DNA from: Leucoraja erinacea
Taxonomy: Eukaryota
Reading direction: 5' to 3'
Assembly (NCBI RefSeq): GCF_028641065.1
Contig: NC_073393.1
Coordinates: 15,934,001 to 15,998,000 of the forward strand
Length of the DNA: 64,000 bases
Part shown: positions 1 to 64,000 of the stretch, piece after piece
How the letters are laid out: the number at the start of each line of letters is the position of its first letter
How positions within the stretch are numbered: the first letter of the stretch is position 1
The notes under the pieces: model-generated
The model's input: only the letters and a program-made list of their open reading frames with translations
What the model was told of the DNA's origin: nothing
Databases searched by the model: none
Translations under genes and position numbers: made by a program

Positions 1-990
1 ATCAGGTTGTTCCTTAAATTCGAGAAAGGCTTGTTTCAATAACGTAACTAGAAATTGATGAATGTAGACTGGGCACAGATGCGTGTAGGTAAAACTGACA
101 AGTGGAAGTCTTTTAAGGGACAATTAACCAGACTTCAGATCCCAAGATTAAGGTGAAAGGAAAGATGGCAAGGCAGGAGATACCTGTGGCCCAGGCAGAG
201 GTTTCAGTACCTTCATTCTTCAAAGGTGACATGCCAAAACAGGGAAGGATAACTACTATTCTTTCACTTAAGAAGTGCACCAGAGATATGCCAAGTAATT
301 ACAACTGTTGTGCCTTACTTCATTAATGAGGGAAATTAATGAGGAAGGTCTTAAGAGATATGATTTATGTAAATTTGATAATTCAGGTATTTATTAGGGA
401 TAGTCAGTAGATCTTTGTGCGGGGGTAAATCCTGCCTCACTAATTTGATTGAGCTTTATGAGGCTAGTACTAAACAGATTCATCAAGGCGGGATTGTAGG
501 CATTTTTTTGACGTTTGACATGGTTTCACATCGTAGGCTGGTTCAGAAGATTAAGACATACTGGACACACCTTACATCGTTGGCTAATTGCATCTAAAAT
601 TGGCATGGTGAAAGTAGACAGTGGTAGTGGTGGAAAGCTACATTTCTGACTGCCTTGGCAATTAATTCCACACAACCATGGCCTTCTGTGTGGAAATAAA
701 ACTGTCTCTCATTTCTCCTTTCAATTTATCCTGTGTCAGCTTAAACAATGCTATTTAATTCCAGACTCTCCCGGTGAAGGAAAATGACTGACTATTGTCC
801 TATTTATGCTTCTGATCAATTTATAAATCTTGATGTGTTGACGCTCAGTCTCGTACACTTCAGTGAGAATAATCCAAGTCAACACAATTTCTTCTTCTAA
901 CTACAGCTTACCATTCTAGACCTGATCCTGGTGAAACTCTTCTGCAAACTCTCTATGGCTAGTGACGTTGAGGTACAGAACTGAAGATGT
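1..990. mobile_element. Old degraded CR1 LINE fragments (+ strand to about 660, - strand about 660-990)
   Basis: ORF 415-597 GKSCLTNLIELYE..FDMVSHRRLVQKIK is a CR1 reverse-transcriptase motif. Boundaries are approximate. Confidence 0.7.
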
Positions 991-1539
991 GTCTGATTGT
1001 TAGCAAATTCACCTAGTGGTCATACCCAAGAATGTCAATTGTAGTGAAATATTAGGGATTGTAACATCTAGTCCTACTAATCAATCAATATTTTCCTGTG
1101 GTGTGGTGATCAGAACTGTACATTGTACACCAAAGGCGCACATAAACAGCACATGCTTACTCACATGTTTCAGTGCTTTATGCTCCCACTGTCTTCCAGG
1201 CAAAACCTATCTGCATTTAATGTTTTTCCTTCCATGTTCTTGTTCATGACACTCGGTGGAGCATATTTATTACTTACATGGATACATTTAGCTCTAAAAA
1301 ATACTCAAGAAGCACAACATTATTCAGGATAAAGAAACCCTTCTCATTGGTACCGATTCACCAACATAAAATAAATAGTCTCCATTACTGTTGCATCATA
1401 GCTGCAGTGGACCATGTTGATGGAAATATATTGCAATTCCTTCAGCTACTTCCTATCGAGGAGTGGTGATCTTTCACTTGAAGGGGCAATCATGGAAGAT
1501 GATCTACCAATTTTACACGGTAATTAAATAATTCCTCAG

Positions 1540-1790
1540 TTACAGTTGCTTAGTTAGGTTGCAGTTGCTTAAGACATTAGTGAGGCCACATTTGGAATAT
1601 TGTCTTCAGTTTTCGTCATCCTATTGTAGGGAATGTTATTGGTGCAGAGACGATTTACGAGGATGTTGCCAGAAGTAGACGGTTAGGACTTTATTCCTTG
1701 AGCAGGTTAGGACTTTATTCCTTGGAGCGCAGGAGAATAAGGAGTGATCTTATACAGATATATGATCATGAAGGGAATAGATAGGGTAAA
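1540..1790 (+). mobile_element. CR1 LINE fragment
   Basis: LVRPHLEYC-type sequence (tagtgaggccacatttggaatattgt). Boundaries are approximate. Confidence 0.7.
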
Positions 1791-3019
1791 CGTCTACTCT
1801 GTCAAACCTTAAAACTTCTATTAGGCCACTCAATTACATTGTTTATCCATACAGACAAGCCCGAATCAATGTTTTATTTCTGGATAAGAATTGCCTCATT
1901 TTGTACACTGTACTCCAGTTCAATCCACTTACCTTATTCTTTTCTGCTTTTCAATTCTGTCTGAGTAAAAATGAACGGTGCCATGTTCTTTTTATATGGC
2001 CCCGTTAATCTCTATTCATAGATTTGTGTATTAATGCTCCCAAACACCTTACTCATCCAATAACTGGGTATTATTTGGTGTTTATCTTTCCAGGAATGTG
2101 GGCAACATCAACGAATCCAGCATTTATTGTCCGTCCCCCGTTGCCCTGAGAAGATGGACATTATCCACAGGCTTGAATTACTGCATTCCTTCATGTGAAT
2201 GAACTCCCCCAATGCAATTGGGAAGGAAGCACTCAGATTTAGAAGTAAACCTGATGATGAAAAACAGCATATTTTTAAGTTAGGATGGTTGCCAGACCCT
2301 GATGCCATGGTGCAGATTAGGTTGGTAGATGGGAAGCTGATCAAGGATGGTGTTGAACTTCTTCAATGTTTTTGGAGTTTGATTTATCCAGGCAAGTAGG
2401 TTAAGCTTCGGCATGCTCTTAGATTGTGGATGGGCTGTCAGGAGGAGAGTCATTTCAAATTGCCTGAGCAATTTATGTATTCTTTAAAAAAGTACCGCCT
2501 CATACCTATCTAAATCAAAAACTAATTAGTTATTAAATGGTCATTCTTGTAAGTGTATTTAATTCCTGAATTTTACTTCATTTACCTTTAGATTTAAACA
2601 AATCTGACATTGAGAACTACAAACATTTTGTTGCATTTGATTATGGCTCGTTTATGCTTTCAATTTCCATCCAATTTCATTTAATTTGCAGTTGAAAAGG
2701 TCAACATCAAGGGATTCTATTACAAAAGTGATGCCAATGCATAACATGGTTAAGTTACAACTTATCTGTTACATCATTGTCATAAATTCAGACAAACTGA
2801 TAGAGCATATTTAATAAAGGCTCGATTTCTATAAAATCGATTAATTGCTCAAAAATATATTCTAAGAATTAATTTCTTGCCGATATCATTTTGTGGAAGA
2901 AATTTAAAATTTAGAATGAGTTAAATCTGGCATAAAATTAGATCTAATAAACACCAGTGAATAATAGATTACACCCTTTGAACTTTAAAAAAATTTCAAG
3001 GCATAACTCTTTCCCCTCA

Positions 3020-3640
3020 AGATCATAGAGTATAGAAGTTGAGATGTAATGTTAAAATTATACAAGGCATTAGTGAGGCCAATTCTGGAGTATGGTGTAC
3101 AATTTTGGTCGCCTAATTATAGGAAGGATGTCAACAAAATAGAGAGAGTACAGAGGAGATTTACTAGAATGTTTGCCTAGGTTTCAGCAACTAAGTTACA
3201 GAGAAAGGTTGAACAAGTTAGGGCTTTATTCTTTGGAGCGCAGAAGGTTAAGGGGGGACGATAGAGGTCTCTTTAAAATGATGAGAGGGATAGACAGAGT
3301 TGACGTGGATAAGCTTTTCCCACTGAGAGTAGGGAAGATTCAAACAAGGTGACAACTTGAGAATTAAGGAACAGAAGTTTAGGGGTAACATGAGGGGGAA
3401 CTTCTTTACTCAGAGAGTGGTGGCTGTGTGGAATGAGCTTCCAGTGAAGGTGGAGGAGGCAGGTTCGTTTTTATCATTTAAAAATAAATTGGATAGTTAT
3501 ATGGATGGGAAAGGAATGGAGGGTTATGGTCTGAGCACAAGTATATGGGACTAGGGGAGAATACGTGTTCAGCCCGGACTAGAAGGGTCGAGATGGCCTG
3601 TTTCTGTGCTGTAATTGTTATATGATTATATGGTTATATA
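3020..3640 (+). mobile_element. CR1 LINE 3' end
   Basis: FFTQRVVAVWNELP motif and a (TATATGGT)-like tail. Confidence 0.85.
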
Positions 3641-3770
3641 TAGACAGTTTTTTTTTCTACTCTCGTAGTTTATTTCATGCCACATTTGAAGTTTATGCCA
3701 GTTTTGCACATATATCTTTCTGGAAGAAAGGGACTGAAAAAATATACAAATTCAAATAGATGCAAACTAA

Positions 3771-4145
3771 TAGCTTACAAAATTCTTAAGAGGTTGGACA
3801 GGCTTGATGCAGGAAGATTGTTCCCGATGTTGGGGAAGTCCAGAACAAGAGGTCACAGTTTAAGGATAAGGGGGAAATCTTTTAGGACCGAGATGAGAAA
3901 AACATTTTTCACACAGAGTGGTGAATCTCTGGAATTCTCTGCCACAGAAGGTATTTGAGGCCAGTTCATTGGCTATATTTAAGAGGGAGTTAGATGTGGC
4001 CCTTGTGGCTAAAGGGATCAGGGGGTATGGAGAGAAGGCAGGTACAGGATACTGAGTTGGATGATCAGTCATGATCATATTGAATGGCAGTGCAGGCTCG
4101 AAGGGTCGAATGGCCTACTCCTGCACCTATTTTCTATGTTTCTAA
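3771..4145 (+). mobile_element. CR1 LINE 3' end (short truncated copy)
   Basis: YKILKRLDRLDAGRLFP..SRTRGH, 3' hairpin region and ttctatgt tail. Confidence 0.88.
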
Positions 4146-4801
4146 TAGTTACCAGTATCTTTATATCAGATCTAATTTCGCATATTGATAAAAAAATTAA
4201 TTGACAACGATTTGTCCGGAAATAACTTGTCCAATATATGTTTTGAGCAGTGGATTAAGTTTATAACCTTTGCTTCCTTTGTGAAATATTCTGCACTAAT
4301 TAATTTGGATTCAACATTTGTGGTTATCAGGCAGGCGGGTTGCAGACATCGGAGTCATGGTGACTTAACTCATCAGCCTCAGGCATGCTGAGGTTATGGA
4401 ATGATGGGAGAGCGCAATATTCAGGTGCTGGAGGCACCGCCCAGATGGAAGAAGGACATGATGCTAAATTGCAGAACGGATTGACAAAGTCTGTAGTACT
4501 TCGATGAAGCCACAAGGTGGAGCCCGCCCCTCGCGCAGTGTAAAGAGGCTCTCTATGGCAGATGGAAGCGATTTTCTTTCTGATGAAGGATACAGAGGAG
4601 CTGGACATCAATTCGGAATTGGGATCTGGCCTTTCAACAACAACACCAGGATGCATATTTTTATTCAGGTCTTTGTAAAATCAGGACTCGTCTCCCTGAA
4701 CAAAGCTGGAATTACTCGGCTAAATGCAGCTTTTAAGACTGAGACGGTGGTCCGGTTTTGAGTAAATAGTGCAATTTTCAGCATAATACGCTTAGATCCA
4801 G

Positions 4802-4821
4802 TCAGCTGTTTCTAGCACGAT
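4802..4821 (-). CDS. Receptor gene A putative last coding exon (DRARNS*)
   Basis: Strong acceptor ttttgtttctttaacag after a 71-nt intron, TGA at 4804-4802, AATAAA about 140 nt downstream on the minus strand. Confidence 0.5.
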
Positions 4822-4892
4822 CTGTTAAAGAAACAAAACATTTAAAGTTTATATCAACTAAATTTTTGTGATAAGTCCCCAAGCGTTCTTAC

Positions 4893-4988
4893 CCGTTTCT
4901 ATCACATACCCGGAGGTCTTTCCATGTTCCTCTCTGTTCATTGTTTGCTCTGATGTCTCGACCAATCGGTCAACCTTTACCACGGAGC
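4893..4988 (-). CDS. Receptor gene A exon 5: cytoplasmic (GSVVKVDRLVETSEQTMNREEHGKTSGYVIET)
   Basis: Acceptor tcttcctgtctag, donor G|gtaaga, 96 nt, open in phase 1-1. Confidence 0.6.
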
Positions 4989-5926
4989 CTAGACAGGAAG
5001 ACAAATTAATTGGGTACTATAGTGCAGATTTGACAATCGTGAGTTATTTTGAATGTTGACATATTTTCTTACACCACTCTTATTATGAGCCGACAAGACA
5101 TCCAACGGCGCCGATTACCCATTGCCCAATTTGTGCTCCCGACTAAAATCGATTAGTCGCCTTTGTCTCCAGATAGGTTCGAAGTCAAGGCGAGAGAGTC
5201 ATCACTAAATGATACTTTGAATAATTATCTGAACATCAGTTTTGAAGACATTCCCAACGCTTCATCGGACAGGGATCAGCCGCGGCTGGGCTCCATCCTT
5301 CAGAAGCAAAAACAAGGGGATGGGGACCAATTCGGGCAGATGCAGAAATCACAACATTCAGCGGAGTCCCGACTGACCACAGAAATGAAAGAAGGAACGG
5401 CAATTTTCAAGCCGACAACTTTTAAATCAAAGGATTGGGGAATAATCACTTTATCCAACACGCATTGGCCCAAGATAAACAGTTGCACAAAGCTGTAACT
5501 TGAGGAAGGAAACCGCTCCAAGTGGCGACATCTAAATTACAACCGCTCTCATCTTCCAATTCTGCATGTGGCGTTTCATCATTGGAACAATTATTTTATA
5601 ACAGTTCGATTAGAAGACGGTATTGTATTCCTTGATATTAACGATGATTAACAATTTATTTTTCTAAGCTCTTTCAATGCCCTCTTTTGATTTTGGATTT
5701 TTACAAGTGAATTTGGAACACTGGTGATAGCGGAGACTTGACGGAATTGTTGTCCTCTGTGAGTCTGGGGATGGAGAACTGATATAATTCTGTACCGTTT
5801 GGGGATCACGATCTTGTTATTAACAATGTGGCCAAATAGCATCAATTCACGTAGCGTCATTTGATTCTCCGCAGCACCATTTTACAGGGAATTTGAAGAT
5901 GAACTCTACAACGAAGCTTCATTCAC

Positions 5927-6031
5927 CTTTGGCAGAGCTTGATCCAAAAACAATTCTCAAGGTAGCCAACACCAGTAGAATGATCAATGTACCTCCTACA
6001 TTGCGAAGGACAAGGACAACGCTGGCCGAAC
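5927..6031 (-). CDS. Receptor gene A exon 4: transmembrane exon containing Arg (GSASVVLVLRNVGGTLIILLVLATLRIVFGSSSAK)
   Basis: Acceptor tttttacgtctgcag, donor G|gtgaat, 105 nt, phase 1-1. Aligns with paralogous TM exons at the VGG motif. Not in the ORF track. Confidence 0.82.
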
Positions 6032-6349
6032 CTGCAGACGTAAAAAGTAATTGAGCAATAAGACAATTATCACAAGTGAATGAACAAACTATAGAATTGG
6101 ATTTGTGTAAAGAGCTTTATCAAGTGTCACTGTACTACAAAAAATATCCAAATAAAATAGCAATATTAGGCAAATGGACACTGTACAAAATAAACGGGAG
6201 ATCTTGCTTCCAATATGAACAATATTGTTATTGCATTATATGTCAACGAGTGATACATTTCCAAGTCAAGCTAGTGTGCAATTTGGAAGGCAGCCTGCAG
6301 GCCGTGGTGTTCACATGCACCTGCTGCCCTTGTCCTTGTTGGTGATCCA

Positions 6350-8555
6350 ACCTGTCCAGAAATCTATAAATGTCAATCCTCACTTTTCAAACATCTGCAA
6401 CGCGTCGAGGTAGGGAATTACAAAGATTCACTCATCTCTGAGAAGAGTCATACAGTCACAGAATGATACAGTGTGGAAACAGGCCCTTCGGCCCAACTCG
6501 CCTACACCGGCCAACAATGTCCCTGCTAACCTAGTCCCACTTGCCTGTGCTTGGTCCATAACCCTCCAAACATTTCCTATCCATGTACCTGTCCAACTGT
6601 TTCTTAAACGATGGGATAGTCCCAGCCTCAACCACCTCCTCTGGCAGCTTGTTCCATACACCCTCCACCCTCTGTGTGAAAATGTTACCCCTCGGATTCC
6701 TATTAAATCTTTTCCCCTTCACCTTGAACCTATGTCCTCTGGTCCTCGATTCCCCTACTCTGGGTAGAATCTGTGCATCTACCCGATCTATTCCCCTCAT
6801 AATTGTGTACACTTCTATAAGATCTCCCCTCATCCTCCAACGCTCCATGGAATAGAGACCCAGCCTACTTAACGTCTCCCTATAGCTCACACACTCTCTA
6901 GACCTGGCAACATCATCGTAAATCTTTTCTGAACCATTTCAAGATTGACAATATCTTTCCTATAACATGGTGCCCAGAACTGAACACTATATTCTAAATG
7001 TGGTCTCACCAACGTCTTATACCACTGCAACATGACCTCCCAACGTCTATACTCAATACTCTGAATGATGAAGGCCAAAGTGCCAAAAGCCGTTTTGACC
7101 ACCTGCGATTCGACCTTCAAGGAACCATGCACTTGTACTCCTAGACCCCTCTGCTCTACACCACTAGCATTTACTGTTTAGGTCCTGCCCTTGTTCGACT
7201 TCCCAAAATGCAACACCTCAAACTTCTCTGTATTAAATTCCATCAACCATTCCTCTGCCCACCTGGCCAAGCGATACAGACCCTGCTGCAATCGTTCACT
7301 TCCATCTTCACTATCTGCAAAACCACTAACTTTTGTATCATCAGCAATCTTGCTAATCTTGCCCTGTTTGTTCTCATCCAAATCATTGATGTAGATGCCA
7401 AACAGTAACGGGCCCAGCACCAATCTTCCACTAACACTCTATTTTCTTCCATGGAGCTAATTTACTATCCATTCAGCTATCTCTCCTTAGATCCCACGAG
7501 ATCTAACCTTCCAAAACAGCCAACCATGCGGTACCTTGTCGAATGCCTTATTAAAATCCATGCACACAACATCTACCCCTCTGCCATCATCAACCTTTTT
7601 GCCCACGTTTTCAAAAACAATCAATCAGATTGTGAGACACCACGTCCCACGTACAAAACCATGCTGACTGTCCCTAATCAGCCCATGCCCATCCAAATGC
7701 ATGTATAACCTATCCCTCAGAATACTCTACAGTAACTTATCAACTACAAATGTTAAGCTCTCCAGCCTATAGTTCCCAGCATTTTCCCTGCAGTCCTTCT
7801 TGAAAAGAGGCACAACATTTGCCACCCACCAATCCTCTGGCACCTCTCCTGTATTTAAGGACGACATACATTTCATCCAGGGCCTCCGCAATTTCCTCCC
7901 TTGTTTCCCGCAATGTCCTCTGATATATCCGACCAGGCCCCAGAGATTTGACTACCTTCAAACACGACAGTACCTTTAGTACTTCCTCGACAGTACTTCC
8001 TCGATGCTCTCATGACACTTCCAGTAACTGCTCCAATTTCCTCCATCCTACTGTTTTCTCCTTGGTAAATGCAGAGGAGAAATACTCTTTGAGGACCTTA
8101 CCCATCTCCTGTGGCTCCACACAGAGGTGACCGCTTTTATTCCTGAGAGGTCCCACTTTCTCTCTGGTTATCCTTTCCCCCCTTATGTTTTTACAAAATC
8201 TTTTCGGATTGTCTTTTATGGTACCCGCCAGAGCTATCTCCTGGCCAATTTTTGCCCTTCTGATCTCCTTTTTTAGTTTGCTCCTTATTTCCCAAAACTC
8301 CTCCAGGGATGCACTTATCCCAACTGCCTTTACCTGTCCCATGCATCCTTCTTGTTTTTGACTAACGTCTCAATTTCCCTCGTCAGCCAAGCTTCTTTAC
8401 GTTTGCCTGCTTTGCCTTTCACTCTAACGGAGACGTACACACCCTGAGCTCTCTACAGCATACGTTTAAAAACATCCCACTTGGCCGATGTTCCTTCCCC
8501 CTCAAATAACATGCCCCAGTCAAGTTGAGCTAGACCTTCTCTCATACCCTCAAAA
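6350..8555 (-). mobile_element. CR1 LINE, about 2.2 kb of ORF2, in the gene A C1-TM intron
   Basis: ORFs [35 protein letters not shown]. Confidence 0.9.
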
Positions 8556-8902
8556 TAGTGAAATATCTCAACATTGCAAAGTAAATTCCCGACTATATAT
8601 AAAGAACGTGTACCTCTATCCCCATCTCACTGATTGTGTCTTTTTGATTATTTTTTTTGTTTGCTAACATCTCTGACAGCCTTGAAGGTTTAGCCACGTC
8701 ACAGACACTATAAATATTGAAGATGCAGATATAATTTAGAAAACAGATGAGAGCATATGATACGTCAGTTTGCCCGAACTCCCGCGGCGAATAAACACGG
8801 TCCACATTCAGCCCGTCTAGTCGTGTTTGAGCTGTATCCATCAATATTTCTAAATCGGATCGGAGGTCTCCCTCTGTTCCCAGCTCTGTTTGCCAGTCTT
8901 AC

Positions 8903-9193
8903 CTGGCTTGACGGTGTAGTCGACTCTGGCCGGGACCGCAAGGGAGACATGTGACACTAGGCAGGTGTAAATATCAACGCGCCAGGTAGGCTTCGTTACT
9001 TGGAGAAAGCTGGAAGCCACATGCAACCCCTCCACGCTACTGATGTTCACACGTTCTTCCCCGGTGGAAATTGTTACACCATTTCTTTGCCAGGATATTT
9101 TGACTTCCTTCGGGGAAAAGGCAGCCGTTTTACACACAAGTCTGGGCGGCGAACTGCCATTAACTTGGCTAATGCTCAGGGGAGTTGGCGGAG
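8903..9193 (-). CDS. Receptor gene A exon 3: C1-set Ig domain
   Basis: Acceptor ttctgttacag, donor G|gtaaga, 291 nt. C1 signature LVCKTAAFSP..WQRNG..YTCLVSHVSL. Confidence 0.92.
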
Positions 9194-11703
9194 CTGTAAC
9201 AGAAGAAAAATATGTTGCATATTTTCTTTCCAATTCAACGATAACATTCTAGTTTGCCTCGTCACACCGCGACCTGGCACTCCCACCATCAGATCGGTTA
9301 TCGGTACAATCGCTTTTGCACTCACTGATTTGTCATTGTTTTAGATTTGACAGTGAAATATATCCAAGCAATCCATAAGGAATCCGAGGTTTGGATGTAG
9401 GTAATATGTGGGCTTCTGAACCATCGCCAATGTTCTGAAGTGCCAAATCAGTAGCGTGGAGGGGGGTGTATAATCGCTGGCAACAACTTTTTATGTTCAG
9501 TTCAAAAATGACTGTTTTTACGAGATTTTGGTGTAAAGAATGATACGTGTAGAGTGGAATATCACAGAGATACACAGCACAGCACAGAGCAGCACAGATG
9601 ACCTATTGCGTCATTAAACCTCCATCTCCACGTATTCATTTTTCATCTCCTGTCAACTTTCCTCTTCACTCCTCACCACGACCAATCAACCGGGACAATT
9701 TACAGAGACTAGTTTTCCTACCAACCTGCAGATGTGTGGCATGCGGAATAAACCGGAGCACCGGTGGGATGTCTACGCGTTGAAGGGGAGAACTATATAT
9801 GGACGCACGCAGGATCCGGGTCGAACTTGGGTCGCTGAAATTGTGGGCAGCGCTAACCAATGTAGCGCTGTATATATCCAGATGTCACCAATATCAATAA
9901 TCAAGAGGAAGGCCGTAGTTGCGTAGATGAAAGCTTGGGCCACACAATTGTTTAATACCTGGGATGGAGGGCTCAAGTGATACAGCTTTTGGCCCGGGAC
10001 GTTTCTCCATAACGCTAACTGAGCAATTTGAGCATGATAGAGTTATACGAATAATTATTAAGAAGAAAATGCAGATGTCTGGAGAAGGATCTCGACCCAT
10101 TCCTTCTCTCCAGAGATGCTGCCTGTCCCGTTAAGTTACTTCAGCTTTTTGTGTCTATTTACTGATAATTAGTATCGCGTTGCAAATATTAGACACTTCT
10201 TCAATAAGTACAATACGCGAATGGGAAATCCAAATTAGACTACGTCTCTTCTACAATGTTGCCATTTTCCAAATGTACTCGGTTTGTTGAAGACGTTTGG
10301 TCTGAATGAGATTTCACATATCAGCACAGAGCTGACGCTGATCTACCTCCGGCGGATCTATAATCAGTAGCTAGTTAGTAGGAGGCCTCTTGTTAAATCG
10401 CTCTACGAGTTGATGACTACGAGTTTAATAAGTTTTAAATATTTTTACATTCCGTTTCTTTAGTAACAGGTTGTTGGATCGGTTTCTTTATTGAACTCGG
10501 AGGAGACCTCGATGCTTATTCTCAGCCTCGGCGAGTGCATCATCAGCTAAAACGTAAAATTAATCTGTGGCACGAACATAGATCTATTTAGATAGAATGA
10601 ATAATTGGGGGGAAACGTGGAGAGACTGATTCTTGTGGGAAACGTGGTTGAGTCATGTAAGAATGTAATTGTAAGGACGGGAGCTCAGGCGTTTGCCCCA
10701 ATGCCGTTTAATCTTACTCGTATTTTATAAAGGTTAAGGGTTTAATGAGAATCCTCGGAGTGAGACGGTGATATTCTGTCCCTGGAGTAAGAATCTAGAA
10801 ATCAAACCTCTCAACGGTTTATAGGATTCATCTGTATAGTAACCATGGTGGTTTGATCCGGGGTTCAGCTTCGTTTACAGCCGACGAATAAGAGTAGAAT
10901 ATTTAAGGCCGAGGCCGCTCCGTTGTTCAATTCAATCGTGGGTGGTTTGTGCGTCAGGTCTCTGTGTCACAAACCCTGTTGTCACATACCCCACGATACC
11001 TAATCTAAATGAATATTCTAACATCCCAATCTCGAGAGATCGATTTATTTTCTTGTTTCCAGACTTTAAGTGATTAAATGATTACAGATTTCGGAGATAA
11101 TTTGTAAGGTGGCGCGTAAAAAGCGAAAATTATGTGTGAATCAATATGGACTGCAAACACTATTCTTATGAGATTGTAACCACTATTGGCGTAGAGTGGT
11201 GGCGTTTGAATATTGTTTTAAAGAGCCTATCCAGGATGGAGGTGTTAAAATTATTCCGTTGTCTTCGGGAGCAGAAATGGGACATTCTTATCACAACTGA
11301 GATTAAAACATCCACGTGGCTTCAACATTTTCCATGAAAAACAATTCTAAACAACCTTTTAATCTAAGTCATTTGATGTAAATACATTCAAGCACACCAT
11401 GGAGGGTAGTAAAGGGTGAATCTGAATCGTGGGCAATAACGCCAAAGTGGACAGCGCGAATCTGCAGGAGAGCAATGGAAAATCTCTGGAGAAGTACGAA
11501 ATGAGGAAAAGGACATTTTCTCTCTACACAGATGCTGACCCACTTACGGATTATTTAAATATATCAGATTTGGAACGGTTTTTGTTTTTATAGTATAAAT
11601 CTTATCGAGTTTTTGCCGAGTTATAAAATGTCATGTTATTCATATCAGCGAGCTTTACTTGTACCCCAGGAAGCTTAAAATGTCTCCCTTACAGGGCACT
11701 TAC

Positions 11704-12009
11704 CGAACACGGTGAGCCTTGAGCCAGGTCCATCTCCGATAGATTGCTGCTGTTGTTTCAATTTACAATAATAAACTCCGGAGTCCGCGATTTTCGTATT
11801 CAGGAGAATGAAATCCGCACTGCCCTTTCTGATAGAAAATTGTTTTCTGCTGTCTGGTTCTATAAATGTCTTCTCGCCCCATCTCCACCAAGAAACAGCA
11901 GGAGTAACTTGTTGTATTGAGAATGTGCAGAACATGGACGCATTGCCTCCTCTGTGGACGGTCAGGTATTTAGGGAATTGGTCCACTTTGGTTGAAGTTA
12001 CTTCGAAGG
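11704..12009 (-). CDS. Receptor gene A exon 2: germline-joined VJ-type Ig domain (NKp30/NCR3-like)
   Basis: Acceptor ttatttctggcag, donor G|gtaagt, 306 nt, phase 1-1. Motifs VDQFP, MFCTF, VSWWR, DSGVYYC and J-like IGDGPGSRLTVF. Confidence 0.92.
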
Positions 12010-12402
12010 CTGCCAGAAATAAAACAAGAATACTGAAAACAGTTGGCCATCCGGACAAGCAAAATGAACAAAGAGTTGAAAAATTCAAAATAAACTAGAA
12101 TCGGCCATAAATGAATTAAGAAGCACTGTAACTAAATCCGTGCTTGGTAACCAACATAGAATATTCTAAGGTGATACAAGGAACTGGTTTACAAAAAAAG
12201 ACACCGAGTGCTGGAGTAACTCAGCGGCCAAGAGTCTTCTTTAGATTCTGAAGTAGTTTCGACCCGAAACGTCACCTATCCACGTTCTCCTTAGATGCTG
12301 CCTGACCCACGGAATTACTCCAGAACTACATGTCTTTTTTAAAAATAGAATATTATAAAACATGACATGAGATTCGGAAACCCCACATGTATCTAAACGT
12401 AC

Positions 12403-12457
12403 CGTGCCAAACTGTAGCCAGAAGAGTCATGTATCGAACTGATGCTCCAAACGACAT
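12403..12457 (-). CDS. Receptor gene A exon 1: leader/signal peptide MSFGASVRYMTLLATVWH
   Basis: ATG at 12457, 55 nt, phase-1 donor G|gtacgt. Same length and homologous to the leaders of genes B and C. Confidence 0.8.
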
Positions 12458-13039
12458 TTTGCAAAATGAGGTGGTCGCTTGCTGCAAATGAGGAAGCCTC
12501 TTCAAAGATTCGTGTATTTCATGACGCCGGATATCATGTGACAGTGCAGTGGGTTTCATATTTAGTTTTATTTTAAGGCATCCCATCTCATCTCCCAGGT
12601 GAAACATTTATGCTTGATGTAGAATTTTCTCCTAGACCTCCCGGGAGCACTAAAGAATCCCGAGAGCAGAAGCTATCACTAATTGAATTACACAAACAAA
12701 ATGGAGACACGAGGAACTGCAGGTGTTGGGACTGAATGAAGGGACCCGAAACGTCCATATTACCGTTATATTATTCCAGTACTTTTCTAACACAAACAAA
12801 ATTCCGTTCTTCCGTGTATTTTACTAGTTTTCTCGTTCCACGTAAATTATTTTTGTACTGCTCGACGGACCCAACAAGCTATCCAGCACCTATAGAGCAA
12901 ATGGGTACCTCTAATCTGCTGTGTTCCTTCAGCAAAGACCAGAATGCTGGAGGAACTCAGCGGGTCAGGCAGCATCGGCGGAAGGAATGGACAGACGATA
13001 TTTTAGATCGCGAACCTTGCCCTGTTCGCGAAGGCCAGC

Positions 13040-13220
13040 TGGAGCTCTGGGTTGCTAACCAATTGAACGTACCTTTTCCTTCCCATACCGACCTTTCCGT
13101 CCCTTCCGTCCCCCACTGCCAGAGTGAGACCAACACACAAACTGGAAGACCAGCACTTTACATTTCACTTGAGTAGCTTACAAACTAATGGTTTGAACAT
13201 TATATTTTCAAATTTCAGGT
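13040..13220 (+). mobile_element. Penelope-like GIY-YIG 3' fragment
   Basis: Similar to the 53.8-54.5 kb Penelope copy (..KLEDQHF.FHLSSLQ). Confidence 0.5.
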
Positions 13221-13239
13221 ACTACGATACGATACAATG

Positions 13240-15500
13240 TGTGTGAAGGAGCTGCAGCTGCTGGTACTGGACCCCAAGAAAGTGAGTTTGTGGAGTGCCT
13301 CCGAGATGGATTCTTAGAGCAGCTTGTACAGGAACCTACCAGGGAGAAGGCAATTTTGGATTTAGTGTTGTGTAATAAACCGCATTTGATAAAGGGAACT
13401 CGATGTCAAGGAGCCATTAGGAGGTGGTGACCATAATCTGATAAATTTTAATCTACAATTTGAGAGGGAGAAGGATAAATCGGAGGTGTCAGTATTACAG
13501 TTGAACAAAGGGGACTATGAAGCGATGAGGGAAGAGCTGGCCAAAGTTGACTGGAAAGATACCCTAGCAGGGATGGCAATGGATTCAACAATGGCAGGTA
13601 TTTCTTGGAATAATACTGAAGGTGCAGGATCAGTTCATTCCAAAGAGCAAGAAAGATTCCAAGGGGAGTAAGGGGCGACCGTGGCTGACAAGGGAAGTCA
13701 GGGACAATATAAAAATAAAAGAGAAGACATATAAAATAGCATAGATGAACAGGAAGCCAGAAGATTGGGAAACGTTTAAAGAGCAACAGAAGATAACTAA
13801 AAAGGCAATACGGGGAGGAAAGATGAGGTACGAAGGTAAGCTGGCCCAGAATATAAAGGTGGATATTAAAAGCTTATTTAGGTATGTGAAGAGGAAAAAA
13901 AAGTTTGGATCAAAGTTGGACCATTGAAGACTGAGAAAGGTGAATTTATTATGGGGAACAAGGAAATTGCAGACGAGTTGAACAGGTACTTTGGATCCAT
14001 CTTCACTAAGGAGGACACAAACAATCTCCCTGATGTACCAGTGGCCATAAGATCTAGGGTGACGGAGGAACTGAAGGAAATGCACATGAGGCAGGAAATG
14101 GTGTTGGATAGACTGATGGGACTGAAGACTGATAAATCCCCAGGGCCCGATGATCTGCATCCCAGGGTACTTAAGGAGGTGGCTCTGGAAATCATGGATG
14201 CATTGGTGATTATTTTCCAATGTTCTGTAGATTCAGGATCAGTTCCTGTGGATTGGAGGGTAGCTAATGTTATCCCACTGTTTAAGAAAGGCGGGAGAGA
14301 GAAAACAGGGATTTATAGACCAGTTAGGCTGACATCGGTGGTGGGGAAGATGCTGGAATTAATTATAAAAGATGAAATAGCCACACATTTGGATAACAGT
14401 AGCAGGATCAGTCCGAGTCAGCGTGGTTTTACGAAGGGGAAATCATGCTAGACTAATCTTCTGGAATTTTTTGAGGATTTAACTGGGAAAATAGACAAGG
14501 GAGAGCCAGTGGATGTAGTGTACCTGGACTTTCAGAAAGCATTTGATAAGGCCCCACATAGGAGCTTAGTGGGCAAAATTAGGGCACATGGTATTGGGGG
14601 TAGAGTGCTGATGGATAGAAAATTGGTTGGCAGACAGGAAAAGAGTAGGGATTACAGAATGGTAGGCAGTGACTAGTGGGGTACCGCAAGGCTCGCTGCT
14701 GGGACTGCAGCTATTTACAATATACGATAATGATTTTGATGAAGGGATTAAAAATAACATTAGCAAATTTGCGAATGACACAAAGCTGGGTGGCAGTGTG
14801 ACCTGTGAGGAGGATGCTATGAGGATGCAGCATGACTTGGACAGGTTGGGTGAGTGGGCAGATGCATGGCAGATGCCGTTTAATGTGGATAAATGTGAGG
14901 TTATCCACTTTGGTGGCAAAACAGGAAGGCAGGTTATTATCTAAATGGTGTCAAGTTGGGAAAAAGGGAAGTACAACGGGATCTGGGGGGTCCTTGTTCA
15001 TCAGTCACTGAAAGTAAGCATGCAGGTACAGTAGGCAGTGAAGAAAGCAAATGGCCTTCATAACAAGAGGAATTGAGTACAGGAGCAAAGAGGTCTTTCT
15101 GCTGTTGTACAGGGCACTAGTGAGACCACACCTGGAATATTTATTGCAGTTTTGGTCTCCAAATCTGAGGAAGGGCATTCTTGCTATTGAGGGAGTGCAG
15201 CGTAGGTTCACCAGGTTAATTCCCGGGATGGTGGGATTATCATATGTTGATAGAATGGAGCAGCTGGGCTTGTATACTCTGGAATTTAGGATGGGAGTGC
15301 GTCTTATTGAAACATATAAGATTGGACAAGCTAGAGGCAGGAAACATGTTCCCGATTTTGAGGGAGTCCAGAACCAGGGGTCACAGTTTAAGAATGAGGG
15401 GTAAACAATTTAGAACGGAGATGAAGAATAACTTTTTCATACAGAGAGTTGTGAGTCTGTGGAATTCTCTGCCTCAGAAGGCGGTTGAGGCCGGTTCTCT
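13240..15500 (+). mobile_element. CR1 LINE ORF2 (endonuclease end through RT), disrupted
   Basis: [51 protein letters not shown]. Confidence 0.92.
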
Positions 15501-15504
15501 ATAA

Positions 15505-15845
15505 ACCAGAGATAGACACAGAATGCTGGAGTAACTCAGAGGGACAGGTAGAGAGAAGGAATGAGTAACGTTTCAGGTCGAGACCTTCTTCAGACTGACG
15601 TCAGGGGGGAGGGATATAGATAGATAAGGACGTTTGAAGTTGTGAAAACAGGGCAAAGGGAATGGAGATCAAGGGCAATGTAGAATAGATCATTGTTAGC
15701 CGAGAGAAGGTAACAACAAAGCAAACAAAGATAAAATGTAGTTGGAGACAGTAAGACTGGTTGAAGAATTGGGAAGGGGGAGGGATGGATAGAGAGGGAA
15801 AGCAATGGTTAGTTGAAGTTAGAGAAGTCAATGTTCATACCGCTT
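15505..15845 (-). mobile_element. Penelope-like element 3' end / pseudo-LTR
   Basis: Ends the GIY-YIG frame (MNIDFSNF) and carries the gtctgaagaagg..gaaacgt..gagttactccagca terminal repeat shared with the 53.8 kb copy. Confidence 0.6.
15564..15596 (-). ncRNA. Minimal hammerhead ribozyme motif (Penelope-associated)
   Basis: AGU-CUGAAGA-AGGU(cucg)ACCU-GAAA-C-GUU-ACU: conserved core, perfect 4-bp stem II, palindromic ACGU stem III, 3-bp stem I. Confidence 0.6.
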
Positions 15846-16049
15846 AGACAGAACATGCCACTCAGTGGCATGAACACTGATCTTTCCACTTACATGTAAC
15901 CCACTGGCCCTGTTTGTCTTTCTCACTCGCACGTCCACCCAGCGTATCTTTCCCATTTTCACCTTTTCTATCCCCCCTCGTGTTACTTGACTCATCACCC
16001 GCTCCACTGTTCCATGTCCACTCCCCAATGTATGTGCTTCTTCTCCATT

Positions 16050-16241
16050 ATTATTAACCAGTATTAAAACACATTTATATTCCTTGGCTTTTGACCCTGC
16101 TTGAAACTTTGCTCCTGTTTTAGTGCTTTTAATGTTTTTAATTTTATTGTTTGTACTCTCTCTTTTAATGTTTTTATTGTCGTGTAATAATTTTTTGTCC
16201 ATGATTAGTCATGTACAGCACTTTGTTGCAACAGTGGTTGT
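16050..16241 (+). mobile_element. L2 LINE 3' end truncated by the gap
   Basis: Matches the 3' UTR of the 19.1-19.85 kb copy (atgtacagcactttgttgcaac). Confidence 0.65.
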
Positions 16242-16413
16242 NNNNNNNNNNNNNNNNNNNNNNNNNNNNNNNNNNNNNNNNNNNNNNNNNNNNNNNNNNN
16301 NNNNNNNNNNNNNNNNNNNNNNNNNNNNNNNNNNNNNNNNNNNNNNNNNNNNNNNNNNNNNNNNNNNNNNNNNNNNNNNNNNNNNNNNNNNNNNNNNNNN
16401 NNNNNNNNNNNNN
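16242..16413. other. Assembly gap (172 N)
   Basis: N run. Confidence 1.
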
Positions 16414-16439
16414 TATTCTATAAACCTAATGAATTGGTC

Positions 16440-16590
16440 AAGTGGTAGTGGTGGAAGATTGCAACCTTCACGTGGTCCACCCTGTTTCAATGAATGCAAT
16501 CAATCTGGCGTGCAAAATCAAATAAGATTAAATAGACCAAGTTGTCCTACAACTTTAGGCTGTGCACACCATACGCAAGAAGAAGAAGAC
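16440..16590 (+). repeat. Short interspersed repeat with (AAG)n tail; a second copy lies inverted at about 30945-31050
   Basis: gattgcaaccttcacgtggtccaccctgtttc..aatcaaataagat occurs at both sites. Confidence 0.65.
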
Positions 16591-19159
16591 CAAGTGGTTT
16601 TGCTCAACTATTGTCATTGTGAAGAAAAAAATGTATAATAAATTATAGTGTAGAATGAAATTAGATCAAGTGAATTGTTTAAGAAGGAACTGCAGATGCT
16701 GGAAAATCGAAGGTAGACAAAAATGCTGGAGAAACTCAGCGGGTGCAGCAGCATCTATGGAGCGAGGGAAATAGGCAACGTTTCGGGCCGAAACCCTTCT
16801 TCAAATTGAGCCTGGCAGATGACATACAGATAGGGGCAGTACGATGAGTACTATGCAATCATCCGCTTCGGGAATGTGGGAGTGCTGAAATGTTGGTAGC
16901 AACTAACATATGGATATTGGATTTGCGGCCTAGGTGGAAGAAGCGCCGACGAGAGTTCTGCAACATCCTCTCTCGCTGGCGAAATTTACTCATGATGTTG
17001 GGGATAGGTGATAAACGTCTGCAATATTCTGTGAAGCCACCAGGAGGAGCCCACTCCTCCAGCAGAGGTAGGAGGTTATGAAATCGCAATTTATTTTTCT
17101 GATGATGGATCCACAGAGTGAGAGGTAATTTTGGAAATAAGATCGGGCCATTCAACATTCAACAGGAAGCAATTTTTCATCCAGAAGGTTGGAGAATATG
17201 AATGTCTCACACCGAAGCAATCCGCGAATACTCAGACAAATGGAATTAGTGCTTCATTCCAATCCTTGCTGAGATTGTATTTTTGGCTGCAGGACCTCGT
17301 ATTTGTTTTGCAGCTTGGTTGTTCATTGTTCTATTAACCCTTTCGTATTCGACATTAACTGAACCGTGATTCAACTTTAACTGAAATGTACATGCATGCA
17401 CTCTGTAACTAGACTGAGAGGATTGAAAATTCTGCTTGTTATTTCTGGTCCACAGAACCAGGACACAGAAGACAACTTTTACGGCCTTATTGTCAAATTT
17501 CTAATATCACAATGTGCATTTTCTGGTTAATATTATGAGCATTATACCACACCAGACAACAAAAGTAAAGATCCATCACATGACAGAGACTGATAATGTG
17601 ATTCGATTAAACAAACAGATACACAAAATCCATTATAAATACATAGAATGCTCTGTTTTCACGGATGTTGTGGGTTTACTAAGTACTTCCAGTATTCTCC
17701 TTTTATAATGGATTTGATTCAATTTTGCATGGAAGGGTGAGAAATCGAGCTTGGTCACCTCTCTTTTGTCAGATGAAAACTTTCGACCTGAGATACATTG
17801 CGGTCTAAAATTGAAAAGCAATTGTTTGCACAGATGAATCGAGAAAATGCGGGATAACTCTTCATGATAGGAACTCGGTAACGAGGTTCTCATGTGTATA
17901 ACTATCTCCCCAATTGCACTGTAATTGCCTGAAAGGTAATTCTTATGTTTCGGTTGTGCATCCCTCGTAGGATAAGCGAGTTCGGTATCTTGATAAACGT
18001 AAGGAATTATGGGATTTGTCAAAGATCATTCGGGATAATAAATGCAAACGCAGCACTGTATAAACTGTGTATAAATCGTTTACTATTCTACCAAGGAATT
18101 AATCTAGAATTCTGTCAACTCATTTTCTTCCTTTCTTGTTCTGTTGTTCACACACTACTTACACAGTCCCAGTTCTAGTTCAGTTCATTAATCTGCAATT
18201 GTGAGTTATTCAAAATGAATTTATTATTTTCATTGAATCCTTAACATGTACTGAAATAAGAAAATATTACACGTTTGAAACATTGTCTTATTCATAATTT
18301 ATGTGTAAACATATTTAATCTGAGGCAGGCAGCGACTGTATCGGTGTGATGTGGGCTGATGCTTTACCTACAGGCGGTGTGAATGTACCATTCAGGCAAA
18401 GATTAATCTCAGAGGAAAAATGAGTAAAGGGTTGGCCCTGTGAAGAAGCTTCCAATCCAATATAAGACATTTAACTGCGAAATGCCCACCCTTTAGTATT
18501 GGATAGATTGAGTGGAGGGTCTGTGCTGTTCCAAGTTTGCGGTGGTTGCAGTACATTTCCCCCAGCCATCTCGCCCAGTGCACATTGACCAGCACAGTTT
18601 GCCTGCCCTTGTTAGCAGAGGCTCTTTCTGCAGGTGTTACCTGAAGCCCAAAGGTTTTGTGGAGGCTCTGCATTAGGATTGGGCATGCGGCGAGCTAGTG
18701 AGAGGGCTGTCAGATCAGATCAGCCCAGGTTGCCGAATGGCTGAAGGGTGGATTTTAATGGGTCGTTATTAAACTGTTACATCTGTGCGGCATTACCAGC
18801 TCTCTCTCTCTCCCAGATCCCCCACCCCAACTGTCGACAAAGTCTGACTGAGAAAATGCTCCCACTCATATTACGGGTTGGCTCTGCGTTTGCCCACTTG
18901 ATAGGGTGGGCGATAGAGAGCAAGAAAAGGGCCCCATCAGCTGGGGAGGTGCGACCTACTTCTGAGTGAAGCCTCTAGTTTTGCTGCGTTCAAATAGCTG
19001 TAAATTCTCATAATTATCACCGCCTGGTCATCCGGACCTGGCTCCCAACTTTGTGCTGACAGACTGGAACCAACAGCAGAGGTTAAAGCGACAGCATCTT
19101 TATTTAAGCCAACCCACCTCGAAAGTTTAACCAGCCTGTTGGAATCCAATCTGAACTTT

Positions 19160-19812
19160 CTAACCTATGCCTTTATTACATCTAGGCTGGATTACTGTAA
19201 CGCGCTCCATTTTGGAGTTGCTCGTTCTTCACTGGCTCGTCTCCAGTTAGTTCAGAATGCTGTTGCTCACCTTTTAACAGGGACTCGAAAGAGGGAGCAC
19301 ATATCTGCAATTCTGGCCTCCCTCCACTGGCTCCCGGTGCACTTTCGAGTTCATTTTAAGATACTGTTATTTGTTTTTAAATCTCTGAATGGGCTCGCCC
19401 CGCCTTACCTCTCTGAGCTGCTCCACCCATACGCTCCTGCCCGGTCCCTCAGGTCAGCTGGTCGGCTGCTCCTGGAGGTACCGAGGTCTAGTCGGAGGCT
19501 CAGATGGGATAGAGCCTTCTCTGTTGCTGCTCCAGCACTCTGGAACACCCTGCTGTTGCACATCAGACAGGCCCCCTCACTGTCCATCCTCAAATCCAGT
19601 GTTAAAACACATTTGTACTCCCTGGCTTTAGACCATGCCTGAGACTTTGCTTCTGTTTTTGGTGTTTTTGATGTTTCTTTATTTTATATGTCTTTTACTA
19701 CTATTTCTTTTGATTGTTATTGTTGGTGTGTATTAACTTGTTTTGTCAATGATTAGTGATGTACAGCACTTTGTTGCAACTGTGATTGTTTTTAAAGTGC
19801 TCTATAAATAAA

Positions 19813-19853
<41 letters not shown>
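19160..19853 (+). mobile_element. L2 LINE 3' portion with (TTA)n tail
   Basis: AFITSRLDYCN..RLQLVQNA..LHWLPV..AFSVAAPALWN. Confidence 0.9.
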
Positions 19854-20157
19854 CCCCAACACAGCAGATTCTCCCTGTTTCCTTCAATCCAGGAAGTTTG
19901 TTTAAATAGGAATGTAAGAACTGTCTCAAATTGGTTGAGCACACAGCTTGTAATTCGTGTAAATCACTATCGAATTTGAATGGCTGTGACGCAGGCTAAT
20001 GCTAGGGATTTGATAATTGACAGGTTCATTCCAGACATTCTTGCGTTTTGAAGGCTGGTGCTGTATTGAGTCAATAATTTAAATAGATACAATTGTGGAT
20101 TTGGACAGCCTGCAGTATGCTGTGGCCTACTGCTGACATATTCGATGGATAATCCAT

Positions 20158-21410
20158 CCATCCGTCCGTCCGTCCGTCCGTCCGTCCGTCCGTCCGTCCG
20201 TCCGTCTGTCTGTCTGTCTTTCTATCTATTCATCTTCAATCTGTACATAACTAAAGCTCTGATCTTGTGATCTTGTGCTCTTCCGGTTTGCGTAGTTTTT
20301 CTATTTGCGCAAAAGTAGTACGGGACAGTGCTATGATTTTTCTTACTCACCGTTGTCCTGTGCTATTGTCCTATTGTAAACGTTAGCAAGATATAAAAAT
20401 CTTTAAAACTGCGCAGGCGCAGATCGATCTCCTCTCCTGCCAGTCAGCGCCGCGCGGAAATAGTCTCTTTTCCTGTCACTCATCAGGACGGTCCACCCCT
20501 TCCTGCGCCATCGCGTCTTTACTGGAGCTGAGGGACGCCGTGGGTGGCCGACGGAGGTCTCCAACCGGACACAATTTTCGGAGGGACCGGAAGCGGCGCT
20601 GCATGGCAGACGTCGCCAAATGGAAAGTGGTGAATCTGATCTCGGCGGAGGAGAAAGTCCAGCGACCACTGTGAGTCCCAAACATACCACCATCGCAACG
20701 CCCCCCAGCTCCTGCCCCTTCCCCTCTCGTGCCCCTCGCTGGACCCTGCCCCCTTCCCCGTGATACCCCCTCTCCCCAATGACTCTTCCCCCGTCTTTTC
20801 TCTGATCTTTCCCCCATCCGCCCACACGCTGGCACAAAGACACAGCTGCTGGTGCTTCCGGGCCGATCCGAGGCCTGGCTCTGAGGACGCCGACGGCTGA
20901 TGCTCCTCCAGGGCTCACAAGAAGGGAGAGGAGCGGCAACCTCGAGACCCTGGGGAGGGAGAGTGGGTGAGGGGGGGACGGGGGGGGGGGGGGGGGAGGG
21001 GTTATGGAGTTATGGAGGGGGAGAGAGTGACTGAGGGTAGGGGCAAGGAGAGGCGAGGGAAGATTTGGGGGAGGGTAGGAGGAGAGGGAAGAAGTGAGGA
21101 GGGAAAGTAGGGGAGGAGGGGAAATAGAGGGAGAGGAGGGGATTAGGGAAGTGAGCGGAGTTATGGAGGGAGGGAGGGAGTGACTGAGGGTAGGGAAAGG
21201 AGAGGGAGAGAGAGGTGAAGGGGGGGTGGTGGAGGGGATGAGTAGATGGGAATGAAGAGGGAGGGTGAAGGGGATGGGCGAGAGTGCTAGGGATGAGGGG
21301 AAATGAGCTGCGCCCGTGCAGTTGGGGGCTATGGGTGAGTGATGCAATATTGCGTTGGGGAACCAAGCCTCTTGTGTGACAGGGACCCAACGGATCCCAC
21401 TTAGTATAGT
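20158..21410 (-). mobile_element. Non-autonomous element of probable Helentron-associated (HINE/DINE-like) type; related copies at about 34535-34990 (+) and 62494-63310 (+)
   Basis: Shared start actaNaNNaagtg..gttggg, shared cacccatag..cccaactgcgc core, pyrimidine-rich middle, and a flanking (GTCC/GTCT)n microsatellite. The class is inferred. Confidence 0.45.
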
Positions 21411-21574
21411 TTATTTATAAATCTCATTGAAATGAATACGCAGGTCCATACACACACAGTAGCTCAGCTGGCGAGAATGTTTATCCCCGAATGACCCAGG
21501 ACCTAGGTATTATTAAATGCCTCGCTTATTAAAAATAATGCAGAACGATAGGAAGATTTGGTCACCCTGCTATA

Positions 21575-22215
21575 GCTTCATAACAAGAGGATTTCAGTAT
21601 AGGGGTAGAGAGGTTCTTCTGCAGTTGTATATGGCTCTGGTAAGACCACATCTGGAGTATTGTGTACAGTTTTGGTCTCCTAATTTGAGGAAGGACATCC
21701 TTGTGATTGAGGCAGTGCAGCGTAGGTTCACGAGGTTGATCCCGGGGATGGTGGGATTGTCATATGAGGAAAGATTGAAAAGAGGTATTCACTGGAGATT
21801 AGAAGGATGAGAGGGAAATATTATAGAAACATATAAAATTATAAAAGGACTGATCGAGCTAGATGCAGGAAAAATGTTCCCAATGTTGGGCGAGTCCAGA
21901 ACCAGGGGGCACAGTTTTAAAGGGGAGGCCATTTAAGACTGAGGTGAGAAAACACTTTTTCACTCAGAGAGTTGTGAATTTGTGGAATTCCCTGCCACAG
22001 AGGGCAGTGGAGGCCAAATCACTGGATGGATTTAAGAGAGAGTTAGATGGTGGCTAGTGACTAGTGGAATCAAGGGATATGGGGAGAAGGCAGGCACGGG
22101 TTATTGATTGGGGACGATCAGCCATGATCGCAATGAATGGCGGTGCTGGCTCGAAGGGCCGAATGGCCTCCTCCTGCACATATTTTCTATGTTTCTATGT
22201 TTCTGTGTTTCTTAT
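21575..22215 (+). mobile_element. CR1 LINE 3' portion
   Basis: [29 protein letters not shown], (TTTCTATG)n tail. Confidence 0.9.
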
Positions 22216-22758
22216 GCTACTGTACCATGGCCTCCCAACGTCTGTATTGAATGCTCTGACTTCCAATGTGCCTTCTGTCGGTTCAGCGACAAAGTTCCTT
22301 CTGTAGTTTGTCTCCACGCCGTCGCATTTCATAACAGCTGATGAACTATAAACCATGGCTTGATTTGCAAAAGCAAGTGATTTAATGAATGGAACGTTAT
22401 TTCATTTAAAAATGTAATTAATTGGCATTTGGTTTGAAATGAGTTGCGAAATGTTCGTGAAGTCTCGCCATCTGTAAGGTTGTATGAAAGCATCCTAAAT
22501 AAACTAGCGCAGGTGTTTAGTTTTGCTATCCGCTTTAAACTGCTATCGCTTTCGACATTGAACACTCGGTAAATTGACATATTCAGCGACAATTTCTGCA
22601 GTTTATCATAATGCCTAATGTGAAAACGAACGTTTCACTATCCTCTCCTGTATCTGTGACCTCCATCGTTGTTTTGACTGCATGCAGTAGGTACAAAGGA
22701 ACAATACTTCAAACCCGTAATTCCTTATAGTCCACAGAAACGAAGTGTATTTTGTTTC

Positions 22759-22869
22759 TCAACTTCTCGCTTTCTTTGAAACCTTTGCGTGTTTGCCGTT
22801 TTGCTTAGTTGTTGATTTGTTATTAGTTGGGAAGATGCGGAACAGCTTGTTGGCTCCCCCTCCTTTAGT
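22759..22869 (-). CDS. Receptor gene B terminal exon homolog without tyrosine motifs (phase 0: TKGGGANKLFRIFPTNNKSTTKQNGKHAKVSKKARS*; spliced directly from a TM exon it gives D*)
   Basis: The acceptor region (attacttccacag) and 5' end match gene C's last exon (attactttcgcag|AATAAAAGAGGTGGA). Confidence 0.55.
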   Translation of the reverse strand, partial: TKGGGANKLFRIFPTNNKSTTKQNGKHAKVSKKARS

Positions 22870-23817
22870 CTGTGGAAGTAATTCCATATCGGCCATTAGT
22901 CCATCGTAAAAACAATCGTTTTTATTTCCAATAACATTCTAAGGTACTCAACAATTATACATTTTAGTTTGCAGAAAGGTTATATGGATTTTATATCAAT
23001 ATTTTTCTCGATTTTTACATGAGCCGATCTTGGTCCACAGAACTATGTCATAGTTACGCGGATCCAAGTCTGCGCCGACCGTCAAACTCCCATTAACCCA
23101 AATTCTACTTTATTCTCTTCATATTGTCATTAACCTCCCATGCGCCCCCAAACTTTAGCAGTCCTCTACCAGATGAGCATATTACATGGGATAATTAACC
23201 CGCCATTCCACACATCTTTGAGATGTGCTAGAAAGCAGGAACACCGGAATATATCCACGGGGTCATAAGGAGAAGGAACAAACGTCAAACAGGCGACATT
23301 GAAGGCCAGATTAAGAGATTCGTTAAATTCTTAAACACATAGGATACTATCCATGTGAAGTACTAATATTGCACAGAGCCGTTTTGATGTATTTGTGTTT
23401 GATCGCTGGCAACCAGTTTCATCTGTCAAGGCCATGGTGTAAATTCCCATTCTGAATTTAGTGATACACTTCCATTTGTCAGTCGGATCACAGGTTGTTG
23501 CAATTAGCCGGCATGGCCATTTGGACAGATTGAAATGGGTTACTTTGCTCTCGGACACTCAGTTTCCTATCGGTTTTTCACGAGGGATACATTTCGGTGA
23601 ATACACTCAGGTGTTCAAAATGCATTGGTTCAGGGGAGGAGTGAATACATCGAATGGAAAGGTGAAATCATTGCATTTTAAGGCGCAGTTTACACTGGTA
23701 TAGCCAACTGTAAAATAGATAAATACTATGGACGTTCTGTTTAATTCCGAATAAAAACGCATATTTTCTCTTTTCTAGAAATACAATTGAAATAACTGAA
23801 CAATCCAAGGTTCTTAC

Positions 23818-23919
23818 CATGTTGTGCCGTCCATGCTAATCTGGTCAAAATTATAATCGAAAGTAAAATTACCAACCCGCCCACTGCACGTGTGAGAATC
23901 AGTCTTTTATAGGTACTTT
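23818..23919 (-). CDS. Receptor gene B second TM exon b, with Arg (ESTYKRLILTRAVGGLVILLSIIILTRLAWTAQH)
   Basis: Codon-for-codon paralog of TM exon a. Acceptor tttttcacctaatccag, donor G|gtaaga, 102 nt, open, phase 1-1. Not in the ORF track. Confidence 0.78.
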
Positions 23920-24756
23920 CTGGATTAGGTGAAAAATAAGAAACCGTAAGACATATTAATTATACAGGGAGTAAAAGCTAATAAGGCAGAGCATTGAAAA
24001 GTAACGCTCCAACCCACCAAAAAATATTGTAGGAAATACATATTGCAACAATTATGGGTTAATGTTTTAATTATCAAGCAAACGCGTCACTTTACAAAGT
24101 AGCTCTTTCTGTAGGGGATAATTGATTAAGGTTAAGAAGAGATTTATTTTTTCATATTGTTACACTAGACATCAGTTTAAAAAAAAACAGAAGCATTGAA
24201 CAGTATAATTTGTCATCGATCCACATAATAGGACATGCGTGCAGACGCCGTGAAGATGTAACGACGTATTTTAGCAATGGGTGATGTAAAAGAGGGGGTT
24301 AAGAGTGAATTCGAGAACTAGGGACACACGCACATGCCACTGTCTGCGATCATGCTCACAACCGTGGTGTCGTCTACAAATTTGTAGATGGATATTGAGC
24401 CGAATCTGGCCGCGCAGTCCTATAAACTCACGATTGTTTACTATGAAATAAGCCGCACATAAATTCAGGTTGTTAATTCATCTCAGTCGGGATGCATTGA
24501 ATGAGGTATTAGTTTTTGAGCTGCTTGCACGTTGGTCTTTCATCACAAATAATACAATTCACACTTCTATCTCTCGTGTTTGAACAACTACGCAGCTGTA
24601 TTTCTAATCTGATGTAGAACTCGTTTAAAATGCTTCCTGCATTTCCTCGTTTGACCAAATAGTTGAAACTGGAAGGAACCTTTAAGGGTTATATGTGATG
24701 CCAGGGAGGTGTGGGGCAGATGAAATAATTTTCTATTCAGATTCAGTGTTTGACTG

Positions 24757-24988
24757 ACAATAGAAAATAGACAATAGACAATAGGTGCAGGAGTAGGCCA
24801 TTCGGCCCTTCGAGCCAGCACCGCCATTCAATGTGATCATGGCTGATCATCCACAATCAGTACCCCGGTGCCTGCCTTCTCCCCATATCCCCTAACTCCG
24901 CTATCTTTAAGAGCCCTATCTAGCTCTCTCTTGAAGAGCCCTATCTAGCTCTCTCTTGAAGAGCCCTATCTAGTTCTCTCTTGAAAGA
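24757..24988 (-). mobile_element. CR1 3' end lying between the two TM exons of gene B, with a 25-bp unit repeated three times
   Basis: (ACAATAG)n tail; gagccctatctagctctctcttgaa x3 at about 24911-24985. Confidence 0.85.
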
Positions 24989-25125
24989 TAGACGGCTATT
25001 ATCAATTTTCAAGCAGTAAATAACATTGAAAACGTGTTTCGCGCTGCAATAGAATGTATCCTGTCTCTGATCAATGAACAGAACTGATACATTGCAGTAC
25101 TTGGTCAAATATGCAACGTTCTTAC

Positions 25126-25233
25126 CCGGTTGCGCCTTTAATCCGAATCTTGTGAAAAATATGATCAGAATCACAATTACTAGTCCGCCCACTACACATC
25201 CAATAATTTGTGTTTTGTCAGTGGTTTCTGGAT
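25126..25233 (-). CDS. Receptor gene B TM exon a, uncharged (DPETTDKTQIIGCVVGGLVIVILIIFFTRFGLKAQP)
   Basis: Acceptor tgtttcgccag, donor G|gtaaga, 108 nt, phase 1-1. Confidence 0.88.
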
Positions 25234-26184
25234 CTGGCGAAACATAAGAAACTGTGAACCATAGGAACACATATTCAGGAATAGAGAGACAAAAAAGCAG
25301 TGCATTTTAAGGTATCTATCCACCCTCCCTGCATAAAATATGCAATAAATACCAGATTCAATACTTCGTCGTCACATGTGACACATCACAGTGAAATTCT
25401 TTGCTTGCCTACCCAGGGTACGCAAATAGTCGCCCATAAAGGGCGCATACAAAGTACCCCCGCGCCAGGTCCCCAGTTGTTCTCCTCCCTCCCCCCTGCC
25501 TCACGGCGGTCTCCCCACGCCGGGTCCTCCATTGTCCATGAATTGTAAAGTAATATTGGAATGTACCGAACGAACAAATCACACACACACTGCGGCAGAT
25601 TGTAAAGAGGTTTGCTTATTAAGATAAAAGGATTTTATTTATTTTTACAACGCAGCGCCCGGTACTTTGGCCCCAAGTTCAAAATACCCCTGATCAATAA
25701 ATGAAGGTACAAAGTTCATTTATTTCATACTATCGGCTGAATTTCCCTGTTCTGCCAGCCATAAGCACAATGAAGCGCCAAGCTTCGCCCACGAAATTCA
25801 CCGCTGCTTCAATAATTTCTGCACAAAGATTTTATGACTGCCACATGGCACGCATTGTACTGTAATGACGAATTCATAGAACAGATCACATTATATGGCG
25901 GCTCTTTGCTGAGGTTTGGTTATTATGTTAAGATGTGTGTTAATTTTCATTTTACAAAACTACGCCCGGTAGTTTGACAACAGTTTACAAAGTCAGAATG
26001 CATTTTATATTCTGGATCTGATACCCTGGACCCGCCGCCACAGGTTCCAGTAAATATGAAAAGGAACTGGATTTTTGTGTTTGCACAACTATCTAACTGT
26101 ATTAGAAAATAGACACAAAAAAGCTGGAGTAACTCAGCGGGACAGGCAACATCTCTGGGGTAAAGGAATCTGATCTAGACCCTT

Positions 26185-27157
26185 GTTCGCAGACGATACA
26201 CACTCTATCTCCCCCTGAAGCCCAAAAACCAATCAAATCTGCTTAACCCCACCCGCAGCCTCGAGGATATAAAGTGCTGGATGGCCCAGAACTTCCTCCA
26301 ACCAAAGGAGAGTAAGTCTGAGGTAATCCTTCTCGGCCCCTCCGACTCAATCAAAATCATAGCAGGCAGCCTTGGAAGCCTTACCAAACTACTCAAACCT
26401 CATGTCAAAAACCTCGGCGTGATATTTGACTCAGCACTGAAATTTGACAAACAAGTCAATGCCGTGGTAAGAGCTAGCTTCTTTCAGCTTCGGACGATAG
26501 CTAAAATAAAACAATTCTTCCACTTTGATGACCTCGAATAGATCATCCACACATTCATCTCCTCCCGCCTAGATTACTGCAACTCCCTTTACACTGGCAT
26601 CAGCCAATCTTCCCTGTCCCGCCTGCAACTGGTCCAAAACGCCGCAGCGAGACTCCTGACGAGCAGCCGAAAAAGGGACCACATCACCCCGATCCTGGCC
26701 TCTCTCCATTGGCTCCCTGTGCGATTCCGTATACATTTCAAGACCCTCTTCTATGTCTACAAAGCCCTCAATGGGCTTGCCCCCTCCTACATTAAAAGTC
26801 TCCTCACCCATCACTCCGCCTCCAGGTCCCTCTGATCGGCCGACTTGGGGTTGCTGAATATCCCGCGGTCTAGGCATAAGTTTAGGGGCAACCGCGACTT
26901 TGCGGTTGCAGCTCCTAGACTGTGGAACAGCTACCCCCTTCCCATCAGAACTGCCCCTCCATCGACTCCTTTAAGTCAAGACAAAAAACTTATCTATACT
27001 CCCATGTCTTTCCTGACGTCCACTGAGCGCGGGCTATATGTATCTATTATGTAGTTTGTTTGTTTATACTATTCTTATAACAAATGTAAAGCACTTTGGC
27101 AAACGAGAGTTGTTTTTTAAATGTGCTAGATAACTAAATGTGACTTGACTTGACTTG
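26185..27157 (+). mobile_element. L2 LINE 3' portion with (GACTT)n tail, ending about 55 nt from the gene B C1 donor
   Basis: ADDT.LY.., VKNLGVIFDS, SRLDYCNS, LHWLPV motifs. Confidence 0.9.
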
Positions 27158-27212
27158 TTCGGATTGTATTTCTCGGCAGGTTGGGGTCTGCGTTAAATGC
27201 CTCCCGGCTTAC

Positions 27213-27509
27213 CTTGCTCGACAATGTAGCTGAAACTGGCAGGGGCTGTAAGAGATACGTGGGATACCAGGCAGGTGTAAACAGTTTTGCCTGGCGCAGG
27301 CTGCGTGTCGTGCAAAAAACTGGAAGCCTCATAAAGTCCATCCGCTGTTCTGTTTCTCACGGTTTCAATGCCGGTCAAAATTTCCACGTTGTTTCTTTGC
27401 CACATTACGTCTAATTCCATTGGATAAAACGCAGCCGTTTTACACACGAGTTGCGGCAAATGCGGTGCACTTCCTTCAATAGCAACGATTTTCAATGGAG
27501 TTGGGGGAG
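27213..27509 (-). CDS. Receptor gene B exon 3: C1-set Ig domain
   Basis: Acceptor ttgttccag, donor G|gtaagc, 297 nt. LVCKTAAFYP..WQRN..YTCLVSHVSL. Confidence 0.92.
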
Positions 27510-28702
27510 CTGGAACAATAAACAAAAAGCGTGAAGCTGCAAAATATATTTTATTTCAATGAACATAATTGTCGCTGAACCGTTGCTGCTGCCTCCTGTT
27601 ATCCGTGTGGTTGTTTGTTGAGTTTATAATTTTGTTATACATTATTTTACGGAGGATATCAAGGTAAGTAGTGTAATTGAAACAAAGCATGAATGGAGTG
27701 CTGCCTAGCGCGATTATTATGAAGGAATGTGACCATTGCTTGGTAAGATTCCGTGACAGTGCTTTATGTTGAATTCAAAATCACGCATTTCTTCTGAACA
27801 TTTTCTCTTTCTTATGTGCATATGGTAGTTACAGAAAATGGACTGCACTAAATGGCAGGAGTACATCGGCGACAACTGCTTTTCTCGAAAAGCACGCAAG
27901 GATGAACGGAGCAAACTCTGTTTCTCATTTCATATATTTTATTAACAAGACATTAACGACCATGGTTCCATTTGTGCTGGAGCCACTGTCAGTAATATTT
28001 AGCGAGCGGGAGAGTTAATTGTACCTTTTTTTGGCAATTAATTGCGTAATCACCTCGTTTCTGTTTAAGCATATTTATTTTCCTTCATTTGTGTAATAAC
28101 ATCTCATTGTACTATAATTATTAATTAATAAAGATATATTACATTTTACTCCCTGTGCCATATAAATGATTACCAAGCAAAGAAATAATATCGGAGAATT
28201 TCAGTTGTAGTTCTTTTTTTTTCTTTTTTCATTCCATGAACTTTCCTGGAGACAGTGAATGTGAAAACAAAATTATCCACCTCAAAACTGTGAGATCATT
28301 TTCTCCTCCGTTTTTAGTTGATGTGAAAGTTTGTCGGCGTGGGAAATTTGCAACTTTCTGGAAATTCGGAGTAACGTGCATTTGGTTGGGTATTTGAAAA
28401 GCTGGAGGTCAAAATATAAAGTGACCTGCCAATTTACAAGAGCAATAACCAGGGTAACGTCGCTATGACTTTTTAACATAACCCGGAGTAAATAAAACAA
28501 AACTATAACAGAACTCTCGCTGAACGTATATTGACCGACGGATGGAATATTTTTCAGTATTTTCCCTTTATTTCAGATTTCCATCTCGGAAGTAACTATT
28601 AAAATTATAGAGCTAGTTAAGATTAATATTTCCACCACCAGGAAGCTTTAGTAACATTGCAACAGAAGAACATACCCCACTACTCGTAACAAAGACACTT
28701 AC

Positions 28703-28999
28703 TTAACACAATTAGCTGGGAGCCAGTTCCATTGCCGATAAGTTGCAGTTGATATTTCACTCGACAGTAATACATCCCGAAGTCTGCGACACTCACATTC
28801 AGCAAAGTAAATGTACTGCTTCCCTTGTCTACTTTGAATTGTTTTCTGCTGTCCGCTTCCATAAATGTATTCTCGTCCCCTCGCCACCAAGAAACGTCAG
28901 CGGTTTCTTTTAATATCGGAAATTTGCAGAACATGGAATCACTTCTGCCCCTGGAGACCCTCAGGATTGCGGGGAATTGTTCCACTTTGCTCGAAGTTG
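28703..28999 (-). CDS. Receptor gene B exon 2: germline-joined VJ-type Ig domain
   Basis: Motifs VEQFP, MFCKF, VSWWR, DFGMYYC, IGNGTGSQLIVL; donor A|gtaagt. The acceptor homologous to A and C reads AC (29010-29009), so the next in-frame AG (29001-29000) is used here. Confidence 0.88.
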
Positions 29000-29214
29000 C
29001 TTTTGTCAGTGGCAGAAATAAGTAAATATGATGAAAACATTTGTACATACAGCACCAAGAAAAAGAGCCAATGGATACACAAATACAAAACAATTAGGAA
29101 ATAATGGTTAGTCAATTGTAGAAACGTTGTAAATTTAATTTACTGTGGCATACTAGTGTATAATATTGTCAAATATGATTTGCTTAGCGAAATCGGTACA
29201 GAAACTAAGCATAC

Positions 29215-29269
29215 CTTGACAAAGCAAAGCAAGAAGACCCATGTACCGAACCATTGCTTTCACCGGCAT
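29215..29269 (-). CDS. Receptor gene B exon 1: leader MPVKAMVRYMGLLALLCQ
   Basis: ATG at 29269, 55 nt, donor G|gtatgc. Homologous to the leaders of A and C. Confidence 0.82.
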
Positions 29270-30544
29270 ACTGCAAAATAGAAGGGTGTGCACAAGAAAT
29301 AGGTTTTCATAGAATGCCTGAAGCGTGTGACACCAACGCCGTAAATCACATGACTAAGGCATCGTGATGCATTTTGAGTATATTTATGTTTCAGCGAGTA
29401 TGATCTAGGAAATATGTTTTCTTCGATTTCCTACTCCAAAATTATTTCTCTCCCAGCCATTGTAGGTGCACCGCGTTTGGACAACACATATTGAAATCCA
29501 TTTACCTCTACCTCATTCTCAAATTGAGACTTTGTCCTACCGGAGCATAAGATGACAGAGCTGTCAACTATTCAGCCTCGTATATTTCTGTCACAGATTA
29601 TCCCACCTTGAATGCAGGAGGGTGTGATGACCTTTGAGTTAGTCCCGCTGCGAATTTCTTTCATTTCAGCCAAAAACTCCAAGCCTCAATTGCAGCATTT
29701 AAATGAGATACATTACATCAAGTGATGTTGTTGATAAGGATTTGATCATCCACTAGATGGCAATTGGGCGGCGTACCATTAAGAGTTTTTCGCTATTGAT
29801 TCGGATCGTCTAATTCTTCACACAAGGAATTTAGAAAGGGAAATCCATAGTCAACTGAATCTTTGATTGCATTCTTTTTCGCTTACAATATATAGTGCAT
29901 TCCTCTGCTACCTTTCTCCGTGGTACCATATGTGACTATAAGCAAAAATGTTATAACCTCTTTCCATTGTTAAAATTCAGGAATTAACTAGCTCCTTGCT
30001 CCCAATTATTAATCTGTTACATTCGCAGATATTTGCAACAGCAACTTTCGCGCAAAGGTATTCAAGGGCCAAATGTGCATTACAAAACCCGATTACTGAA
30101 GAGAAGGGGACCACATCAACAAACAAAAGACGATGCGAGTTTATTAAAGTAAAAGCTTGGATTGTTAGAAATAGAATCGATTATCAAAGAAAATGAGAAA
30201 TACGTCCAAGACCACAAAAGACTTCAGAGACAAAAAATAGAATTCTTTACAGTATGACTGCTAACTTAAAATTGTTGCATTCTTGGAGATTTGAGCACTT
30301 GACAACTTGTGATGCCAAATTGTAAAAGACCAGCATGAGCAAGGTGTATAGTCCATGGAGTTTGTTCCCGATCAATGCAATGTGCGACGTAACTTTTTAA
30401 AAGTTATAATTGTTCCTTTTAGTTATTGCAGGTTCACATTTTTAACACACAAAGAATAGTTATTATGGTAAGATGAATAACAAAACGTGAATCAAAAAAG
30501 GTGACATGTGTGAAGGAACATAAGATGATCAAACGTGTGTGCAA

Positions 30545-31538
30545 ACGTAAGAACTTTAAAAGAGGGGGGAGTGGGAAAGGGAGAAGAGGGGAGAAGGGGG
30601 ATACGGGGAGAAGGGGAGAAGGGGGGGGGAGAATGGGGGAGAAGGAGTGGAGACACTTTTAAGAAGCCATACAACGTTTAATAAGCCAGAGATACACAGA
30701 TGTGAAGTTCGGCGGGCATTTAACATTACCGGTGGGTTATCTTTAGTTCTGAAAATTCGTGCTTATGTTTGTTTCCCCAATGAGCCAATGAAAATGACCG
30801 GTCAGCAAAGGCGATTAACTAAGACTTCCTACGACTATCTCGACTACCTACAACTATATGGTGACCCCACTACGACTGCACCGACGACCACAGGATTATC
30901 GATTTTCTCCATGGCGACCAATTTTTGGTCGCAGCAACATTTTGTATGACAACTTGTTCTATTTGATCTTATTTGATTGTGCACGCTGGGTTGATTGCAT
31001 TCGTCGAAACAGGGTGGACCACGTGAAGGTTGCAATCTCCCACCCCAAGGAGACTCACCAGAGACCATCAGCGAATATGTGGCGACCATGTGGTGAGCAC
31101 AGAGTCTCCTGCACTCGCCAAAAAAGTCGCCTAAAGGGGCAGTCCCACTGAGGCGACCTAATCTGCGAGTTTAGAAGAGTTTGCCCTCGACTCAAACTCG
31201 CAGCATGGTCGACACGTGGTCCTAGGAGGTCTCTGGAACCATGCCTCAGTTTGGTCGAGGAAACATTTTCAGCATGTTGAAAATTTGTCTTCGCCATGGT
31301 TCCTTTGGACTCGTAGTGCAGTGGAATGGGGTCGCTGTGTAGTTATAGGCAGTCGAGGGCAGCCATAGGCAATCTCCTTGGCTGACCGGGTAATTTAATT
31401 GGCTCTTTGGCGTTTTCTGGGCCAAGGAAAACCGACCGGTAGGTTAAATGCCCGCTAAACTTTATTAAAAGTTGTCTGGCTTCGTAAAAGTGTCTCCCCC
31501 CCCCCCCCTCTCCCTTCTCTCCCCCTCTCTCCCCATCA

Positions 31539-31573
<35 letters not shown>

Positions 31574-31883
31574 CATCCGCGCTCGCTAAAGGACTTACCG
31601 TACACTGTGCCGTACACTGTGCCGTTGTCTTTTACGTTCCTGTTCATCGCGGGTGTGAATTTCAGACTGCTGCCCCCCCCCCCCCCCCCCCCCCACCCCC
31701 GCGTCCCCTGGCCCCCGCTTTTGCGATGTGTGTATGTGCGGTCGGTCGATCCAGCTCGCGGTTTCATCGCTGACGGTCAATCCAGCTCGAGGTTGTTCAG
31801 GAAAGTGCCCTCGAGCTTGAAGGGCGAAGACAGTCGCTGAAAGGTCGCGTTAGTGGGACAGACCCTTAAGTGGGACAGGCCCT
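30545..31883. mobile_element. Outer, oppositely oriented MITE of the same family, interrupted by the inner copy
   Basis: 30640-30860 is an inverted match of 31340-31500. The right TIR agtgggacaggccct (31869-31883) rejoins aaaaagtcgcctaa when the inner element is removed. No left TIR was found. Confidence 0.55.
31135..31866. mobile_element. PIF/Harbinger-type MITE with 15-bp TIRs and TAA target-site duplication
   Basis: taa|aggggcagtcccact ... agtgggacagaccct|taa; TIRs match at 13 of 15 positions. Confidence 0.75.
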
Positions 31884-31999
31884 TATGGGACAGACAGCCT
31901 TCCCACTCTCTCATCATAACTGAAAAATTAATTCCAGGAAAAAATATTGAAGTATATATTCTCATTTTATTTCTGGCCAGAGAACAGAAAGGATATTGA

Positions 32000-32805
32000 G
32001 AACATCCAAGCCAACCTTTCCCTCAATGTCAGCAAGACAAAGGAGACTGTGGTTGATTTCAGCAAGAGAAACAGTACACACCCCACTTATGCATTGATGG
32101 CACCGAAGCAGAAATGGTCGAAAGGTTCAAGTGCATTAGAATAAATATCACCAGCAATTTGTCCTGGACCAGCCACGTCGAAGCTATGGCCAGAAATGCC
32201 CACGAATGCCTCTACGTCCTGAGAAGGATTAGGGATTTCGGCATGACATCAATAACCCCCACAAACTTCGACAGAGACATTGTAAACAACTTTTTTGGGA
32301 TGTATTATAGACGGGGTTGGAAACAGCCCCATCCAAGACCACAAGAAATTGCAAGAAGTTATGGACGTAACTCAGACCATCACACAAACCAACTTCCCAT
32401 CCATTGACTCCATCTACACTCCATCTGCCGCGGCAAGGCCGTCAGGATAATCAAGGACCAGCCTCACACCGGCCATCACTCTTCTCCCCTCTCACACGAG
32501 GCAAGTCTTGCAGAAGTTTCCGACGCATATCTCCAGAATCAGGGACAATTTCCTCCCAGCTGTCATCTGGCAAATGAACGAACGGTCCTCTGATCAGCTA
32601 GAGTGCGCTCCTCATCTACCTCATCTATCTCACATAAGAACTTTGAACCATCTTTCATTGGCCTTTATCTTGCACTCAGTTTTGTACCCGTTACAATTTC
32701 TCTGTGCATTGTTGACGGCTTGATTGTATTCATGTATAGTATTTTCTTTGACAGGACAGCACGCACTGAAATGTTTTTCATTGTATTTAGGTAGACGCGA
32801 CAATA
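32000..32805 (+). mobile_element. Rex1/Babar LINE 3' portion
   Basis: NLSLNVSKTKETVVDFSK, VERFK..INITSNLSWTSH..LYVLRRIRDFGM. Confidence 0.8.
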
Positions 32806-33289
32806 ATTTGCTGAAGTAAACTGAACTAAACACACGACTTGGAATTGAAACACAGACTTTTCGGAGCAACTTTACATAAATTTGTCACGCCGAAATAAGC
32901 TATTACATAAATTGTTCAAATCGCCGTTCTGATCTGTAACGTGACAGGCGACATTTTGCTTTTCACCACAAAGTGTTTCCACGACGCCATCAGCAAGTTC
33001 GCGAGCGCAATTCTAGTCTCGGCTATTTGTGAATTTCTTATTAACTCGAGCTGCAGATACATTCGCTTAAAGGGAAAACGGAGACGTGCAGCATAAGACA
33101 ACAACATCCAGGCAGATTACTCCGTGTACTCACCAAATATATCAATTTTTGTTTTAAACATACACCTTCTAGTTTTAGACTCCCCTACCATTTGACAAAA
33201 TATTTTTGACTATCTCCCCTGTCTATGAACCTCATAATTCTAGTTTCTTCATTCCACTTCTGTCCCGGAGGCAGAATCAAATTAGCACC

Positions 33290-33660
33290 AGCTTACAAAA
33301 TTCTTAAGGGGTTGGACAGGCTAGATGCAGGAAGATTGTTCCCGATGTTGGGGAAGTCCAGAACAAGGGGTCATAGTTTAAGGATAAGGGGGAAGTCTTT
33401 TACGACCGAGATGAGAAAAACATTTTTCACACAGAGAGTGGTGAATCTGTGGAATTCTCTGCCACAGAAGGTAGTTGAGGCCAAGTTCATTGGCTATATT
33501 TCAGAGGGAGTTAGACGTGGCCCTTGTGGTTAAAGGGATCAGGGGGTATGGAGAGAAGGCAGGTACGGGATACTAAGTTGGATGATCAACCATGATCATG
33601 TTGAAAGGCGGTGCAGGTTCGAAGGGCCGAATGGCCTACTCCTGCACCTATGTTCTATTT
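33290..33660 (+). mobile_element. CR1 LINE 3' end (short truncated copy)
   Basis: Near-identical to 3771-4145. Confidence 0.88.
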
Positions 33661-35822
33661 TTATACACGGCCATGGTATAATCAAATCTAATCATGATTT
33701 TATTAGCGAATTATCTTTATTCCACCCATCATCCTCTTCAAAATCTTGATATTCAGTAGGCTAACACCTTTCTCTATTTCACAGTTCTGATCAGGGACCC
33801 CTCGTCTGAAATATTAAACGTTTTTCCCTCCAGTCTGCAGTCTGACCTGTTCATCTATCCAACCGTTTTGATTTCCTATTTTTACATCGTTTTGTCTCAG
33901 TTTCTATTTCCCATGTCTCATGAAAGGTTATAGGAGAACTATTAATTTCCCTATTCGTTTGCAAAATGTAGATTATTACAACATTCGTGATGTATAGAGT
34001 CAAGTAGAATTTATTGACATATGCAGAGGTCTGTACGGTACAGGTCCAAATTAAAGTTTGTATCCACCACATGCACATACCCATTGACTCGAACATGGGT
34101 GGCTGCAGGATGCTATACCCTAAATGGAGGAAAACCTGTGCGTGACTTTGTTTACCGTGGGGAGACTGGTGCACAGACAGATCTGGGCCAGGATCCAGTG
34201 GCACTAAACAATTTTCACAAACATATTATGGAATGAGGTTCACAAACAATTAATGTGTTAATACAGGGCCTTCGTGAAAGAACAGCTGAAGAGTGACGCT
34301 GTTTTTCTGAAGCGTTATGGGCTGATTAAAAAAATCAGGGCTTATTTTTACTTACCATCAGATACCCTCTACTTTTCAAAGTCGTTCATCTTCATGCTGG
34401 TTGCAACCGAAGAGCCCCGTGCAAGAGCCTTCCCCGTTTTTTTAATGAGCTCATTGGTGACCATCATCCAAACTTTGGAAACTTGCATTTCCCTTATACC
34501 TGTCACCAGATCTGCTGATATTGGATTTCAAAGTCAACTAGACCAAGTGGGACTCGTTGGGCCCCGTTCCCCCATCGCGATATTCCTTCACTCACCCATA
34601 GTTCCCAACTGCGCAGGCGCGGCGGATGCTTTTAAAGTTTAAAATGGCAATAACGTAAAAAATAAGATCGATGTTTAAGCATCTACTCTCCCTCTTCAGT
34701 CTCCTATTCCCCTCCTCCATTATCCACCCTCTCCCCAGTCTCCACCAACCCCCCTCTGCTTCCTCCCCTCACCCCTCCCTCCCCTCCTCATTCGTCCCCC
34801 TCCCCTCCTCCATTACCTCGCCATCCCTCTTCCTACCCCTATCCTCCTCCCTCCCACCTCATCTCCCAGCATTCCCTCTGCCTCCTCTTCACCCTCTTTT
34901 CTCTCGCCTCTTCCTCTCCCAAACTCCCTCCCTCACCTCTTCCTCCCTCTCCTTTCCCCTACCCTCAGCCACTCCCTCCCTCCATAAACTAGTAGAGTTG
35001 ATAAGGGAGAAGTAGTGGAGTGGAGTGGATAAGGGTGTAACTAGTGGAGCGGATAAGTGGAGTAACTAGTAGAGTGGATAAGGGAGAACCAGTGGATGTC
35101 TTATATCTGGGCTTTCAGAAGGCTTTATTTGCAATCAGTCACCCCATCCCAGAAACAACAGTACTTTAGAAAGAACATTTGTTTTGCTCATTTACAAGCA
35201 TGTACCATACAGTCCGTTGATCCATATCCAGCAAAATTGTGTGATAATTGCACAAAAGGTATTATTGTCTAAGGAATTTGGTGTGGAATGATATTCCATC
35301 TCAGTACTAATTTAAGGCGTCCCAAGCTATAGATACTTTCCCCCCACCCCCAATCCCTCTCGCCCAATCTTCATTGAACCTACCATTTGACCAATATTTT
35401 ACTCAGCTGCTGTAATGTTTCCTTCCTATCAAAATCTCTGTGTAGCATCTCTGTCCCTATCTTCAAATTCCCACTTTGAAATAAAATACCACTTAAAAAT
35501 TTCGCAGCAGGATCGCTATGTAAATGCAACTATATGGTATCCAAGAAGCATAACTTGAAGCGTTTGCATATGGAGAAGTTCGATACGGACCAGGAATGAA
35601 AATTAATAGTTATGCATAACATATTTCTGCTTCTACTTTGTATATTCTTATTTTTTATCTGCAATAGACAAATTCCAACAGTGAGCCTGTCTTTCATCGA
35701 AGTTGAAAATGGTCACTTGCTTTCTACCCTCTAACAATTATTACTCTAAATTCTGGACGCAACGTGAAACTTTGGGCTTGTACTCAAACAAATAGTCTAC
35801 CATCTAAACTGTATTTGGATTG

Positions 35823-35960
35823 TCAGTTACACGTCTTTTTTGAAGTATTCACATCAGCGTACACCGTGTATTTGTTGTTCTGTTTGGATGCTGATGTTTT
35901 CTTGGGGTTGTGATGTTGCACAGTTGCGTAGGTCAGCTTGTCATGTCCACCTCTTTTATT
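35823..35960 (-). CDS. Receptor gene C exon 7 (last): ITIM LTYATV and ITSM-type TVYADV
   Basis: Acceptor tactttcgcag. NKRGGHDKLTYATVQHHNPKKTSASKQNNKYTVYADVNTSKKTCN*, TGA at 35825-35823. The seven exons sum to 1047 nt (348 aa plus stop). Confidence 0.85.
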   Translation of the reverse strand, partial: NKRGGHDKLTYATVQHHNPKKTSASKQNNKYTVYADVNTSKKTCN

Positions 35961-36799
35961 CTGCGAAAGTAATTAATGATCGGTGATTAGACAATCATTC
36001 AGTGACGAATTTGAGCATACTGCTTTAAAATAATATTTTATGCAACCCATCAGTTGTTATTTTTACAATGGTATTGATTTGCAGATTTATTTTTGGCTAT
36101 ACCTTTCTGCTTGATATTGAGTTTAAACGCGAGGAGCTGTTCTTGTCCCACAAAAGAATTATTTTCTTTTTCTTTTATGTCAACTTCGACGTAATTACGT
36201 TAGGAGAATTGGTGAATGCTCAAAATTGTATCCGCAGTATTAAATATTTGGCATAATACGAAGCCCCTTTTAAAGTGTATTTGTGGGATTGGCGGGAATC
36301 CATTTTGCCTGTCGAGCCCAAGAGGTGGTTCGCAGACTGAAGCTACCGGTACCTCTCCAATAGACACCGCGGCTCACGGCTTCATCAGTGGCACCGAAAT
36401 GCAATAGAATATAAGTTGGTACTACTTCCTATAGCTCTGCGTCCCCAGTTGTTGACACGAGTCCCCTATTCGGTGGATAATTTGAACGGCCTGTTTACTC
36501 TCTTTTCCCAGGCCATTGTCTTGCATTTGTATTTAGTTTCGCCCTGATTATGAGAACTGGGTAGGTTTGTGTGTTCCTAGCTTCCCACCCTTTGTTTATT
36601 CACATACAATTTACATTTGAATTTAAACCCGAATAAGGAAAGGAAAATTATATTTATGCTCTGATGTGCAGCGGGTGATAGGTTTTATTTAAATGAAGAT
36701 TTGCTATTGTGCACATATTTTCCCTGCAGTTTGGAAAAAGCAACTACATTTGGAACAATGCTCATTCCATATCTTAATTACGCTGTCCAAGAGCATTAC

Positions 36800-36910
36800 C
36801 TGTGAATAGGCGACATGTTGTTCTTCTTGTAGACCATTTGAAAATCCTTTGCTCTCGCTTAAATTCAGCGTAGCATAGGCAGCGGCATGTTCAATTGGTG
36901 CTTGTCTCAC
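36800..36910 (-). CDS. Receptor gene C exon 6: cytoplasmic, tyrosine motifs AAYATL and VAYSQ
   Basis: Acceptor ttttctaatag, donor CAG|gtaatg, 111 nt, phase 0-0. VRQAPIEHAAAYATLNLSESKGFSNGLQEEQHVAYSQ. Confidence 0.82.
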
Positions 36911-37059
36911 CTATTAGAAAAGTACATTTAATACTGCGGGTGACCAGGCTTATATAGCTGATATGGCACTAGAACTGTAACTGGGGCTGAAAATCGATGC
37001 ACGGGGGATATAGAGGAATAGATTAACATTTCACTTGCTTTCAATGATATTACCAACTA

Positions 37060-37710
37060 TGTCATTTCAAGGAAGGGGGTGGATAATGGCGTTGGTCGAG
37101 TTTCCTGGCGATAAACATCACCAATAATTTGCACTGGTCCAACCACATTAATTCTAACGCCATGAAAGCACACCGTTGCCTCGACCTTCCCAGAGGACCA
37201 AGGAAAGTTGGACGGTCTCCAAAGTCTCTTCCCAAATTCCACAGCTGCACTGTCGAAATAATTATATGGGGATGAATCCCAAATTGGTTTAGCGACAGCT
37301 TTGCCCAGGACCTTAAGAAACGCAGGAACCTGTGATTGCAGCCCAGCCAACCACGTAAACAAGCTTCCGTCATTCTCTCCTCTTCCCTCGGCGGACAGAA
37401 TACACAATAGGTTTAAATCTCCTTGTGTAAGATTTAAAAACAGCTTTATACTCGATGTTATCAAGTTACTAAACAGGCGTCGCGCAAGCTAATGGTGCAA
37501 TCCTGATCTGTGATTTACCTCGTTCTGGTCCTTGCGTTTTTAAAATGTGCACTCTCTCTTTAGCTGTAACACAATATTTTGCATCCTGTGTCATTTCCCT
37601 TTTTGCACTTGGGTATGGTTAGATTGTACCCATACATGGTATCCATTTTCCGGATTGCACGCAAAATAAAGTTTATAATTGAATCTCGGTGTACATGACA
37701 ATAATTAACC
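37060..37710 (+). mobile_element. Rex1/Babar LINE degraded 3' fragment in a gene C intron
   Basis: FLAINITNNLHWSNHI..; 3' end gtacatgacaataatt. Confidence 0.65.
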
Positions 37711-38407
37711 AGTGCCAATACGAATATCAGTCTTTTGCAGATTTTGGAGATTTCTTCTTCTAAGCATTGCAGAGTGGAAGATGCATTTATGGGATTCCAT
37801 TTAGCAGCCAGCACAAAATAGTAATTTTGTGGCAAGCAGTTTCGATGCCACGTAGGCCATATCCGGTGAAATGGCCCTTCGTTAAGGATCGAAGCCAAAA
37901 CTGCAATTAACACGTTAAAGAACGGCTCAAGAAAGCAAATTAAATTCTCGACAAAGGTTCTTTTCATTTTTATTTTAATTACCGTGCTTTGGAATTCAAT
38001 ATAACTTTTGCCTTACGGATTGATTGTTGCACTTACTCTCCCATTGGTCAGCAACCCACAATCTCTTCGTAGTCTGATATTTGATACGTTCTCACTATCT
38101 AAAATTATATTTTAAAGTGTACTTGAACTAATACCCCCAGAACTAATAAAAGCTCATATTTTCATCCTAAACATCACTTTAGAATAAATTAGGATATGAT
38201 CTGGCATGGAATTGACAAAAGATGTTGAAGCAGATACAACAGGAATTTTCAAATTATTAGTGGAGGTATACTTGACGTAACCTGAAAAATAAATAATGGT
38301 TTCATCCTGCCCTAGAATATTCCACGATACTATAGAATAAAACTGATTTATAATATTTCTGCTACGAATAATCCCTATCTTGAAACAACAGGAGACATTT
38401 CACATAC

Positions 38408-38451
38408 CGGCTCCCCGTTCGGACGTATGCCTACAGAGGTTACGTTATGGC
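38408..38451 (-). CDS. Receptor gene C exon 5: short cytoplasmic exon (GHNVTSVGIRPNGEP)
   Basis: Acceptor tttcattcctctag, donor CCG|gtatgt. Its 44 nt convert phase 1 to the phase 0 needed by the next exon. Confidence 0.75.
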
Positions 38452-39097
38452 CTAGAGGAATGAAATGAGAGTTACATAAAACAACTTCAATTGTAAAGAT
38501 TGATCTGTAGATTTTGACATTATTCTTCTCATATTAATCAAATTTACTGTAGAAAATAAGAACGATTGCATTTTTAAATATCAGATGGTGCTCAGCAGCA
38601 CCAATTGTCACAGTTATAACAATACAACGCATCTTGTACTCTTTCGCGATGTTGCGCCCACTGGACCTAAATTTTAACTGAAACTTTAAAATAGTAATGG
38701 TTTATAAGGAACCGTGTCCATGTCGAAACAGCAATGTAATGTAAACATATGGAGATGTTTGGTTTTGCTCATTGCCACAGAAAACCACAGTTGTTTTTTA
38801 CTCAAAATAGTAATCTTCCATTGCATTAATTATCAATCACACTGGATGTTTGAAGAATTCCTTATATTTGAAAATATATGCATAGGTGATAATTGAATAC
38901 ATCCAATTCCAAGCTGAAATAATTGAATTTGAAGATCCATCATATTATCACACACATATATCAAAATCGGCTTCAGAACTCTCTTTACATGTCCATCTAC
39001 GTTTCCTTTTCTCCTCTGTGAGCAAACACCATTGACATATCCATTCTCGTTTTAACCATAGAAATTATTATTGTATGATTATTATCACGATTCTTAC

Positions 39098-39196
39098 CGT
39101 GCCACATCTTTAAACTGAGTCTTATCACGATTATAATCAGAATTAAAATTACTGATCCACCTACTGCATATACGATAATCTGTTTGCGACCAATTC
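39098..39196 (-). CDS. Receptor gene C exon 4: uncharged transmembrane exon (GIGRKQIIVYAVGGSVILILIIIVIRLSLKMWH)
   Basis: Acceptor atccaccag, donor G|gtaaga, 99 nt, phase 1-1. Paralog of the other TM exons. Confidence 0.85.
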
Positions 39197-39726
39197 CTGG
39201 TGGATTAACAGAAAATTTAGAAACTGTAAAGAATTTATACATTTCAGAACAAATATACAAACGGCAGTCAACAAAGTAAATCATTTCGTAGGTGCATTTT
39301 AATACCCACATCGGAAAGTTTGGAAGGTATATCATGAGGCACCAGATGGAAGTTAGTAATGGAACCCACAGGACAAGCAATTGCCGTTGTATTGTGCCCA
39401 TGTGCGGAGAGCTGCTTACTGACGTTAAACGGAATATAGACTTTATCTTCATATATTTCACCAGACAGTAGATATATGCATATCCCAGGACGTTTTTGCT
39501 CATTACAATCATTATATCAATTCAGTTTGTCAATTCATCTCACACGGATTTCCTTACAAGAACTGATGAAGTACAATTAATTTTAAACAGCATGCAAGTG
39601 TTGCTTTCATGCGAATAAATGCGAGCCACATTTACCCTTACCCTTGTACGGAAAGCTGTCCAGTTATTAATCTGATCAAATTTGATCTACCGCCCCAATA
39701 TCATGTGTAACTGGCTCCAGTCTTAC

Positions 39727-40020
39727 CTTGGCCCAGGGTATAACTGAAACTGGCCGCCACCTTCAGGGAGACATGTGATACCAGACAGGTGTAAATATCT
39801 TTGCCCTCCCCAGGCTGCGTTATTTCCAAAGAACTAGTAGCCACAAACAATCCTTCTTCGCTTAGATTTTTCACAGTTTCGATTCCAGTGCGAATTTCCT
39901 CGTTATTTCTTAGCCAGAATATTTCTAATTTCTCCGGATAAAAGGCGCCAGTTTTGCACACAAGTTTCCGTGGAGATCCAAGTCCTTCAGCAGGAACAAT
40001 TGTCAAGGGAGTTGGGGGAT
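39727..40020 (-). CDS. Receptor gene C exon 3: C1-set Ig domain
   Basis: Acceptor tttctttgcttaag, donor G|gtaaga, 294 nt. LVCKTGAFYP..WLRN..YTCLVSHVSL. Confidence 0.92.
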
Positions 40021-40754
40021 CTTAAGCAAAGAAAAAAAAATATCGGGTGTTAGCTTTCCATTTCATTGTAAATATTCACATTTTATCTCGCCATCGAGTC
40101 GTATTTGTCACTACCAAATTATTTAATATTTAAACTTCCCAGTTTGTCGTTCATTTATACTCCCTTTCCTAGCGGACAACCGGACGACCTCCGCCAAGAT
40201 ACAAAGAGGGTGGATTTAAGGAGTGCCAACAGAATTTAAGGAGTTCCAAAATAAACTCTGTTACGAATGGACGTTCCCCGGTATCGCACGAAAGTTTTTG
40301 CCAGAAGCCTGCCGTGATTATTTAAAAGTGGCCATGTTCGGATTATTCATATATTGCAAAAGAAATGGAGCCATCATAATCGAAATATAACAGATTCGTA
40401 TAGTGTGGTGACAGGAAGCAGTTATACATGAAGATTAATGATGAATCCCGTTAGCACTTTAAGTAGTATATGGATTAAATCTTCTCACCCTGGTCAAAAG
40501 GACCCACTTCAACATTTAATCACTACTCTACTCTACTCTACTCACTCCGACATGCGGGAGATAACCACTTATCACGTGTTTGCGCAGTAATCAACCAGAA
40601 CCAGAACCAGATATGGGTTTGAAATGCCGATCACAACCATTTACCTGCATGTGAACCAAGTGCTGGAACACCTTTCTCGCGCATTGAATGCTTATAGTGA
40701 AACACCGTGGTTTTTATTACAAGCAATTTACGAGCGCACTTATTCAATATCAGT

Positions 40755-40960
40755 ATGTAGGAAAGAACTGCAGATGCTGGTTTAAACCGAATATATGTTG
40801 GAGTAACTCAGCGGGACAGGCAACATCTCTTCGGAGAAGGAATGGGTGACGTTTCGGATCGAGGTTTGAAGAAGGGTATAGACCCCAAACGTCACTCATT
40901 CCTTCTACCCAGAGATGCTGCCCGCCCCGCTGAGTTACTCCAGCATTTTGTGTCTCTATA
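40755..40960. repeat. Penelope-derived terminal repeat in head-to-head inverted arrangement; related copies near 10080, 12200, 16680, 26105, 47140, 49250, 55395, 58775 and 60000
   Basis: ggagtaactcagcggg..aggaatgggtgacgttt / aaacgtcactcattcc..cccgctgagttactcc. Confidence 0.7.
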
Positions 40961-41892
40961 CAAATCAGTTCCATCTGTTGTGCCAACTTGGCGACAGTGA
41001 ATCGACAACGTTAGATCGGCGTTAATGATGATAGCTGGCAGAAGCCAAACGATGGAATATAACAAGCTCTGTTTCTCGCTGTGCGGATTCTACTCATTTT
41101 GGTCTGCACGTAAAAGGCCCTATATTTGGCATTTATTAACGCGAGCTCCTTCCGTACGAGCTACAGCCGGTGTCTAACTGGACAGGGAGTTGATTGTTGG
41201 GTTGCTTTGTCCGTTTATTACAAATCTTTAGAAACCTTGACTTAATTCACTTAATCAGGATAATCTTTAACGATGAAATAAATGTTACTGTTTATTCCCG
41301 GACTTTAAATAATTTCATTTGAGATGTTGTTTACTTCTTTTTTCCCCCGTACGGTGCCAAATTGCTTGAATAGACTGAGGTTATGCCTGACAAAATTAGT
41401 GTCAAGCGATTTCAAAAAAAAGAAAAAAGATTTCATTGAAGTAGCTTGGAATCAGCAGCGATGAGTCCCACATGTTAGAAAACCAAGATCCTTGGGTTGC
41501 AGCAGCACATTGGTCTTATGAGGTTCTAAAGCTGTCGATGTAGAATAGAGGCATGACAGACTCTACCATCGACGTATTGCTCCTACTCTCTTTTCTTAGT
41601 GATGAGAAACCTGGACATCACACTCCAGCTACTAAAACTAACAGGAATATTATTTCAATATTTCATTGCAAAACATTTCTAACCACACCTCAGAATGAAT
41701 TCCTTCCATCTCAGCATTTACCCGTTCTTAGCGATAAATCCATCTGGGAGATTAGCTTAAAATTCGGGACCGCTAAATGAATGGGCTGCGCCAATTCATA
41801 GCGGCAATGAAAAGGAGTCTCGCAAAGTATCGTAAAATGAACAGAATAACCCTCAATCCCCACGCGTCCCACAAGTGCTACTCGACCTGCAA

Positions 41893-42197
41893 GGGGTCAC
41901 AGCTTAAGGATAAGGGGGAAATCCTTTAAAACCGAGACGAGAAGAACTTTTTTCACACACAGAGTGGTGAATCTCTGGAACTCTCTGCCACAGAAGGAAG
42001 TCAATGCCAGTTCATTGGCTATATTTAAGAGGGAGTTAGATGTGGCCCTTGTGGCTAAGGGGATCAGAGGGTATGGAGAGAAGGCAGGTACGGGATACTG
42101 AGTTGGATGATCAGCCATGATCACATTGAATGGCGGTGCAGGCTCGAAGGGCCGAATGGCCTACTCCTGCACCTAATTTCTATGTTTCTATGTTTCT
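41893..42197 (+). mobile_element. CR1 LINE 3' end in the gene C V-C1 intron
   Basis: Same subfamily as the copies at 3771 and 33290; (TTTCTATG)n tail. Confidence 0.88.
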
Positions 42198-42363
42198 TTG
42201 TTATGTCCATTGTGCTTTGTTTCATTTTGAATGACTGGTCCCTGTAATTTAAAATTGCCATTACCTATTTATCAACAGGCGATTTTTCATATTACCCTCG
42301 CGACTAGACTTTACAAATGACATAGAACTGAAAATTGCTTATTTCCCTAACACACACACTCAC

Positions 42364-42669
42364 CAAATACGGTGATCAGGCAGCCACTTCCATTCCCGAT
42401 AACCTGATGCTGTGACTTTACTTGACAGTAATACAGGCCGGAGTCAGCGGCACGCACATTTTGGAGAGTAAATATTCCCCTTCCAGAATCTATCGTAAAT
42501 TGTTTTCTACTGTCCGGTTCAAGGAATGTCTTCATGCCGTCCCTCCACCAATTAACGCCAATATTGTCTTTCGATATTGGAAATGTGCAATACATGATAG
42601 CATGTTCACCGCCGCCAACGTCCAAGGTGACAGGGAATTGGGACACTCTGGTCGAATAGACTTCGGTAG
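42364..42669 (-). CDS. Receptor gene C exon 2: germline-joined VJ-type Ig domain
   Basis: Acceptor ttttcccgacag, donor G|gtgagt, 306 nt. VSQFP, MYCTF, VNWWR, DSGLYYC, IGNGSGCLITVF. Confidence 0.92.
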
Positions 42670-42862
42670 CTGTCGGGAAAAAAGCAAGAGCAATTGAAAC
42701 AGTTGTAAACACTGGACAGAGAAAACAGGAACCAACTGTCGAAAAGCACGAAACAACTATAAACCCACGAGGGCCTAATAGATGAACCTAATAGCTCGAA
42801 ACCAGGTCCGAATTTACGAAAAATAATACTTAGACCAGAAATGGCACACATTTTAACTATAC

Positions 42863-42917
42863 CCTGCGTTAGTATGACCAGAAGAGCCATGGACCAAACT
42901 CTAACTTTCACCGACAT
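42863..42917 (-). CDS. Receptor gene C exon 1: leader MSVKVRVWSMALLVILTQ
   Basis: ATG at 42917, 55 nt, donor G|gtatag. Homologous to the A and B leaders. Confidence 0.8.
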
Positions 42918-44214
42918 ATTACAAGAATAAATTGTCAACTTGTTGTTAGTTTACTCAAAACTTGCTCTGCGGAAAAGGAAATTATGAGTAAATATATGAA
43001 ACGTGTCCGTGACGTAATATATCCCACGACTGTGGCTCGTGCGGCGGGAGAGGTCATAGCTCGGCCCATTCCCATTGTAACAAAGCCTTCCAATACTTCC
43101 TGAATTGGATATATGTTTGTATTGTTTTTATGGTGGTGGGTTCTGGCTTGTTTTATTGTAGTGTAAATATTATTTTTAATAATTGAATAAATTTTGTTGG
43201 AATAAAAAAATAATAATTAAAAAAAAATACTTCCTGAATCATGTTCACAACCTCCTCCCGTAGCATCCAGATTTTTACTCGGAATTAAATTTGCATCAGC
43301 TGCCTACTCAGTTAATTGTCACAAATCGTTTCCGCGTAGAAGGTAAGGAGTGCTTGTGAATATTTAGATGCACAAACGTAGACACCCACCTTCCTTTGAA
43401 TCTCCCCCCCCCCCCCCCTTCCCAATTTGTGTTGTGCTCTTTCGCTCTTTCGATTATATACATTCAAACAACAATCACCCATTTCGTTTCTTCCTGTTCA
43501 GCCCTCACCATCGCCATCCGCAGCTTTCTATTGATTATGTTTCCATCTGACGTTTTTCACACTAACTCCGGTTGCTATTCCTACAAAACCAAATCTCCAT
43601 ACTGGTTTTTGTTAACTAATATTTCTACTATTTTCATAAACACCATTGCAGCAATATTCTATGGGGAGTCCAGCAGAAAATTGGCGCCAAGCCGCGACAG
43701 CTAACGTATGAACGAAATCTAGGTTTTTTCTTCCGATAATGCACAGTAGATCAATCAACTTATGCTGTTGACATCCACACAACACAGGAGAATAGGGGCT
43801 GTAAATTAATCGAATGGGCCAATATAAATTAGGGAGATTTAAACCAAACTGTTAATCTTATAATTTCCTCCAAAGTATTGTTTTAAAAATCGTAGAAATG
43901 AAGGGTTACTTAAAGTTTGGACTACAGGCAAGAAGCCAACGTTGTGAGCGAGGCGGTTTGAACTCTTTATGTTTTCCCCGTATCGTGGTTATACTCACAT
44001 TCCTCTGCACAAATCAATGATTTTGGCTTCAGAACACACATTAAATTGCACGAGCAGAAACCTGTTGTAGACCAAATGGTTAAGTAATTTTCGTGTAATT
44101 TAAATGTTTGATGCGCCTCACTTAGAGACCTTGTGCCGTTCAATGGGAGGACATAATATTCCAAATATACACAGTAATTCTCTGGATATTTTTTAAATTA
44201 CTGAAATCGGGCAG

Positions 44215-44515
44215 GACCGTATCGCAGTAGTAGAGTTGCTGCACTTACAGCGCCAGAGACCTGGGTTCGATCCCGACTGCGGGTGCTGTCTGTATGGAGT
44301 TTGTACGTTCGTCCCATGACTGGCTTGGGCTTTCTCTGGGCGCTCCGGTTTCCGCCCACATTCCAAAGACGTACATGTTCGTAGGTTGATTGGCTTCGGT
44401 AAAGATTGTAAATTGTCCCTAGCGTGCAGGATAGTGCTAATGTACGGGGTGATCGCTGGTCGGCGCGGACTCGAAGGGCCTGTTTCCGCGCTGTATCTCT
44501 AAACTATTGCTAAAA
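44215..44515 (+). mobile_element. tRNA-derived V-SINE-like element; further copies at about 46185-46490 (+) and 57240-57500 (+), degraded copies near 9600-9870 and 23040-23310 (-)
   Basis: B-box gggttcgatccc, central tggagtttgtacgttc..tccggtttcc.cccaca domain, CR1-like 3' end. Confidence 0.75.
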
Positions 44516-44959
44516 AAACTGCTTCTGTAAATGGCTTCTATTTGAACTTCCATGTAAAGATTGCGTAATTTCGGGTTTAAGTCTGTCCACATTAACCGTT
44601 CAAACGAAGAGCTGCAACAAGAACATTCCGGTTTGTGATGCTGGTCTTGAAGATAATGAAGACTGGACTCAGATTTAAAGCGGCACGTTGTTTCTTTTTT
44701 AGTGAAGTCAGCAGTGTAAAGAAACCAGCGGCAGTTCGAGAAAACCTCAGTACACGGCAAATCTGACAAATTAAGGATTTCTGTGCATGTTTGCAAGCTA
44801 CTGTCAGCGAAGGGCTGTTCTGCAACAATGGACCAATAATAATCTTACAAAATGGATTTGAAGAATTTTATTTGCCACATTTTGAGGAAATGCATCGGTA
44901 TATTCCCATTGTTTAATAGAAAAGAATATTGTGATACCGCAAGCGAAAACTGAAAAAGA

Positions 44960-45660
44960 TCATAGAAACATAGAAACATAGAAATTAGGTGCAGGAGTGG
45001 GCCATTCGGCCCCTCGAGCCTGCACCGCCATTCAATATGATCATGGCTGATCATCCAACTCAGTATCCCGTACCTGCCTTCTCTCCATACCCTCTGATCC
45101 CCTTGGTCACAAGGGCCACATCTAACTCCCTCTTAAATATAGCCAATGAACTGGCCTCAACTACCCTATGTGGCAGAGAGTACCAGAGATTCACCACTCT
45201 CTGTGTGAAAAAACGTTCTCCTCATCTCGGTTGTAAAGGATTTCCCCCTTATCCTTAAGCTGTGACCCCTTGTCCTGGACTTCCCCATCATCGGGAACAA
45301 GCTTCCTGCATCTAGCCTGTCCAACCCCTTAAGAATTTTGTAAGTTTCTATAAGATCCCCTCTCAATCTCCTAAATTCTAGAGAGTATAAACCAAGTCTA
45401 TCCAGTCTTTCTTCATAAGACAGTCCTGACATCCCAGGAATCAGTCTGGTGAACCTTCTCTGCACTCCCTCTGTGGCAATAATGTCCTTCCTCAGATGTG
45501 GAGACCAAAACTGTACGCAATACTCCAGGTGTGGTCTCACCAAGACCCTGTACAACTGCAATAGAACCTCCCTGCTCCTATACTCAAATCCTTTTGCTAC
45601 GAAAGCCAACATACCATTCGCTTTCTTTACTGCCTGCTGCACCTGCATGCCTACCTTCAA
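44960..45660 (-). mobile_element. Young CR1 LINE 3' portion with intact reading frame
   Basis: 164-aa [35 protein letters not shown]; (CATAGAAA)n tail. Confidence 0.92.
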
Positions 45661-46896
45661 TCATGTTTGCATTATTAATTTAACTTCGATTAAATGGTTC
45701 CAAAATGGCTCCTATATTTTTAAAGTTTCATTAAATTAGATTAATTTAGTAAACAGGAGGCGCGGAAAGCTTTGGGCAACATAATTTTGTTTTCCATAAC
45801 GTTAGACCCTTACATTGTTGATGACGCCATCGCAGATGCGTTTTCCAAATATTATTAACAATGCCCGATGGGAATAATTGGTTAGATTGCGTTTTTATTC
45901 TCCTTTCGACAAGATGTGTTGGATTGCCATTAACAAGAAAATACTGTTTTCTCCCGTTCGGTGGAAATGACTGGAATCCTGCAACAGGTCAGATTGCGAA
46001 ATAGAACTAACGTCTCGAGTTGATCATTTCTGTTATAATATAGAAATATTTACTGTTTCTCTTTCTCCACAGATTGTCCTCGACGCCTAGAATTCACAAT
46101 ATTTCGTGATTAATTTCAGATTACAAAGTATCCGCAATCTAGCATTATCCAGTGATTATCTTGCCACAACTTTGTTTCCAAGTGATCGCAGCGGTAGAGT
46201 TGCTGCCTAACAGCACTTGCAGCGCCGGGGACCCGGGTTCGATCCCGACTACGGGGACTGTCTGTACGGAGTTTGTACGTTCTCCCCGTGACCGCGTGGG
46301 CTTTCTTTCTCCGGTTTCTTCCCACACTCCAAAGACGTGCAGGCATGTAGGTAAATGGCTTGGTAAATGTAAAAAATGTCCCTAGCGTGGGTAGGATAGT
46401 GTTAATATGCGTTGATCGCTTATCGGCGCGGACCCATTGGGCCGAAGGGCCAGTTTTCGCGCTGCATCTCTAAACTAAATTAAACAAAACTGGAATTTAG
46501 ATGTAGACTGAAGATGTAAATGCACTAAATGCATATCTCCGACGGTCATCAATTGCGAGATATTGCCAGTCCATCTGCATTCTCCTTATCCATTCGAGCG
46601 GCCCCTAAAGTCTATGAACTTTATAGTTAATGCCAGCAAGTTGCCTCTAATTACAGGCGATATCTTCTTATTATCAATAGAATCATCACAACTTGTCAAA
46701 TGTTGTATGGAATACGAACTAAGCGCACCCACATAGGTCAAGTGCACAGGGGTAGTCTGACCAGTAACCCTCACGGATATATTTCAGCTCCTCTATGCCG
46801 GAGAGGCACCACACGTCTCTGCTCTTCTGAGCAAAAGTGACAACGCGTCAACCATATTAAATACCCGGGACTCCAAGCAGGCAAGAATGATGAAAC

Positions 46897-47045
46897 AGGT
46901 ATATGGACGGAAATGAATGGAGGGTTATGTTCTGAGTGCAGGTAGATGGGACTAGGTGACAGTAAGTGTTCGGCACGGACCAGAAGGGCCGAGATGGCCT
47001 GTTTCCGTGCTGTAATTGTTATATGGTTATATTATATGGTTATAT
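46897..47045 (+). mobile_element. CR1 3' UTR fragment
   Basis: Matches 3500-3640. Confidence 0.75.
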
Positions 47046-47531
47046 TTAAAAATCAGCCATTTAATTGCCATGAAGAAGTTTACCACGTATTTATTTATTT
47101 CCCAGAACGAACACGAAATAATTAAGGAAAGAACAATAAAGGAAAGAAGGGTCTCAACCCGAAACGTCACCCATTCCTTCTCTCCAGTGATGCTGCCTGT
47201 CCCACTGTGTTACTCCAGCATTTTGTGTCTACCTGCGAAATAATGAAGATTACAGTACAATCTTAGAAATGTTTCATTGACGGAAGCGGACTTTTAAGCA
47301 ATGGTCTTAAATTAAACTTCTTGTTCTACACTTTAGTTTCTAAGATGATAACGCGAGCCGTCCGTGACTTGTTTGTTTCAGATAGGCACAGCATTCGACC
47401 GCAAGCCTTTCCATGACGTCGCCAGCAGACTCACGAGAACAGTTCTATTTTCATGCTGTGTGTTATTTCTATTTTGTCAAGCTAGAAATGCAGCGGTCAG
47501 TTAGTTAGTCAGTAGATGATTAGTTAGTCAG

Positions 47532-47723
47532 NNNNNNNNNNNNNNNNNNNNNNNNNNNNNNNNNNNNNNNNNNNNNNNNNNNNNNNNNNNNNNNNNNNNN
47601 NNNNNNNNNNNNNNNNNNNNNNNNNNNNNNNNNNNNNNNNNNNNNNNNNNNNNNNNNNNNNNNNNNNNNNNNNNNNNNNNNNNNNNNNNNNNNNNNNNNN
47701 NNNNNNNNNNNNNNNNNNNNNNN
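47532..47723. other. Assembly gap (192 N)
   Basis: N run. Confidence 1.
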
Positions 47724-47989
47724 TTTTTAGAAACGTTGCAGAAGCTCGCATGGACCCATTCGTGTTTGCTAATTACAAGCAGAAGTCTAAAATATATCTG
47801 ATTCGGAGGGCATACGCTTCGTCCTAATCGAACAAGTAAGAGGCATCTAAAAAAGCGCATAACAAGGACGGCGTATACGCATATACATAATTTAATTTAA
47901 GTATGCAGATTACTATACTAGCCATACTAGCCCTCTGGAAACCAGTCCCTTCAGACCACAACACCATACTAGCGCTCCAGAAAGCCCCC

Positions 47990-48135
47990 CACCCCACTGG
48001 CCACCAATATTGGTATTTGTTGAGAGGTGGGTTACTTGAAGTTGGAGGTCAATATTCATACCGCTGTGGGGTAAGCTTCCCAAGCGAAATATTCGGTGCT
48101 CTTCCTCCAATTTGCACTGAGCCCCACTCTGATGG
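47990..48135 (-). mobile_element. Penelope-like GIY-YIG 3' fragment
   Basis: KLEEEHRIFRLGSLPHSGMNIDL. Confidence 0.6.
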
Positions 48136-49481
48136 GGGTGTTAAAGTGTTTAGTAATGGGAGATCTGGTAGGTTTATGCGGAGGTTTATGCTTCGCTACT
48201 AAACTGTGGGAAATCGATTTCCTGTGGTCATTAGGAATAGTACTTAGCGAAGAGAATTTGCAGATAATTGTCCTGGTCAATCTTGTGGATATTTGATTTT
48301 GAAATAAATTATCTAGATTTGCAGGTATGTGGCCCGCTGCTTGAGTCGGTGGCACAAGTTCATGGAAATTCGGGTGTCAGGGGTTATGGGGAGAAGACAG
48401 GAGAGTGGAGTTAGGAGGGAGAGATAGATCACCCATGGTTGAATGGCGGAGTAGACTTGATGGGACGAATGGCCTAATTCTATTCCTACCACATGACCTT
48501 ATGACAGGTTAAACTCATTCACAAGAGTTAATGTTATTAAACTATCCACAAGAGCAGTAGATTATAATTTCAGATAAGGGGAAATCGAGCTATTGAGAAG
48601 CGAGAAGGGAAAGGCAAACACGACTAAATTGCCACATTATCCCAAGAGCAAGAGTATACATATGGCCTGTGGCACACTCTGGCATTCACATTATTTCACT
48701 ATGTCATAGGTGCATCAGTGGAAAGAATCATAAACAGTTTGCAATTTGTGCATAGTCTTGATATTATTAAGTTGCATCACCATCCAGTGTGGACGATTTA
48801 ATTCACACCTTTAGTTGAATACAGCACAATGGATTTGATGTAAACAAAAATCTGCCCATGTAAGTGACCAAGTGACATACATTTCTGAAGGTCAGTCTGA
48901 AGACGGGATCCAATCCGCAAGATCGTCTCTCCATTTCCCTCAACAGATTTAGCCTGCCTGCTGATTTCATGCAGTTCAAGATTCCAGCACCTTCAGTCTC
49001 TTGTGACACCATATATTATTTCGTAATGAATTATCAGGATCTATTGAAAATCATAATTCATCCAAGACGAATCAATCGTATTTGATTAAATAACATTAGT
49101 TTCCCATCTATTTATCGGATTGATTTCATAATGGGACGTACAGGATGAATACAGTGACAAGTGGGGCGCACTGTTTCAGCATCCAGAACACAGTCCGCAG
49201 GGAGCTGCATGGACGGTTACTACACATTAAGATATTTGAGACTGTCATTGCTGGGATCTTGAGAAAAACAGCAAAGCGGTGGAGGAACTCAGCAGGCGAG
49301 GCAGCATCTGTGGAGGGAATGGGCAGACGACGTGTCAGGTTAGAACCCTTCTTCAGAATAGTGTGCATTAAGCTGGAAGATAGCTGGGGTGGGACAAAAC
49401 CGATCCAGTGATAGGTGGATGCAGTTGATGGGTGAAATTGTCATGTTGAGAAGGCGGCGGTTGTATATGTAAGAAGGGAAG

Positions 49482-49496
49482 GGTGTGTGTGTATGC

Positions 49497-49547
<51 letters not shown>

Positions 49548-49593
49548 TATGCGCGCGTTTCTATGTGTTTTTCGCCGGGTGGGGGGGGGGGGG

Positions 49594-49626
<33 letters not shown>
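49482..49626. repeat. (GT)n microsatellite followed by poly-G
   Basis: Read directly from the sequence. Confidence 0.95.
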
Positions 49627-49628
<2 letters not shown>

Positions 49629-50402
49629 GGATCTCAGAACACGAGCGCTCAGTCCGCCAAGGTCTGCTGGTGCTTCCAGTCACTACATGCTGATGCACGT
49701 ACTGATTTGTTTTGCTTTACACGTGGACCATATGAAGTTGCCAACAGTAATGTCTGGGCAAATGGAACCATCCGTGCAGAACTTACATATTCTGTTCCAC
49801 TGTAGGTGGCTATGCCACTGGCGTCACTGAGGCGCTTTGCTCCGCCAGGCTATCATCACATGACTGACTAATTCCATTTCATTACAAGTGTATTCATTAG
49901 TGGTGCACTTGATTGGTTGATGGGTTTCTTCAGATTTCCTTCTCTGGTTTGTGTTGACGTTAGTGTATTTCGAAACAAATGAGAGGACAAAGGCTCAGGT
50001 GCATTGAAAAAGCATGGAATTTAATGAAGGGAAAATATATTGGTTGCACAACTGAATAATCGGCGGGTTTTTTTTAATCAGACATCATTAAGTGACATGT
50101 TATCACGAACGGACGTGGCCATAGTTTCTTCACAAAGCACCAGCGAAATTATTCACATTTGAGAACAGAAGTAAAATAAACAAACACGATCTTTAAAATT
50201 TACAACAAATGCAAACTGGCACGTTCATCCCTGCTTTCAGAAAGTGTTGGATGCTTGTTAGATGATGGTCACTTACACCAAAACATTGACTCAATGCAGG
50301 TGAAAACGACCTGCAGCTCCAACGATTGTTACCATGGGAGTTCATTAGCTTGGCTGCAATGATCATAACGTAGCAATATTTCCGCCTGCAATTATTCACA
50401 GT

Positions 50403-50552
50403 CTACAGCTTCGATTTCCAGCTTCGCTCCTTCTTTAAAACATTTCCATCTGCATAAGGTACATGTTCCTCTTTCTGGTTAAATGTTACTGCTGATTGGA
50501 GTTGAGTAACTGCAAATCGACATGATACAACCTAAAATTTATCATCTTTAGT
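50403..50552 (-). pseudogene. Receptor gene D degenerate terminal exon (early stop; remnant EEHVPYADG where gene C has TVYADV)
   Basis: The acceptor context actaatggccgatataaattactttcacag|ACTAAAG is nearly identical to gene B's. Phase 0 reads TKDDKF*, phase 1 reads D*. Confidence 0.55.
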
Positions 50553-51784
50553 CTGTGAAAGTAATTTATATCGGCCATTAGTCAATTACCCTCTGGTGGC
50601 ACAAAGAATACGATTTTGAAACAAAATACTGCCAGTCTCATAGAGAATGTATATACATTTCAGGATTCATACTCATCCATGAGACTGCACCAACGTGCAA
50701 ACAAATATGGAATTGCTATCCGTCATCTTTAATGATACACGGGCACGGGATTAAAAGTGCTTCACTGCAAGTTGGGGAACTGCTTCTAATGAGTTGAGAA
50801 AACAGTAGTTTATTCTAAAACTGCATTGCGCGCTACTGCTGGGGTGGATTATTCTGTGTTTTAGTGTTGTTTCGTTGAGTTAGCGATCTTCCAGTGATCT
50901 GCCAGTAGCAAATTGTTATCAGATTTTTTTTTTGCCATTCTTCACTAATTTCCTTTCCCTGATTTCACTTAGTGTTGATCTTCGGTGCTACTAATCATTC
51001 CTGGCCCACAGAACAACATTAGCTTTCTTCGTTATTGCCGATCATTTGTATGAACGTAAATGGAATCTGCTTTAGGGGGCAGACGAATAGTAGATTTAAA
51101 GTAGCAAACATTTAATATTACGTATTAAAAATGCTGATAATGCAAAGTACAATTTTAAGATTCGCTGATAGACCGTTTAACCTATATTGCCATGGGGTAG
51201 ATGCTACATTGAACCTGCCTACACAATTGTCAGGAAATCAATGGTCGCTCGGAAATAGAGTTGTTTATAGTGTCCTTGGGCTGAAATCATCCAACATGGT
51301 GTACTCTACTTATCGAGACCACACACAAGATTAGAAGTTATTCAACCAGAGCTGAACACACGTCTCGGCATCTGCATACAATGGTGGCTGCCTTGCGCAT
51401 CTTGTGCTTCTAGTGCGTGGTGGTGGGAAAGATTGGTGGAAACAGGGCCGCGACGTGCACGCTCCTTCCTTGACCCCATTGCATACTTGGTAGATTGAAA
51501 GTGTTATCACTGCACTCTGCTTAATATCCGTCGGCTTCGGCACCACTACCGAATTTCGGTGAATTCAGTAACCGATGGAGACAACAAAAATAAACGACGA
51601 TTGAAACATTGACATGGGAAGATGTAAGATTTATATCTCGAGTTTTATTTTTGTCATTGTTAATGGTCAGTTTTATTCTCAATTGTTTTATTGTTTTGCA
51701 ATCGAATAGCATTTACTGCCCTTGTTTTTTTAAACACAATTATGATTAAGACCGAGAATACCGTAAGATGTGTATAAATCTCAC

Positions 51785-51883
51785 CATTTTGTGCCTTTAA
51801 TTGGAGCCTTATCAAGATAATGGCCAAAACTAAAACTGCCAAGACACCCACTGCGCATCCGATAATTAGGTTTTTATCTGCAT
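51785..51883 (-). CDS. Receptor gene D transmembrane exon, uncharged (DADKNLIIGCAVGVLAVLVLAIILIRLQLKAQN); leader, V and C1 exons not in the assembled sequence
   Basis: Paralog of the B and C TM exons. Acceptor ccataag, donor G|gtgaga, 99 nt. An N gap starts 166 nt upstream. Confidence 0.78.
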
Positions 51884-52049
51884 CTTATGGATCAAGAGAG
51901 AAACAGGGGAAATGTGAACGACATAATATATAGAAATATATACACATTTAGGAATTTAGCGATAACATTTGTGATTTTGAAACTTTGATCTCTCATTACG
52001 AATAAACACGGGTCGTATCTAGCCATTGTCCCCCGTGTTTGAGCAGTTG

Positions 52050-52149
52050 NNNNNNNNNNNNNNNNNNNNNNNNNNNNNNNNNNNNNNNNNNNNNNNNNNN
52101 NNNNNNNNNNNNNNNNNNNNNNNNNNNNNNNNNNNNNNNNNNNNNNNNN
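52050..52149. other. Assembly gap (exactly 100 N, probably of unknown size)
   Basis: N run that separates receptor gene D from AMFR. Confidence 1.
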
Positions 52150-52619
52150 CTCGCTTGGGCACACATGGTAGTACGGGAATGCAAATTCACCATACTCCTA
52201 CTATAATAAAAAATCTATCCTGCCTAGATCCTCCAAACATAGCTCATTTGGATACTGACTCCCAGTCTGCGGGTTGTAAATATTCAGGTATACTTCGGAC
52301 TGTTCCATGAGATTTTGTGTCTGTTGCACATAGGCAATGCATACACCTATCATCTAGGCTCAACGCAGTAAAATTCTGATTTAATGCACGTGATACATGC
52401 TCTCAACAATAACTGCCAAATTTTTGAACTGGAAATAATGCAAATCAAGATACAAGATCAAAAGGGTCCCCATACTGAGTTGCTCAATCTTAACCCATAA
52501 TTCATGAACATTTCAAGTGCTCAACCATTTCCGTCTAGCACTGCATAGAATGTAACGCGCATCTTTTTCCTCATGAAACACCCGTGCCACATGCACTGCC
52601 CACAGCTGTTTAAAAGGAA

Positions 52620-52800
52620 AACAATAGAACAATAGGTGCAGAGTAGTCATTCTCGCACCCTCGCGCCAGCACTGCCATTCAATGTGATCATGGCTGATCA
52701 TCCCCGAATCAGTACCAACCCCGTTCCTGCCTTCTCCCCATATACCCTGACTCCGCTATTTTTTAAAAGAGCCCAATCTAGCTCTCTCCTTGAAACTCCA
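52620..52800 (-). mobile_element. CR1 3' end (error-rich copy)
   Basis: Matches 24757-24930 with many indels. Confidence 0.75.
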
Positions 52801-53313
52801 GAAAACCGAACACTATCCCCCGTTGGATTTTAAAACACTGATCTGAATAAACAACATGCCACCTATCCTCATGCAAATCTAATCTAATTCGCCCGTCCAG
52901 GAATATTGCCCCCTCTTTGCTCTCCTATTGTCCGCTCCATTCCACCCTTTCCTCTTCTAGATTTCACCTAGAACAAATAAAATGCATCTCTATTGTTCTT
53001 ATTGGTAACATATTTTAAAAGGTACAAGGAGAATAAACACATACAAGGAATTTAGCAATATGGCATAGAGCAGTTTCCGCAACTCACGGGATGTTTCTGT
53101 TGGTATCGGGCAAGACTAAAGTTACTCACTTTTAGTGATGGTAAATCCATGGTCTGGTATTCATAATTATCTGAACTGGGAATTAAAATGGACCATAATA
53201 CATGAGCAAATAAAACTAGCTGTCATTTGATGTTCTTTAGTAATTAAATATGGACCCTATCTTGCCACTAATTAGTGGGGTTTGTAAATTCTAATTAACT
53301 GCAAAATATTCAC

Positions 53314-53452
53314 CTTGCCTCCTGTTGCCCACCACACGCAAGTAGTTTTTGTGACGCTTCAAACGACGCTGGGACTTCATGGAAAAGATAACGAGCTGCA
53401 TGAATATCACCAGTCAGCTCGCCCCCATTGATAGTCCAATATTTCCAAACAA
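53314..53452 (-). CDS. AMFR: AMFR exon, probably exon 7; contains indels
   Basis: LFGNI..VIFMQL/RYLFHEV..RRHKNYLRVVGN.EAR read across frameshifts; ag/gt bounded. Confidence 0.82.
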
Positions 53453-53814
53453 CTACAGAAAAAAAAAAATATGAAGCTGTTACACATAAAGGCCTAAACA
53501 ATGCAACCTTCACCTTCAAACCACAAAACCTTTACATGGAAAAAAGATGAAGAAAGTGCCACAAAGCTCAACAAGACTTCCCAGCAATCTCTATACTTAG
53601 AAGACTCTGATCTTGGATTTTGTATTTGGATTTGGGTGTGGTTGAAGTCAAGAGAGTTTTATTGTCATGTGTCCCAGATAGGACAATTAAATTCTTGCTT
53701 GCTGCAGCAGAACAGAATATTGTAAGCATAAATAAGAACTTTTAGTTGCCTATATAGCATACAGCACATATTACACACTAATAAACAGATAAGTGCAATC
53801 GGCTGTTACAGTTC

Positions 53815-54530
53815 AGAGTCCACAAAAATCTGGAGAATACTCAGCGGGCACAGCACATCTATGGAGCGAAGGAAATAGGCAAATAGCCAAAACCCTTCTT
53901 CAGACTGATGAGGGTGGGTGGGGAAGAAAGGAAAAAGAGGAGGAGGAGCACGGAGTGCCGAGGGATAGATAGGAAGGAGAGGAGACAGCAAGGCTAACAA
54001 AATTGGGGAATTCAATGTTCATGCCCCCAGGATGCAGACTCCCCAACGGAATATGGTGCTGTTCCTCCAATTTTCCGGTGGTGCTCGCTCTGACCAGTAG
54101 AGGAGACCCAGGACGGAGAGGTCGGATATGGAATGGGAGGGGGGATTTGAAGTGCTGAGCCACCAGGAGGTCAGGTTGGTTAATGCTGTGACCGAGCGGA
54201 GGGTTCGGCGAAACGATCGCCAAGCCTCCGCTTGGTCTCAACCGATGTAGATCAGCTTACATCTAGAGCAGCGGATGCAATAGAGGAGGTTGAAGGAGAT
54301 GCAGGTGAACCTCTGTCGCACCTGGAAAGACTGCTTGGGTCCTTGAATGGAGTCGAGGGGGGAGGTTAAGCGACAAGTGTAGCATCTCTTGCGGTTGCAA
54401 CGGAAAGTGCCCGGGGAGGGGGTGCTAAGGGAGGGAAGGGAGGAACTGACGAGGGAGTGACGGAGGGAGCGGTCTTTGCGGAAGGCAGACATGTGTGGGA
54501 GATTGGAAGATGTGTGGCGAGGTGGGGGAT
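53815..54530 (-). mobile_element. Penelope-like retroelement 3' part (GIY-YIG endonuclease plus terminal repeat) in an AMFR intron
   Basis: AFRKDRSLRHSLV..GTFRCNRKRCYTC..FTCISFNLLYCIRCSRCKLIYIG..VAQHF..KLEEQH. Confidence 0.85.
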
Positions 54531-55958
54531 CACGTTGGAGGTGTACATTACAAACCTCTCTGTACACATGACAATAAACTTTCTTGATCTTGATCAGAAT
54601 TTCTATTCTATCAAACTGCTACGCTACAGGTCAAGAGCATACTTGGCTAGTTTGCATCACAGCCAGGTTACGTAACTTGAATGCCCAGGAACAAATGAAA
54701 CTACAGAGAAAGGTAGACATTGGCCCAACCTATCACCGGTACTGACCTCCCCCCACTGAAGGGATCTATAGGATATTCTGCTTCAAAAAGGAACCAAAGA
54801 CCCACATCATCTTAGCCACACTGCAATTTCACTCCTCCCATCAAGAATGCACAGGAGCCTTAAAAATGACCACCAGGTTCAAAAATATAGCTTCTTTCCA
54901 ACAAACCTGAGCTCTTGAACACTATAGAGAAACACTAATCCCAGCAACCATGAACTTCTATGGACTGTCTTTGTTGCACCTGGAACTTCATTATTTTTTA
55001 GCAGTTATTTATTTGGATATTTTTGCATTATATATTATGTGCGCATTGAGTTTATGGCTTAGTTAAAACTGCTGCAAGAAAGAATTTATTGTTCCTTTGT
55101 GGGTACACATGACAATTAAACAGTCTTGGCAGTCGACTCACCCATAAGCTGAAAGTTTCAATGTATCTTTTAAAAATACTAATCAGCAAGAGTTTAGTAC
55201 TTCACAATAAATTAAATAAAATCTATTCAGATCATTCACATATTCGATTACATGGAAATCCATTTCCCCTAAATTTTTCTCTAAATTTTAAAAGATATTA
55301 TGAGGAATTTCCCTTGCTGTAAACTCAATGGGAAAGCCCCTAGTGGAACAGATGTTGCTGAGATTTGAGAAGACTTCAGAAGGAAAAGTAATGTTCAAGA
55401 AGGAAGTGCAGATGCTAGAAAATCGAAGGTAGAACAAATTGCTGGAGAAACTCAGCGGGCATGGCAGCATCTATGGAGCGAAGGAAAAACAAAAATAGGC
55501 AACGTTTCTCTGGCCGAAACCCTTTCTTCAGACTCAATGAGGTTCCTTGATGCGTTATTTTCTTATTCAAATCAAATGGTCTTGTCTTCCAAATTTTCTA
55601 TCAAGACCTCTTCACGTATTGCTTGGCAAGTGTAAAATCAGCCAAATCCCCAGATAATTTGAAAAGGCAAGCAATCAAGTCGTTTAGTTTAGCTACCTGA
55701 CCAGTATTAGATTGAAGCATAAAAGAACTAAAAATAAAATTAACAAAATTCAATTCAAATATCAGTATTATGAAAGTAACTGTTACAAACACAGTAATGG
55801 CTTTTACATGGAATACATTTTGCTGCAAAAAGAACGTTAACTTTCTTCAGTAGCAGAGACTTTAAAATAGTTAGCATTCCATTGCTTAGCTGCAAATCTA
55901 TGACCAACCAGTCGACCACAAATTTTAGAGGGTCCTGCATTGTTTAACTACAACATAC

Positions 55959-56089
55959 CAGGCATGTGAATGTGATTCTTAGGTCACTGAGAGAAGTTTC
56001 AATTCCATGATAAAATCCGTGTAATAAACAGAGGTGCCTTTGCTCTCCCAAGTGCCCTCGTGATTCAGGTCCCAAAGATTAATAAGTAC
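55959..56089 (-). CDS. AMFR: AMFR exon, probably exon 6; contains indels
   Basis: LWDLNHEGTWESKGTSVYYTDFIMEL.LLS..DL..HIHM; ag/gt bounded. Confidence 0.88.
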
Positions 56090-56447
56090 CTACAAACAAA
56101 GATCGAACACAGATCTAAAAGGAATGTCTTGATTACGATCCCAAGTCTGCAAACGCATTTTCAACACACTAAGACATTTCAGCAAATAAACTGTCTTCTC
56201 TGATGCTTGTGTGCCGAGAGAATAATCTTGGTTTCTGCAGTTTCAGTTACTAAATAACTTTTACTAAACGAAAGTCAAAAACAAAAAAAAGTTTAAAGTT
56301 TAAGGATCATAAATGCAAGACAAAACAATAGCAATTAGCAGGGGAAGAATAACTTTCTAACGTTACATTCTAATGGTGACTAACAAATATTTCACATTTA
56401 ATAATACCATTGGAATTCTCTGAACAATCCAAAAATCATTTAGTTAC

Positions 56448-56493
56448 CTCAGAATAACATGTGCTGTTTCGAACGGTCACCACCAAACAAACA
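56448..56493 (-). CDS. AMFR: AMFR short exon, probably exon 5; contains indels
   Basis: CL.VVTVR.TAHVILR; acceptor tcctttccag, donor gtaac. Confidence 0.8.
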
Positions 56494-56728
56494 CTGGAAA
56501 GGAAGGAAATTAAAAAGTCTCATAAATCATTCTGTACAAGAGTTTGTAGAACGGGAAAACACCGGAACAGATTCTGTTTGCACACTGAAGACAACAATTA
56601 CAGCTACATATCAACAATCTAGGATGGTGAACACCAGAAAACCAAAGAAGTCAGAAAAATATTTATTGTTAAGTGCCTTTTCTTTACAAAAATAATTCCA
56701 ATAAAATCATACATTTCTCTCATCTTAC

Positions 56729-56880
56729 CTCAGCTGCCATAAAAGACCGAGTATGCATTCCATGCGAATATCCCACCACACACAAACCACAGCCAGACTA
56801 CAGCAGGACATAACATGGAAACCAGCAATGCCACTACCCTGACATGGCTACTCATTGGAGTAGTTGGTGAGAAAGATAAA
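56729..56880 (-). CDS. AMFR: AMFR exon, probably exon 4; contains indels
   Basis: LSFSPTTPMSSHVRVVALLVSML..SCC..GYSHGMHT..FMAAE; ag/gt bounded. Confidence 0.88.
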
Positions 56881-59800
56881 CTAGAAATGAGAAACAAGCA
56901 ATGTTATAAAGTATATAGAGAAAATCGACAATTAAAAGTATGCAAATGCACCTGGGCTTGATTAGGCTATTCTAGGAACAGCCAATTCTCCTCCTCAAAG
57001 ATCAAATTTTAAAAATGTAGTTTATAGAAAATCTCCTTTGCCTTTCTAGCTCTTCATAAAGAAAGCGAGACCAGTTTGCAAAAATCAACAAACTGCAAAA
57101 AATGTCCATTATTTAAAAATGTTTTGCCTAGATTAATATGTTGCAAGACATGGAATAGGTAATCTCTAAAAAAATGACAGGTCCAGTGAAAGTTTCACCA
57201 GGTTAGCAATTTTAAAACAGCATTTGAATAATCGCATGGCATGGCACAGTGGGCAGCAGCATAGAGCTTCTGCCTTACATCACTTAGTGCCAAGAGATTC
57301 CAGTTCGATCCGAATACGAGTGCCATCTGTATGGAGTTTGTAACGTGTTTCTCCCTAGTGACTTTTCTCCGAGATCGGTTTCTTTTTCTTTCCCCACCTC
57401 CCAAGACCATACAGGTATGTACATAAATTGGCTTGGTAAGTGTAAAATAAATTTGTGCCCCTTGTGTGTAGGAGTGTTAATATGCAGGGATCGCTAGATG
57501 TGGCTAATCCCAAACTTTAAATTAAAATCATGTAACTGCATTACACATCATCAATCCCATAACATCCAATTCCACCTACATCTGCAAATTGGCATCGGGC
57601 AAGCTTTTAATCCAATACTTTTGTAATTGCATCAACAGTTTTGTTTTAAGAGACCATTAGAGAGGAGCTAATAAAAAGAAATAGCAATTTCAGTTCAAGA
57701 CGATCTTTTGTTGTAATGGTGGCCGAGGTGGCCGAGTTTTTGAAAATTCTGAGCATTTTTGAGAGAATTCTCAAGACAATCACAGCTGTTAAGAAATATC
57801 AGAACGGTATATCTAATGAGGCTCTATAAGGCTGAACTAAAGGAAACACATCGAAAGTGAAAGGAAAACAAAAAATTACTGTGGGGACAGTACTTATCAC
57901 TTCCAAACTGTCCTGAGCAACTTGAAAAGCAAACGTACAAACTTTGACAAAAGGAGTACGATAGTAATTATGGCAGATCTAAATTATGTAAATATTAGAA
58001 GGGATCACATGCCACTGGATGAGCTACATTCAGAAAATATCTCCAGCGTGGAACATACAATATAATTCGGGGTTGGTTCGGTGAAGAGAGATGGAAGAGG
58101 CGTCGTGAGATCGAAGAAATCCAGCGTCGGTATCTCACAAAGGACGTTGACAAGTGCAACATCTTTGGATTTTTTTAATTTTCAAACAAAAAAACAAGAA
58201 AAGAGGGAAATTTGAGGTCTCCTGGGGAACAAAAAAGGTGAAGGATGTGTTTAGGGTTTATAATTAACATTTTGCATGCACCCTGAAAAAAGGCATGGTG
58301 CGTGAGTGTGAAAGAGGAAAACTGAAAATAATGCTAATGGTGTTGTAGATGGGACAATCAACATTAAAGGTTTAGCACCTTTGGAAGTAGATAAAGCCGT
58401 CAGTCCAAATGAAAAAATTGTGCCAAAATTGGTTAAAAGCAGCCATGGCAGCATATAGCAGCTACTCTTCCATTGAAAAAAAAAATTGCTGCAGAAGTAA
58501 TGGTGAACATTGAAGTACTAGTGGTGTACATCCCTTTGTTTGTCTGTGCTACCCTCCCCCCTCCTAGATTTTTTCATTTGGACCCGACAATTAATGGAAT
58601 TAGAAAACTAAATTCATTAACCAGTTATGAGAAAGATGCATTAGATGAACAATAGAATTTGAGGAGGAACAAGTTGAAAACCACAAAGGTAGTGTATTTC
58701 ATACAGTCTGTGTGGCTTTCAACAAGATTTTGAACAAGGCCATCCATGTCAGGCTGTTTTTAAAAACACAACCAGGTTGAAGAAGGTTCAGACCTGAAAC
58801 TTCTTCTATTCCTTTTCTCCAGATATGCTGCCTGACTCAGAGTTACACCAGCATTCTCTGTGTCTATCTTTGGACATTTTTAAGTCTCTATAGTAAAAGT
58901 TTTGCATATTATACACAAAATGGCCAGCTTTCTACTTTTAGGTCTGGTCAATAGGACTGAAATGACAAATAGACTCAAATCCAGAAGTAAGAGATTATCA
59001 TTGGAAGAACGGAATTCAAAATAACAATAAATTGAGCAAAGTCAAGGAACAGAGACACTTTGCAGTAAACGTTCACAGATCTTTAAAAGATAGACAAGTC
59101 AATAAGAAAAAGGAGAATTGCATGCTTTTCATTATCATACAAGGCACTGATTAAAGCGGGAATATTTTGGAACAATGTAGAGAGTAACACAGTTCTCATT
59201 GCCTCACAGGACCTTAGCTGGAACAAAGAGAGGCCATGAAGTGCAATGGAAGAAAACAAAACTCATATTCTAAATACCCAATAGATCCGGCAGCATCAAT
59301 AGAAAAGAGAAACAGTAAATTACAGTTTTTCTTCCTTCATCCTGATAAAATAGTTGTCAATTTGAATCCTTATCTTTCTCACTCCCACGCACAAATGCGA
59401 CCTAACCCATAAGTTTTTTCCATCATATATTTTCCTTTTTATTTCCAGCATTTGCAGTTGTGCTTTGATATGGTTTTATTTGATAGATTTGGATTATTGG
59501 TAGCAGGGTGAGATGCAAATGAGATGAGATTTTTTTTTTTTTAAGTCTCCCCAAAGTGGTTGAGGTCGTAGAATTCAACACCTAGAAGGGAAGTCATAGA
59601 AAAACCTTATCCTATTTTAAAGTAATTTGGAATTTAAAAATAACCTACTTCCAGGGCAACAGATCAATTATGGTAGACAGAATTAGGTTGGGATAAACAT
59701 TATTGACCAGTCACACATAGAGACAAAAGGTTTCCTTCTGCCATACATTTTCTGATTCTGTAAAATTGGTTGAGATTATTCAAAGATGCTTATTCATTGT

Positions 59801-60719
59801 AGACTTTTTATTTACGAGTTGCCTCAAACTGCAACAAATTATATTCCCATGCATTTCCTTGTGTTTCTGTTTAGATCTACTAGTGATGATATGGCATTTT
59901 CATGGCATTGTGCAATGATTTGCACAGCTGTAAAGGTGGCAAGACAGCAGCGCAGATGGAATCTACCCAAACTGTCACTGTACCCAAGCTTGACACTAAA
60001 TGAAGAAGGTCTCGACCCGAAACATCACCTATTCCTTCACTCCATAGATGCTGCCTCACCCGCTGAGTTTCTCCAGCATTTTTGTCCACCGTCGATTTTT
60101 CCAGCATCTGTAGTTCTTTCTAAAACATTTTGATACTAAATGATATAATTTCACAGGTTATTGGTGGTGTTAGAATTAATAAAAGGCAGACAACATTTTC
60201 ATGCTTTTAATTTAAACTAATTATTCTCAATTCCGTTGCAATAAATTTAGATTTGCTGTTGGCTTATTCAGAAATATGTTCTTCCAAACAAATAACAAAT
60301 GGCAAAAAAAGGTAGCAAATGCAAAAACGTATTATAAAATAATATTTGGTGGTAAATAATTCACTTTAAATTGCAAAATACAAAGAGGAAATCAGTCAGC
60401 AGGCCAGGCTACATCAATGGAGGGATTAGACAAACAACATTTCATGTCAGCTCACTTCTTCAGATGGTTGTGCTCGTCAACCATATTCTAATGAACCTGA
60501 AGAAACATCTCGTCCAAATCTTTGTCTGTCATTTCATTCCATTGACGCTGCCTCATCTGCTGAGTTCCTTCAGCGTTTTTGATTTTTGCTCTAGATTCCA
60601 GCATTAGCAGTCTCCATTTAAATTGCTTTGGACTTGTAAACAAAGCCGAGCAATCGCCAGAACACACCTTTGTTACATTGTGCAAGTTTGTATTTTTCCA
60701 ATTTAAGTTCATGACTTAC

Positions 60720-60890
60720 AGATTCAAAGCGGTCTTTGCAGAGCTGGACTAATGAGGTGAAGGAAGACAAGAACAGCAAACCAAAGGCACACATCACCCA
60801 CCTCCTCCTCCACTGTTTGAACATTCAGCACACCAAATATGAAGATAAATTTTGTAGAAAATGAAATTTCCAAAATTTATCCTTCAGAGG
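60720..60890 (-). CDS. AMFR: AMFR exon, probably exon 3; contains indels
   Basis: LKDKFW..FIFYK.FIFIFGVLNVQTVEE..VQLCKDRFE read across frameshifts; ag/gt bounded. Confidence 0.88.
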
Positions 60891-61792
60891 CTGTAAAGGT
60901 AACACAGAGTCAGTAAAGTTAATCATAATGCTGTGATTGGATCAAATTAACCACCACAATAAGTGTTTAAAATTCCATTAGCTCCTGATTGCATTGCATA
61001 ATGTCCAACAAGTTTGCAGGGTGAATGTCATGCGGGGTCCCGTCATCTTGATGGTGGTGGGTGCAATAGATCCTATTTAAAGTGAAAAAAGCCAGCTGTG
61101 CAATTGGTCCCTTCACTCTTAGGAGTCCAGTTGTTATCCTTTCATAATCATTTTATAAAATAAATTTATCCAGAATATAGAACTGCCCCATGTTATTGCA
61201 ATGGATCTGGGGTGAAATTCAATTCGTATGAATTAAAAGATAAAACTTCCTTTCTTTATCTGCACCAAAAGCACAAATCTTGGCATGAACACGAGACAAG
61301 TAGAAACTAGCAACTTATCCAAGTTGGCTATTATCTTGACATCTCTTCAAATTAAAATCATTTGGTGTCCAACATCTGAAAATTTTTTAAGTATACTACT
61401 ACTTATACTTTTACAGTTACTGGCAATTAACGAACTGTGGACATTAAAACACGCAAAAGGAGCCGAACATCGATATTTTGTATTCAAAACTATAAAATAA
61501 TTGCTATGAACTCCTCTTCAAAGTATTACTTTCACAATGTCTTGGGAATCATTCAGCTAGCTTACCACCTTGAATTGAGAAGAAACAGTTTATGAATTGA
61601 TATGGCAATGAGAGAGATGTCATTTTTAAATTGTCATCAGTTAAAGGAATAGGGTTGGGGTTGAGGGAAGGTGAGATGCCAAAATAACAGGTTTTTTAAA
61701 TCCTACAGTTGTTATACAAGGGCAGGAGTATGGCTTCTTGAATTCCCATAAACATGTGTTATCAACTCAAGAGAAAGGGCTTTTCCTCTTAC

Positions 61793-61885
61793 CTGTCTTT
61801 CACTGACCCGCAGAGTTCCAAACACGACATACTGGATCAGCTTTCCAATCAACATTAGAAAACAACAGGCTGTGTTCACCAACAC
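61793..61885 (-). CDS. AMFR: AMFR (gp78/RNF45 E3 ubiquitin ligase) internal exon, probably exon 2
   Basis: VLVNTACCFLMLIGKLIQYVVFGTLRVSERQ closely matches vertebrate AMFR. ag/gt bounded, 93 nt. Confidence 0.93.
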
Positions 61886-64000
61886 CTGGATAATGAAAAA
61901 ACAAGAGTTCACCAAGTGGTTCACTGTTACAGACCATGAGCATAATAACTTTATTGTGTCCTAAATTTTCCATGATTCCACGATGACTCAAAAGATATCC
62001 AAGAGTCAAAATCCCGTCACTCAACCAAAAACAAAAAATGAAGAGTTGGGACAAAAGAATATGCTGCTCAGCCATGAGATATTGTCAAAGAGGTAGGCAT
62101 TAAAAAGAGCATGAAAAAGAGAAAAAGATATGGCAGTTGAAGTCTGGGCTGCTAAAGTTGGAGCTATTAAATTCAGAGCAGCTAGAATTGTACAGACATT
62201 TGACGATTAGAGGAATGAAGCAAATAAAAGTGAACCCAAGGATGAAACAAATAAGAGGCTATACTTAACCAGAGGCTAATACAAATTAGCAAAGTAAATG
62301 CTAATGGGTAAACTGAATGATGCAAGTTAGTTATAGGTCATCTAAAACTATTCTATCGTAAGTTGAGACTAGAATAAGGCCAGCTCAATATACATAAAAT
62401 TGATTTTCAGCAGCATTGTTTCTGACAATTATTATCAGAGGTTGGAATTAGCTTCTAAATTGGATGGTAGTTAAAAAAAAACTTTTAAGTTCATACTAGA
62501 ACAAGTGCGGACCTCTTTGGCCCCCTCCCCCAACAAACCATTCCACCACTGACCCATAGCCCCCAACTGCGCAGGCGTGGTTGAGGGGTTCCCGTTGTGA
62601 CGAGAGTCACGGCAACACTCCCCCGACTGCGCCTCGTCATCCCTCTTCCTACCCCAATCCTCCCCTCTCTCATTCTCACCCTCACATCTACCTGCCTCCC
62701 CTTTCCCCTACACTCAGTCACTCCCTCCCTCCATAAACCCTCTCCCCTCCCTACGCTCCCGCTATCTCCCTGCTCCCCCACTCCACCTCCCCACAGCCCT
62801 CCTCTCCCTCTATCCTCCCCCACTACCCCCTCCTCTTCCTCTCCCCCACACCCCCCTCTCCACAATCTCAATTTTTCATGTAAATGAGATTCGGGATCCC
62901 ATTGTGACGTTGAATGCTGCAGACGGGCAGGGCAAGTAGAAAAGTTCTTTGAAAAGTGATTTTTGTAAAGTTTAAAATGTCAATAAAATATACCATAAAT
63001 CCGAACAAAACGTATTTCTTTTTCATCTCAGGACAATGGTGAGTAAATTGGGCCAAAAATGGTAGCGCTATCATGTACTGTTTTGGTGGGGTTTTTGGAA
63101 TATCCCTTACACACACGCATTTATACATACAAACATCGTTGGGTTCCTGTCACATGGGAGGTCTGTCCCCCCAACGCAACCCATTCCCCAACGCAATATT
63201 CCACCACTCACCTGTTCCCCCAACACAATATTCCACCACTCACCCATAGCCCTCAACTGTGCTGGGGCGGCTCATTTCCCCTTATCCCCAGCACTCCCTC
63301 CCCCTCCTCTTCATCCTCCCTCTTTTTAAACTTTAATAAAAATGCAAGCACTTGCCGCCAGGACTTTAAAGAAAATTCCAATTACACTTCCCCTGCCTCC
63401 CCCAGCACTACCTCCCCCTCCTGTTTGTTTAGCCTCCTCTGCCAGGACAGAAATATCAATATTGGAATGGGAAGGGGTGTTAAAATAGTTAGCAACTGGG
63501 GGATCCAGCACACCTTGGTGGACAAAACTCGTGTGTTCAGTGAAGCAGCAGTCGACCTGTTTATATGCTTTGGTCTAGCTTTTACAGTAGCAATGTCAGC
63601 AGCAGAAAATTAATATTCAGTATGTAATCGGGCTAGTCTGAAATGGTGCCTTAAACTCAAAAAGCGTGACTTCAAAATAACAGTTGCAAAATATAGTAAT
63701 CGAGTTGCTTCATTCAAATTCACGGAATTTCAAAGCTTTCTCATAGCACAAAATCACAATATGCAATACAAGTCTCCAGAGATGCGGCAGAAGACTCCCA
63801 AGATGCGGTGGGGGAGGGGGACGGGAGACATTGTTCGCCGCTGCAAGAAGACTGTTGGATTGACTTTTGTAACTTTGTCAGCACCAGTAATGTGACAGCT
63901 CTTTGTGTACTGCCGAGGTGAGGTCTGGTGTATATTACCCGATTGTATGCAAAAACAAAGAATTTCATTGTACCTAGATACAAGTGACAATAAAGTATCA

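What the first reader, a model, noticed from the sequence alone, without database searches (positions are those of the whole stretch)
4802..51883. Tandem cluster of antigen-receptor-like, non-rearranging VJ-C1 receptors with both activating and inhibitory members
Seen: four same-strand paralogs. The three complete ones have leader, VJ, C1, TM and tail exons with conserved lengths (55 / about 306 / 291-297 / 99-108 nt) and phase-1 introns. Known: C1-set domains are largely confined to Ig, TCR, MHC/b2m, tapasin, SIRP and B7-H6-type proteins, and VJ-C1-TM is the layout of a TCR chain. Here the J motif lies inside the V exon and I saw no RSS. The V and TM resemble NKp30/NCR3 (human VGTGNGTRLVV and LLLRAG versus IGNGTGSQLIV and LVLRNV), but NKp30 has no C1 domain and no ITIM, while SIRPa is V-C1-C1. 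Inference: this is a paired-receptor family of probable NK or myeloid type in a cartilaginous fish, combining an NKp30-like VJ, one C1 domain and switchable signalling ends. It resembles the proposed pre-RAG ancestor of antigen receptors. I cannot confirm that it is undescribed.
Basis: partly seen in the sequence, partly recalled or inferred. Interest (0 to 1): 0.92.

Follow-up and report, generated by a model that had tools for sequence, protein, structure and literature searches.

The report
Skate antibody-like paired receptor gene cluster
This stretch holds three intact genes and two decayed copies for cell-surface immune receptors shaped like a pre-joined antibody light chain; one carries an inhibitory tail and one an activating-type membrane anchor, and they belong to a large shark, ray and chimaera family that databases predict but name inconsistently.

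Summary
All genes lie on the minus strand.

- **Genes:** three complete genes (A, B, C) have leader (55 nt), VJ (306/297/306 nt), C1 (291/297/294 nt) and TM (105/108/99 nt) exons. All junctions are AG/GT and phase 1.
- **Fragments:** D is only a TM exon plus a broken last exon. A second decayed copy (B') lies inside locus B.
- **Domains:** the second domain is a true C1-set domain. The J-like motif lies inside the V exon, and the window has no RSS.
- **Signalling:** C has four tail tyrosine motifs, including an ITIM and an ITSM. A has an Arg in the TM and a short tail. B has a neutral TM and no tail tyrosines.
- **Family:** relatives form more than 50 clusters. All 20 clusters looked up, and every named hit, come from sharks, rays or chimaeras, under about ten conflicting automatic names.
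- **Closest known:** SIRP is closest overall, and Ig and UrIg2 are closest for the C1 domain. The claimed special likeness to NKp30 is not supported.
- **Expression:** four RNA runs gave no reads on gene C, so splicing rests on collinear RefSeq models in other species.
- **Gaps:** the assembly gaps lie between genes.

Earlier scan agents found the same family on other DNA of this genome.

The parts
12403..12457 (-). Gene A leader exon (55 nt, MSFGASVRYMTLLATVWH, phase 1 out)
   Evidence: ATG + 55 nt + GT; DNA similarity to the B and C leaders
11704..12009 (-). Gene A VJ exon (306 nt); J-like IGDGPGSRLTVF inside the exon
   Evidence: (V-set E 1e-7)
8903..9193 (-). Gene A C1-set exon (291 nt)
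   Evidence: (C1-set E 2.7e-12)
5927..6031 (-). Gene A TM exon (105 nt) with Arg in the motif LRNVGG (activating type)
   Evidence: same R-x-x-G-G position as TM' of locus B and homologs P0152/P0153
4802..4988 (-). Gene A cytoplasmic exons 4988-4893 and 4821-4802 (stop TGA ends at 4802); one Tyr (SGYVIE), no ITIM
   Evidence: coordinates corrected by reading the splice sites
29215..29269 (-). Gene B leader exon (55 nt)
28703..28999 (-). Gene B VJ exon (297 nt); IGNGTGSQLIVL
27213..27509 (-). Gene B C1-set exon (297 nt)
   Evidence: (E 2.7e-9)
25126..25233 (-). Gene B TM exon (108 nt), uncharged (IIGCVVGG...)
   Evidence: linker length fits homolog models
24459..24712 (-). B': decayed 3' part of a C1 exon plus the following intron (frameshift, conserved Cys lost)
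   Evidence: blastn to the C1 3' end and intron of gene C (39792-39516) and gene B (27278-27165); frames
23818..23925 (-). B': second TM-type exon with Arg (LTRAVGG). The homologous acceptor AG is lost, an AG 6 nt downstream (exon start 23919) keeps the frame, and the donor is intact
   Evidence: 71% identical to the TM exon of B
22759..22869 (-). Locus B terminal exon, homologous to the last exon of C but without either tyrosine motif (ANKLFRIF, GKHAKV)
   Evidence: If a TM exon (phase 1) splices straight onto it, the frame stops after one codon
42863..42917 (-). Gene C leader exon (55 nt)
42364..42669 (-). Gene C VJ exon (306 nt); IGNGSGCLITVF
   Evidence: model pLDDT 91.9
39727..40020 (-). 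Gene C C1-set exon (294 nt)
   Evidence: (E 3.2e-12)
39098..39196 (-). Gene C TM exon (99 nt), uncharged
38408..38451 (-). Gene C cytoplasmic exon 1 (44 nt; shifts phase 1 to 0)
   Evidence: matches the 15-residue segment GISTSSLDRCQNEEP of Mobula XP_062923465.1 (P0009)
36800..36910 (-). Gene C cytoplasmic exon 2 (111 nt): AAYATLNL and VAYSQV
   Evidence: tblastn with P0009/P0151, E 5e-7
35823..35960 (-). Gene C terminal exon: ITIM LTYATV and ITSM TVYADV, then stop
   Evidence: (E 2e-9)
51785..51883 (-). Gene D TM exon (99 nt), uncharged; no V or C1 found up to 64000
50410..50552 (-). Gene D terminal-exon remnant: in-frame stop after TKDDKF, with the rest (VPYADGNVLKKERS) in another frame
16242..16413 (.). 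Assembly gap between genes A and B, in repeat-rich DNA
47532..47723 (.). Assembly gap between gene C and the D remnants
52050..52149 (.). Assembly gap 166 bp upstream of the TM exon of D; it may hide or misplace the 5' exons of D

Best explanation
The window holds part of a large tandem cluster of germline-joined (non-rearranging) VJ-C1 type I membrane receptor genes. They belong to a multigene family found in rays, sharks and chimaeras.

Protein layout: each protein has a split leader and a short V-type domain. That domain has 54 residues between its cysteines, no C'' strand and a J-like G-strand bulge. One Ig-type C1 domain, a TM helix and a variable signalling end follow.

The family works as paired immune receptors of the SIRP kind:
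- Gene C is an inhibitory member. Its four tail tyrosine motifs (ITIM and ITSM type) would recruit SH2 phosphatases after phosphorylation (inferred).
- Gene A is an activating-type member. Its TM arginine would pair with an acidic ITAM adaptor (inferred).
- Gene B has a neutral TM and a tail without tyrosines. It may be a silent or decoy form, or it may switch to the neighbouring Arg-TM exon (not shown).
- D and B' are decayed copies, showing birth-and-death turnover.

Shown here: gene structures, domain types, motifs, and family membership and range. Inferred: expression, cell type, signalling partners and ligand.
For: Gene structure: intact ORFs, AG/GT junctions and conserved exon sizes and phases in three paralogs. 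The C1-set call passes Pfam's cut-off, and the best solved matches are b2m, Ig C and MHC II. There is no RSS.

Family:
- A search of all proteins with the C1 profile gives about 55 single V-C1 clusters in the best 150.
- All 20 clusters looked up and every named hit are from cartilaginous fishes.
- Within each species, all looked-up members were recorded on a contig of one size, which suggests one chromosome per species.
- Gene C is collinear, exon for exon, with Mobula XP_062923465.1 (346 aa).

Paired-receptor signature:
- ITIM, Arg-TM and neutral forms intermix in the C1 and V trees. Well-supported branches force at least 8 to 10 changes of the Arg-TM and ITIM labels.
- Near-identical ectodomains carry opposite ends, for example P0193/P0198 and P0134/P0201.

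SIRP likeness:
- The commonest RefSeq name is SIRP-alpha-like.
- SIRP-alpha 2wng scores E 2e-28 over a contiguous V-C1 stretch, and SIRP-gamma 1e-24, with the family profile.
- The nearest ESM Atlas clusters are SIRP-alpha (0.96).
- The four-tyrosine tail follows the order xxYAxLNL / RTVYAQ / KLTYAAL / xEYAE. SIRP-alpha has ITYADL, TEYASI and LTYADL (PMC5413580).

Fold: the V model has pLDDT 91.9, and its top match is a skate VNAR (Z 14.9). Two-domain matches are antibody light chains, then B7-H6, butyrophilins and SIRP-gamma.
Against: - No transcript evidence from this genome. Four RNA runs gave zero depth on all gene C exons and covered only intronic repeats. The tissues are unknown and only 5-25% of each run was read.
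- Signalling is inferred from motifs alone.
- ITIM tails of the YAxL type are common to many inhibitory receptors (my own knowledge), so the tail likeness to SIRP may be convergent.
- The ectodomains of A, B and C are only about 50-60% identical, so they are not a tight pair.
- Gene A sits on a long branch in the C1 tree (0.85), which could mean relaxed constraint.
- Akula et al. (PMC4016189) found no FcR gamma chain in sharks, so the adaptor for Arg-TM members is unknown.
Confidence: 0.75

Rival explanations
1. These are true orthologs or co-orthologs of tetrapod SIRP genes that have only one C1 domain. SIRP would then date back to the first jawed vertebrates.
For: The same SIRP evidence as above. 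A V-C1 start, a four-tyrosine tail and paired activating forms are all SIRP traits.
Against: - There is one C1 exon, not two.
- The V is a short type with 54 residues between cysteines.
- With the C1 profile, SIRP-alpha (E 3e-10) ranks well below UrIg2 (3e-20) and Ig constant domains.
- No bony-vertebrate protein appeared at E<=1e-5 among 6767 candidates, though that search depends on shared words.
- A 2026 census dates the SIRP family to Tetrapoda (PMC13262535).
- Synteny was not tested.
Confidence: 0.15
2. They are members of the shark NCR3 (NKp30) family, already described, that carry an extra C1 domain. This is.
For: - The V exon has a J-like motif and gene A has a TM Arg.
- Shark NCR3 is a multigene family of eight divergent subtypes (Kinlein 2021, recalled from the abstract, not read here).
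- Homolog isoforms that skip the C1 exon have an NKp30-like V-TM layout (P0203 against P0192, and P0179).
- NKp30 shares 24% identity in the fold alignment.
Against: - NKp30 is absent from the best 60 sequence matches of the V exon and the V profile.
- By fold it ranks 33rd, tied with many others.
- No RefSeq model of the family is named NCR3-like.
- Recent papers from the group that described shark NCR3 call it a VJ gene and present UrIg as the novel VJ-C1 gene (PMC10751288, PMC12227049).
Confidence: 0.08
3. They are B7-H6-type (NCR3LG1-like) ligands rather than receptors.
For: Many RefSeq models are named NCR3LG1-like. B7-H6 is the best two-domain fold match (Z 15.2, 188 residues aligned), and it is also V-C1-TM.
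Against: - B7-H6 chains are missing from the best 60 sequence matches, while SIRP-alpha and SIRP-gamma are present.
- Multi-ITIM tails and Arg-TM partners with matching ectodomains are receptor traits.
- The fold Z values are tied within about 1.5 units.
Confidence: 0.05
4. The cluster is a graveyard: A, B and C are unexpressed or recently dead copies.
For: There are zero RNA reads on gene C in four runs. Two of the five copies are clearly decayed. B lacks tail motifs, and A sits on a long branch.
Against: - All 17 coding exons of A, B and C are open, with intact splice sites and the conserved Cys and Trp residues.
- C keeps all four tail motifs.
- Immune receptor genes are often silent outside immune tissues, and the run tissues are unknown.
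Confidence: 0.1
5. They are germline-joined Ig light-chain or TCR genes, which cartilaginous fishes are known to have.
For: The VJ-C1 layout and the split leader fit. The J-C junction aligns with Ig lambda, and antibody light chains are the top Foldseek matches.
Against: - Each gene has a TM exon and a cytoplasmic tail with ITIMs.
- The V is short and lacks C''.
- There is no RSS or trace of one.
- Identity to Ig chains is only about 20-25%.
Confidence: 0.02

Closest known systems
SIRP family (SIRP-alpha, -beta, -gamma; tetrapods)
   Same: - The V domain has a J-like strand and is followed by C1-set domains.
- The inhibitory form has four tail tyrosine motifs in the same order.
- Activating forms have a basic TM residue and a short tail.
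- The genes are clustered.
- It is the top named family by RefSeq naming, the ESM Atlas and (outside Ig and UrIg) the PDB profile search.
   Different: - One C1 domain instead of two.
- A short VNAR/I-set-like V instead of a full V-set domain.
- Arg near the outer end of the TM.
- Restricted, as far as seen, to cartilaginous fishes.
- Far more gene copies.
- No evidence on CD47 binding.
UrIg / UrIg2 (elasmobranch non-rearranging antibody-like genes; PMC12227049)
   Same: A single-exon VJ with a split leader, Ig-type C1 domains and no rearrangement, in cartilaginous fishes. UrIg2 is the best solved match of the C1 profile (E 2.7e-20) and second for the whole-family profile.
   Different: Nurse shark UrIg2 has a VJ plus nine C1-type domains and forms IgG-like dimers. 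These genes have one C1, ITIM or Arg-TM ends and many paralogs. Linkage to the MHC or the antigen-receptor complex was not tested here.
NKp30 / NCR3
   Same: A non-rearranging V with a J-like motif, and a TM arginine in the activating form (gene A). Homolog isoforms that skip C1 have the same V-TM layout.
   Different: A C1 domain is present, ITIM forms exist, and no special sequence or fold closeness was found.
Ig light chains and TCR chains
   Same: The V(J)-C1 order, the split leader and phase-1 introns. The J-C junction aligns with Ig lambda, and antibody light chains are the best Foldseek matches.
   Different: No RSS and no separate J segment. The V lacks C''. The signalling tail sits on the same chain.
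B7-H6 and butyrophilins
   Same: The V-C1(-like)-TM layout, and the best two-domain fold matches.
   Different: Weaker by sequence than SIRP. They are ligands without paired activating and inhibitory forms.
Other paired receptor families (KIR, LILR, teleost NITR, hagfish APAR)
   Same: Clustered, fast-turning-over genes with ITIM and charged-TM variants on similar ectodomains.
   Different: Their domain types differ (C2 or V only; from my own knowledge). None has a V-C1 ectodomain. Akula et al. found no KIR/LILR-type genes in sharks (PMC4016189).

Membership tests
SIRP | N-terminal V domain with a J-like G strand, encoded in one exon | tested here: met
   The domain is short (54 residues between cysteines).
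SIRP | Ectodomain V-C1-C1 (three domains) | tested here: not met
   There is only one C1 exon between V and TM in A, B and C. tblastn with 76 family proteins finds no other.
SIRP | Inhibitory tail with four tyrosine motifs that bind SHP-1/2 | tested here: inconclusive
   Gene C has four motifs in SIRP-like order (SIRP motifs from PMC5413580). A and B have none. Binding cannot be tested here.
SIRP | Activating members with a basic TM residue and a short tail | tested here: met
   Gene A has LRNVGG, and TM' has LTRAVGG. The adaptor is unknown.
SIRP | Closest by sequence; orthology and synteny | tested here: inconclusive
   SIRP-alpha scores E 2e-28 with the family profile but lies below Ig and UrIg2 for C1 alone. 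No bony-vertebrate hit was found.
SIRP | Binds CD47 | not testable with these tools
   -
NKp30/NCR3 | Single V-type domain, no C domain | tested here: not met
   A C1-set exon is present in all three genes.
NKp30/NCR3 | V domain closest to NKp30 | tested here: not met
   NKp30 is not in the best 60 PDB sequence matches. By fold it ranks 33rd, Z 12.7, tied. Shark NCR3 sequences could not be fetched.
NKp30/NCR3 | MHC linkage | not tested
   No flanking marker could be confirmed.
UrIg/UrIg2 | VJ exon plus several C1-type domains (nurse shark UrIg2: a VJ plus nine C1-type domains) | tested here: not met
   One C1 only. UrIg2 architecture is taken from PMC12227049.
Rearranging Ig/TCR | V and J segments split by RSS | tested here: not met
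   V and J are continuous in one exon, and there is no RSS in 64 kb.
Germline-joined Ig light chain | Secreted V-J-C chain without TM or tail | tested here: not met
   TM and cytoplasmic exons are present.
B7-H6 / B7 | V-C ectodomain closest to B7 members | tested here: inconclusive
   B7-H6 is the top two-domain fold match but is absent from the best 60 sequence matches.
PRARP | Membership by sequence and architecture | not tested
   Fu et al. 2019 is not held, and no PRARP sequence was available.
Paired immune receptors (functional class) | Clustered paralogs with related ectodomains, ITIM tails in some, and a charged TM with a short tail in others | tested here: met
Cartilaginous-fish VJ-C1 family (unnamed) | V with WW(K/R)xGE and NGTGSxLxV; C1 starting PPTPL and ending YTCLVSHxSL; same exon plan | tested here: met
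   All three genes fall in a batoid subgroup with support 98.

The most novel reading that the evidence does not exclude
This family, rather than (or together with) UrIg, is the closest surviving membrane-bound relative of the VJ-C1 receptor whose V exon the RAG transposon invaded. On this reading antigen receptors descend from innate paired receptors with ITIM and activating forms, and in cartilaginous fishes this family fills the role that KIR, LILR and Fc-receptor-like genes hold in bony vertebrates.
Probability: 0.1. Interest if true: 0.9.

Novelty: new variant of a known kind. Interest (0 to 1): 0.6.

Why it matters
- **Antigen-receptor origin.** Single-exon VJ genes joined to C1 domains are rare and are sought as relics of the ancestor of antibodies and T-cell receptors. 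Recent work puts forward UrIg and UrIg2 as those relics in sharks (PMC12227049). This is a much larger VJ-C1 family. It occurs in rays, sharks and chimaeras, its C1 is closest to the UrIg2 and Ig constant domains, and its signalling ends look like SIRP.
- **A missing receptor class.** The family may explain how cartilaginous fishes, reported to lack KIR/LILR-type and classical Fc receptor genes (PMC4016189), regulate innate cells.
- **Age of SIRP-type receptors.** It would move SIRP-type receptors back from tetrapods (PMC13262535) to the base of jawed vertebrates.
- **Annotation.** About ten conflicting automatic names in RefSeq could be replaced by one.

The claim is tempered in three ways. 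The functional class is familiar, public gene models already exist, and other agents of this scan found the family elsewhere in this genome.

Tried and rejected
- **RNA support.** No run on record as RNA holds the stretch. Four raw-read RNA runs laid on 37000-42999 gave zero depth on all gene C exons. They covered only intronic repeats at 40600-41000 and 41800-42200, at 95-99% likeness. This is neither support nor refutation.
- **First homology search.** The search for homologous proteins with the V exon alone found nothing, because of the length window.
- **Search for bony-vertebrate relatives.** The family alignment returned only cartilaginous-fish proteins. The search depends on shared words, so it does not show absence.
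- **ESM Atlas with the V exon.** It gave only generic Ig clusters.
- **Homodimer test.** The ectodomain of a homolog (P0009, residues 24-219, two copies) gave no verdict. It counts neither for nor against binding.
- **AMFR neighbour.** I saw no recognisable AMFR ORF and no RING-finger pattern at 52150-64000 or 1-4800. The claim stays unverified.
- **Literature.** Nine searches found no paper describing this family (for example). Flajnik 2012, Ohta 2015, Flajnik 2023 and Kinlein 2021 were not held. Fu 2019 was not found by the searches.
- **Upstream TM acceptors.** I rejected the upstream acceptors of the TM exons (126 nt in B). The downstream ones give linker lengths that match homolog models.
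- **Joined sequences.** All searches used single exons by reference or database homologs.

Full report
**1. What is in the sequence.**

All coding parts lie on the minus strand. ORF listing and tblastn of the window's own ORFs showed three V-type exons, three C-type exons and several TM-type exons. I read every junction and checked the junctions by script.

| Gene | Leader | VJ | C1 | TM | Tail exons |
|---|---|---|---|---|---|
| A | 12457-12403 | 12009-11704 | 9193-8903 | 6031-5927 | 4988-4893, 4821-4802 |
| B | 29269-29215 | 28999-28703 | 27509-27213 | 25233-25126 | (see section 4) |
| C | 42917-42863 | 42669-42364 | 40020-39727 | 39196-39098 | 38451-38408, 36910-36800, 35960-35823 |
| D | none | none | none | 51883-51785 | remnant only (section 4) |

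- Each junction has AG and GT.
- The leader/V, V/C1, C1/TM and TM/next introns are phase 1.
- By exon arithmetic A encodes about 290 residues and C about 348.
Searches used single exons by reference or database homologs.

**2. The gaps.**

- The gap at 16242-16413 lies between the leader of A and the last exon of locus B.
- The gap at 47532-47723 lies between the leader of C and the remnants of D.
- Each is 2.7 to 6.3 kb from any exon and sits in repeat-rich DNA. No reading frame or intron of A, B or C depends on them.
- Gene order and spacing across them rest on the scaffold alone.
- A third gap (52050-52149) lies 166 bp upstream of the TM exon of D. It leaves open whether D once had, or still has, V and C1 exons.

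**3. Domain identity.**

*Second domain.* Pfam calls it C1-set (E 3e-12, 3e-9, 3e-12, above the curated cut-off). Its best solved-structure relatives by sequence are b2-microglobulin, IgM constant domains, MHC class II beta and shark UrIg2.

*First domain.*
- It scores as V-set and I-set.
- A model of the gene C exon built on a 46-sequence alignment is confident (pLDDT 91.9).
- It has only about 12 residues between strands C and D, so there is no C'' strand. The G strand is split by a G-x-G bulge at residues 93-95.
- The cysteine spacing is 54 residues across the family.
- Its best fold match is a skate VNAR domain (Z 14.9, rmsd 1.8, 96 residues). NCAM, TCR V, CD79b and many others are tied within 2 Z units.
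- The motif N-G-x-G-(S/C)-x-L-x-V fits the J consensus FGxGTxLxV and lies inside the V exon.
- A scan of both strands of the whole window found no heptamer, 12/23 spacer and nonamer.

So the genes do not rearrange.

**4. Signalling ends and decayed copies.**

*Gene C* has an uncharged TM and four tail motifs: AAYATL, VAYSQV, LTYATV (ITIM) and TVYADV (ITSM).

*Gene A* has an arginine in its TM (LRNVGG) and a 40-residue tail with no ITIM.

*Locus B* is more complex.
- An uncharged TM exon comes first.
- A decayed piece of a C1 exon plus its intron follows at 24712-24459. It has a frameshift and has lost the conserved Cys.
- A second TM-type exon (TM') follows at 23925-23818. It is 71% identical to the first and carries Arg at the same R-x-x-G-G position as gene A.
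- Its homologous acceptor is lost, but an AG 6 nt downstream keeps the frame.
- The last exon (22869-22759) is homologous to the last exon of C but has lost both tyrosines.
- Direct splicing of either TM exon onto it would stop translation after one codon.

*Gene D* has a last-exon remnant (50552-50410) with an in-frame stop and a frame shift.

The 47 kb therefore holds three intact genes and two partial, decayed copies.

**5. The family.**

- A profile of the three C1 exons was searched against 1.84 billion representative proteins. It gave 1140 hits at E up to 0.001.
- Among the best 150, about 55 are single V-C1-TM proteins of 220-420 residues with the same motifs: WW(K/R)xGE, NGTGSxLxV, PPTPL and YTCLVSHxSL.
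- Twenty clusters looked up by exact sequence, and all named hits of two further searches, come from cartilaginous fishes. The genera are Mobula, Hypanus, Hemitrygon, Narcine, Pristis, Scyliorhinus, Chiloscyllium, Carcharodon, Heterodontus, Heptranchias and Callorhinchus.
- Their automatic names conflict. They include SIRP-alpha-like (the commonest), NCR3 ligand 1-like, Ig lambda-like, TCR beta-like, tapasin-related-like, MHC class I- or II-like, PD-L1-like and CD276.
- Within each species, all looked-up members were recorded on a contig of one size, which suggests one chromosome per species.
- Gene C is collinear with Mobula XP_062923465.1 across all seven coding exons, including the 15-residue mini-exon.
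- In a C1 tree the three window genes fall in a batoid subgroup (support 98). Their best identities are 55% (A), 66% (B) and 71% (C).
- ITIM, Arg-TM and neutral-TM forms are scattered through the C1 and V trees. Near-identical ectodomains carry opposite ends. That is the signature of paired receptors.
- Some homolog isoforms skip the C1 exon and so have a V-TM layout.

**6. Comparison with known families.**

| Query | Result |
|---|---|
| Whole-family profile against solved structures | An IgA1 heavy chain and UrIg2 first (several C domains add to their scores). SIRP-alpha at E 2e-28 over a contiguous V-C1 stretch, and SIRP-gamma at 1e-24, both among antibody chains. |
| C1 profile alone | UrIg2 (3e-20) and Ig constant domains, well ahead of SIRP-alpha (3e-10). 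|
| V exon or V profile alone | I-set proteins, shark VNAR, amphioxus VJ-C2, CD79, TCR alpha and Ig light chains. Neither NKp30 nor SIRP V is in the best 60. |
| Full-length inhibitory member in the ESM Atlas | Two SIRP-alpha clusters are nearest (0.96). |
| Two-domain model by fold | Antibody light chains by Foldseek. B7-H6, butyrophilins and SIRP-gamma among cluster representatives, all tied. |

- B7-H6 is absent from the best 60 sequence matches.
- The J-C junction aligns residue for residue with Ig lambda J-C.
- The four-tyrosine tail has the same order and similar flanks as SIRP-alpha (family tails; SIRP motifs ITYADL, TEYASI and LTYADL from PMC5413580). ITIM tails of this type are widespread, so I treat this as suggestive only.

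In sum, SIRP is the closest known family overall. The genes fail its three-domain definition, and by C1 sequence they are nearer to Ig and UrIg constant domains.

**7. Expression.**

No public run on record as RNA holds the stretch. I laid four RNA runs of the same species label on 37000-42999. They gave zero depth on every gene C exon and covered only two intronic repeat families. The tissues are unknown and only 5-25% of each run was read. Transcription and splicing in this animal are therefore not shown. They are inferred from intact exons and from collinear RefSeq models in other species.

**8. Literature.**

- Papers I could search describe NCR3, PRARP, UrIg and UrIg2 as the non-rearranging VJ genes of interest. 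UrIg is presented as the novel VJ-C1 gene of elasmobranchs (PMC10751288, PMC12227049).
- A 2026 census dates SIRP to tetrapods (PMC13262535).
- A 2014 survey found no KIR/LILR-type or Fc receptor genes in sharks (PMC4016189).
- I found no description of this V-C1-TM family.
- I could not read Kinlein 2021 (shark NCR3 family) or Fu 2019 (PRARP), so prior description is not excluded.
- Earlier agents of this scan reported the same family 126 kb and 217 kb beyond this window and on other pieces of this genome. They called it unnamed or SIRP-like. My results agree and were obtained independently.
- Those notes also give the species as little skate. I did not check this. The closest relatives being rays fits it.

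**9. Verdict.**

The finding is real and carefully observed. It is best read as part of a large cluster of SIRP-like, antigen-receptor-shaped paired receptors that is specific to cartilaginous fishes as far as seen. Gene C is a clear inhibitory member and gene A a clear activating-type member. B is an ambiguous member, and two further copies are decayed. I class it as a new variant of a known kind. Its interest is moderate to high for comparative immunology because of its VJ-C1 layout. The interest is limited by existing database models and by the lack of transcript evidence.

Noticed in passing
window 40600-41000 and 41800-42200: Two intronic repeat families are covered at depths of hundreds to thousands in all four RNA runs. 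Reads are 95-99% alike, carry many variant positions and run on into unlike sequence, so these are transcribed multi-copy elements and not part of gene C. Copies of one family also lie at 22031-22204, 52621-52794, 44962-45137, 3978-4144 and 33503-33659.
   Followed up: partly
window 6500-8400 (-), 13900-15500 (+), 21517-21810 (+), 45166-45660 (-), 33225-33533 (+): Reverse-transcriptase-like ORF fragments of retroelements fill the introns and the spaces between genes of the receptor cluster.
   Followed up: no
window 54241-54618 (-): A Cys-rich ORF ending in ...RCKLIYIG looks like a GIY-YIG endonuclease part of a Penelope-like element.
   Followed up: no
window 51785-61885: An earlier first-reader note places AMFR beside the cluster. 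I saw no recognisable AMFR ORF or RING-finger pattern at 52150-64000, so the synteny anchor is unverified.
   Followed up: partly
window 49483-49620 and 31470-31770: Simple repeats: a (GT)n run followed by poly-G, and G-rich/C-rich low-complexity tracts.
   Followed up: no
homologs P0203 against P0192, and P0179 (Mobula): RefSeq isoforms of family genes skip the phase-1 C1 exon. This gives V-TM-tail proteins with an NKp30-like layout from a V-C1 gene.
   Followed up: partly
homologs P0031, P0070, P0092, P0145, P0198 (sharks, rays): Many short-tailed members have both an Arg near the start of the TM and an Asp-His (VDH) near its end. This is an unusual charge pattern for an adaptor-coupled receptor.
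   Followed up: no
representative search hits P0001, P0003, P0005, P0008 and others: Proteins of 900-2800 residues with 6-17 tandem C1-set matches outrank many family members. They may be merged gene models or true multi-C1 proteins such as UrIg2.
   Followed up: no
window 42379-42364 (gene C VJ exon): Gene C has an extra Cys in the J-like strand (GSGCLITVF), where the J consensus has Thr. A and B have Ser at this position (GPGSRLTVF, GTGSQLIVL).
   Followed up: no

What the first reader, a model, noticed from the sequence alone, without database searches (positions are those of the whole stretch)
5927..51883. One TM codon toggles Arg, Cys or Tyr across the family
Seen: two codons before the conserved VG(G) motif, the five TM exons read CGC (Arg, gene A), CGT (Arg, B TM-b), TGT (Cys, B TM-a), TGC (Cys, D) and TAT (Tyr, C). 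These are single-base steps, and the Arg/Cys change is a CpG-type C/T transition. The only gene with an ITIM/ITSM tail (C) lacks the Arg. Inference: activating versus non-activating status can flip by one hypermutable base, and the Cys variants might form disulfide dimers.
Basis: partly seen in the sequence, partly recalled or inferred. Interest (0 to 1): 0.7.

Follow-up and report, generated by a model that had tools for sequence, protein, structure and literature searches.

The report
Ray paired receptors swap signalling halves
The five codons are real but are not a one-letter switch: these ray immune-receptor genes carry near-identical outer domains on either a tail with inhibitory-type motifs or a tail-less membrane segment with an arginine, so they likely work as ordinary on/off receptor pairs whose role likely changes mainly when whole gene halves are swapped or lost.

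Summary
The five codons are as described, and gene C alone has an ITIM/ITSM tail in the window. The pattern is not beyond chance: 9 of 23 membrane columns are linked by single-base steps, and gene A's exon is only 33-43% identical to the others. Cys is the family default (41 of 72 proteins from other sharks and rays; 20 of 33 with tyrosine-motif tails). None of the 72 has Arg at this column, so the CpG-decay direction (Arg to Cys) is unlikely. Arg sits one residue earlier in 12 of 72, three times next to an intact Cys. What holds: Arg lies within the predicted helix, near its outer end; a basic residue there never coincides with two or more tail motifs (0 of 33 versus 14 of 39); the genome has two zeta/FcR-gamma adaptor genes. 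Gene B shares a 97.7% identical outer half with B', which has Cys and a full inhibitory tail, while their membrane exons are only 74-75% alike: modules were swapped or lost. B' may be the other haplotype. No RNA support; the Cys dimer is untested. The scan noted this family before on other DNA.

The parts
11704..12009 (-). Gene A, V exon with joined J-like end
8903..9193 (-). Gene A, C1 exon
5927..6031 (-). Gene A, TM exon; Arg codon CGC at 6005-6003; divergent from the other four
4812..4988 (-). Gene A, two predicted tail exons (4910-4988, 4812-4821 to stop); no tyrosine
   Evidence: read from sequence and splice sites; no RNA
28703..28999 (-). Gene B, V exon (5' end approximate)
   Evidence: Pfam Ig matches
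27213..27509 (-). Gene B, C1 exon
   Evidence: Pfam C1-set
25126..25233 (-). Gene B, TM-a exon; Cys codon TGT at 25198-25196
24645..24712 (-). Dead 3' piece of a second C1 exon (one extra base, donor GT lost) between TM-a and TM-b
23818..23919 (-). Gene B, TM-b exon; Arg codon CGT at 23890-23888; open frame and intact splice sites
22759..22869 (-). Gene B, decayed last tail exon; both Tyr motifs gone; read out of frame it stops after one residue
42364..42669 (-). Gene C, V exon
   Evidence: Pfam V-set
39727..40020 (-). Gene C, C1 exon
   Evidence: Pfam C1-set
39098..39196 (-). Gene C, TM exon; Tyr codon TAT at 39170-39168
35823..38451 (-). Gene C, three tail exons (38408-38451, 36800-36910, 35823-35960) with ITIM/ITSM-type motifs
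51785..51883 (-). Gene D, TM exon; Cys codon TGC at 51857-51855
50403..50552 (-). Gene D, decayed last tail exon (stop in the old frame)
52050..52149 (.). 100-N gap that cuts gene D; beyond it the sequence restarts a second, colinear copy of the whole region

Best explanation
These genes encode non-rearranging V-C1 surface receptors of a ray or skate in which near-identical outer domains sit on different membrane-and-tail modules, so they likely act as paired inhibitory and activating receptors. Shown: the default module has Cys (also Ser, Gly, Tyr) at this column and a tail with tyrosine motifs (C here; B', A0 nearby); the other module has an Arg near the outer end of the helix and no such tail (A, B TM-b). 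Inferred: tailed forms recruit SHP phosphatases; Arg forms pair with the Asp pair of an FcR-gamma or CD3-zeta dimer and activate. Inferred: Arg was gained several times by ordinary point changes at columns -1, 0 or +2 of Cys-type exons, alongside loss of tail exons, and one older Arg module is shared among sharks. Inferred: an outer domain changes role mainly by unequal crossover, deletion or gene conversion that puts it in front of another module. Gene B looks like such a deletion product: V-C1-TM-a of one gene followed by a dead C1 piece, TM-b and last exon of a second.
For: B and B': 97.7% identical over 4.4 kb of V-C1 but 74-75% at the TM exons and 65% at the last exon; B' has Cys and three tail exons with motifs, B has none. 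Window C has the V of C'' (96% vs 85% to C') and the tail of C'; C'' lacks those tail exons and is followed by a D-type TM exon. Dead C1 piece between TM-a and TM-b. Similar pairs A/A0, and two in a second cluster 4 Mb away. Other species: basic residue in columns -2 to +3 in 0 of 33 proteins with two or more tail motifs and 14 of 39 with fewer, Fisher p=5e-5 (6 of 78 rows dropped, see full report). Arg is residue 4-6 of the best 19-21-residue hydrophobic windows in A and B TM-b. Two adaptor exons over the Pfam PF11628 cut-off, both with the TM Asp. FcR-gamma partners carry Arg in the N-terminal TM segment, and such gains arose independently several times (PMC1440944, passages). Most Arg exons are closest to a non-Arg exon, five shark ones to each other.
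Against: No RNA read fell on the B exons in the four RNA runs laid, which is no test, so exon use is predicted. Family rows are not phylogenetically independent and many database models are truncated, which inflates the 'few motifs' class. One exception in this genome: the gene at C17:20012508 has Arg at +2 and still has an intact last exon with tyrosine motifs. The TM exon tree has low support (most nodes under 75). Moving the CD89 Arg by one residue abolishes assembly (PMC13107469, passage), so Arg at column 0 need not work as Arg at -1 does. Kyte-Doolittle windows are a crude membrane model. B and B' may be alleles, not paralogues.
Confidence: 0.72

Rival explanations
1. One reading: one hypermutable CpG codon flips receptors between activating (Arg) and non-activating (Cys).
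For: Codons are single-base neighbours. B TM-b is 68-74% identical to Cys exons, so one T/C change there is plausible; a well placed Arg can be enough for assembly (PMC1440944).
Against: 9 of 23 columns show the same connectivity. Arg at this column in 0 of 72 other-species proteins, Cys in 41. CpG decay runs Arg to Cys, but Cys is the common state in distant paralogues. No pair of otherwise near-identical exons differs by R/C among 26 TM exons of this genome. CGT kept in the main contigs of X1, X2, X4.
Confidence: 0.07
2. TM-b is a relic of a deleted gene and is never spliced; gene B makes only the Cys TM-a, tail-less decoy form, and the Arg codon is neutral drift.
For: TM-b follows a dead C1 piece and has no V of its own; TM-a comes first and has good splice sites.
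Against: TM-b keeps its frame and both splice sites while the C1 piece beside it is broken. In run X4 (another organism label) the exon has 1 synonymous change in 102 bases against 13 in 319 nearby (p=0.20) or 56 in 1116 on the whole contig (two-sided p=0.08): weak. It does not explain gene A or the family-wide exclusion.
Confidence: 0.3
3. The Arg sits at the membrane surface and only anchors or snorkels; these tail-less proteins are decoys or B7-H6-like ligands, not activating receptors.
For: Automatic names include NCR3 ligand 1-like; the Arg is only 4-6 residues into the window, and B TM-b has further hydrophobic residues after the closing Arg.
Against: A surface anchor would not be excluded from all 33 tailed receptors; position matches FcR-gamma partners; the conserved closing Arg is 16 residues further on in all five exons.
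Confidence: 0.15
4. The Cys forms disulfide-linked dimers.
For: Cys is the commonest residue at the column (41 of 72), near the outer face, inside a small-xxx-small pattern (28 of 33 tailed proteins).
Against: Replaced by Ser, Gly, Tyr, Ala or Phe in 13 of 33 tailed proteins, as expected of a small packing residue; C itself has Tyr.
Confidence: 0.2

Closest known systems
FcR-gamma-coupled paired receptors (PIR-A/PIR-B, CD89, NKp46; LILRA/B recalled)
   Same: Arg in the N-terminal TM segment without ITIM versus uncharged TM with ITIMs; binding domains homogenised while signalling parts stay apart (PMC3210942 passages; PMC1440944 passages; PMC13107469 passages).
   Different: Outer part here is a joined V(J) plus a C1-set domain; ligands and cells unknown; Arg at three different columns.
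SIRP family (SIRP-alpha, -beta, -gamma)
   Same: V plus C1-set domains; tail with a similar row of tyrosine motifs; many relatives are auto-named SIRP-alpha-like; SIRP-alpha among PDB hits, E 1.8e-13.
   Different: One C1 instead of two; activating forms have Arg near the outer end, whereas SIRP-beta uses DAP12 (PMC12975943, abstract start); immunoglobulins score as well or better (7e-16); no SEP-domain gene on this contig.
NKp30 (NCR3)
   Same: Non-rearranging V with J-like end; TM Arg in the upper half, zeta/gamma adaptors.
   Different: NKp30 has no C1 exon (recalled); these genes do, and many carry ITIM tails.
B7-H6 (NCR3LG1)
   Same: V-C1-TM layout; automatic names.
   Different: Multigene paired cluster with receptor-type tails; the same family is also auto-named tapasin-, TCR-, class II- and light-chain-like, so the names carry no weight.
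Siglec-5/14 and macaque activating KIR (module exchange)
   Same: Polymorphic paired receptors; activating forms made by recombining a TM/tail region onto another gene (search listings and abstract starts only: PMC4042635, PMC8102735).
   Different: Unrelated proteins; here the exchange is inferred from one assembly.

Membership tests
Paired activating/inhibitory receptors (functional class) | Near-identical outer domains on different signalling modules | tested here: met
   B/B' 97.7% vs 65-75%; C/C'/C''
Paired activating/inhibitory receptors (functional class) | ITIM tail and charged TM residue are mutually exclusive | tested here: met
   0 of 33 vs 14 of 39; one exception in this genome
Paired activating/inhibitory receptors (functional class) | Matching adaptor with TM Asp in the genome | tested here: met
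   two PF11628 exons
Paired activating/inhibitory receptors (functional class) | Opposite signalling shown in cells | not testable with these tools
   needs experiments
SIRP | V-C1-C1 outer part | tested here: not met
   one C1 exon per gene
SIRP | Tail with ITIM/ITSM row | tested here: met
   gene C
SIRP | Activating members use a central Lys and DAP12 | tested here: not met
   Arg near the outer end; DAP12 gene not searched
SIRP | Synteny with NSFL1C (recalled for mammals) | tested here: not met
   SEP-domain matches on C4 and C21 only; BBS2 exons flank this cluster
SIRP | CD47 binding | not testable with these tools
   none
NKp30/NCR3 | Single V domain, no C1 (recalled) | tested here: not met
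   C1-set exons
NKp30/NCR3 | TM Arg in upper half | tested here: met
   A and B TM-b only
NKp30/NCR3 | MHC linkage | not tested
   no MHC search made
B7-H6/NCR3LG1 | V-C1-TM layout | tested here: met
B7-H6/NCR3LG1 | Orthology by tree or synteny; NKp30 binding | not tested
   no B7-H6 sequence was in hand
CpG-driven single-site switch | Arg (CGY) is the source state and Cys copies are scattered derivatives | tested here: not met
   Cys 41, Arg 0 of 72; TGY 13, CGY 3 of 26 exons in this genome

The most novel reading that the evidence does not exclude
Locus B is a structural polymorphism in a ray: one haplotype makes an inhibitory receptor (B'), the other makes the same binding domain without a tail and picks by alternative splicing either a neutral Cys membrane exon or an activating Arg exon captured from a deleted neighbour. 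One binding specificity would then come in inhibitory, decoy and activating forms.
Probability: 0.18. Interest if true: 0.62.

Novelty: new member of a known kind. Interest (0 to 1): 0.3.

Why it matters
It removes an attractive but wrong mechanism (a CpG on/off codon) and replaces it with the usual paired-receptor logic, here in a cartilaginous-fish V-C1 family that I did not find described in nine literature searches. If the adaptor pairing holds, Arg-to-FcR-gamma/zeta coupling and repeated birth of activating receptors from inhibitory ones go back to the oldest jawed-vertebrate lineage, on antigen-receptor-like V-C1 proteins. B/B' gives a clean natural test pair: same outer domain, three possible modules.

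Tried and rejected
Complex prediction of B TM-b with two copies of the FcR-gamma-like exon: no answer, score 0.11 against a mark of 0.34; not evidence either way. Sequencing runs: no RNA holder listed; RNA runs X8, X12, X10, X15 laid no reads on the coding exons, no test. Contig depth was not used as copy number. TM exon tree: too little support to order the exons; the direction of change rests only on residues in living copies, with no reconstruction of ancestors. Search for orthologues of gene A returned one D-like protein only. V-domain search of the PDB gave generic Ig hits, none diagnostic. NKp30 identity considered and rejected because of the C1 exon. A possible exon 105 bases after TM-b that would give one Tyr motif was seen by eye but did not pass the acceptor filter and matched no tail exon; not used. 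Papers not held: shark NCR3 paper PMC8273117, PMC3709836, PMC5207244, PMC4594805; I saw only their citations, and they may bear on novelty. Pfam did not name three of six flank exons. Earlier scan notes near this place and by sequence: none.
Full report
What the window is. The window is G000:C17:15934001-15998000. The minus strand holds three complete genes (A, B, C) with a V exon ending in a J-like segment, a C1-set exon and a TM exon, plus the 3' end of a fourth (D). The closest named proteins are from manta and devil rays, stingrays, an electric ray and a sawfish, so the source is most likely a ray or skate (inference). A C1 search of the genome gave 34 matches, 30 of them in two clusters on C17 at 15.9-16.3 and 19.9-20.1 Mb. 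BBS2 exons lie on one side.

The observation. The five codons are as stated: CGC, CGT, TGT, TAT, TGC. Only C has a tyrosine-motif tail in the window; its three tail exons join in frame. A's predicted tail has no Tyr. B and D would stop one residue after the TM exon if spliced to their decayed last exon. The single-step pattern is ordinary: 9 of 23 columns show it, and 3 of 15 columns with three or more amino acids. A's exon is 33-43% identical to the other types, close to background, and a free alignment moves its Arg to column -1.

Which state is the default. Among 26 TM exons found in the fetched clusters, anchored by motif, the codon is TGC 7, TGT 6, TAT 3, AGT 3, CGC 2, CGT 1, other 4; several are copies in a duplicated block and are not independent. 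From 171 proteins fetched, 78 passed a filter for a C1 end and a TM segment. I dropped 6: three that look like tetrapod SIRPs (my reading) and three nearly identical to this genome's genes. Of the other 72, column 0 is Cys 41, Ser 11, Gly 6, Tyr 6, Leu 4, Phe 2, Ala 2, Arg 0; among the 33 with two or more tail motifs, Cys is 20. Named examples with Cys and motifs include Mobula, Hypanus, Narcine and the shark Heptranchias. CpG decay turns CGY into TGY; here TGY is the widespread state, so the change in B TM-b most likely ran the other way (inference; no ancestral reconstruction was made). The CGT is unchanged in the covering contig of run X1, in X4 and in one exact contig of X2; two short X2 contigs carry 2 and 3 differences whose places are not listed, so variation there is not excluded.

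Where Arg really occurs. In other species Arg is at column -1 in 12 of 72, beside an intact Cys in three (named from Hypanus, Hemitrygon and Heterodontus), and at +2 with Cys in one. In this genome it is also at -1 (AGG) and +2 (AGA, CGA) in the second cluster. A basic residue in columns -2 to +3 occurs in 0 of 33 proteins with two or more motifs and 14 of 39 with fewer (p=5e-5; all 78 rows: 0 of 36 and 15 of 42, p=2e-5). The rows are related and many models are truncated, so the p-value is only a guide. One gene in this genome has Arg at +2 and keeps a last exon with motifs. Leaving out columns -1 and 0, 11 of the 20 Arg-type exons are closest to a non-Arg exon; two Mobula exons are closest to each other and then 86-89% like Gly-type exons; five shark exons are closest to each other; A and A' resemble nothing else above 36%. 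That fits repeated point gains plus one older Arg module (inference).

Is the Arg in the membrane. The best 19- and 21-residue Kyte-Doolittle windows start 3 to 5 residues before the Arg in A and B TM-b, and a conserved Arg closes the segment 16 residues later in all five exons. Receptors that assemble with FcR-gamma carry Arg in the N-terminal TM segment, position 3 in CD89, and such residues arose independently several times (PMC1440944, passages). NKp30 and NKp46 are assumed to work the same way, but shifting the CD89 Arg by one residue breaks assembly (PMC13107469, passages). The genome has two zeta/FcR-gamma exons over the Pfam cut-off, each with the TM Asp. Binding itself is inferred.

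How role changes. B and B' (C17:16.085 Mb) are 97.7% identical over 4.4 kb covering V and C1, then fall to 74-75% at the TM exons and 65% at the last exon. B' has Cys and three tail exons with motifs. In B a dead C1 piece lies between TM-a and TM-b, so TM-b and the last exon come from a second gene whose front is lost. Likewise window C has the V of C'' and the tail of C', and C'' has lost those tail exons and runs into a D-type TM exon. A (Arg, no Tyr) and A0 (Cys, Tyr-bearing last exon) share 84% of V and 92% of C1 residues. This is the known pattern of homogenised binding domains on divergent signalling parts (PMC3210942, passages).

A caution on the assembly. After the 100-N gap at 52050 the sequence restarts at the homologue of a point about 70 kb left of the window start; 108 kb align colinearly at 96.7%, including about 40 kb of flank without family genes, mostly at 97-99%. 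The second block may be the other haplotype set in tandem. Then B and B' are alleles. This is unresolved.

Known or new. It works like PIR/CD89-type paired receptors. It fails membership of SIRP (one C1; Arg rather than Lys; no SEP-domain neighbour) and of NKp30 (C1 present). Nine literature searches showed no paper on this family; I read part 1 and passages of PMC12227049 and passages of PMC10751288, PMC6795676 and PMC12272517, which do not describe it in what I saw. The shark NCR3 paper was not available, and no supplements were read. Eight earlier unchecked scan notes from other genomes describe the same family and the same paired reading, seen after my reading was fixed.

Verdict. Codons real; one-codon CpG toggle not supported (about 0.07); paired receptors with module exchange likely (about 0.72). 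Interest 0.3.

Noticed in passing
window 52050-52149 and G000:C17:15.86-16.13 Mb: The 100-N gap joins two colinear copies of a region of about 120 kb (96.7% over 108 kb); possibly two haplotypes placed in tandem.
   Followed up: partly
G000:C17:16110434-16111269 (L015): A second gene (C'') with two TM exons in a row, Tyr-type then Cys-type, made by a recent deletion.
   Followed up: partly
G000:C17:19.89-20.10 Mb (L041-L062): Second cluster of about 11 V-C1 genes with near-identical pairs that differ in TM exon (Arg at -1 or +2) and tail.
   Followed up: partly
proteins P0030, P0047, P0055, P0085, P0105, P0075: A shared shark TM type ending in a DH pair, with Arg at -1 (Gln in P0075), sits on outer domains from different branches.
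   Followed up: partly
TM columns -1 and +3: Small-xxx-small pattern in 28 of 33 tailed proteins; the common Arg replaces its first residue, which may trade self-packing for adaptor binding.
   Followed up: no
G000:C17:16073480-16073685 (L011): Broken C1 exon with a stop and a frame change between A' and B'.
   Followed up: no
G000:C17:19940306-19940650 (L046): Tail exons of one paralogue have lost three of four tyrosines relative to the twin at 19911905-19912232.
   Followed up: no
G000:C17:16.15-16.17 Mb (L020, L021) and L075-L076: BBS2 exons on the left (Pfam); exons on the right look like OGFOD1 (recalled, no Pfam match).
   Followed up: partly
G000:C13:4210633 and C24:19504147 (L069, L070): Two zeta/FcR-gamma adaptor TM exons with Cys and Asp intact.
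   Followed up: yes

What the first reader, a model, noticed from the sequence alone, without database searches (positions are those of the whole stretch)
23818..25233. Gene B has two tandem TM exons, one neutral and one with Arg: a possible splice switch of signalling polarity
Seen: a single V-C1 pair is followed by two paralogous TM exons 1.2 kb apart. Both are open, phase 1-1 and end in G|gtaaga donors. TM-a reads IIGCVVGGLVIVILIIFF and TM-b reads LILTRAVGGLVILLSIIIL. I found no V or C1 exon between them. Known: an Arg near the outer end of the TM recruits FcRgamma/CD3zeta in NKp30, NKp46 and activating LILRs. Inference: mutually exclusive splicing could make one ectodomain either adaptor-coupled or non-signalling/decoy. 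Alternatively TM-b is a relic of a partly deleted neighbouring gene.
Basis: partly seen in the sequence, partly recalled or inferred. Interest (0 to 1): 0.88.

Follow-up and report, generated by a model that had tools for sequence, protein, structure and literature searches.

The report
Leftover membrane exon in skate receptor
A little-skate immune-receptor gene does carry two related membrane-anchor exons, but the second, arginine-bearing one came from a neighbouring gene copy that lost its front half, and nothing yet shows the cell switches between them.

Summary
The two exons are real. TM-a (25233-25126) and TM-b (23919-23818) lie on the minus strand, are homologous, open and phase 1-1, and both have G|gtaagaac donors. 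A decayed copy of the 3' end of a C1 exon lies between them at about 24770-24646. Its Ig cysteine is lost, it has a frameshift, and its donor GT is now GA. A transposon tail abuts it. So TM-b belongs to a second, 5'-truncated copy of a VJ-C1 receptor gene. That copy is about as diverged from gene B as genes A and C are.

The arginine is one T>C change at a cysteine that is conserved in the family. Gene A and several short-tailed shark and ray relatives carry Arg at or beside that site. One ITIM-tailed manta protein does too.

No intermediate tail exons were found, so either TM exon joined to the last exon gives Asp-stop. Four RNA-seq runs gave zero reads on any gene B exon, so splicing is untested. 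Cross-species DNA could not be fetched. The switch remains possible (about 0.12). It is a plausible example of birth-and-death evolution in a paired-receptor cluster, of moderate interest.

The parts
29215..29269 (-). Gene B leader exon (coding part), MPVKAMVRYMGLLALLCQ, ends in phase 1
   Evidence: Read from the sequence. Similar to the gene A leader and to the Narcine P0158 N-terminus.
28703..28999 (-). Gene B VJ exon (297 nt, phase 1-1). The J-like motif GNGTGSQLIVL lies in the same exon.
   Evidence: It is 59% identical to the Narcine P0158 V domain.
27213..27509 (-). Gene B C1-set exon (297 nt, phase 1-1), donor CAAG|gtaagc
   Evidence: Pfam PF07654 E=4.6e-9. Sequence. 447 homologues at E<=1e-3.
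25126..25233 (-). TM-a exon (108 nt, phase 1-1): D-PETTDKTQIIGCVVGGLVIVILIIFFTRFGLKAQP-G. It keeps the Cys that is conserved in the family.
24989..25125 (-). Intron stub downstream of TM-a, homologous to the flank downstream of TM-b. The homology stops at the repeat.
   Evidence: blastn 25366-24989 against 24053-23691.
24756..24985 (-). Junction filler. A 25-bp tandem repeat (24904-24985) is followed by a high-copy SINE/LINE-like element whose (TATTGTC)n tail (24756-24784) abuts the C1 relic.
   Evidence: TRF. 82% match to 45137-44962. Thousands of RNA reads with loose ends at 24774 and 24853.
24646..24770 (-). Decayed 3' part of a second C1 exon (C1'). The Ig Cys codon TGC is now TCC (24707-24705). 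There is a +1 nt frameshift near 24681. It is truncated at its 5' side by the repeat.
   Evidence: tblastn gives matches in two frames, HTSLASHITL and LKVPSSFNYLVKRG.
24644..24645 (-). Dead donor of C1' (GT changed to GA)
   Evidence: Alignment to 27212-27211.
23926..24643 (-). Intron of the truncated copy, from C1' to TM-b. It shares 133 nt (66%) with the intron upstream of TM-a and 118 nt (64%) with gene C's C1-TM intron.
23818..23919 (-). TM-b exon (102 nt from the in-frame AG at 23921-23920; homology starts at 23925): E-STYKRLILTRAVGGLVILLSIIILTRLAWTAQH-G, donor ATG|gtaagaac
23888..23890 (-). Arg codon CGT of TM-b. TM-a has TGT (Cys) here, the orphan exon at 51.8 kb has TGC, and gene A has CGC (Arg).
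22759..22869 (-). Terminal exon, probably inherited from the truncated copy. The ancestral phase-0 frame reads TKGGGANKLFRIFPTNNKSTTKQNGKHAKVSKKARS*, with the ITIM and ITSM lost. Phase-1 entry from either TM exon gives GAC TAA (stop at 22867-22865).
   Evidence: Its homology to the gene C and Narcine last exons was seen by comparing the translations.

Best explanation
Gene B is a hybrid locus made by birth-and-death evolution in a tandem cluster of non-rearranging VJ-C1-TM immune receptor genes.

Origin (shown): two old paralogous copies once lay head to tail. I call them B1 and B2. A deletion with a transposon at the junction removed the rest of B1 beyond 137 nt of the intron after TM-a. It also removed B2's leader, its V exon and most of its C1 exon. 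What remains is B1's leader-V-C1-TM-a, then a dead C1 stump, B2's intron, B2's TM exon (TM-b) and a single ITIM-less last exon.

What B2 was (inferred): TM-b carries Arg where the family normally has a conserved Cys, through a one-base change. This marks B2 as an activating-type, short-tailed member like gene A.

What happens now (inferred): TM-b still has usable splice sites, so a gene B transcript could skip it, include it, or include both TM exons. Either TM exon joined to the last exon gives a tail of about ten residues ending in Asp-stop. I think it most likely that TM-b is a leftover and not one arm of a regulated, mutually exclusive switch.
For: - A C1 3' fragment lies in the right order, orientation and spacing upstream of TM-b. 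It has a lost Cys, a frameshift confirmed by tblastn matches in two frames, and a GT>GA donor.
- The relic is as far from gene B's C1 (56/77) as from gene C's (54/74) and gene A's (52/78).
- dS between TM-a and TM-b is 0.85, against 0.72-1.0 between the separate genes.
- The intron before TM-b shares one patch with gene B's intron and another with gene C's.
- A repeat sits exactly at the junction.
- Only three V and three complete C1 exons exist in the window.
- No middle tail exons lie between TM-b and the last exon.
- Partial 3' or internal duplications recur in the family. The S. canicula P0149 model has (TM+tail) twice, and A. radiata P0004 has a doubled C1.
- The closest annotated relative, the Narcine gene, has a single TM exon.
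- No gene B reads appear in four RNA-seq runs.
Against: - TM-b has no stop and no indel, its extended donor gtaagaac is identical to TM-a's, and it has a clean pyrimidine tract with an in-frame AG. Its flanks show 10 gap openings in 251 nt.
- A neutral-decay simulation gave about 0.035 for that degree of preservation if TM-b had been neutral ever since it diverged from TM-a. dN/dS between TM-a and TM-b is 0.38.
- This constraint could reflect present use. It is equally explained if B2 was a working gene for most of that time.
- An intragenic tandem duplication would leave the same layout as a deletion between two genes.
- The RNA runs are of unknown tissue and only 5-25% of each was read, so silence there proves little.
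Confidence: 0.6

Rival explanations
1. C1 splices to either TM-a or TM-b, never both. One ectodomain is then made either as a neutral-TM, non-signalling form or as an Arg-TM form that recruits an FcRgamma/CD3zeta-type adaptor.
For: - Both exons are open, share the same phase and have good splice sites.
- TM-b is better preserved than its flanks.
- Arg at or beside this site goes with short ITIM-less tails in gene A and in P0049, P0050, P0066, P0126 and P0163.
- The Narcine relative shows annotated alternative splicing at its TM exon, by skipping or by an internal acceptor.
Against: - No transcript evidence at all.
- Both exons are multiples of 3 and 1.2 kb apart, so nothing obvious prevents joint inclusion.
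- TM-b arrived with a dead C1 stump, as leftover of another gene copy.
- The Arg is a single T>C change and also occurs with an ITIM tail in P0164.
- The Narcine relative has one TM exon only.
Confidence: 0.12
2. TM-b is the working anchor. TM-a is skipped or is itself the decaying exon, and gene B is an ordinary activating-type receptor with an Arg TM and a very short tail.
For: - The tail has lost its ITIM and ITSM, and the middle tail exons are gone. That fits an activating member.
- Gene A next door has the same R-x-V-G-G layout.
- Mobula hypostoma P0163 ends right after an Arg-type TM exon.
Against: TM-a is equally intact, lies first, and uses the acceptor position seen in the Narcine protein. 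No RNA data.
Confidence: 0.13
3. Both TM exons are spliced in together. The product is a hairpin anchor: TM-a, the cytoplasmic loop TRFGLKAQPESTYKR, then TM-b, with the C-terminus outside the cell and no signalling tail.
For: Exon definition would include two competent exons by default. The frame is kept (108 + 102 nt). The loop is net positive, which fits the positive-inside rule (read). The S. canicula model P0149 includes two TM segments in one predicted protein.
Against: No precedent as a working design in this family. P0149 is an automatic model. No RNA data.
Confidence: 0.1
4. The layout is an assembly artefact, with two separate genes collapsed at a repeat.
For: The junction lies in a high-copy repeat.
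Against: The two copies are about 31% diverged, so collapse is unlikely. Three runs of kind unrecorded (presumably DNA), which may include the window's own source sample, hold 53-64% of the stretch's sampled words.
Confidence: 0.03

Closest known systems
Cartilaginous-fish VJ-C1-TM receptors, auto-annotated as 'SIRP-alpha-like', 'NCR3 ligand 1-like' or 'tapasin-related-like'. The nearest is the Narcine bancroftii gene with isoforms XP_069757172-78.
   Same: Same exon plan: leader, germline-joined VJ, C1, a phase 1-1 TM exon, then tyrosine-motif tail exons. The C1 domain is 56-67% identical. The last exon ends in the same ...ARS stop.
   Different: The Narcine gene has one TM exon and an intact LTYASL tail. 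Gene B has a second TM exon behind a dead C1 stump, no middle tail exons and no ITIM.
[quoted passage not shown] These are non-rearranging VJ-C1-TM-ITIM genes of birds and other non-mammals. My description rests on my own knowledge. PMC10751288 mentions the family and cites Fu et al. 2019.
   Same: A non-rearranging VJ exon, one C1 domain, a TM segment and an ITIM-type tail in the inhibitory members (gene C here).
   Different: Here the family also has Arg-TM, short-tailed members.
SIRP-alpha/SIRP-beta and other paired receptors (KIR, LILR, PILR, Siglec-5/14). This includes hybrid genes made by deletion between neighbours, such as the human SIGLEC14/5 fusion allele (own knowledge).
   Same: A cluster with ITIM-tailed (gene C) and basic-TM, short-tailed (gene A, TM-b) versions of similar ectodomains. 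A deletion joins the front of one member to the back of the next.
   Different: Two Ig domains (VJ + C1) and not V-C1-C1. Arg near the outer end of the TM and not a mid-membrane Lys. The skate hybrid keeps both TM exons.
NKp30 (NCR3)
   Same: A VJ-type V domain. An Arg in the membrane span in the activating-type members. Human NKp30 changes signalling output through alternatively spliced tail exons (own knowledge).
   Different: NKp30 has no C1 domain, and its splice variants differ in the tail, not in the TM exon. The HMMER hits here are SIRP-like or B7-H6-like by automatic name, not NCR3.
Mutually exclusive exons born by tandem exon duplication, for example the membrane-segment exons of CACNA1C and SCN8A, or FGFR2 IIIb/IIIc (own knowledge)
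   Same: Two adjacent homologous exons of the same phase and near-equal length that encode a membrane span.
   Different: Here the duplicate arrived with a fragment of the preceding exon. It is as old as the gene paralogues, and there is no transcript evidence for exclusive use.

Membership tests
Cartilaginous-fish VJ-C1-TM receptor family (SIRP-alpha-like / PRARP-like) | V domain with the J-like G-x-G-T/S motif encoded in one germline exon | tested here: met
   Exon 28999-28703 reads ...YYCRVKYQLQLIGNGTGSQLIVL. Ig-domain Pfam hits.
Cartilaginous-fish VJ-C1-TM receptor family (SIRP-alpha-like / PRARP-like) | One C1-set domain following the V domain | tested here: met
   PF07654 E=4.6e-9. phmmer gives 133 hits at E<=1e-10, the best being V-C1-TM proteins of rays and sharks.
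Cartilaginous-fish VJ-C1-TM receptor family (SIRP-alpha-like / PRARP-like) | Single membrane span on its own phase 1-1 exon with the G-C-x-V-G-G type motif | tested here: met
   TM-a reads IIGCVVGG. TM-b reads LTRAVGG, with the Cys replaced by Arg.
Cartilaginous-fish VJ-C1-TM receptor family (SIRP-alpha-like / PRARP-like) | ITIM/ITSM tail (inhibitory members) | tested here: not met
   The gene B last exon reads LFRIFP where gene C has LTYATV. The middle tail exons were not found. Gene B is therefore a tail-less or activating-type member at best.
Mutually exclusive alternative exon pair | Two adjacent homologous exons with the same phase and competent splice sites | tested here: met
   108 and 102 nt, both phase 1-1, donors G|gtaagaac, pyrimidine tracts present.
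Mutually exclusive alternative exon pair | Transcripts contain one exon or the other, not both | tested here: inconclusive
   Zero depth on all gene B exons in four RNA-seq runs, so no junctions could be seen.
Mutually exclusive alternative exon pair | Both exons retained in related species | not testable with these tools
A protein search with the TM-b ORF found nothing. The Narcine relative has one TM exon in all five isoforms.
Activating immunoreceptor coupled through a TM arginine (NKp30/NKp46/LILRA type) | Basic residue in the outer third of the membrane span | tested here: met
   In TM-b the Arg (23890-23888) is the fifth residue of LILTRAVGGLVILLSIIIL. Gene A has Arg at the same position. 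It could also lie at the interface, because only 15 apolar residues follow it.
Activating immunoreceptor coupled through a TM arginine (NKp30/NKp46/LILRA type) | Short cytoplasmic tail without an ITIM | tested here: met
   A direct splice gives ...TRLAWTAQHD-stop. The ancestral-frame tail also lacks an ITIM. This is inferred from the DNA, not from cDNA.
Activating immunoreceptor coupled through a TM arginine (NKp30/NKp46/LILRA type) | Physical association with FcRgamma, CD3zeta or DAP12 | not testable with these tools
   Needs co-immunoprecipitation or surface-expression assays.
NCR3 (NKp30) orthologue | Ectodomain made of a single VJ domain without a C1 domain | tested here: not met
   Gene B has a C1 exon. 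I do not file it as NCR3.

The most novel reading that the evidence does not exclude
A deletion fused an inhibitory-lineage receptor to the back half of its activating neighbour, and the hybrid kept both membrane exons. Skate leukocytes now choose between them. The same ligand-binding head is then displayed either uncoupled (Cys-type TM-a) or coupled to an ITAM adaptor (Arg-type TM-b). I know of no immune receptor described as working this way.
Probability: 0.12. Interest if true: 0.8.

Novelty: new member of a known kind. Interest (0 to 1): 0.33.

Why it matters
Paired activating and inhibitory receptors are thought to arise again and again by gene duplication, tail loss and gain of a charged membrane residue. 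This locus shows those steps side by side in one of the oldest jawed-vertebrate lineages:
- an ITIM-bearing gene (gene C);
- an Arg-TM gene (gene A);
- a hybrid that holds both a Cys-type and an Arg-type membrane exon one base change apart, with its ITIM tail gone.

If the two exons were really used alternatively, it would be a new way of setting receptor polarity. As it stands, the locus is a clear record of birth-and-death evolution. It also warns that an open exon with good splice sites is not proof of alternative splicing.

Tried and rejected
- RNA evidence. The run search offered only runs of the same species label. I laid four raw-read RNA runs (X8, X12, X15, X11) on 22500-28499. Only repeats were covered and every gene B exon had zero depth. 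This gives no support either way.
A protein search with the TM-b ORF found nothing. A search with the closest full-length relative (Narcine P0005) returned no skate gene B product.
- Middle tail exons in gene B. I tried local DNA and protein alignments with the gene C, gene A and Narcine tail exons, and a scan for AG...GT exons of the right phase. Nothing exceeded the shuffled controls.
- 'Lost acceptor means a dead exon'. Rejected, because acceptor position varies among working family members.
- 'Preservation proves present use'. The neutral-decay simulation gave about 0.035. I set it aside once the relic and the dS values showed that TM-b probably belonged to a complete gene for most of its history.
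- A 2x2 count of a basic residue in the outer TM against an ITIM tail was too noisy to quote as a test, because juxtamembrane K/R residues were also counted. I give the individual cases instead.
- The Kinlein 2021 and Flajnik 2012 papers on shark NCR3 were not held. The PRARP papers were not in the library.
All searches were exon by exon, by reference.
- The N runs (16242-16413, 47532-47723, 52050-52149) were left untouched.

Full report
**What is there**

The window is little-skate DNA (earlier notes). On the minus strand it holds a tandem cluster of non-rearranging VJ-C1-TM immunoglobulin-superfamily receptor genes.

Six-frame reading, tblastn and Pfam show three VJ exons and three complete C1 exons:
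- gene A: V 12037-11684, C1 9200-8892
- gene B: V 28999-28703, C1 27509-27213
- gene C: V 42739-42350, C1 40039-39716

There are also five TM exons:
- gene A, about 6031-5926
- TM-a, 25233-25126
- TM-b, 23919-23818
- gene C, about 39196-39098
- an orphan at 51890-51785, which lies 158 nt from an assembly gap

Gene C has an inhibitory tail with LTYATV and TVYADV. Gene A has an Arg in its membrane span and no ITIM.

**Check of the observation**

TM-a and TM-b are as described. Both are open and phase 1-1, and both have donors G|gtaagaac. The peptides are IIGCVVGGLVIVILIIFF and LILTRAVGGLVILLSIIIL. TM-a is 108 nt, not 102.

The exons are 74/108 nt and 17/35 aa identical. The homology runs 133 nt upstream and about 130 nt downstream (blastn 63.6% over 382 nt, E=8e-30).

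The AG used by TM-a is CTA in TM-b. TM-b has an in-frame AG 6 nt further on, behind a clean pyrimidine tract. Annotated relatives place this acceptor at different points, 14 to 17 residues from the exon's first residue through the GG of the xVGG motif. The shift is therefore not a defect.

A self-comparison of the gene B region, and a comparison with gene C, found a copy of the 3' end of a C1 exon between the two TM exons. The copy includes its donor and the start of the following intron.
- 24712-24597 matches 27278-27165 at 80/117 nt.
- 24712-24459 matches gene C 39792-39516.

The fragment is dead in three ways. The Ig cysteine codon TGC is TCC (24707-24705). One extra base near 24681 shifts the frame, and tblastn finds HTSLASHITL and LKVPSSFNYLVKRG in two different frames. 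The donor GT is GA (24645-24644).

On its 5' side the fragment is cut off by a high-copy repeat. The repeat's (TATTGTC)n tail lies at 24756-24784, and a 25-bp tandem repeat lies at 24904-24985. The RNA runs pile thousands of reads on this element.

Upstream of the repeat, the flank of TM-a is still homologous to the flank of TM-b for 137 nt. So TM-b sits in the normal context of a gene copy: C1, an intron of about 720 nt, then the TM exon. Everything upstream of mid-C1 in that copy is gone.

**How old is the second copy**

The C1 stump is no closer to gene B's C1 (56/77) than to gene C's (54/74) or gene A's (52/78). dS between TM-a and TM-b is 0.85, within the range between the separate genes, which is 0.72-1.0 (only 35 codons, so noisy).

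The intron before TM-b shares one patch with gene B's intron and another with gene C's.

The simplest reading is an old, once complete neighbour gene that I call B2. A deletion with a transposon at the junction removed its front. The same deletion removed everything of B1 beyond 137 nt of the intron after TM-a. An intragenic tandem duplication of the segment 'C1 end to TM exon' would leave the same layout. I cannot exclude that, but the paralogue-level divergence fits it less well.

**Is TM-b still under selection**

Taken at face value, TM-b is better preserved than its surroundings. It has no indel in 108 nt, against 10 gap openings in 251 nt of flank. It has no stop, and its 8-nt donor is identical to TM-a's. 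dN/dS is 0.38.

A neutral-decay simulation gave about 0.035 for this degree of preservation. That test assumes TM-b has been neutral ever since it split from TM-a. If B2 was a working gene until the deletion, only the time since then counts. The C1 stump is only about 5% more diverged than intact paralogue pairs are from each other. A few substitutions in 108 nt would usually leave an exon looking intact. The preservation therefore does not show present use.

**The arginine**

TM-b has CGT where TM-a has TGT, the orphan exon has TGC and gene A has CGC.

Across about 80 homologues, a Cys two residues before the V-G-G motif is typical of ITIM-tailed members. Arg at or beside that Cys occurs in short-tailed, ITIM-less proteins:
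- Hypanus P0049
- Hemitrygon P0050
- Heterodontus P0066
- Scyliorhinus P0126
- Mobula hypostoma P0163, which ends right after the TM exon

It also occurs in gene A. This supports reading TM-b as an activating-type span.

There are two caveats. Mobula birostris P0164 combines the same E-R-A-A-G-G with a full ITIM/ITSM tail. Also, only 15 apolar residues follow the Arg in TM-b, so it may sit at the membrane interface.

**The tail**

The last exon (22869-22759) is homologous to the last exons of gene C and of the Narcine relative. Both it and the Narcine exon end in ARS-stop. However, LTYATV has become LFRIFP and the ITSM is gone.

The last exon is phase 0 in its ancestral frame, while both TM exons end in phase 1. 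The two middle tail exons that bridge this in gene C could not be found in gene B. Joining either TM exon directly to the last exon gives GAC TAA. That is a cytoplasmic tail of about ten residues ending in Asp.

**Expression**

The run search offered only raw-read RNA runs of the same species label. I laid four of them on 22500-28499, reading 1.1-1.9 billion letters from each. They gave zero depth on the C1 exon, TM-a, TM-b and the last exon. Only repeats were covered.

The tissues are unknown to me, so this says nothing about immune cells. No gene B product was found in the protein collection. A search with the closest full-length relative found only ray proteins. The one 100% hit is an ORF artefact from a 1.7-kb contig.

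A search with the TM-b ORF found nothing.

**Relatives**

The nearest annotated gene is in Narcine bancroftii (P0158 and its isoforms). It has one TM exon, DSKSTYESLIFPCIVGG..., which shares features with both TM-a (the Cys) and TM-b (STY and IIILT). Its predicted isoforms skip the TM exon or use an internal acceptor. Splicing variation at this exon is thus plausible in the family, but a two-exon choice is not seen there.

Partial duplications are common in the family:
- a Scyliorhinus model has (TM + tail) twice (P0149)
- an Amblyraja model has a doubled C1 (P0004)

**Verdict**

The exons are real, and the Arg-bearing one is of an activating type known in this family. The splice switch is neither supported nor excluded; I put it at about 0.12.

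Nothing in the sequence enforces mutual exclusivity. Skipping TM-b, including it, or including both exons as an in-frame hairpin all remain possible. The locus is an instructive case of birth-and-death evolution in a paired-receptor cluster. On present evidence it is not a new signalling mechanism.

Noticed in passing
window 51785-51892 (minus): An orphan TM exon of the same family, ...DADKNLIIGCAVGVLAVLVLAIILIRLQLKAQN, donor G|gtgaga. It has an in-frame TAA near its 5' end and a possible acceptor 15 nt further in. No V or C1 exon lies upstream in the window. A 100-N gap (52050-52149) lies 158 nt away, so it may be another truncated copy or its front may lie in the gap.
   Followed up: partly
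window 5926-6031 (minus): The gene A TM exon reads SASVVLVLRNVGGTLIILLVLATLRIVFGSSSAK. Its Arg is at the same R-x-V-G-G position as in TM-b, and the tail (about 4987-4813) has no ITIM. This is an activating-type partner in the same cluster.
   Followed up: partly
family proteins P0008, P0009, P0023, P0028, P0038, P0053, P0064, P0069, P0155 and others: A cysteine at the outer end of the membrane span (G-C-A-x-G-G) is conserved in ITIM-tailed members from sharks, rays and skates. Its role is unknown; it could be an interchain disulfide or an acylation site.
   Followed up: no
P0164 (Mobula birostris) against P0010 and P0163 (Mobula hypostoma): Proteins more than 90% identical differ by Cys against Arg at the same TM position. 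They carry long ITIM, medium or near-absent tails. This is a Cys/Arg toggle at this site in manta rays, including an Arg + ITIM combination that recalls chicken CHIR-AB or human KIR2DL4.
   Followed up: partly
P0149 (Scyliorhinus canicula XP_038661939.1) and P0004 (Amblyraja radiata XP_032892405.1): Automatic gene models with a duplicated TM-plus-tail block and with a duplicated C1 domain, respectively. Internal segmental duplications seem frequent in this family and may be merged into single models.
   Followed up: no
Narcine bancroftii isoforms P0158, P0151, P0160, P0005, P0159: Predicted isoforms of the closest relative skip the TM exon (a possibly soluble form with the ITIM tail still in frame) or start 14 residues into it.
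   Followed up: partly
window 24148 (minus): An AATAAA lies between TM-a and TM-b. If the TM-a donor were not used, read-through would stay open for a further 60 codons and could end here. This was not tested.
   Followed up: no
P0003, P0006, P0011 and other hits of 900-2100 aa: Very long proteins with 4-10 C1-like repeats also match the gene B C1 domain at 25-36% identity. They may be UrIg/UrIg2-like molecules (compare PMC12227049). Not examined.
   Followed up: no

What the first reader, a model, noticed from the sequence alone, without database searches (positions are those of the whole stretch)
35823..38451. Gene C has an inhibitory tail with four tyrosine motifs, including an ITIM and an ITSM
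Seen: three phase-compatible exons encode AAYATL, VAYSQN, LTYATV and TVYADV, arranged as two similar units of one exon each, which looks like an exon duplication. Known: LxYxxV fits the ITIM consensus and TxYxxV the ITSM consensus. An ITIM+ITSM pair occurs in PD-1, BTLA and Siglecs, and two such units occur in SIRPa. Inference: a SHP-1/SHP-2-recruiting checkpoint-like receptor on an NKp30-like ectodomain. Two of the three exons are missing from the ORF track.
Basis: partly seen in the sequence, partly recalled or inferred. Interest (0 to 1): 0.75.

Follow-up and report, generated by a model that had tools for sequence, protein, structure and literature searches.

The report
Ray immune receptor with brake tail
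This is an intact gene for an antibody-like surface receptor of a skate- or ray-like fish whose tail ends in two standard 'off-switch' tyrosine motifs, so it likely dampens immune cells; it sits in a cluster of 29 related genes of a cartilaginous-fish family that databases model but name inconsistently.

Summary
The exons and motifs are real. Gene C (minus strand, seven exons, 348 aa, all introns GT-AG) encodes leader, a short J-like V domain, one C1 domain, an uncharged membrane helix and a 97-residue tail. Ray, shark and chimaera protein models share the tail layout, and its two motif exons are under purifying selection. Only the last exon carries canonical motifs (ITIM LTYATV, ITSM TVYADV, 23 residues apart). 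The first unit has decayed: AAYATL lacks the -2 residue, and VAYSQN has Asn at +3. So the tail holds one intact ITIM+ITSM pair, not two. Exon duplication is supported by relatives with one to four 37-residue units. The ectodomain is not NKp30: it has a C1 domain and no membrane arginine. It also fails the V-C1-C1 test for SIRP. It belongs to a family of paired V-C1 receptors found only in cartilaginous fish in my searches, with 29 V-C1 pairs on this chromosome. SHP-1/SHP-2 recruitment is inferred. RNA reads did not confirm the junctions. I found no paper on the family, but four key papers were not held.

The parts
42863..42917 (-). Leader exon (ATG, 55 nt, phase 1 end)
   Evidence: similar leader exons upstream of paralogues
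42364..42669 (-). V exon with germline-joined J-like GxGxxxxV end; short domain, Cys-to-Cys 54 residues, no C' or C'' strand predicted
   Evidence: Pfam V-set E 2.7e-07; G93, G95 and V100 at least 90% conserved in 52 sequences; model pLDDT 92
39727..40020 (-). C1-set exon
   Evidence: Pfam C1-set E 4.1e-12; 57-71% identical to 12 ray and shark proteins
39098..39196 (-). Transmembrane exon, no charged residue in the helix
38408..38451 (-). First cytoplasmic exon (44 nt, no tyrosine)
   Evidence: a segment at the same place in ray proteins; a 44-nt exon candidate at the same place in paralogue 16,087 kb
36800..36910 (-). Internal 37-residue tail unit, phase 0-0 cassette. Carries AAYATL (36883-36866; A at -2) and VAYSQ (36814-36800; +3 residue comes from the next exon)
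   Evidence: 57% identical over 35 aa to Hypanus P0008; dN/dS about 0.20 against paralogue 16,087 kb; absent from Mobula isoform X2
35823..35960 (-). Terminal tail unit with ITIM LTYATV (35936-35919) and ITSM TVYADV (35867-35850), tyrosines 23 residues apart, then stop
   Evidence: 37% identical over 35 aa to chimaera P0170, E 5e-05; dN/dS about 0.26 against paralogue 16,087 kb

Best explanation
Gene C is an intact V-C1 transmembrane receptor gene whose last exon encodes one ITIM and one ITSM 23 residues apart, and it likely acts as an inhibitory member of a paired-receptor family by recruiting SHP-type phosphatases. Shown: the gene structure, the motifs, purifying selection on both motif exons, the same layout in ray, shark and chimaera models, and 29 related V-C1 pairs on the chromosome. 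[quoted passage not shown] The upstream 37-residue exon is an old duplicate of the same unit. In this copy it would add at most one weak site (Tyr278), while Tyr301 lacks the hydrophobic +3 residue. Neighbours with a membrane arginine would be the activating partners, and neighbours with motif-less tails would be silent or decoy forms.
For: Open seven-exon model with GT-AG introns. Mobula P0003 and Hypanus P0008 have the same three tail segments. Against paralogue 16,087 kb only V, C1, the two motif exons and two intronic segments that I take to be repeats align, with dN/dS about 0.20 and 0.26 on the motif exons. Among 38 distinct homologue tails with a unit, the last unit starts with a canonical ITIM in 33 of 38 and its second tyrosine has V, L or I at +3 in 35 of 38; spacing is 23 in 59 of 67 units and 22 in 8. 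That lies at the low end of the 23-30 spacing used to pick tandem motifs that bound SHP-2 about tenfold better (PMC3958483, passages). [quoted passage not shown] The two best language-model look-alikes of the Hypanus orthologue are SIRP-alpha clusters, 0.97 and 0.96. Gene A of this window has an arginine at the start of its predicted membrane exon, as do 7 of the 8 hand-picked short-tailed homologues.
Against: No signalling or binding test exists. No read in five raw RNA runs (1-25% of each read, tissues unknown) fell on any exon, so the junctions are not shown directly. The supporting relatives are computer gene models. Several of them end right after the first cytoplasmic segment with no tyrosine motif (P0001, P0002, P0009, P0020). 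The dS values against the paralogue are near saturation (1.47 and 1.05) on 37 and 42 codons. Neither motif has the aromatic +4 or +5 residues that favour SHP-2 binding (PMC12151841 section 20).
Confidence: 0.72

Rival explanations
1. All four tyrosines work, as two tandem docking units like SIRP-alpha; the internal second motif binds a partner that does not need a hydrophobic +3 residue.
For: The internal second tyrosine is kept from chimaera to rays, with Thr at +3 in 20 of 29 internal units. The exon is under purifying selection. The sister copy at 16,101 kb has Thr at -2 of the first motif and Thr at +3 of the second.
Against: In gene C both positions have changed (Ala at -2, Asn at +3). 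Four Mobula models have lost the first tyrosine altogether (P0007, P0016, P0017, P0018), and one Mobula isoform model skips the exon.
Confidence: 0.12
2. The tail is a switch: SAP (SH2D1A) binds the terminal ITSM in lymphocytes and makes the receptor co-stimulatory there.
For: TVYADV has Thr at -2 and a hydrophobic residue at -1, which PMC12151841 (passage) names as the condition for phosphorylation-independent SAP binding. A sh2d1a-like gene is listed for a bamboo shark T-cell subset (PMC11372145, passage).
Against: The -2 Thr is not kept in many relatives (ALYADV, SLYADV, AVYAEV), and distant members have Glu at -1 as PD-1 does. An ITIM precedes the motif at tandem spacing. SAP was not searched for in this genome.
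Confidence: 0.08
3. This copy is silent or decaying, or makes mainly a short-tailed decoy form that ends in the intron after the first cytoplasmic exon.
For: It is a recent duplicate with two motif-weakening changes relative to its sister. Some ray models end in what looks like read-through at that place (P0005, P0006, P0020). No exon reads in the raw runs laid.
Against: All splice sites and the frame are intact. The C1 and tail exons differ from the sister copy at a higher rate at silent than at replacement sites, although counts are tiny. The terminal pair is canonical.
Confidence: 0.08
4. On descent, a separate question from function: the family is the cartilaginous-fish orthologue of SIRP, with one C1 domain fewer.
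For: SIRP-alpha is the sixth best solved-structure sequence for the family profile and aligns over V and C1 in one stretch (E 6.6e-31). It heads the Atlas feature search. The tandem tail resembles the SIRP-alpha ITIM1+2 peptide printed in PMC3958483.
Against: One C1, not two. Immunoglobulin chains and UrIg2 score higher in the same search. The neighbour found is AMFR, while the SEP-domain genes (NSFL1C flanks human SIRP, recalled) lie on contigs C4 and C21. All 40 named hits of 41 in the profile search are cartilaginous fish.
Confidence: 0.2

Closest known systems
NCBI-modelled cartilaginous-fish V-C1 receptors (XP_062923465.1 Mobula hypostoma, XP_059849429.1 Hypanus sabinus, XP_067906043.1 Heterodontus francisci, XP_007902825.2 Callorhinchus milii)
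   Same: Same domain order and same tail units; gene C groups with the stingray and manta proteins at support 97/90.
   Different: They carry automatic, conflicting names (SIRP-alpha-like, NCR3LG1-like, tapasin-related, TCR-beta-like, PD-L1-like). I found no functional study of them.
SIRP-alpha and the SIRP paired family
   Same: V domain followed by C1-set, tandem tyrosine motifs, clustered relatives with a charged membrane residue or a short tail (PMC12975943, passages).
   Different: One C1 instead of two; a shorter V domain; only one intact motif pair in this copy; different neighbour gene; CD47 binding unknown.
PD-1 and BTLA
   Same: ITIM followed by ITSM (Tyr223 and Tyr248 in human PD-1, PMC12151841).
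   Different: PD-1 has a single V domain and a stalk, and cartilaginous fish have their own PD-1 orthologue (same paper). Gene C is V-C1 in a 29-member cluster.
NKp30 (NCR3)
   Same: Germline-joined VJ-type domain (PMC11599192, passage).
   Different: NKp30 has one Ig domain, a membrane arginine and no signalling tail (PMC6514059, passages); gene C differs in all three.
NITRs of ray-finned fish
   Same: Large cluster of VJ-type receptors with inhibitory, activating and ambiguous forms (bioRxiv 10.1101/2021.06.11.448072, passages).
   Different: The NITR second domain is an I domain with six cysteines; here it is a two-cysteine C1-set domain.
PRARP / VJ-C1 genes and UrIg/UrIg2
   Same: Non-rearranging VJ exon followed by C1 (PMC10751288 and PMC12227049, passages). 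UrIg2 is the second best solved sequence for the family profile.
   Different: UrIg is secreted with three C domains. The PRARP and VJC1 papers were not held, so their tails and gene neighbours could not be compared.

Membership tests
ITIM/ITSM inhibitory receptor (functional class) | ITIM consensus S/I/V/LxYxxI/V/L in the cytoplasmic tail | tested here: met
   LTYATV at Tyr314; AAYATL and VAYSQN do not meet it
ITIM/ITSM inhibitory receptor (functional class) | ITSM consensus TxYxxV/I at tandem spacing from the ITIM | tested here: met
   TVYADV at Tyr337, 23 residues after Tyr314
ITIM/ITSM inhibitory receptor (functional class) | Phosphorylation-dependent SHP-1/SHP-2 binding and inhibition of activation | not testable with these tools
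   Needs pull-downs and cell assays
SIRP | Ectodomain V-C1-C1 | tested here: not met
   One C1 exon between V and the membrane exon in gene C; one C1 per V across the cluster, with one extra C1-like segment at 16,242 kb
SIRP | Paired members: ITIM tail versus charged membrane residue | tested here: met
   Arg in the predicted membrane exon of gene A and of short-tailed homologues; adaptor binding untested
SIRP | Conserved gene neighbourhood (NSFL1C and PDYN in human, recalled) | tested here: inconclusive
   SEP-domain genes on C4 and C21, one opioid-precursor hit on C5, an AMFR exon about 50 kb from the cluster; only 100 of 675 flank frames were scanned
SIRP | Binds CD47 | not testable with these tools
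   The CD47 family search in the genome was blank and its control was blank too
NKp30 (NCR3) | Single extracellular IgV domain | tested here: not met
   A C1-set exon follows the V exon
NKp30 (NCR3) | Arginine in the membrane helix and no signalling tail | tested here: not met
   Uncharged helix and a 97-residue tyrosine tail
NKp30 (NCR3) | V domain closest to NKp30 | tested here: inconclusive
   NKp30 Z 12.4, rmsd 2.7, 96 aligned, row 50; VNAR Z 14.9, rmsd 2.0, 96 aligned, row 1; many unrelated Ig domains lie between.
CD28 family (PD-1) | Single V domain, stalk, membrane helix | tested here: not met
   V-C1 ectodomain
NITR | I domain with six conserved cysteines | tested here: not met
   Second domain is C1-set with two invariant cysteines
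NITR / VJ-type receptors | J-like GxG motif in the V exon | tested here: met
   G93, G95 and V100 conserved in at least 90% of 52 sequences; the Phe and Thr of the J consensus are not kept in gene C
PRARP / VJC1 | Non-rearranging VJ-C1 membrane protein | tested here: met
   this architecture alone does not show orthology
PRARP / VJC1 | Orthology by tree and by linkage to CD1, MHC or antigen-receptor loci | not tested
   Source papers not held; no PRARP sequence was fetched

The most novel reading that the evidence does not exclude
Cartilaginous fish keep their own large complex of germline VJ-C1 paired receptors, shaped like one chain of an antigen receptor and older than the chimaera-shark split. 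It would be their counterpart of KIR, NITR or SIRP for self versus non-self sensing. Brake strength would be set by adding, skipping or degrading a 37-residue ITIM-ITSM exon, and ligand-binding V exons would be swapped between inhibitory and non-inhibitory copies by recombination.
Probability: 0.25. Interest if true: 0.8.

Novelty: new variant of a known kind. Interest (0 to 1): 0.42.

Why it matters
An ITIM+ITSM tail on an Ig-family receptor is ordinary, and relatives of this gene are already modelled in NCBI. The interest lies in the family: 29 V-C1 genes on one chromosome with inhibitory, arginine-bearing and motif-less members, and lineages shared between sharks and rays. Non-rearranging VJ-C1 genes are the sought-after relics of the antigen-receptor ancestor, and paired innate receptor families are little charted in the oldest jawed-vertebrate lineage. 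If the family senses self or pathogen ligands, it gives a direct handle on how missing-self control looked when adaptive immunity began. The modular tail also offers a natural series (one to four units, intact or decayed) for testing SH2 docking rules.

Tried and rejected
RNA. The run search listed no RNA holder, which is no evidence on expression. Eight runs were laid: X8, X12, X15, X7 at 95% likeness on 35150-43100 and X23, X18, X24, X6 at 80% on 35600-40700. Only intronic or flanking segments, which I take to be repeats, drew reads; no exon or junction did. Tissues are unknown, and the runs were added by species label only. A candidate exon at 38098-38037 with a strong donor was rejected: after the 44-nt exon it brings a stop, and neither of the two frames tested matched any homologue. 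Read-through of the 36800 donor would give VAYSQV, a canonical ITIM, but any phase-0 GT donor reads as Val, so this is not evidence. An AATAAA follows within 400 nt in gene C but not in its sister, so I do not claim that isoform. Positive selection on V was not found: dN/dS 0.64 and 0.84 against the two nearest copies. DNA-level similarity of the two motif exons was not above chance. A profile of arginine-type membrane segments found nothing convincing in the clusters; gene A's exon came from a hydropathy and splice-site scan. The CD47 search was uninformative. The whole-protein fold search returned only antibody and TCR chains with low TM-scores. Pfam on 100 flank frames gave mobile-element domains and one CUE exon. 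Not held: a recalled DOI for a shark NCR3 paper, Fu 2019 (PRARP), Ohta 2019 and Flajnik 2012. No supplements were read. No complex was predicted, because the proposed binding depends on phosphotyrosine.

Full report
1. Observation. The region lies on the minus strand. A seven-exon model runs leader 42917-42863, V 42669-42364, C1 40020-39727, membrane 39196-39098, then 38451-38408, 36910-36800 and 35960-35823. All six introns are GT-AG and the frame is open for 348 residues. The tail is 97 residues with five tyrosines. With the consensus in PMC8999077 (one passage), LTYATV is an ITIM and TVYADV an ITSM; AAYATL and VAYSQN are neither. An ITIM followed by an ITSM appears in 33 of 100,000 shuffles of the tail.

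2. Are the tail exons real? I could not show the junctions in RNA (see Tried and rejected). Two independent lines support them. First, a search with the C1 exon found 12 ray and shark proteins at 57-71% identity. Mobula P0003 and Hypanus P0008 have the same three tail segments in the same order, and Mobula birostris isoforms X1 and X2 differ by exactly the 37 residues of the middle exon. These are computer models, not checked transcripts. Second, against the distant paralogue at 16,087 kb of the same contig, the segments that align are V, C1, the two motif exons and two intronic pieces that I take to be repeats. dN/dS is about 0.20 and 0.26 on the motif exons, with silent sites near saturation.

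3. Exon duplication. Within gene C the two units are weakly alike (protein z 2.9; DNA not significant). Across paralogues the match is clearer: up to z 6.7 with 0 of 2000 shuffles as good, and a profile of terminal exons scores the internal exon of paralogue 16,087 kb at E 3.6e-08 and that of gene C at E 0.012. Among 98 fetched proteins of up to 520 residues, 38 distinct tails held at least one unit: 15 had one, 18 two, 4 three and 1 four. Proteins with no membrane helix were skipped except two, two more were left out by hand because the helix call was wrong, and a unit is missed when its first tyrosine is lost. Tyrosine spacing was 23 in 59 of 67 units and 22 in 8; the finder allowed 19-24. 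The +3 residue of an internal unit's second motif is the first codon of the next exon. It is Thr in 20 of 29 cases and V, I or L in 6. In last units it is V, I or L in 35 of 38. So the family constant is one intact terminal pair, and the upstream units vary. Gene C has drifted further than its sister at 16,101 kb, which has Thr at both changed positions, while paralogue 16,222 kb keeps four intact motifs, one across the junction.

4. The ectodomain. Pfam gives V-set plus C1-set. The V exon ends in a J-like GxG strand, conserved across 52 sequences. The predicted V fold (pLDDT 92) has no C' or C'' strand; Cys-to-Cys spacing is 54 in gene C's subfamily and 59 in most others. Its best structural matches are shark-type VNAR domains in both searches, probably because these also lack that part; identity is only 20-25%. 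NKp30 is row 50. By sequence profile the best solved relatives are Ig chains, UrIg2 and SIRP-alpha; by language-model features, SIRP-alpha clusters (run on the Hypanus orthologue). NKp30 has one Ig domain and a membrane arginine (PMC6514059, passages), and SIRPs have V-C1-C1 (PMC12975943, passages). Gene C fits neither.

5. The family. In 864 kb of contig C17 I found 29 V-C1 pairs: 18 at 15.92-16.33 Mb and 11 at 19.89-20.10 Mb, none with a stop in V or C1. By proximity, about 14 of the 29 have a detectable tail unit. An AMFR exon lies about 50 kb beyond the first cluster. The tree of 56 V-C1 sequences (four homologues skipped by the parser) puts gene C with two near copies, beside stingray and manta proteins at support 97/90, which places the host among skates and rays. 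Other cluster members pair with shark proteins at full support, so several lineages predate the shark-ray split. Chimaera members exist. In the profile search all 40 named hits of 41 were cartilaginous fish, though that search needs shared words and can miss distant relatives. Gene C looks like a mosaic: its leader-V part is 96% identical to the copy at 16,114 kb, which has no intact tail, and 85% to the copy at 16,101 kb, whose last 4.2 kb are 97% identical to gene C. Assembly error in this duplicated block was not excluded.

6. Mechanism. Shown: structure, motifs, constraint and family context. Inferred from established ITIM/ITSM biology: ligand binding, Src-family phosphorylation of Tyr314 and Tyr337, and two-point binding of a tandem-SH2 phosphatase. 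PMC3958483 (passages) picked motif pairs 23-30 residues apart and found about tenfold tighter SHP-2 binding to tandem than to single motifs. [quoted passage not shown] The ligand and the expressing cell type are unknown.

7. What is known. Eight full-text searches aimed at this family listed no paper describing it. I also read passages of PMC10751288, PMC11599192, PMC12227049 (plus part 1 of 8), PMC11372145 and bioRxiv 10.1101/2021.06.11.448072; the passages I saw do not mention it. Four likely papers were not held, and no supplements were read, so an earlier description cannot be excluded. Two earlier AI notes from other genomes report the same family; they are leads, not support.

8. Verdict. 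The feature is real and probably an inhibitory receptor with one working ITIM+ITSM pair. It works like SIRP-alpha or PD-1 but is a member of neither family by the tests that could be run, and it is not NKp30. The single gene is ordinary and its relatives are already modelled. The family appears undescribed and is worth a study. Interest 0.42.

Noticed in passing
window 5927-6031 (-), gene A (V 11702-11995, C1 8904-9191): Predicted membrane exon with an arginine near its start; no tail unit was detected in the window. Likely an activating partner of gene C.
   Followed up: partly
window 25133-25222, 23818-23919 and about 22760-22870 (-), gene B: Two alternative-looking membrane exons, the second with an arginine in the helix, and a terminal exon that has lost both tyrosine motifs. 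Its sister at G000:C17 16,087 kb keeps two tail units.
   Followed up: partly
window about 51792-51881 and 50400-50560 (-): An orphan membrane exon and a decayed terminal exon upstream of gene C, with no V or C1 exon found for them.
   Followed up: partly
G000:C17 15.91-15.99 Mb and 16.03-16.11 Mb: A four-gene block is duplicated (pairs 15,923/16,046, 15,945/16,066, 15,962/16,087, 15,976/16,101 kb), and gene C looks like a recombinant of two copies.
   Followed up: partly
window 42364-42669 (-): The V domain has a third cysteine in its last strand, which the two nearest copies lack; it may be unpaired or form a dimer bond.
   Followed up: no
L074:4678-5091 (-): CUE-domain exon nearly identical to human AMFR, the nearest non-family gene found beside the cluster.
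   Followed up: partly
G000:C17 19.89-20.10 Mb (L041-L063): A second cluster of 11 V-C1 genes about 3.6 Mb away, most with tail units; one (19,950 kb) has lost three of its four tyrosines.
   Followed up: partly
L008 (G000:C17 16,073,480-16,073,720, -): A broken C1 exon, in three pieces with a stop, and no V exon detected beside it.
   Followed up: no
window 38037-38098 (-): An exon-like stretch with a strong donor; one frame reads an ITIM-like SDYEEI and then stops. No homologue carries it.
   Followed up: yes
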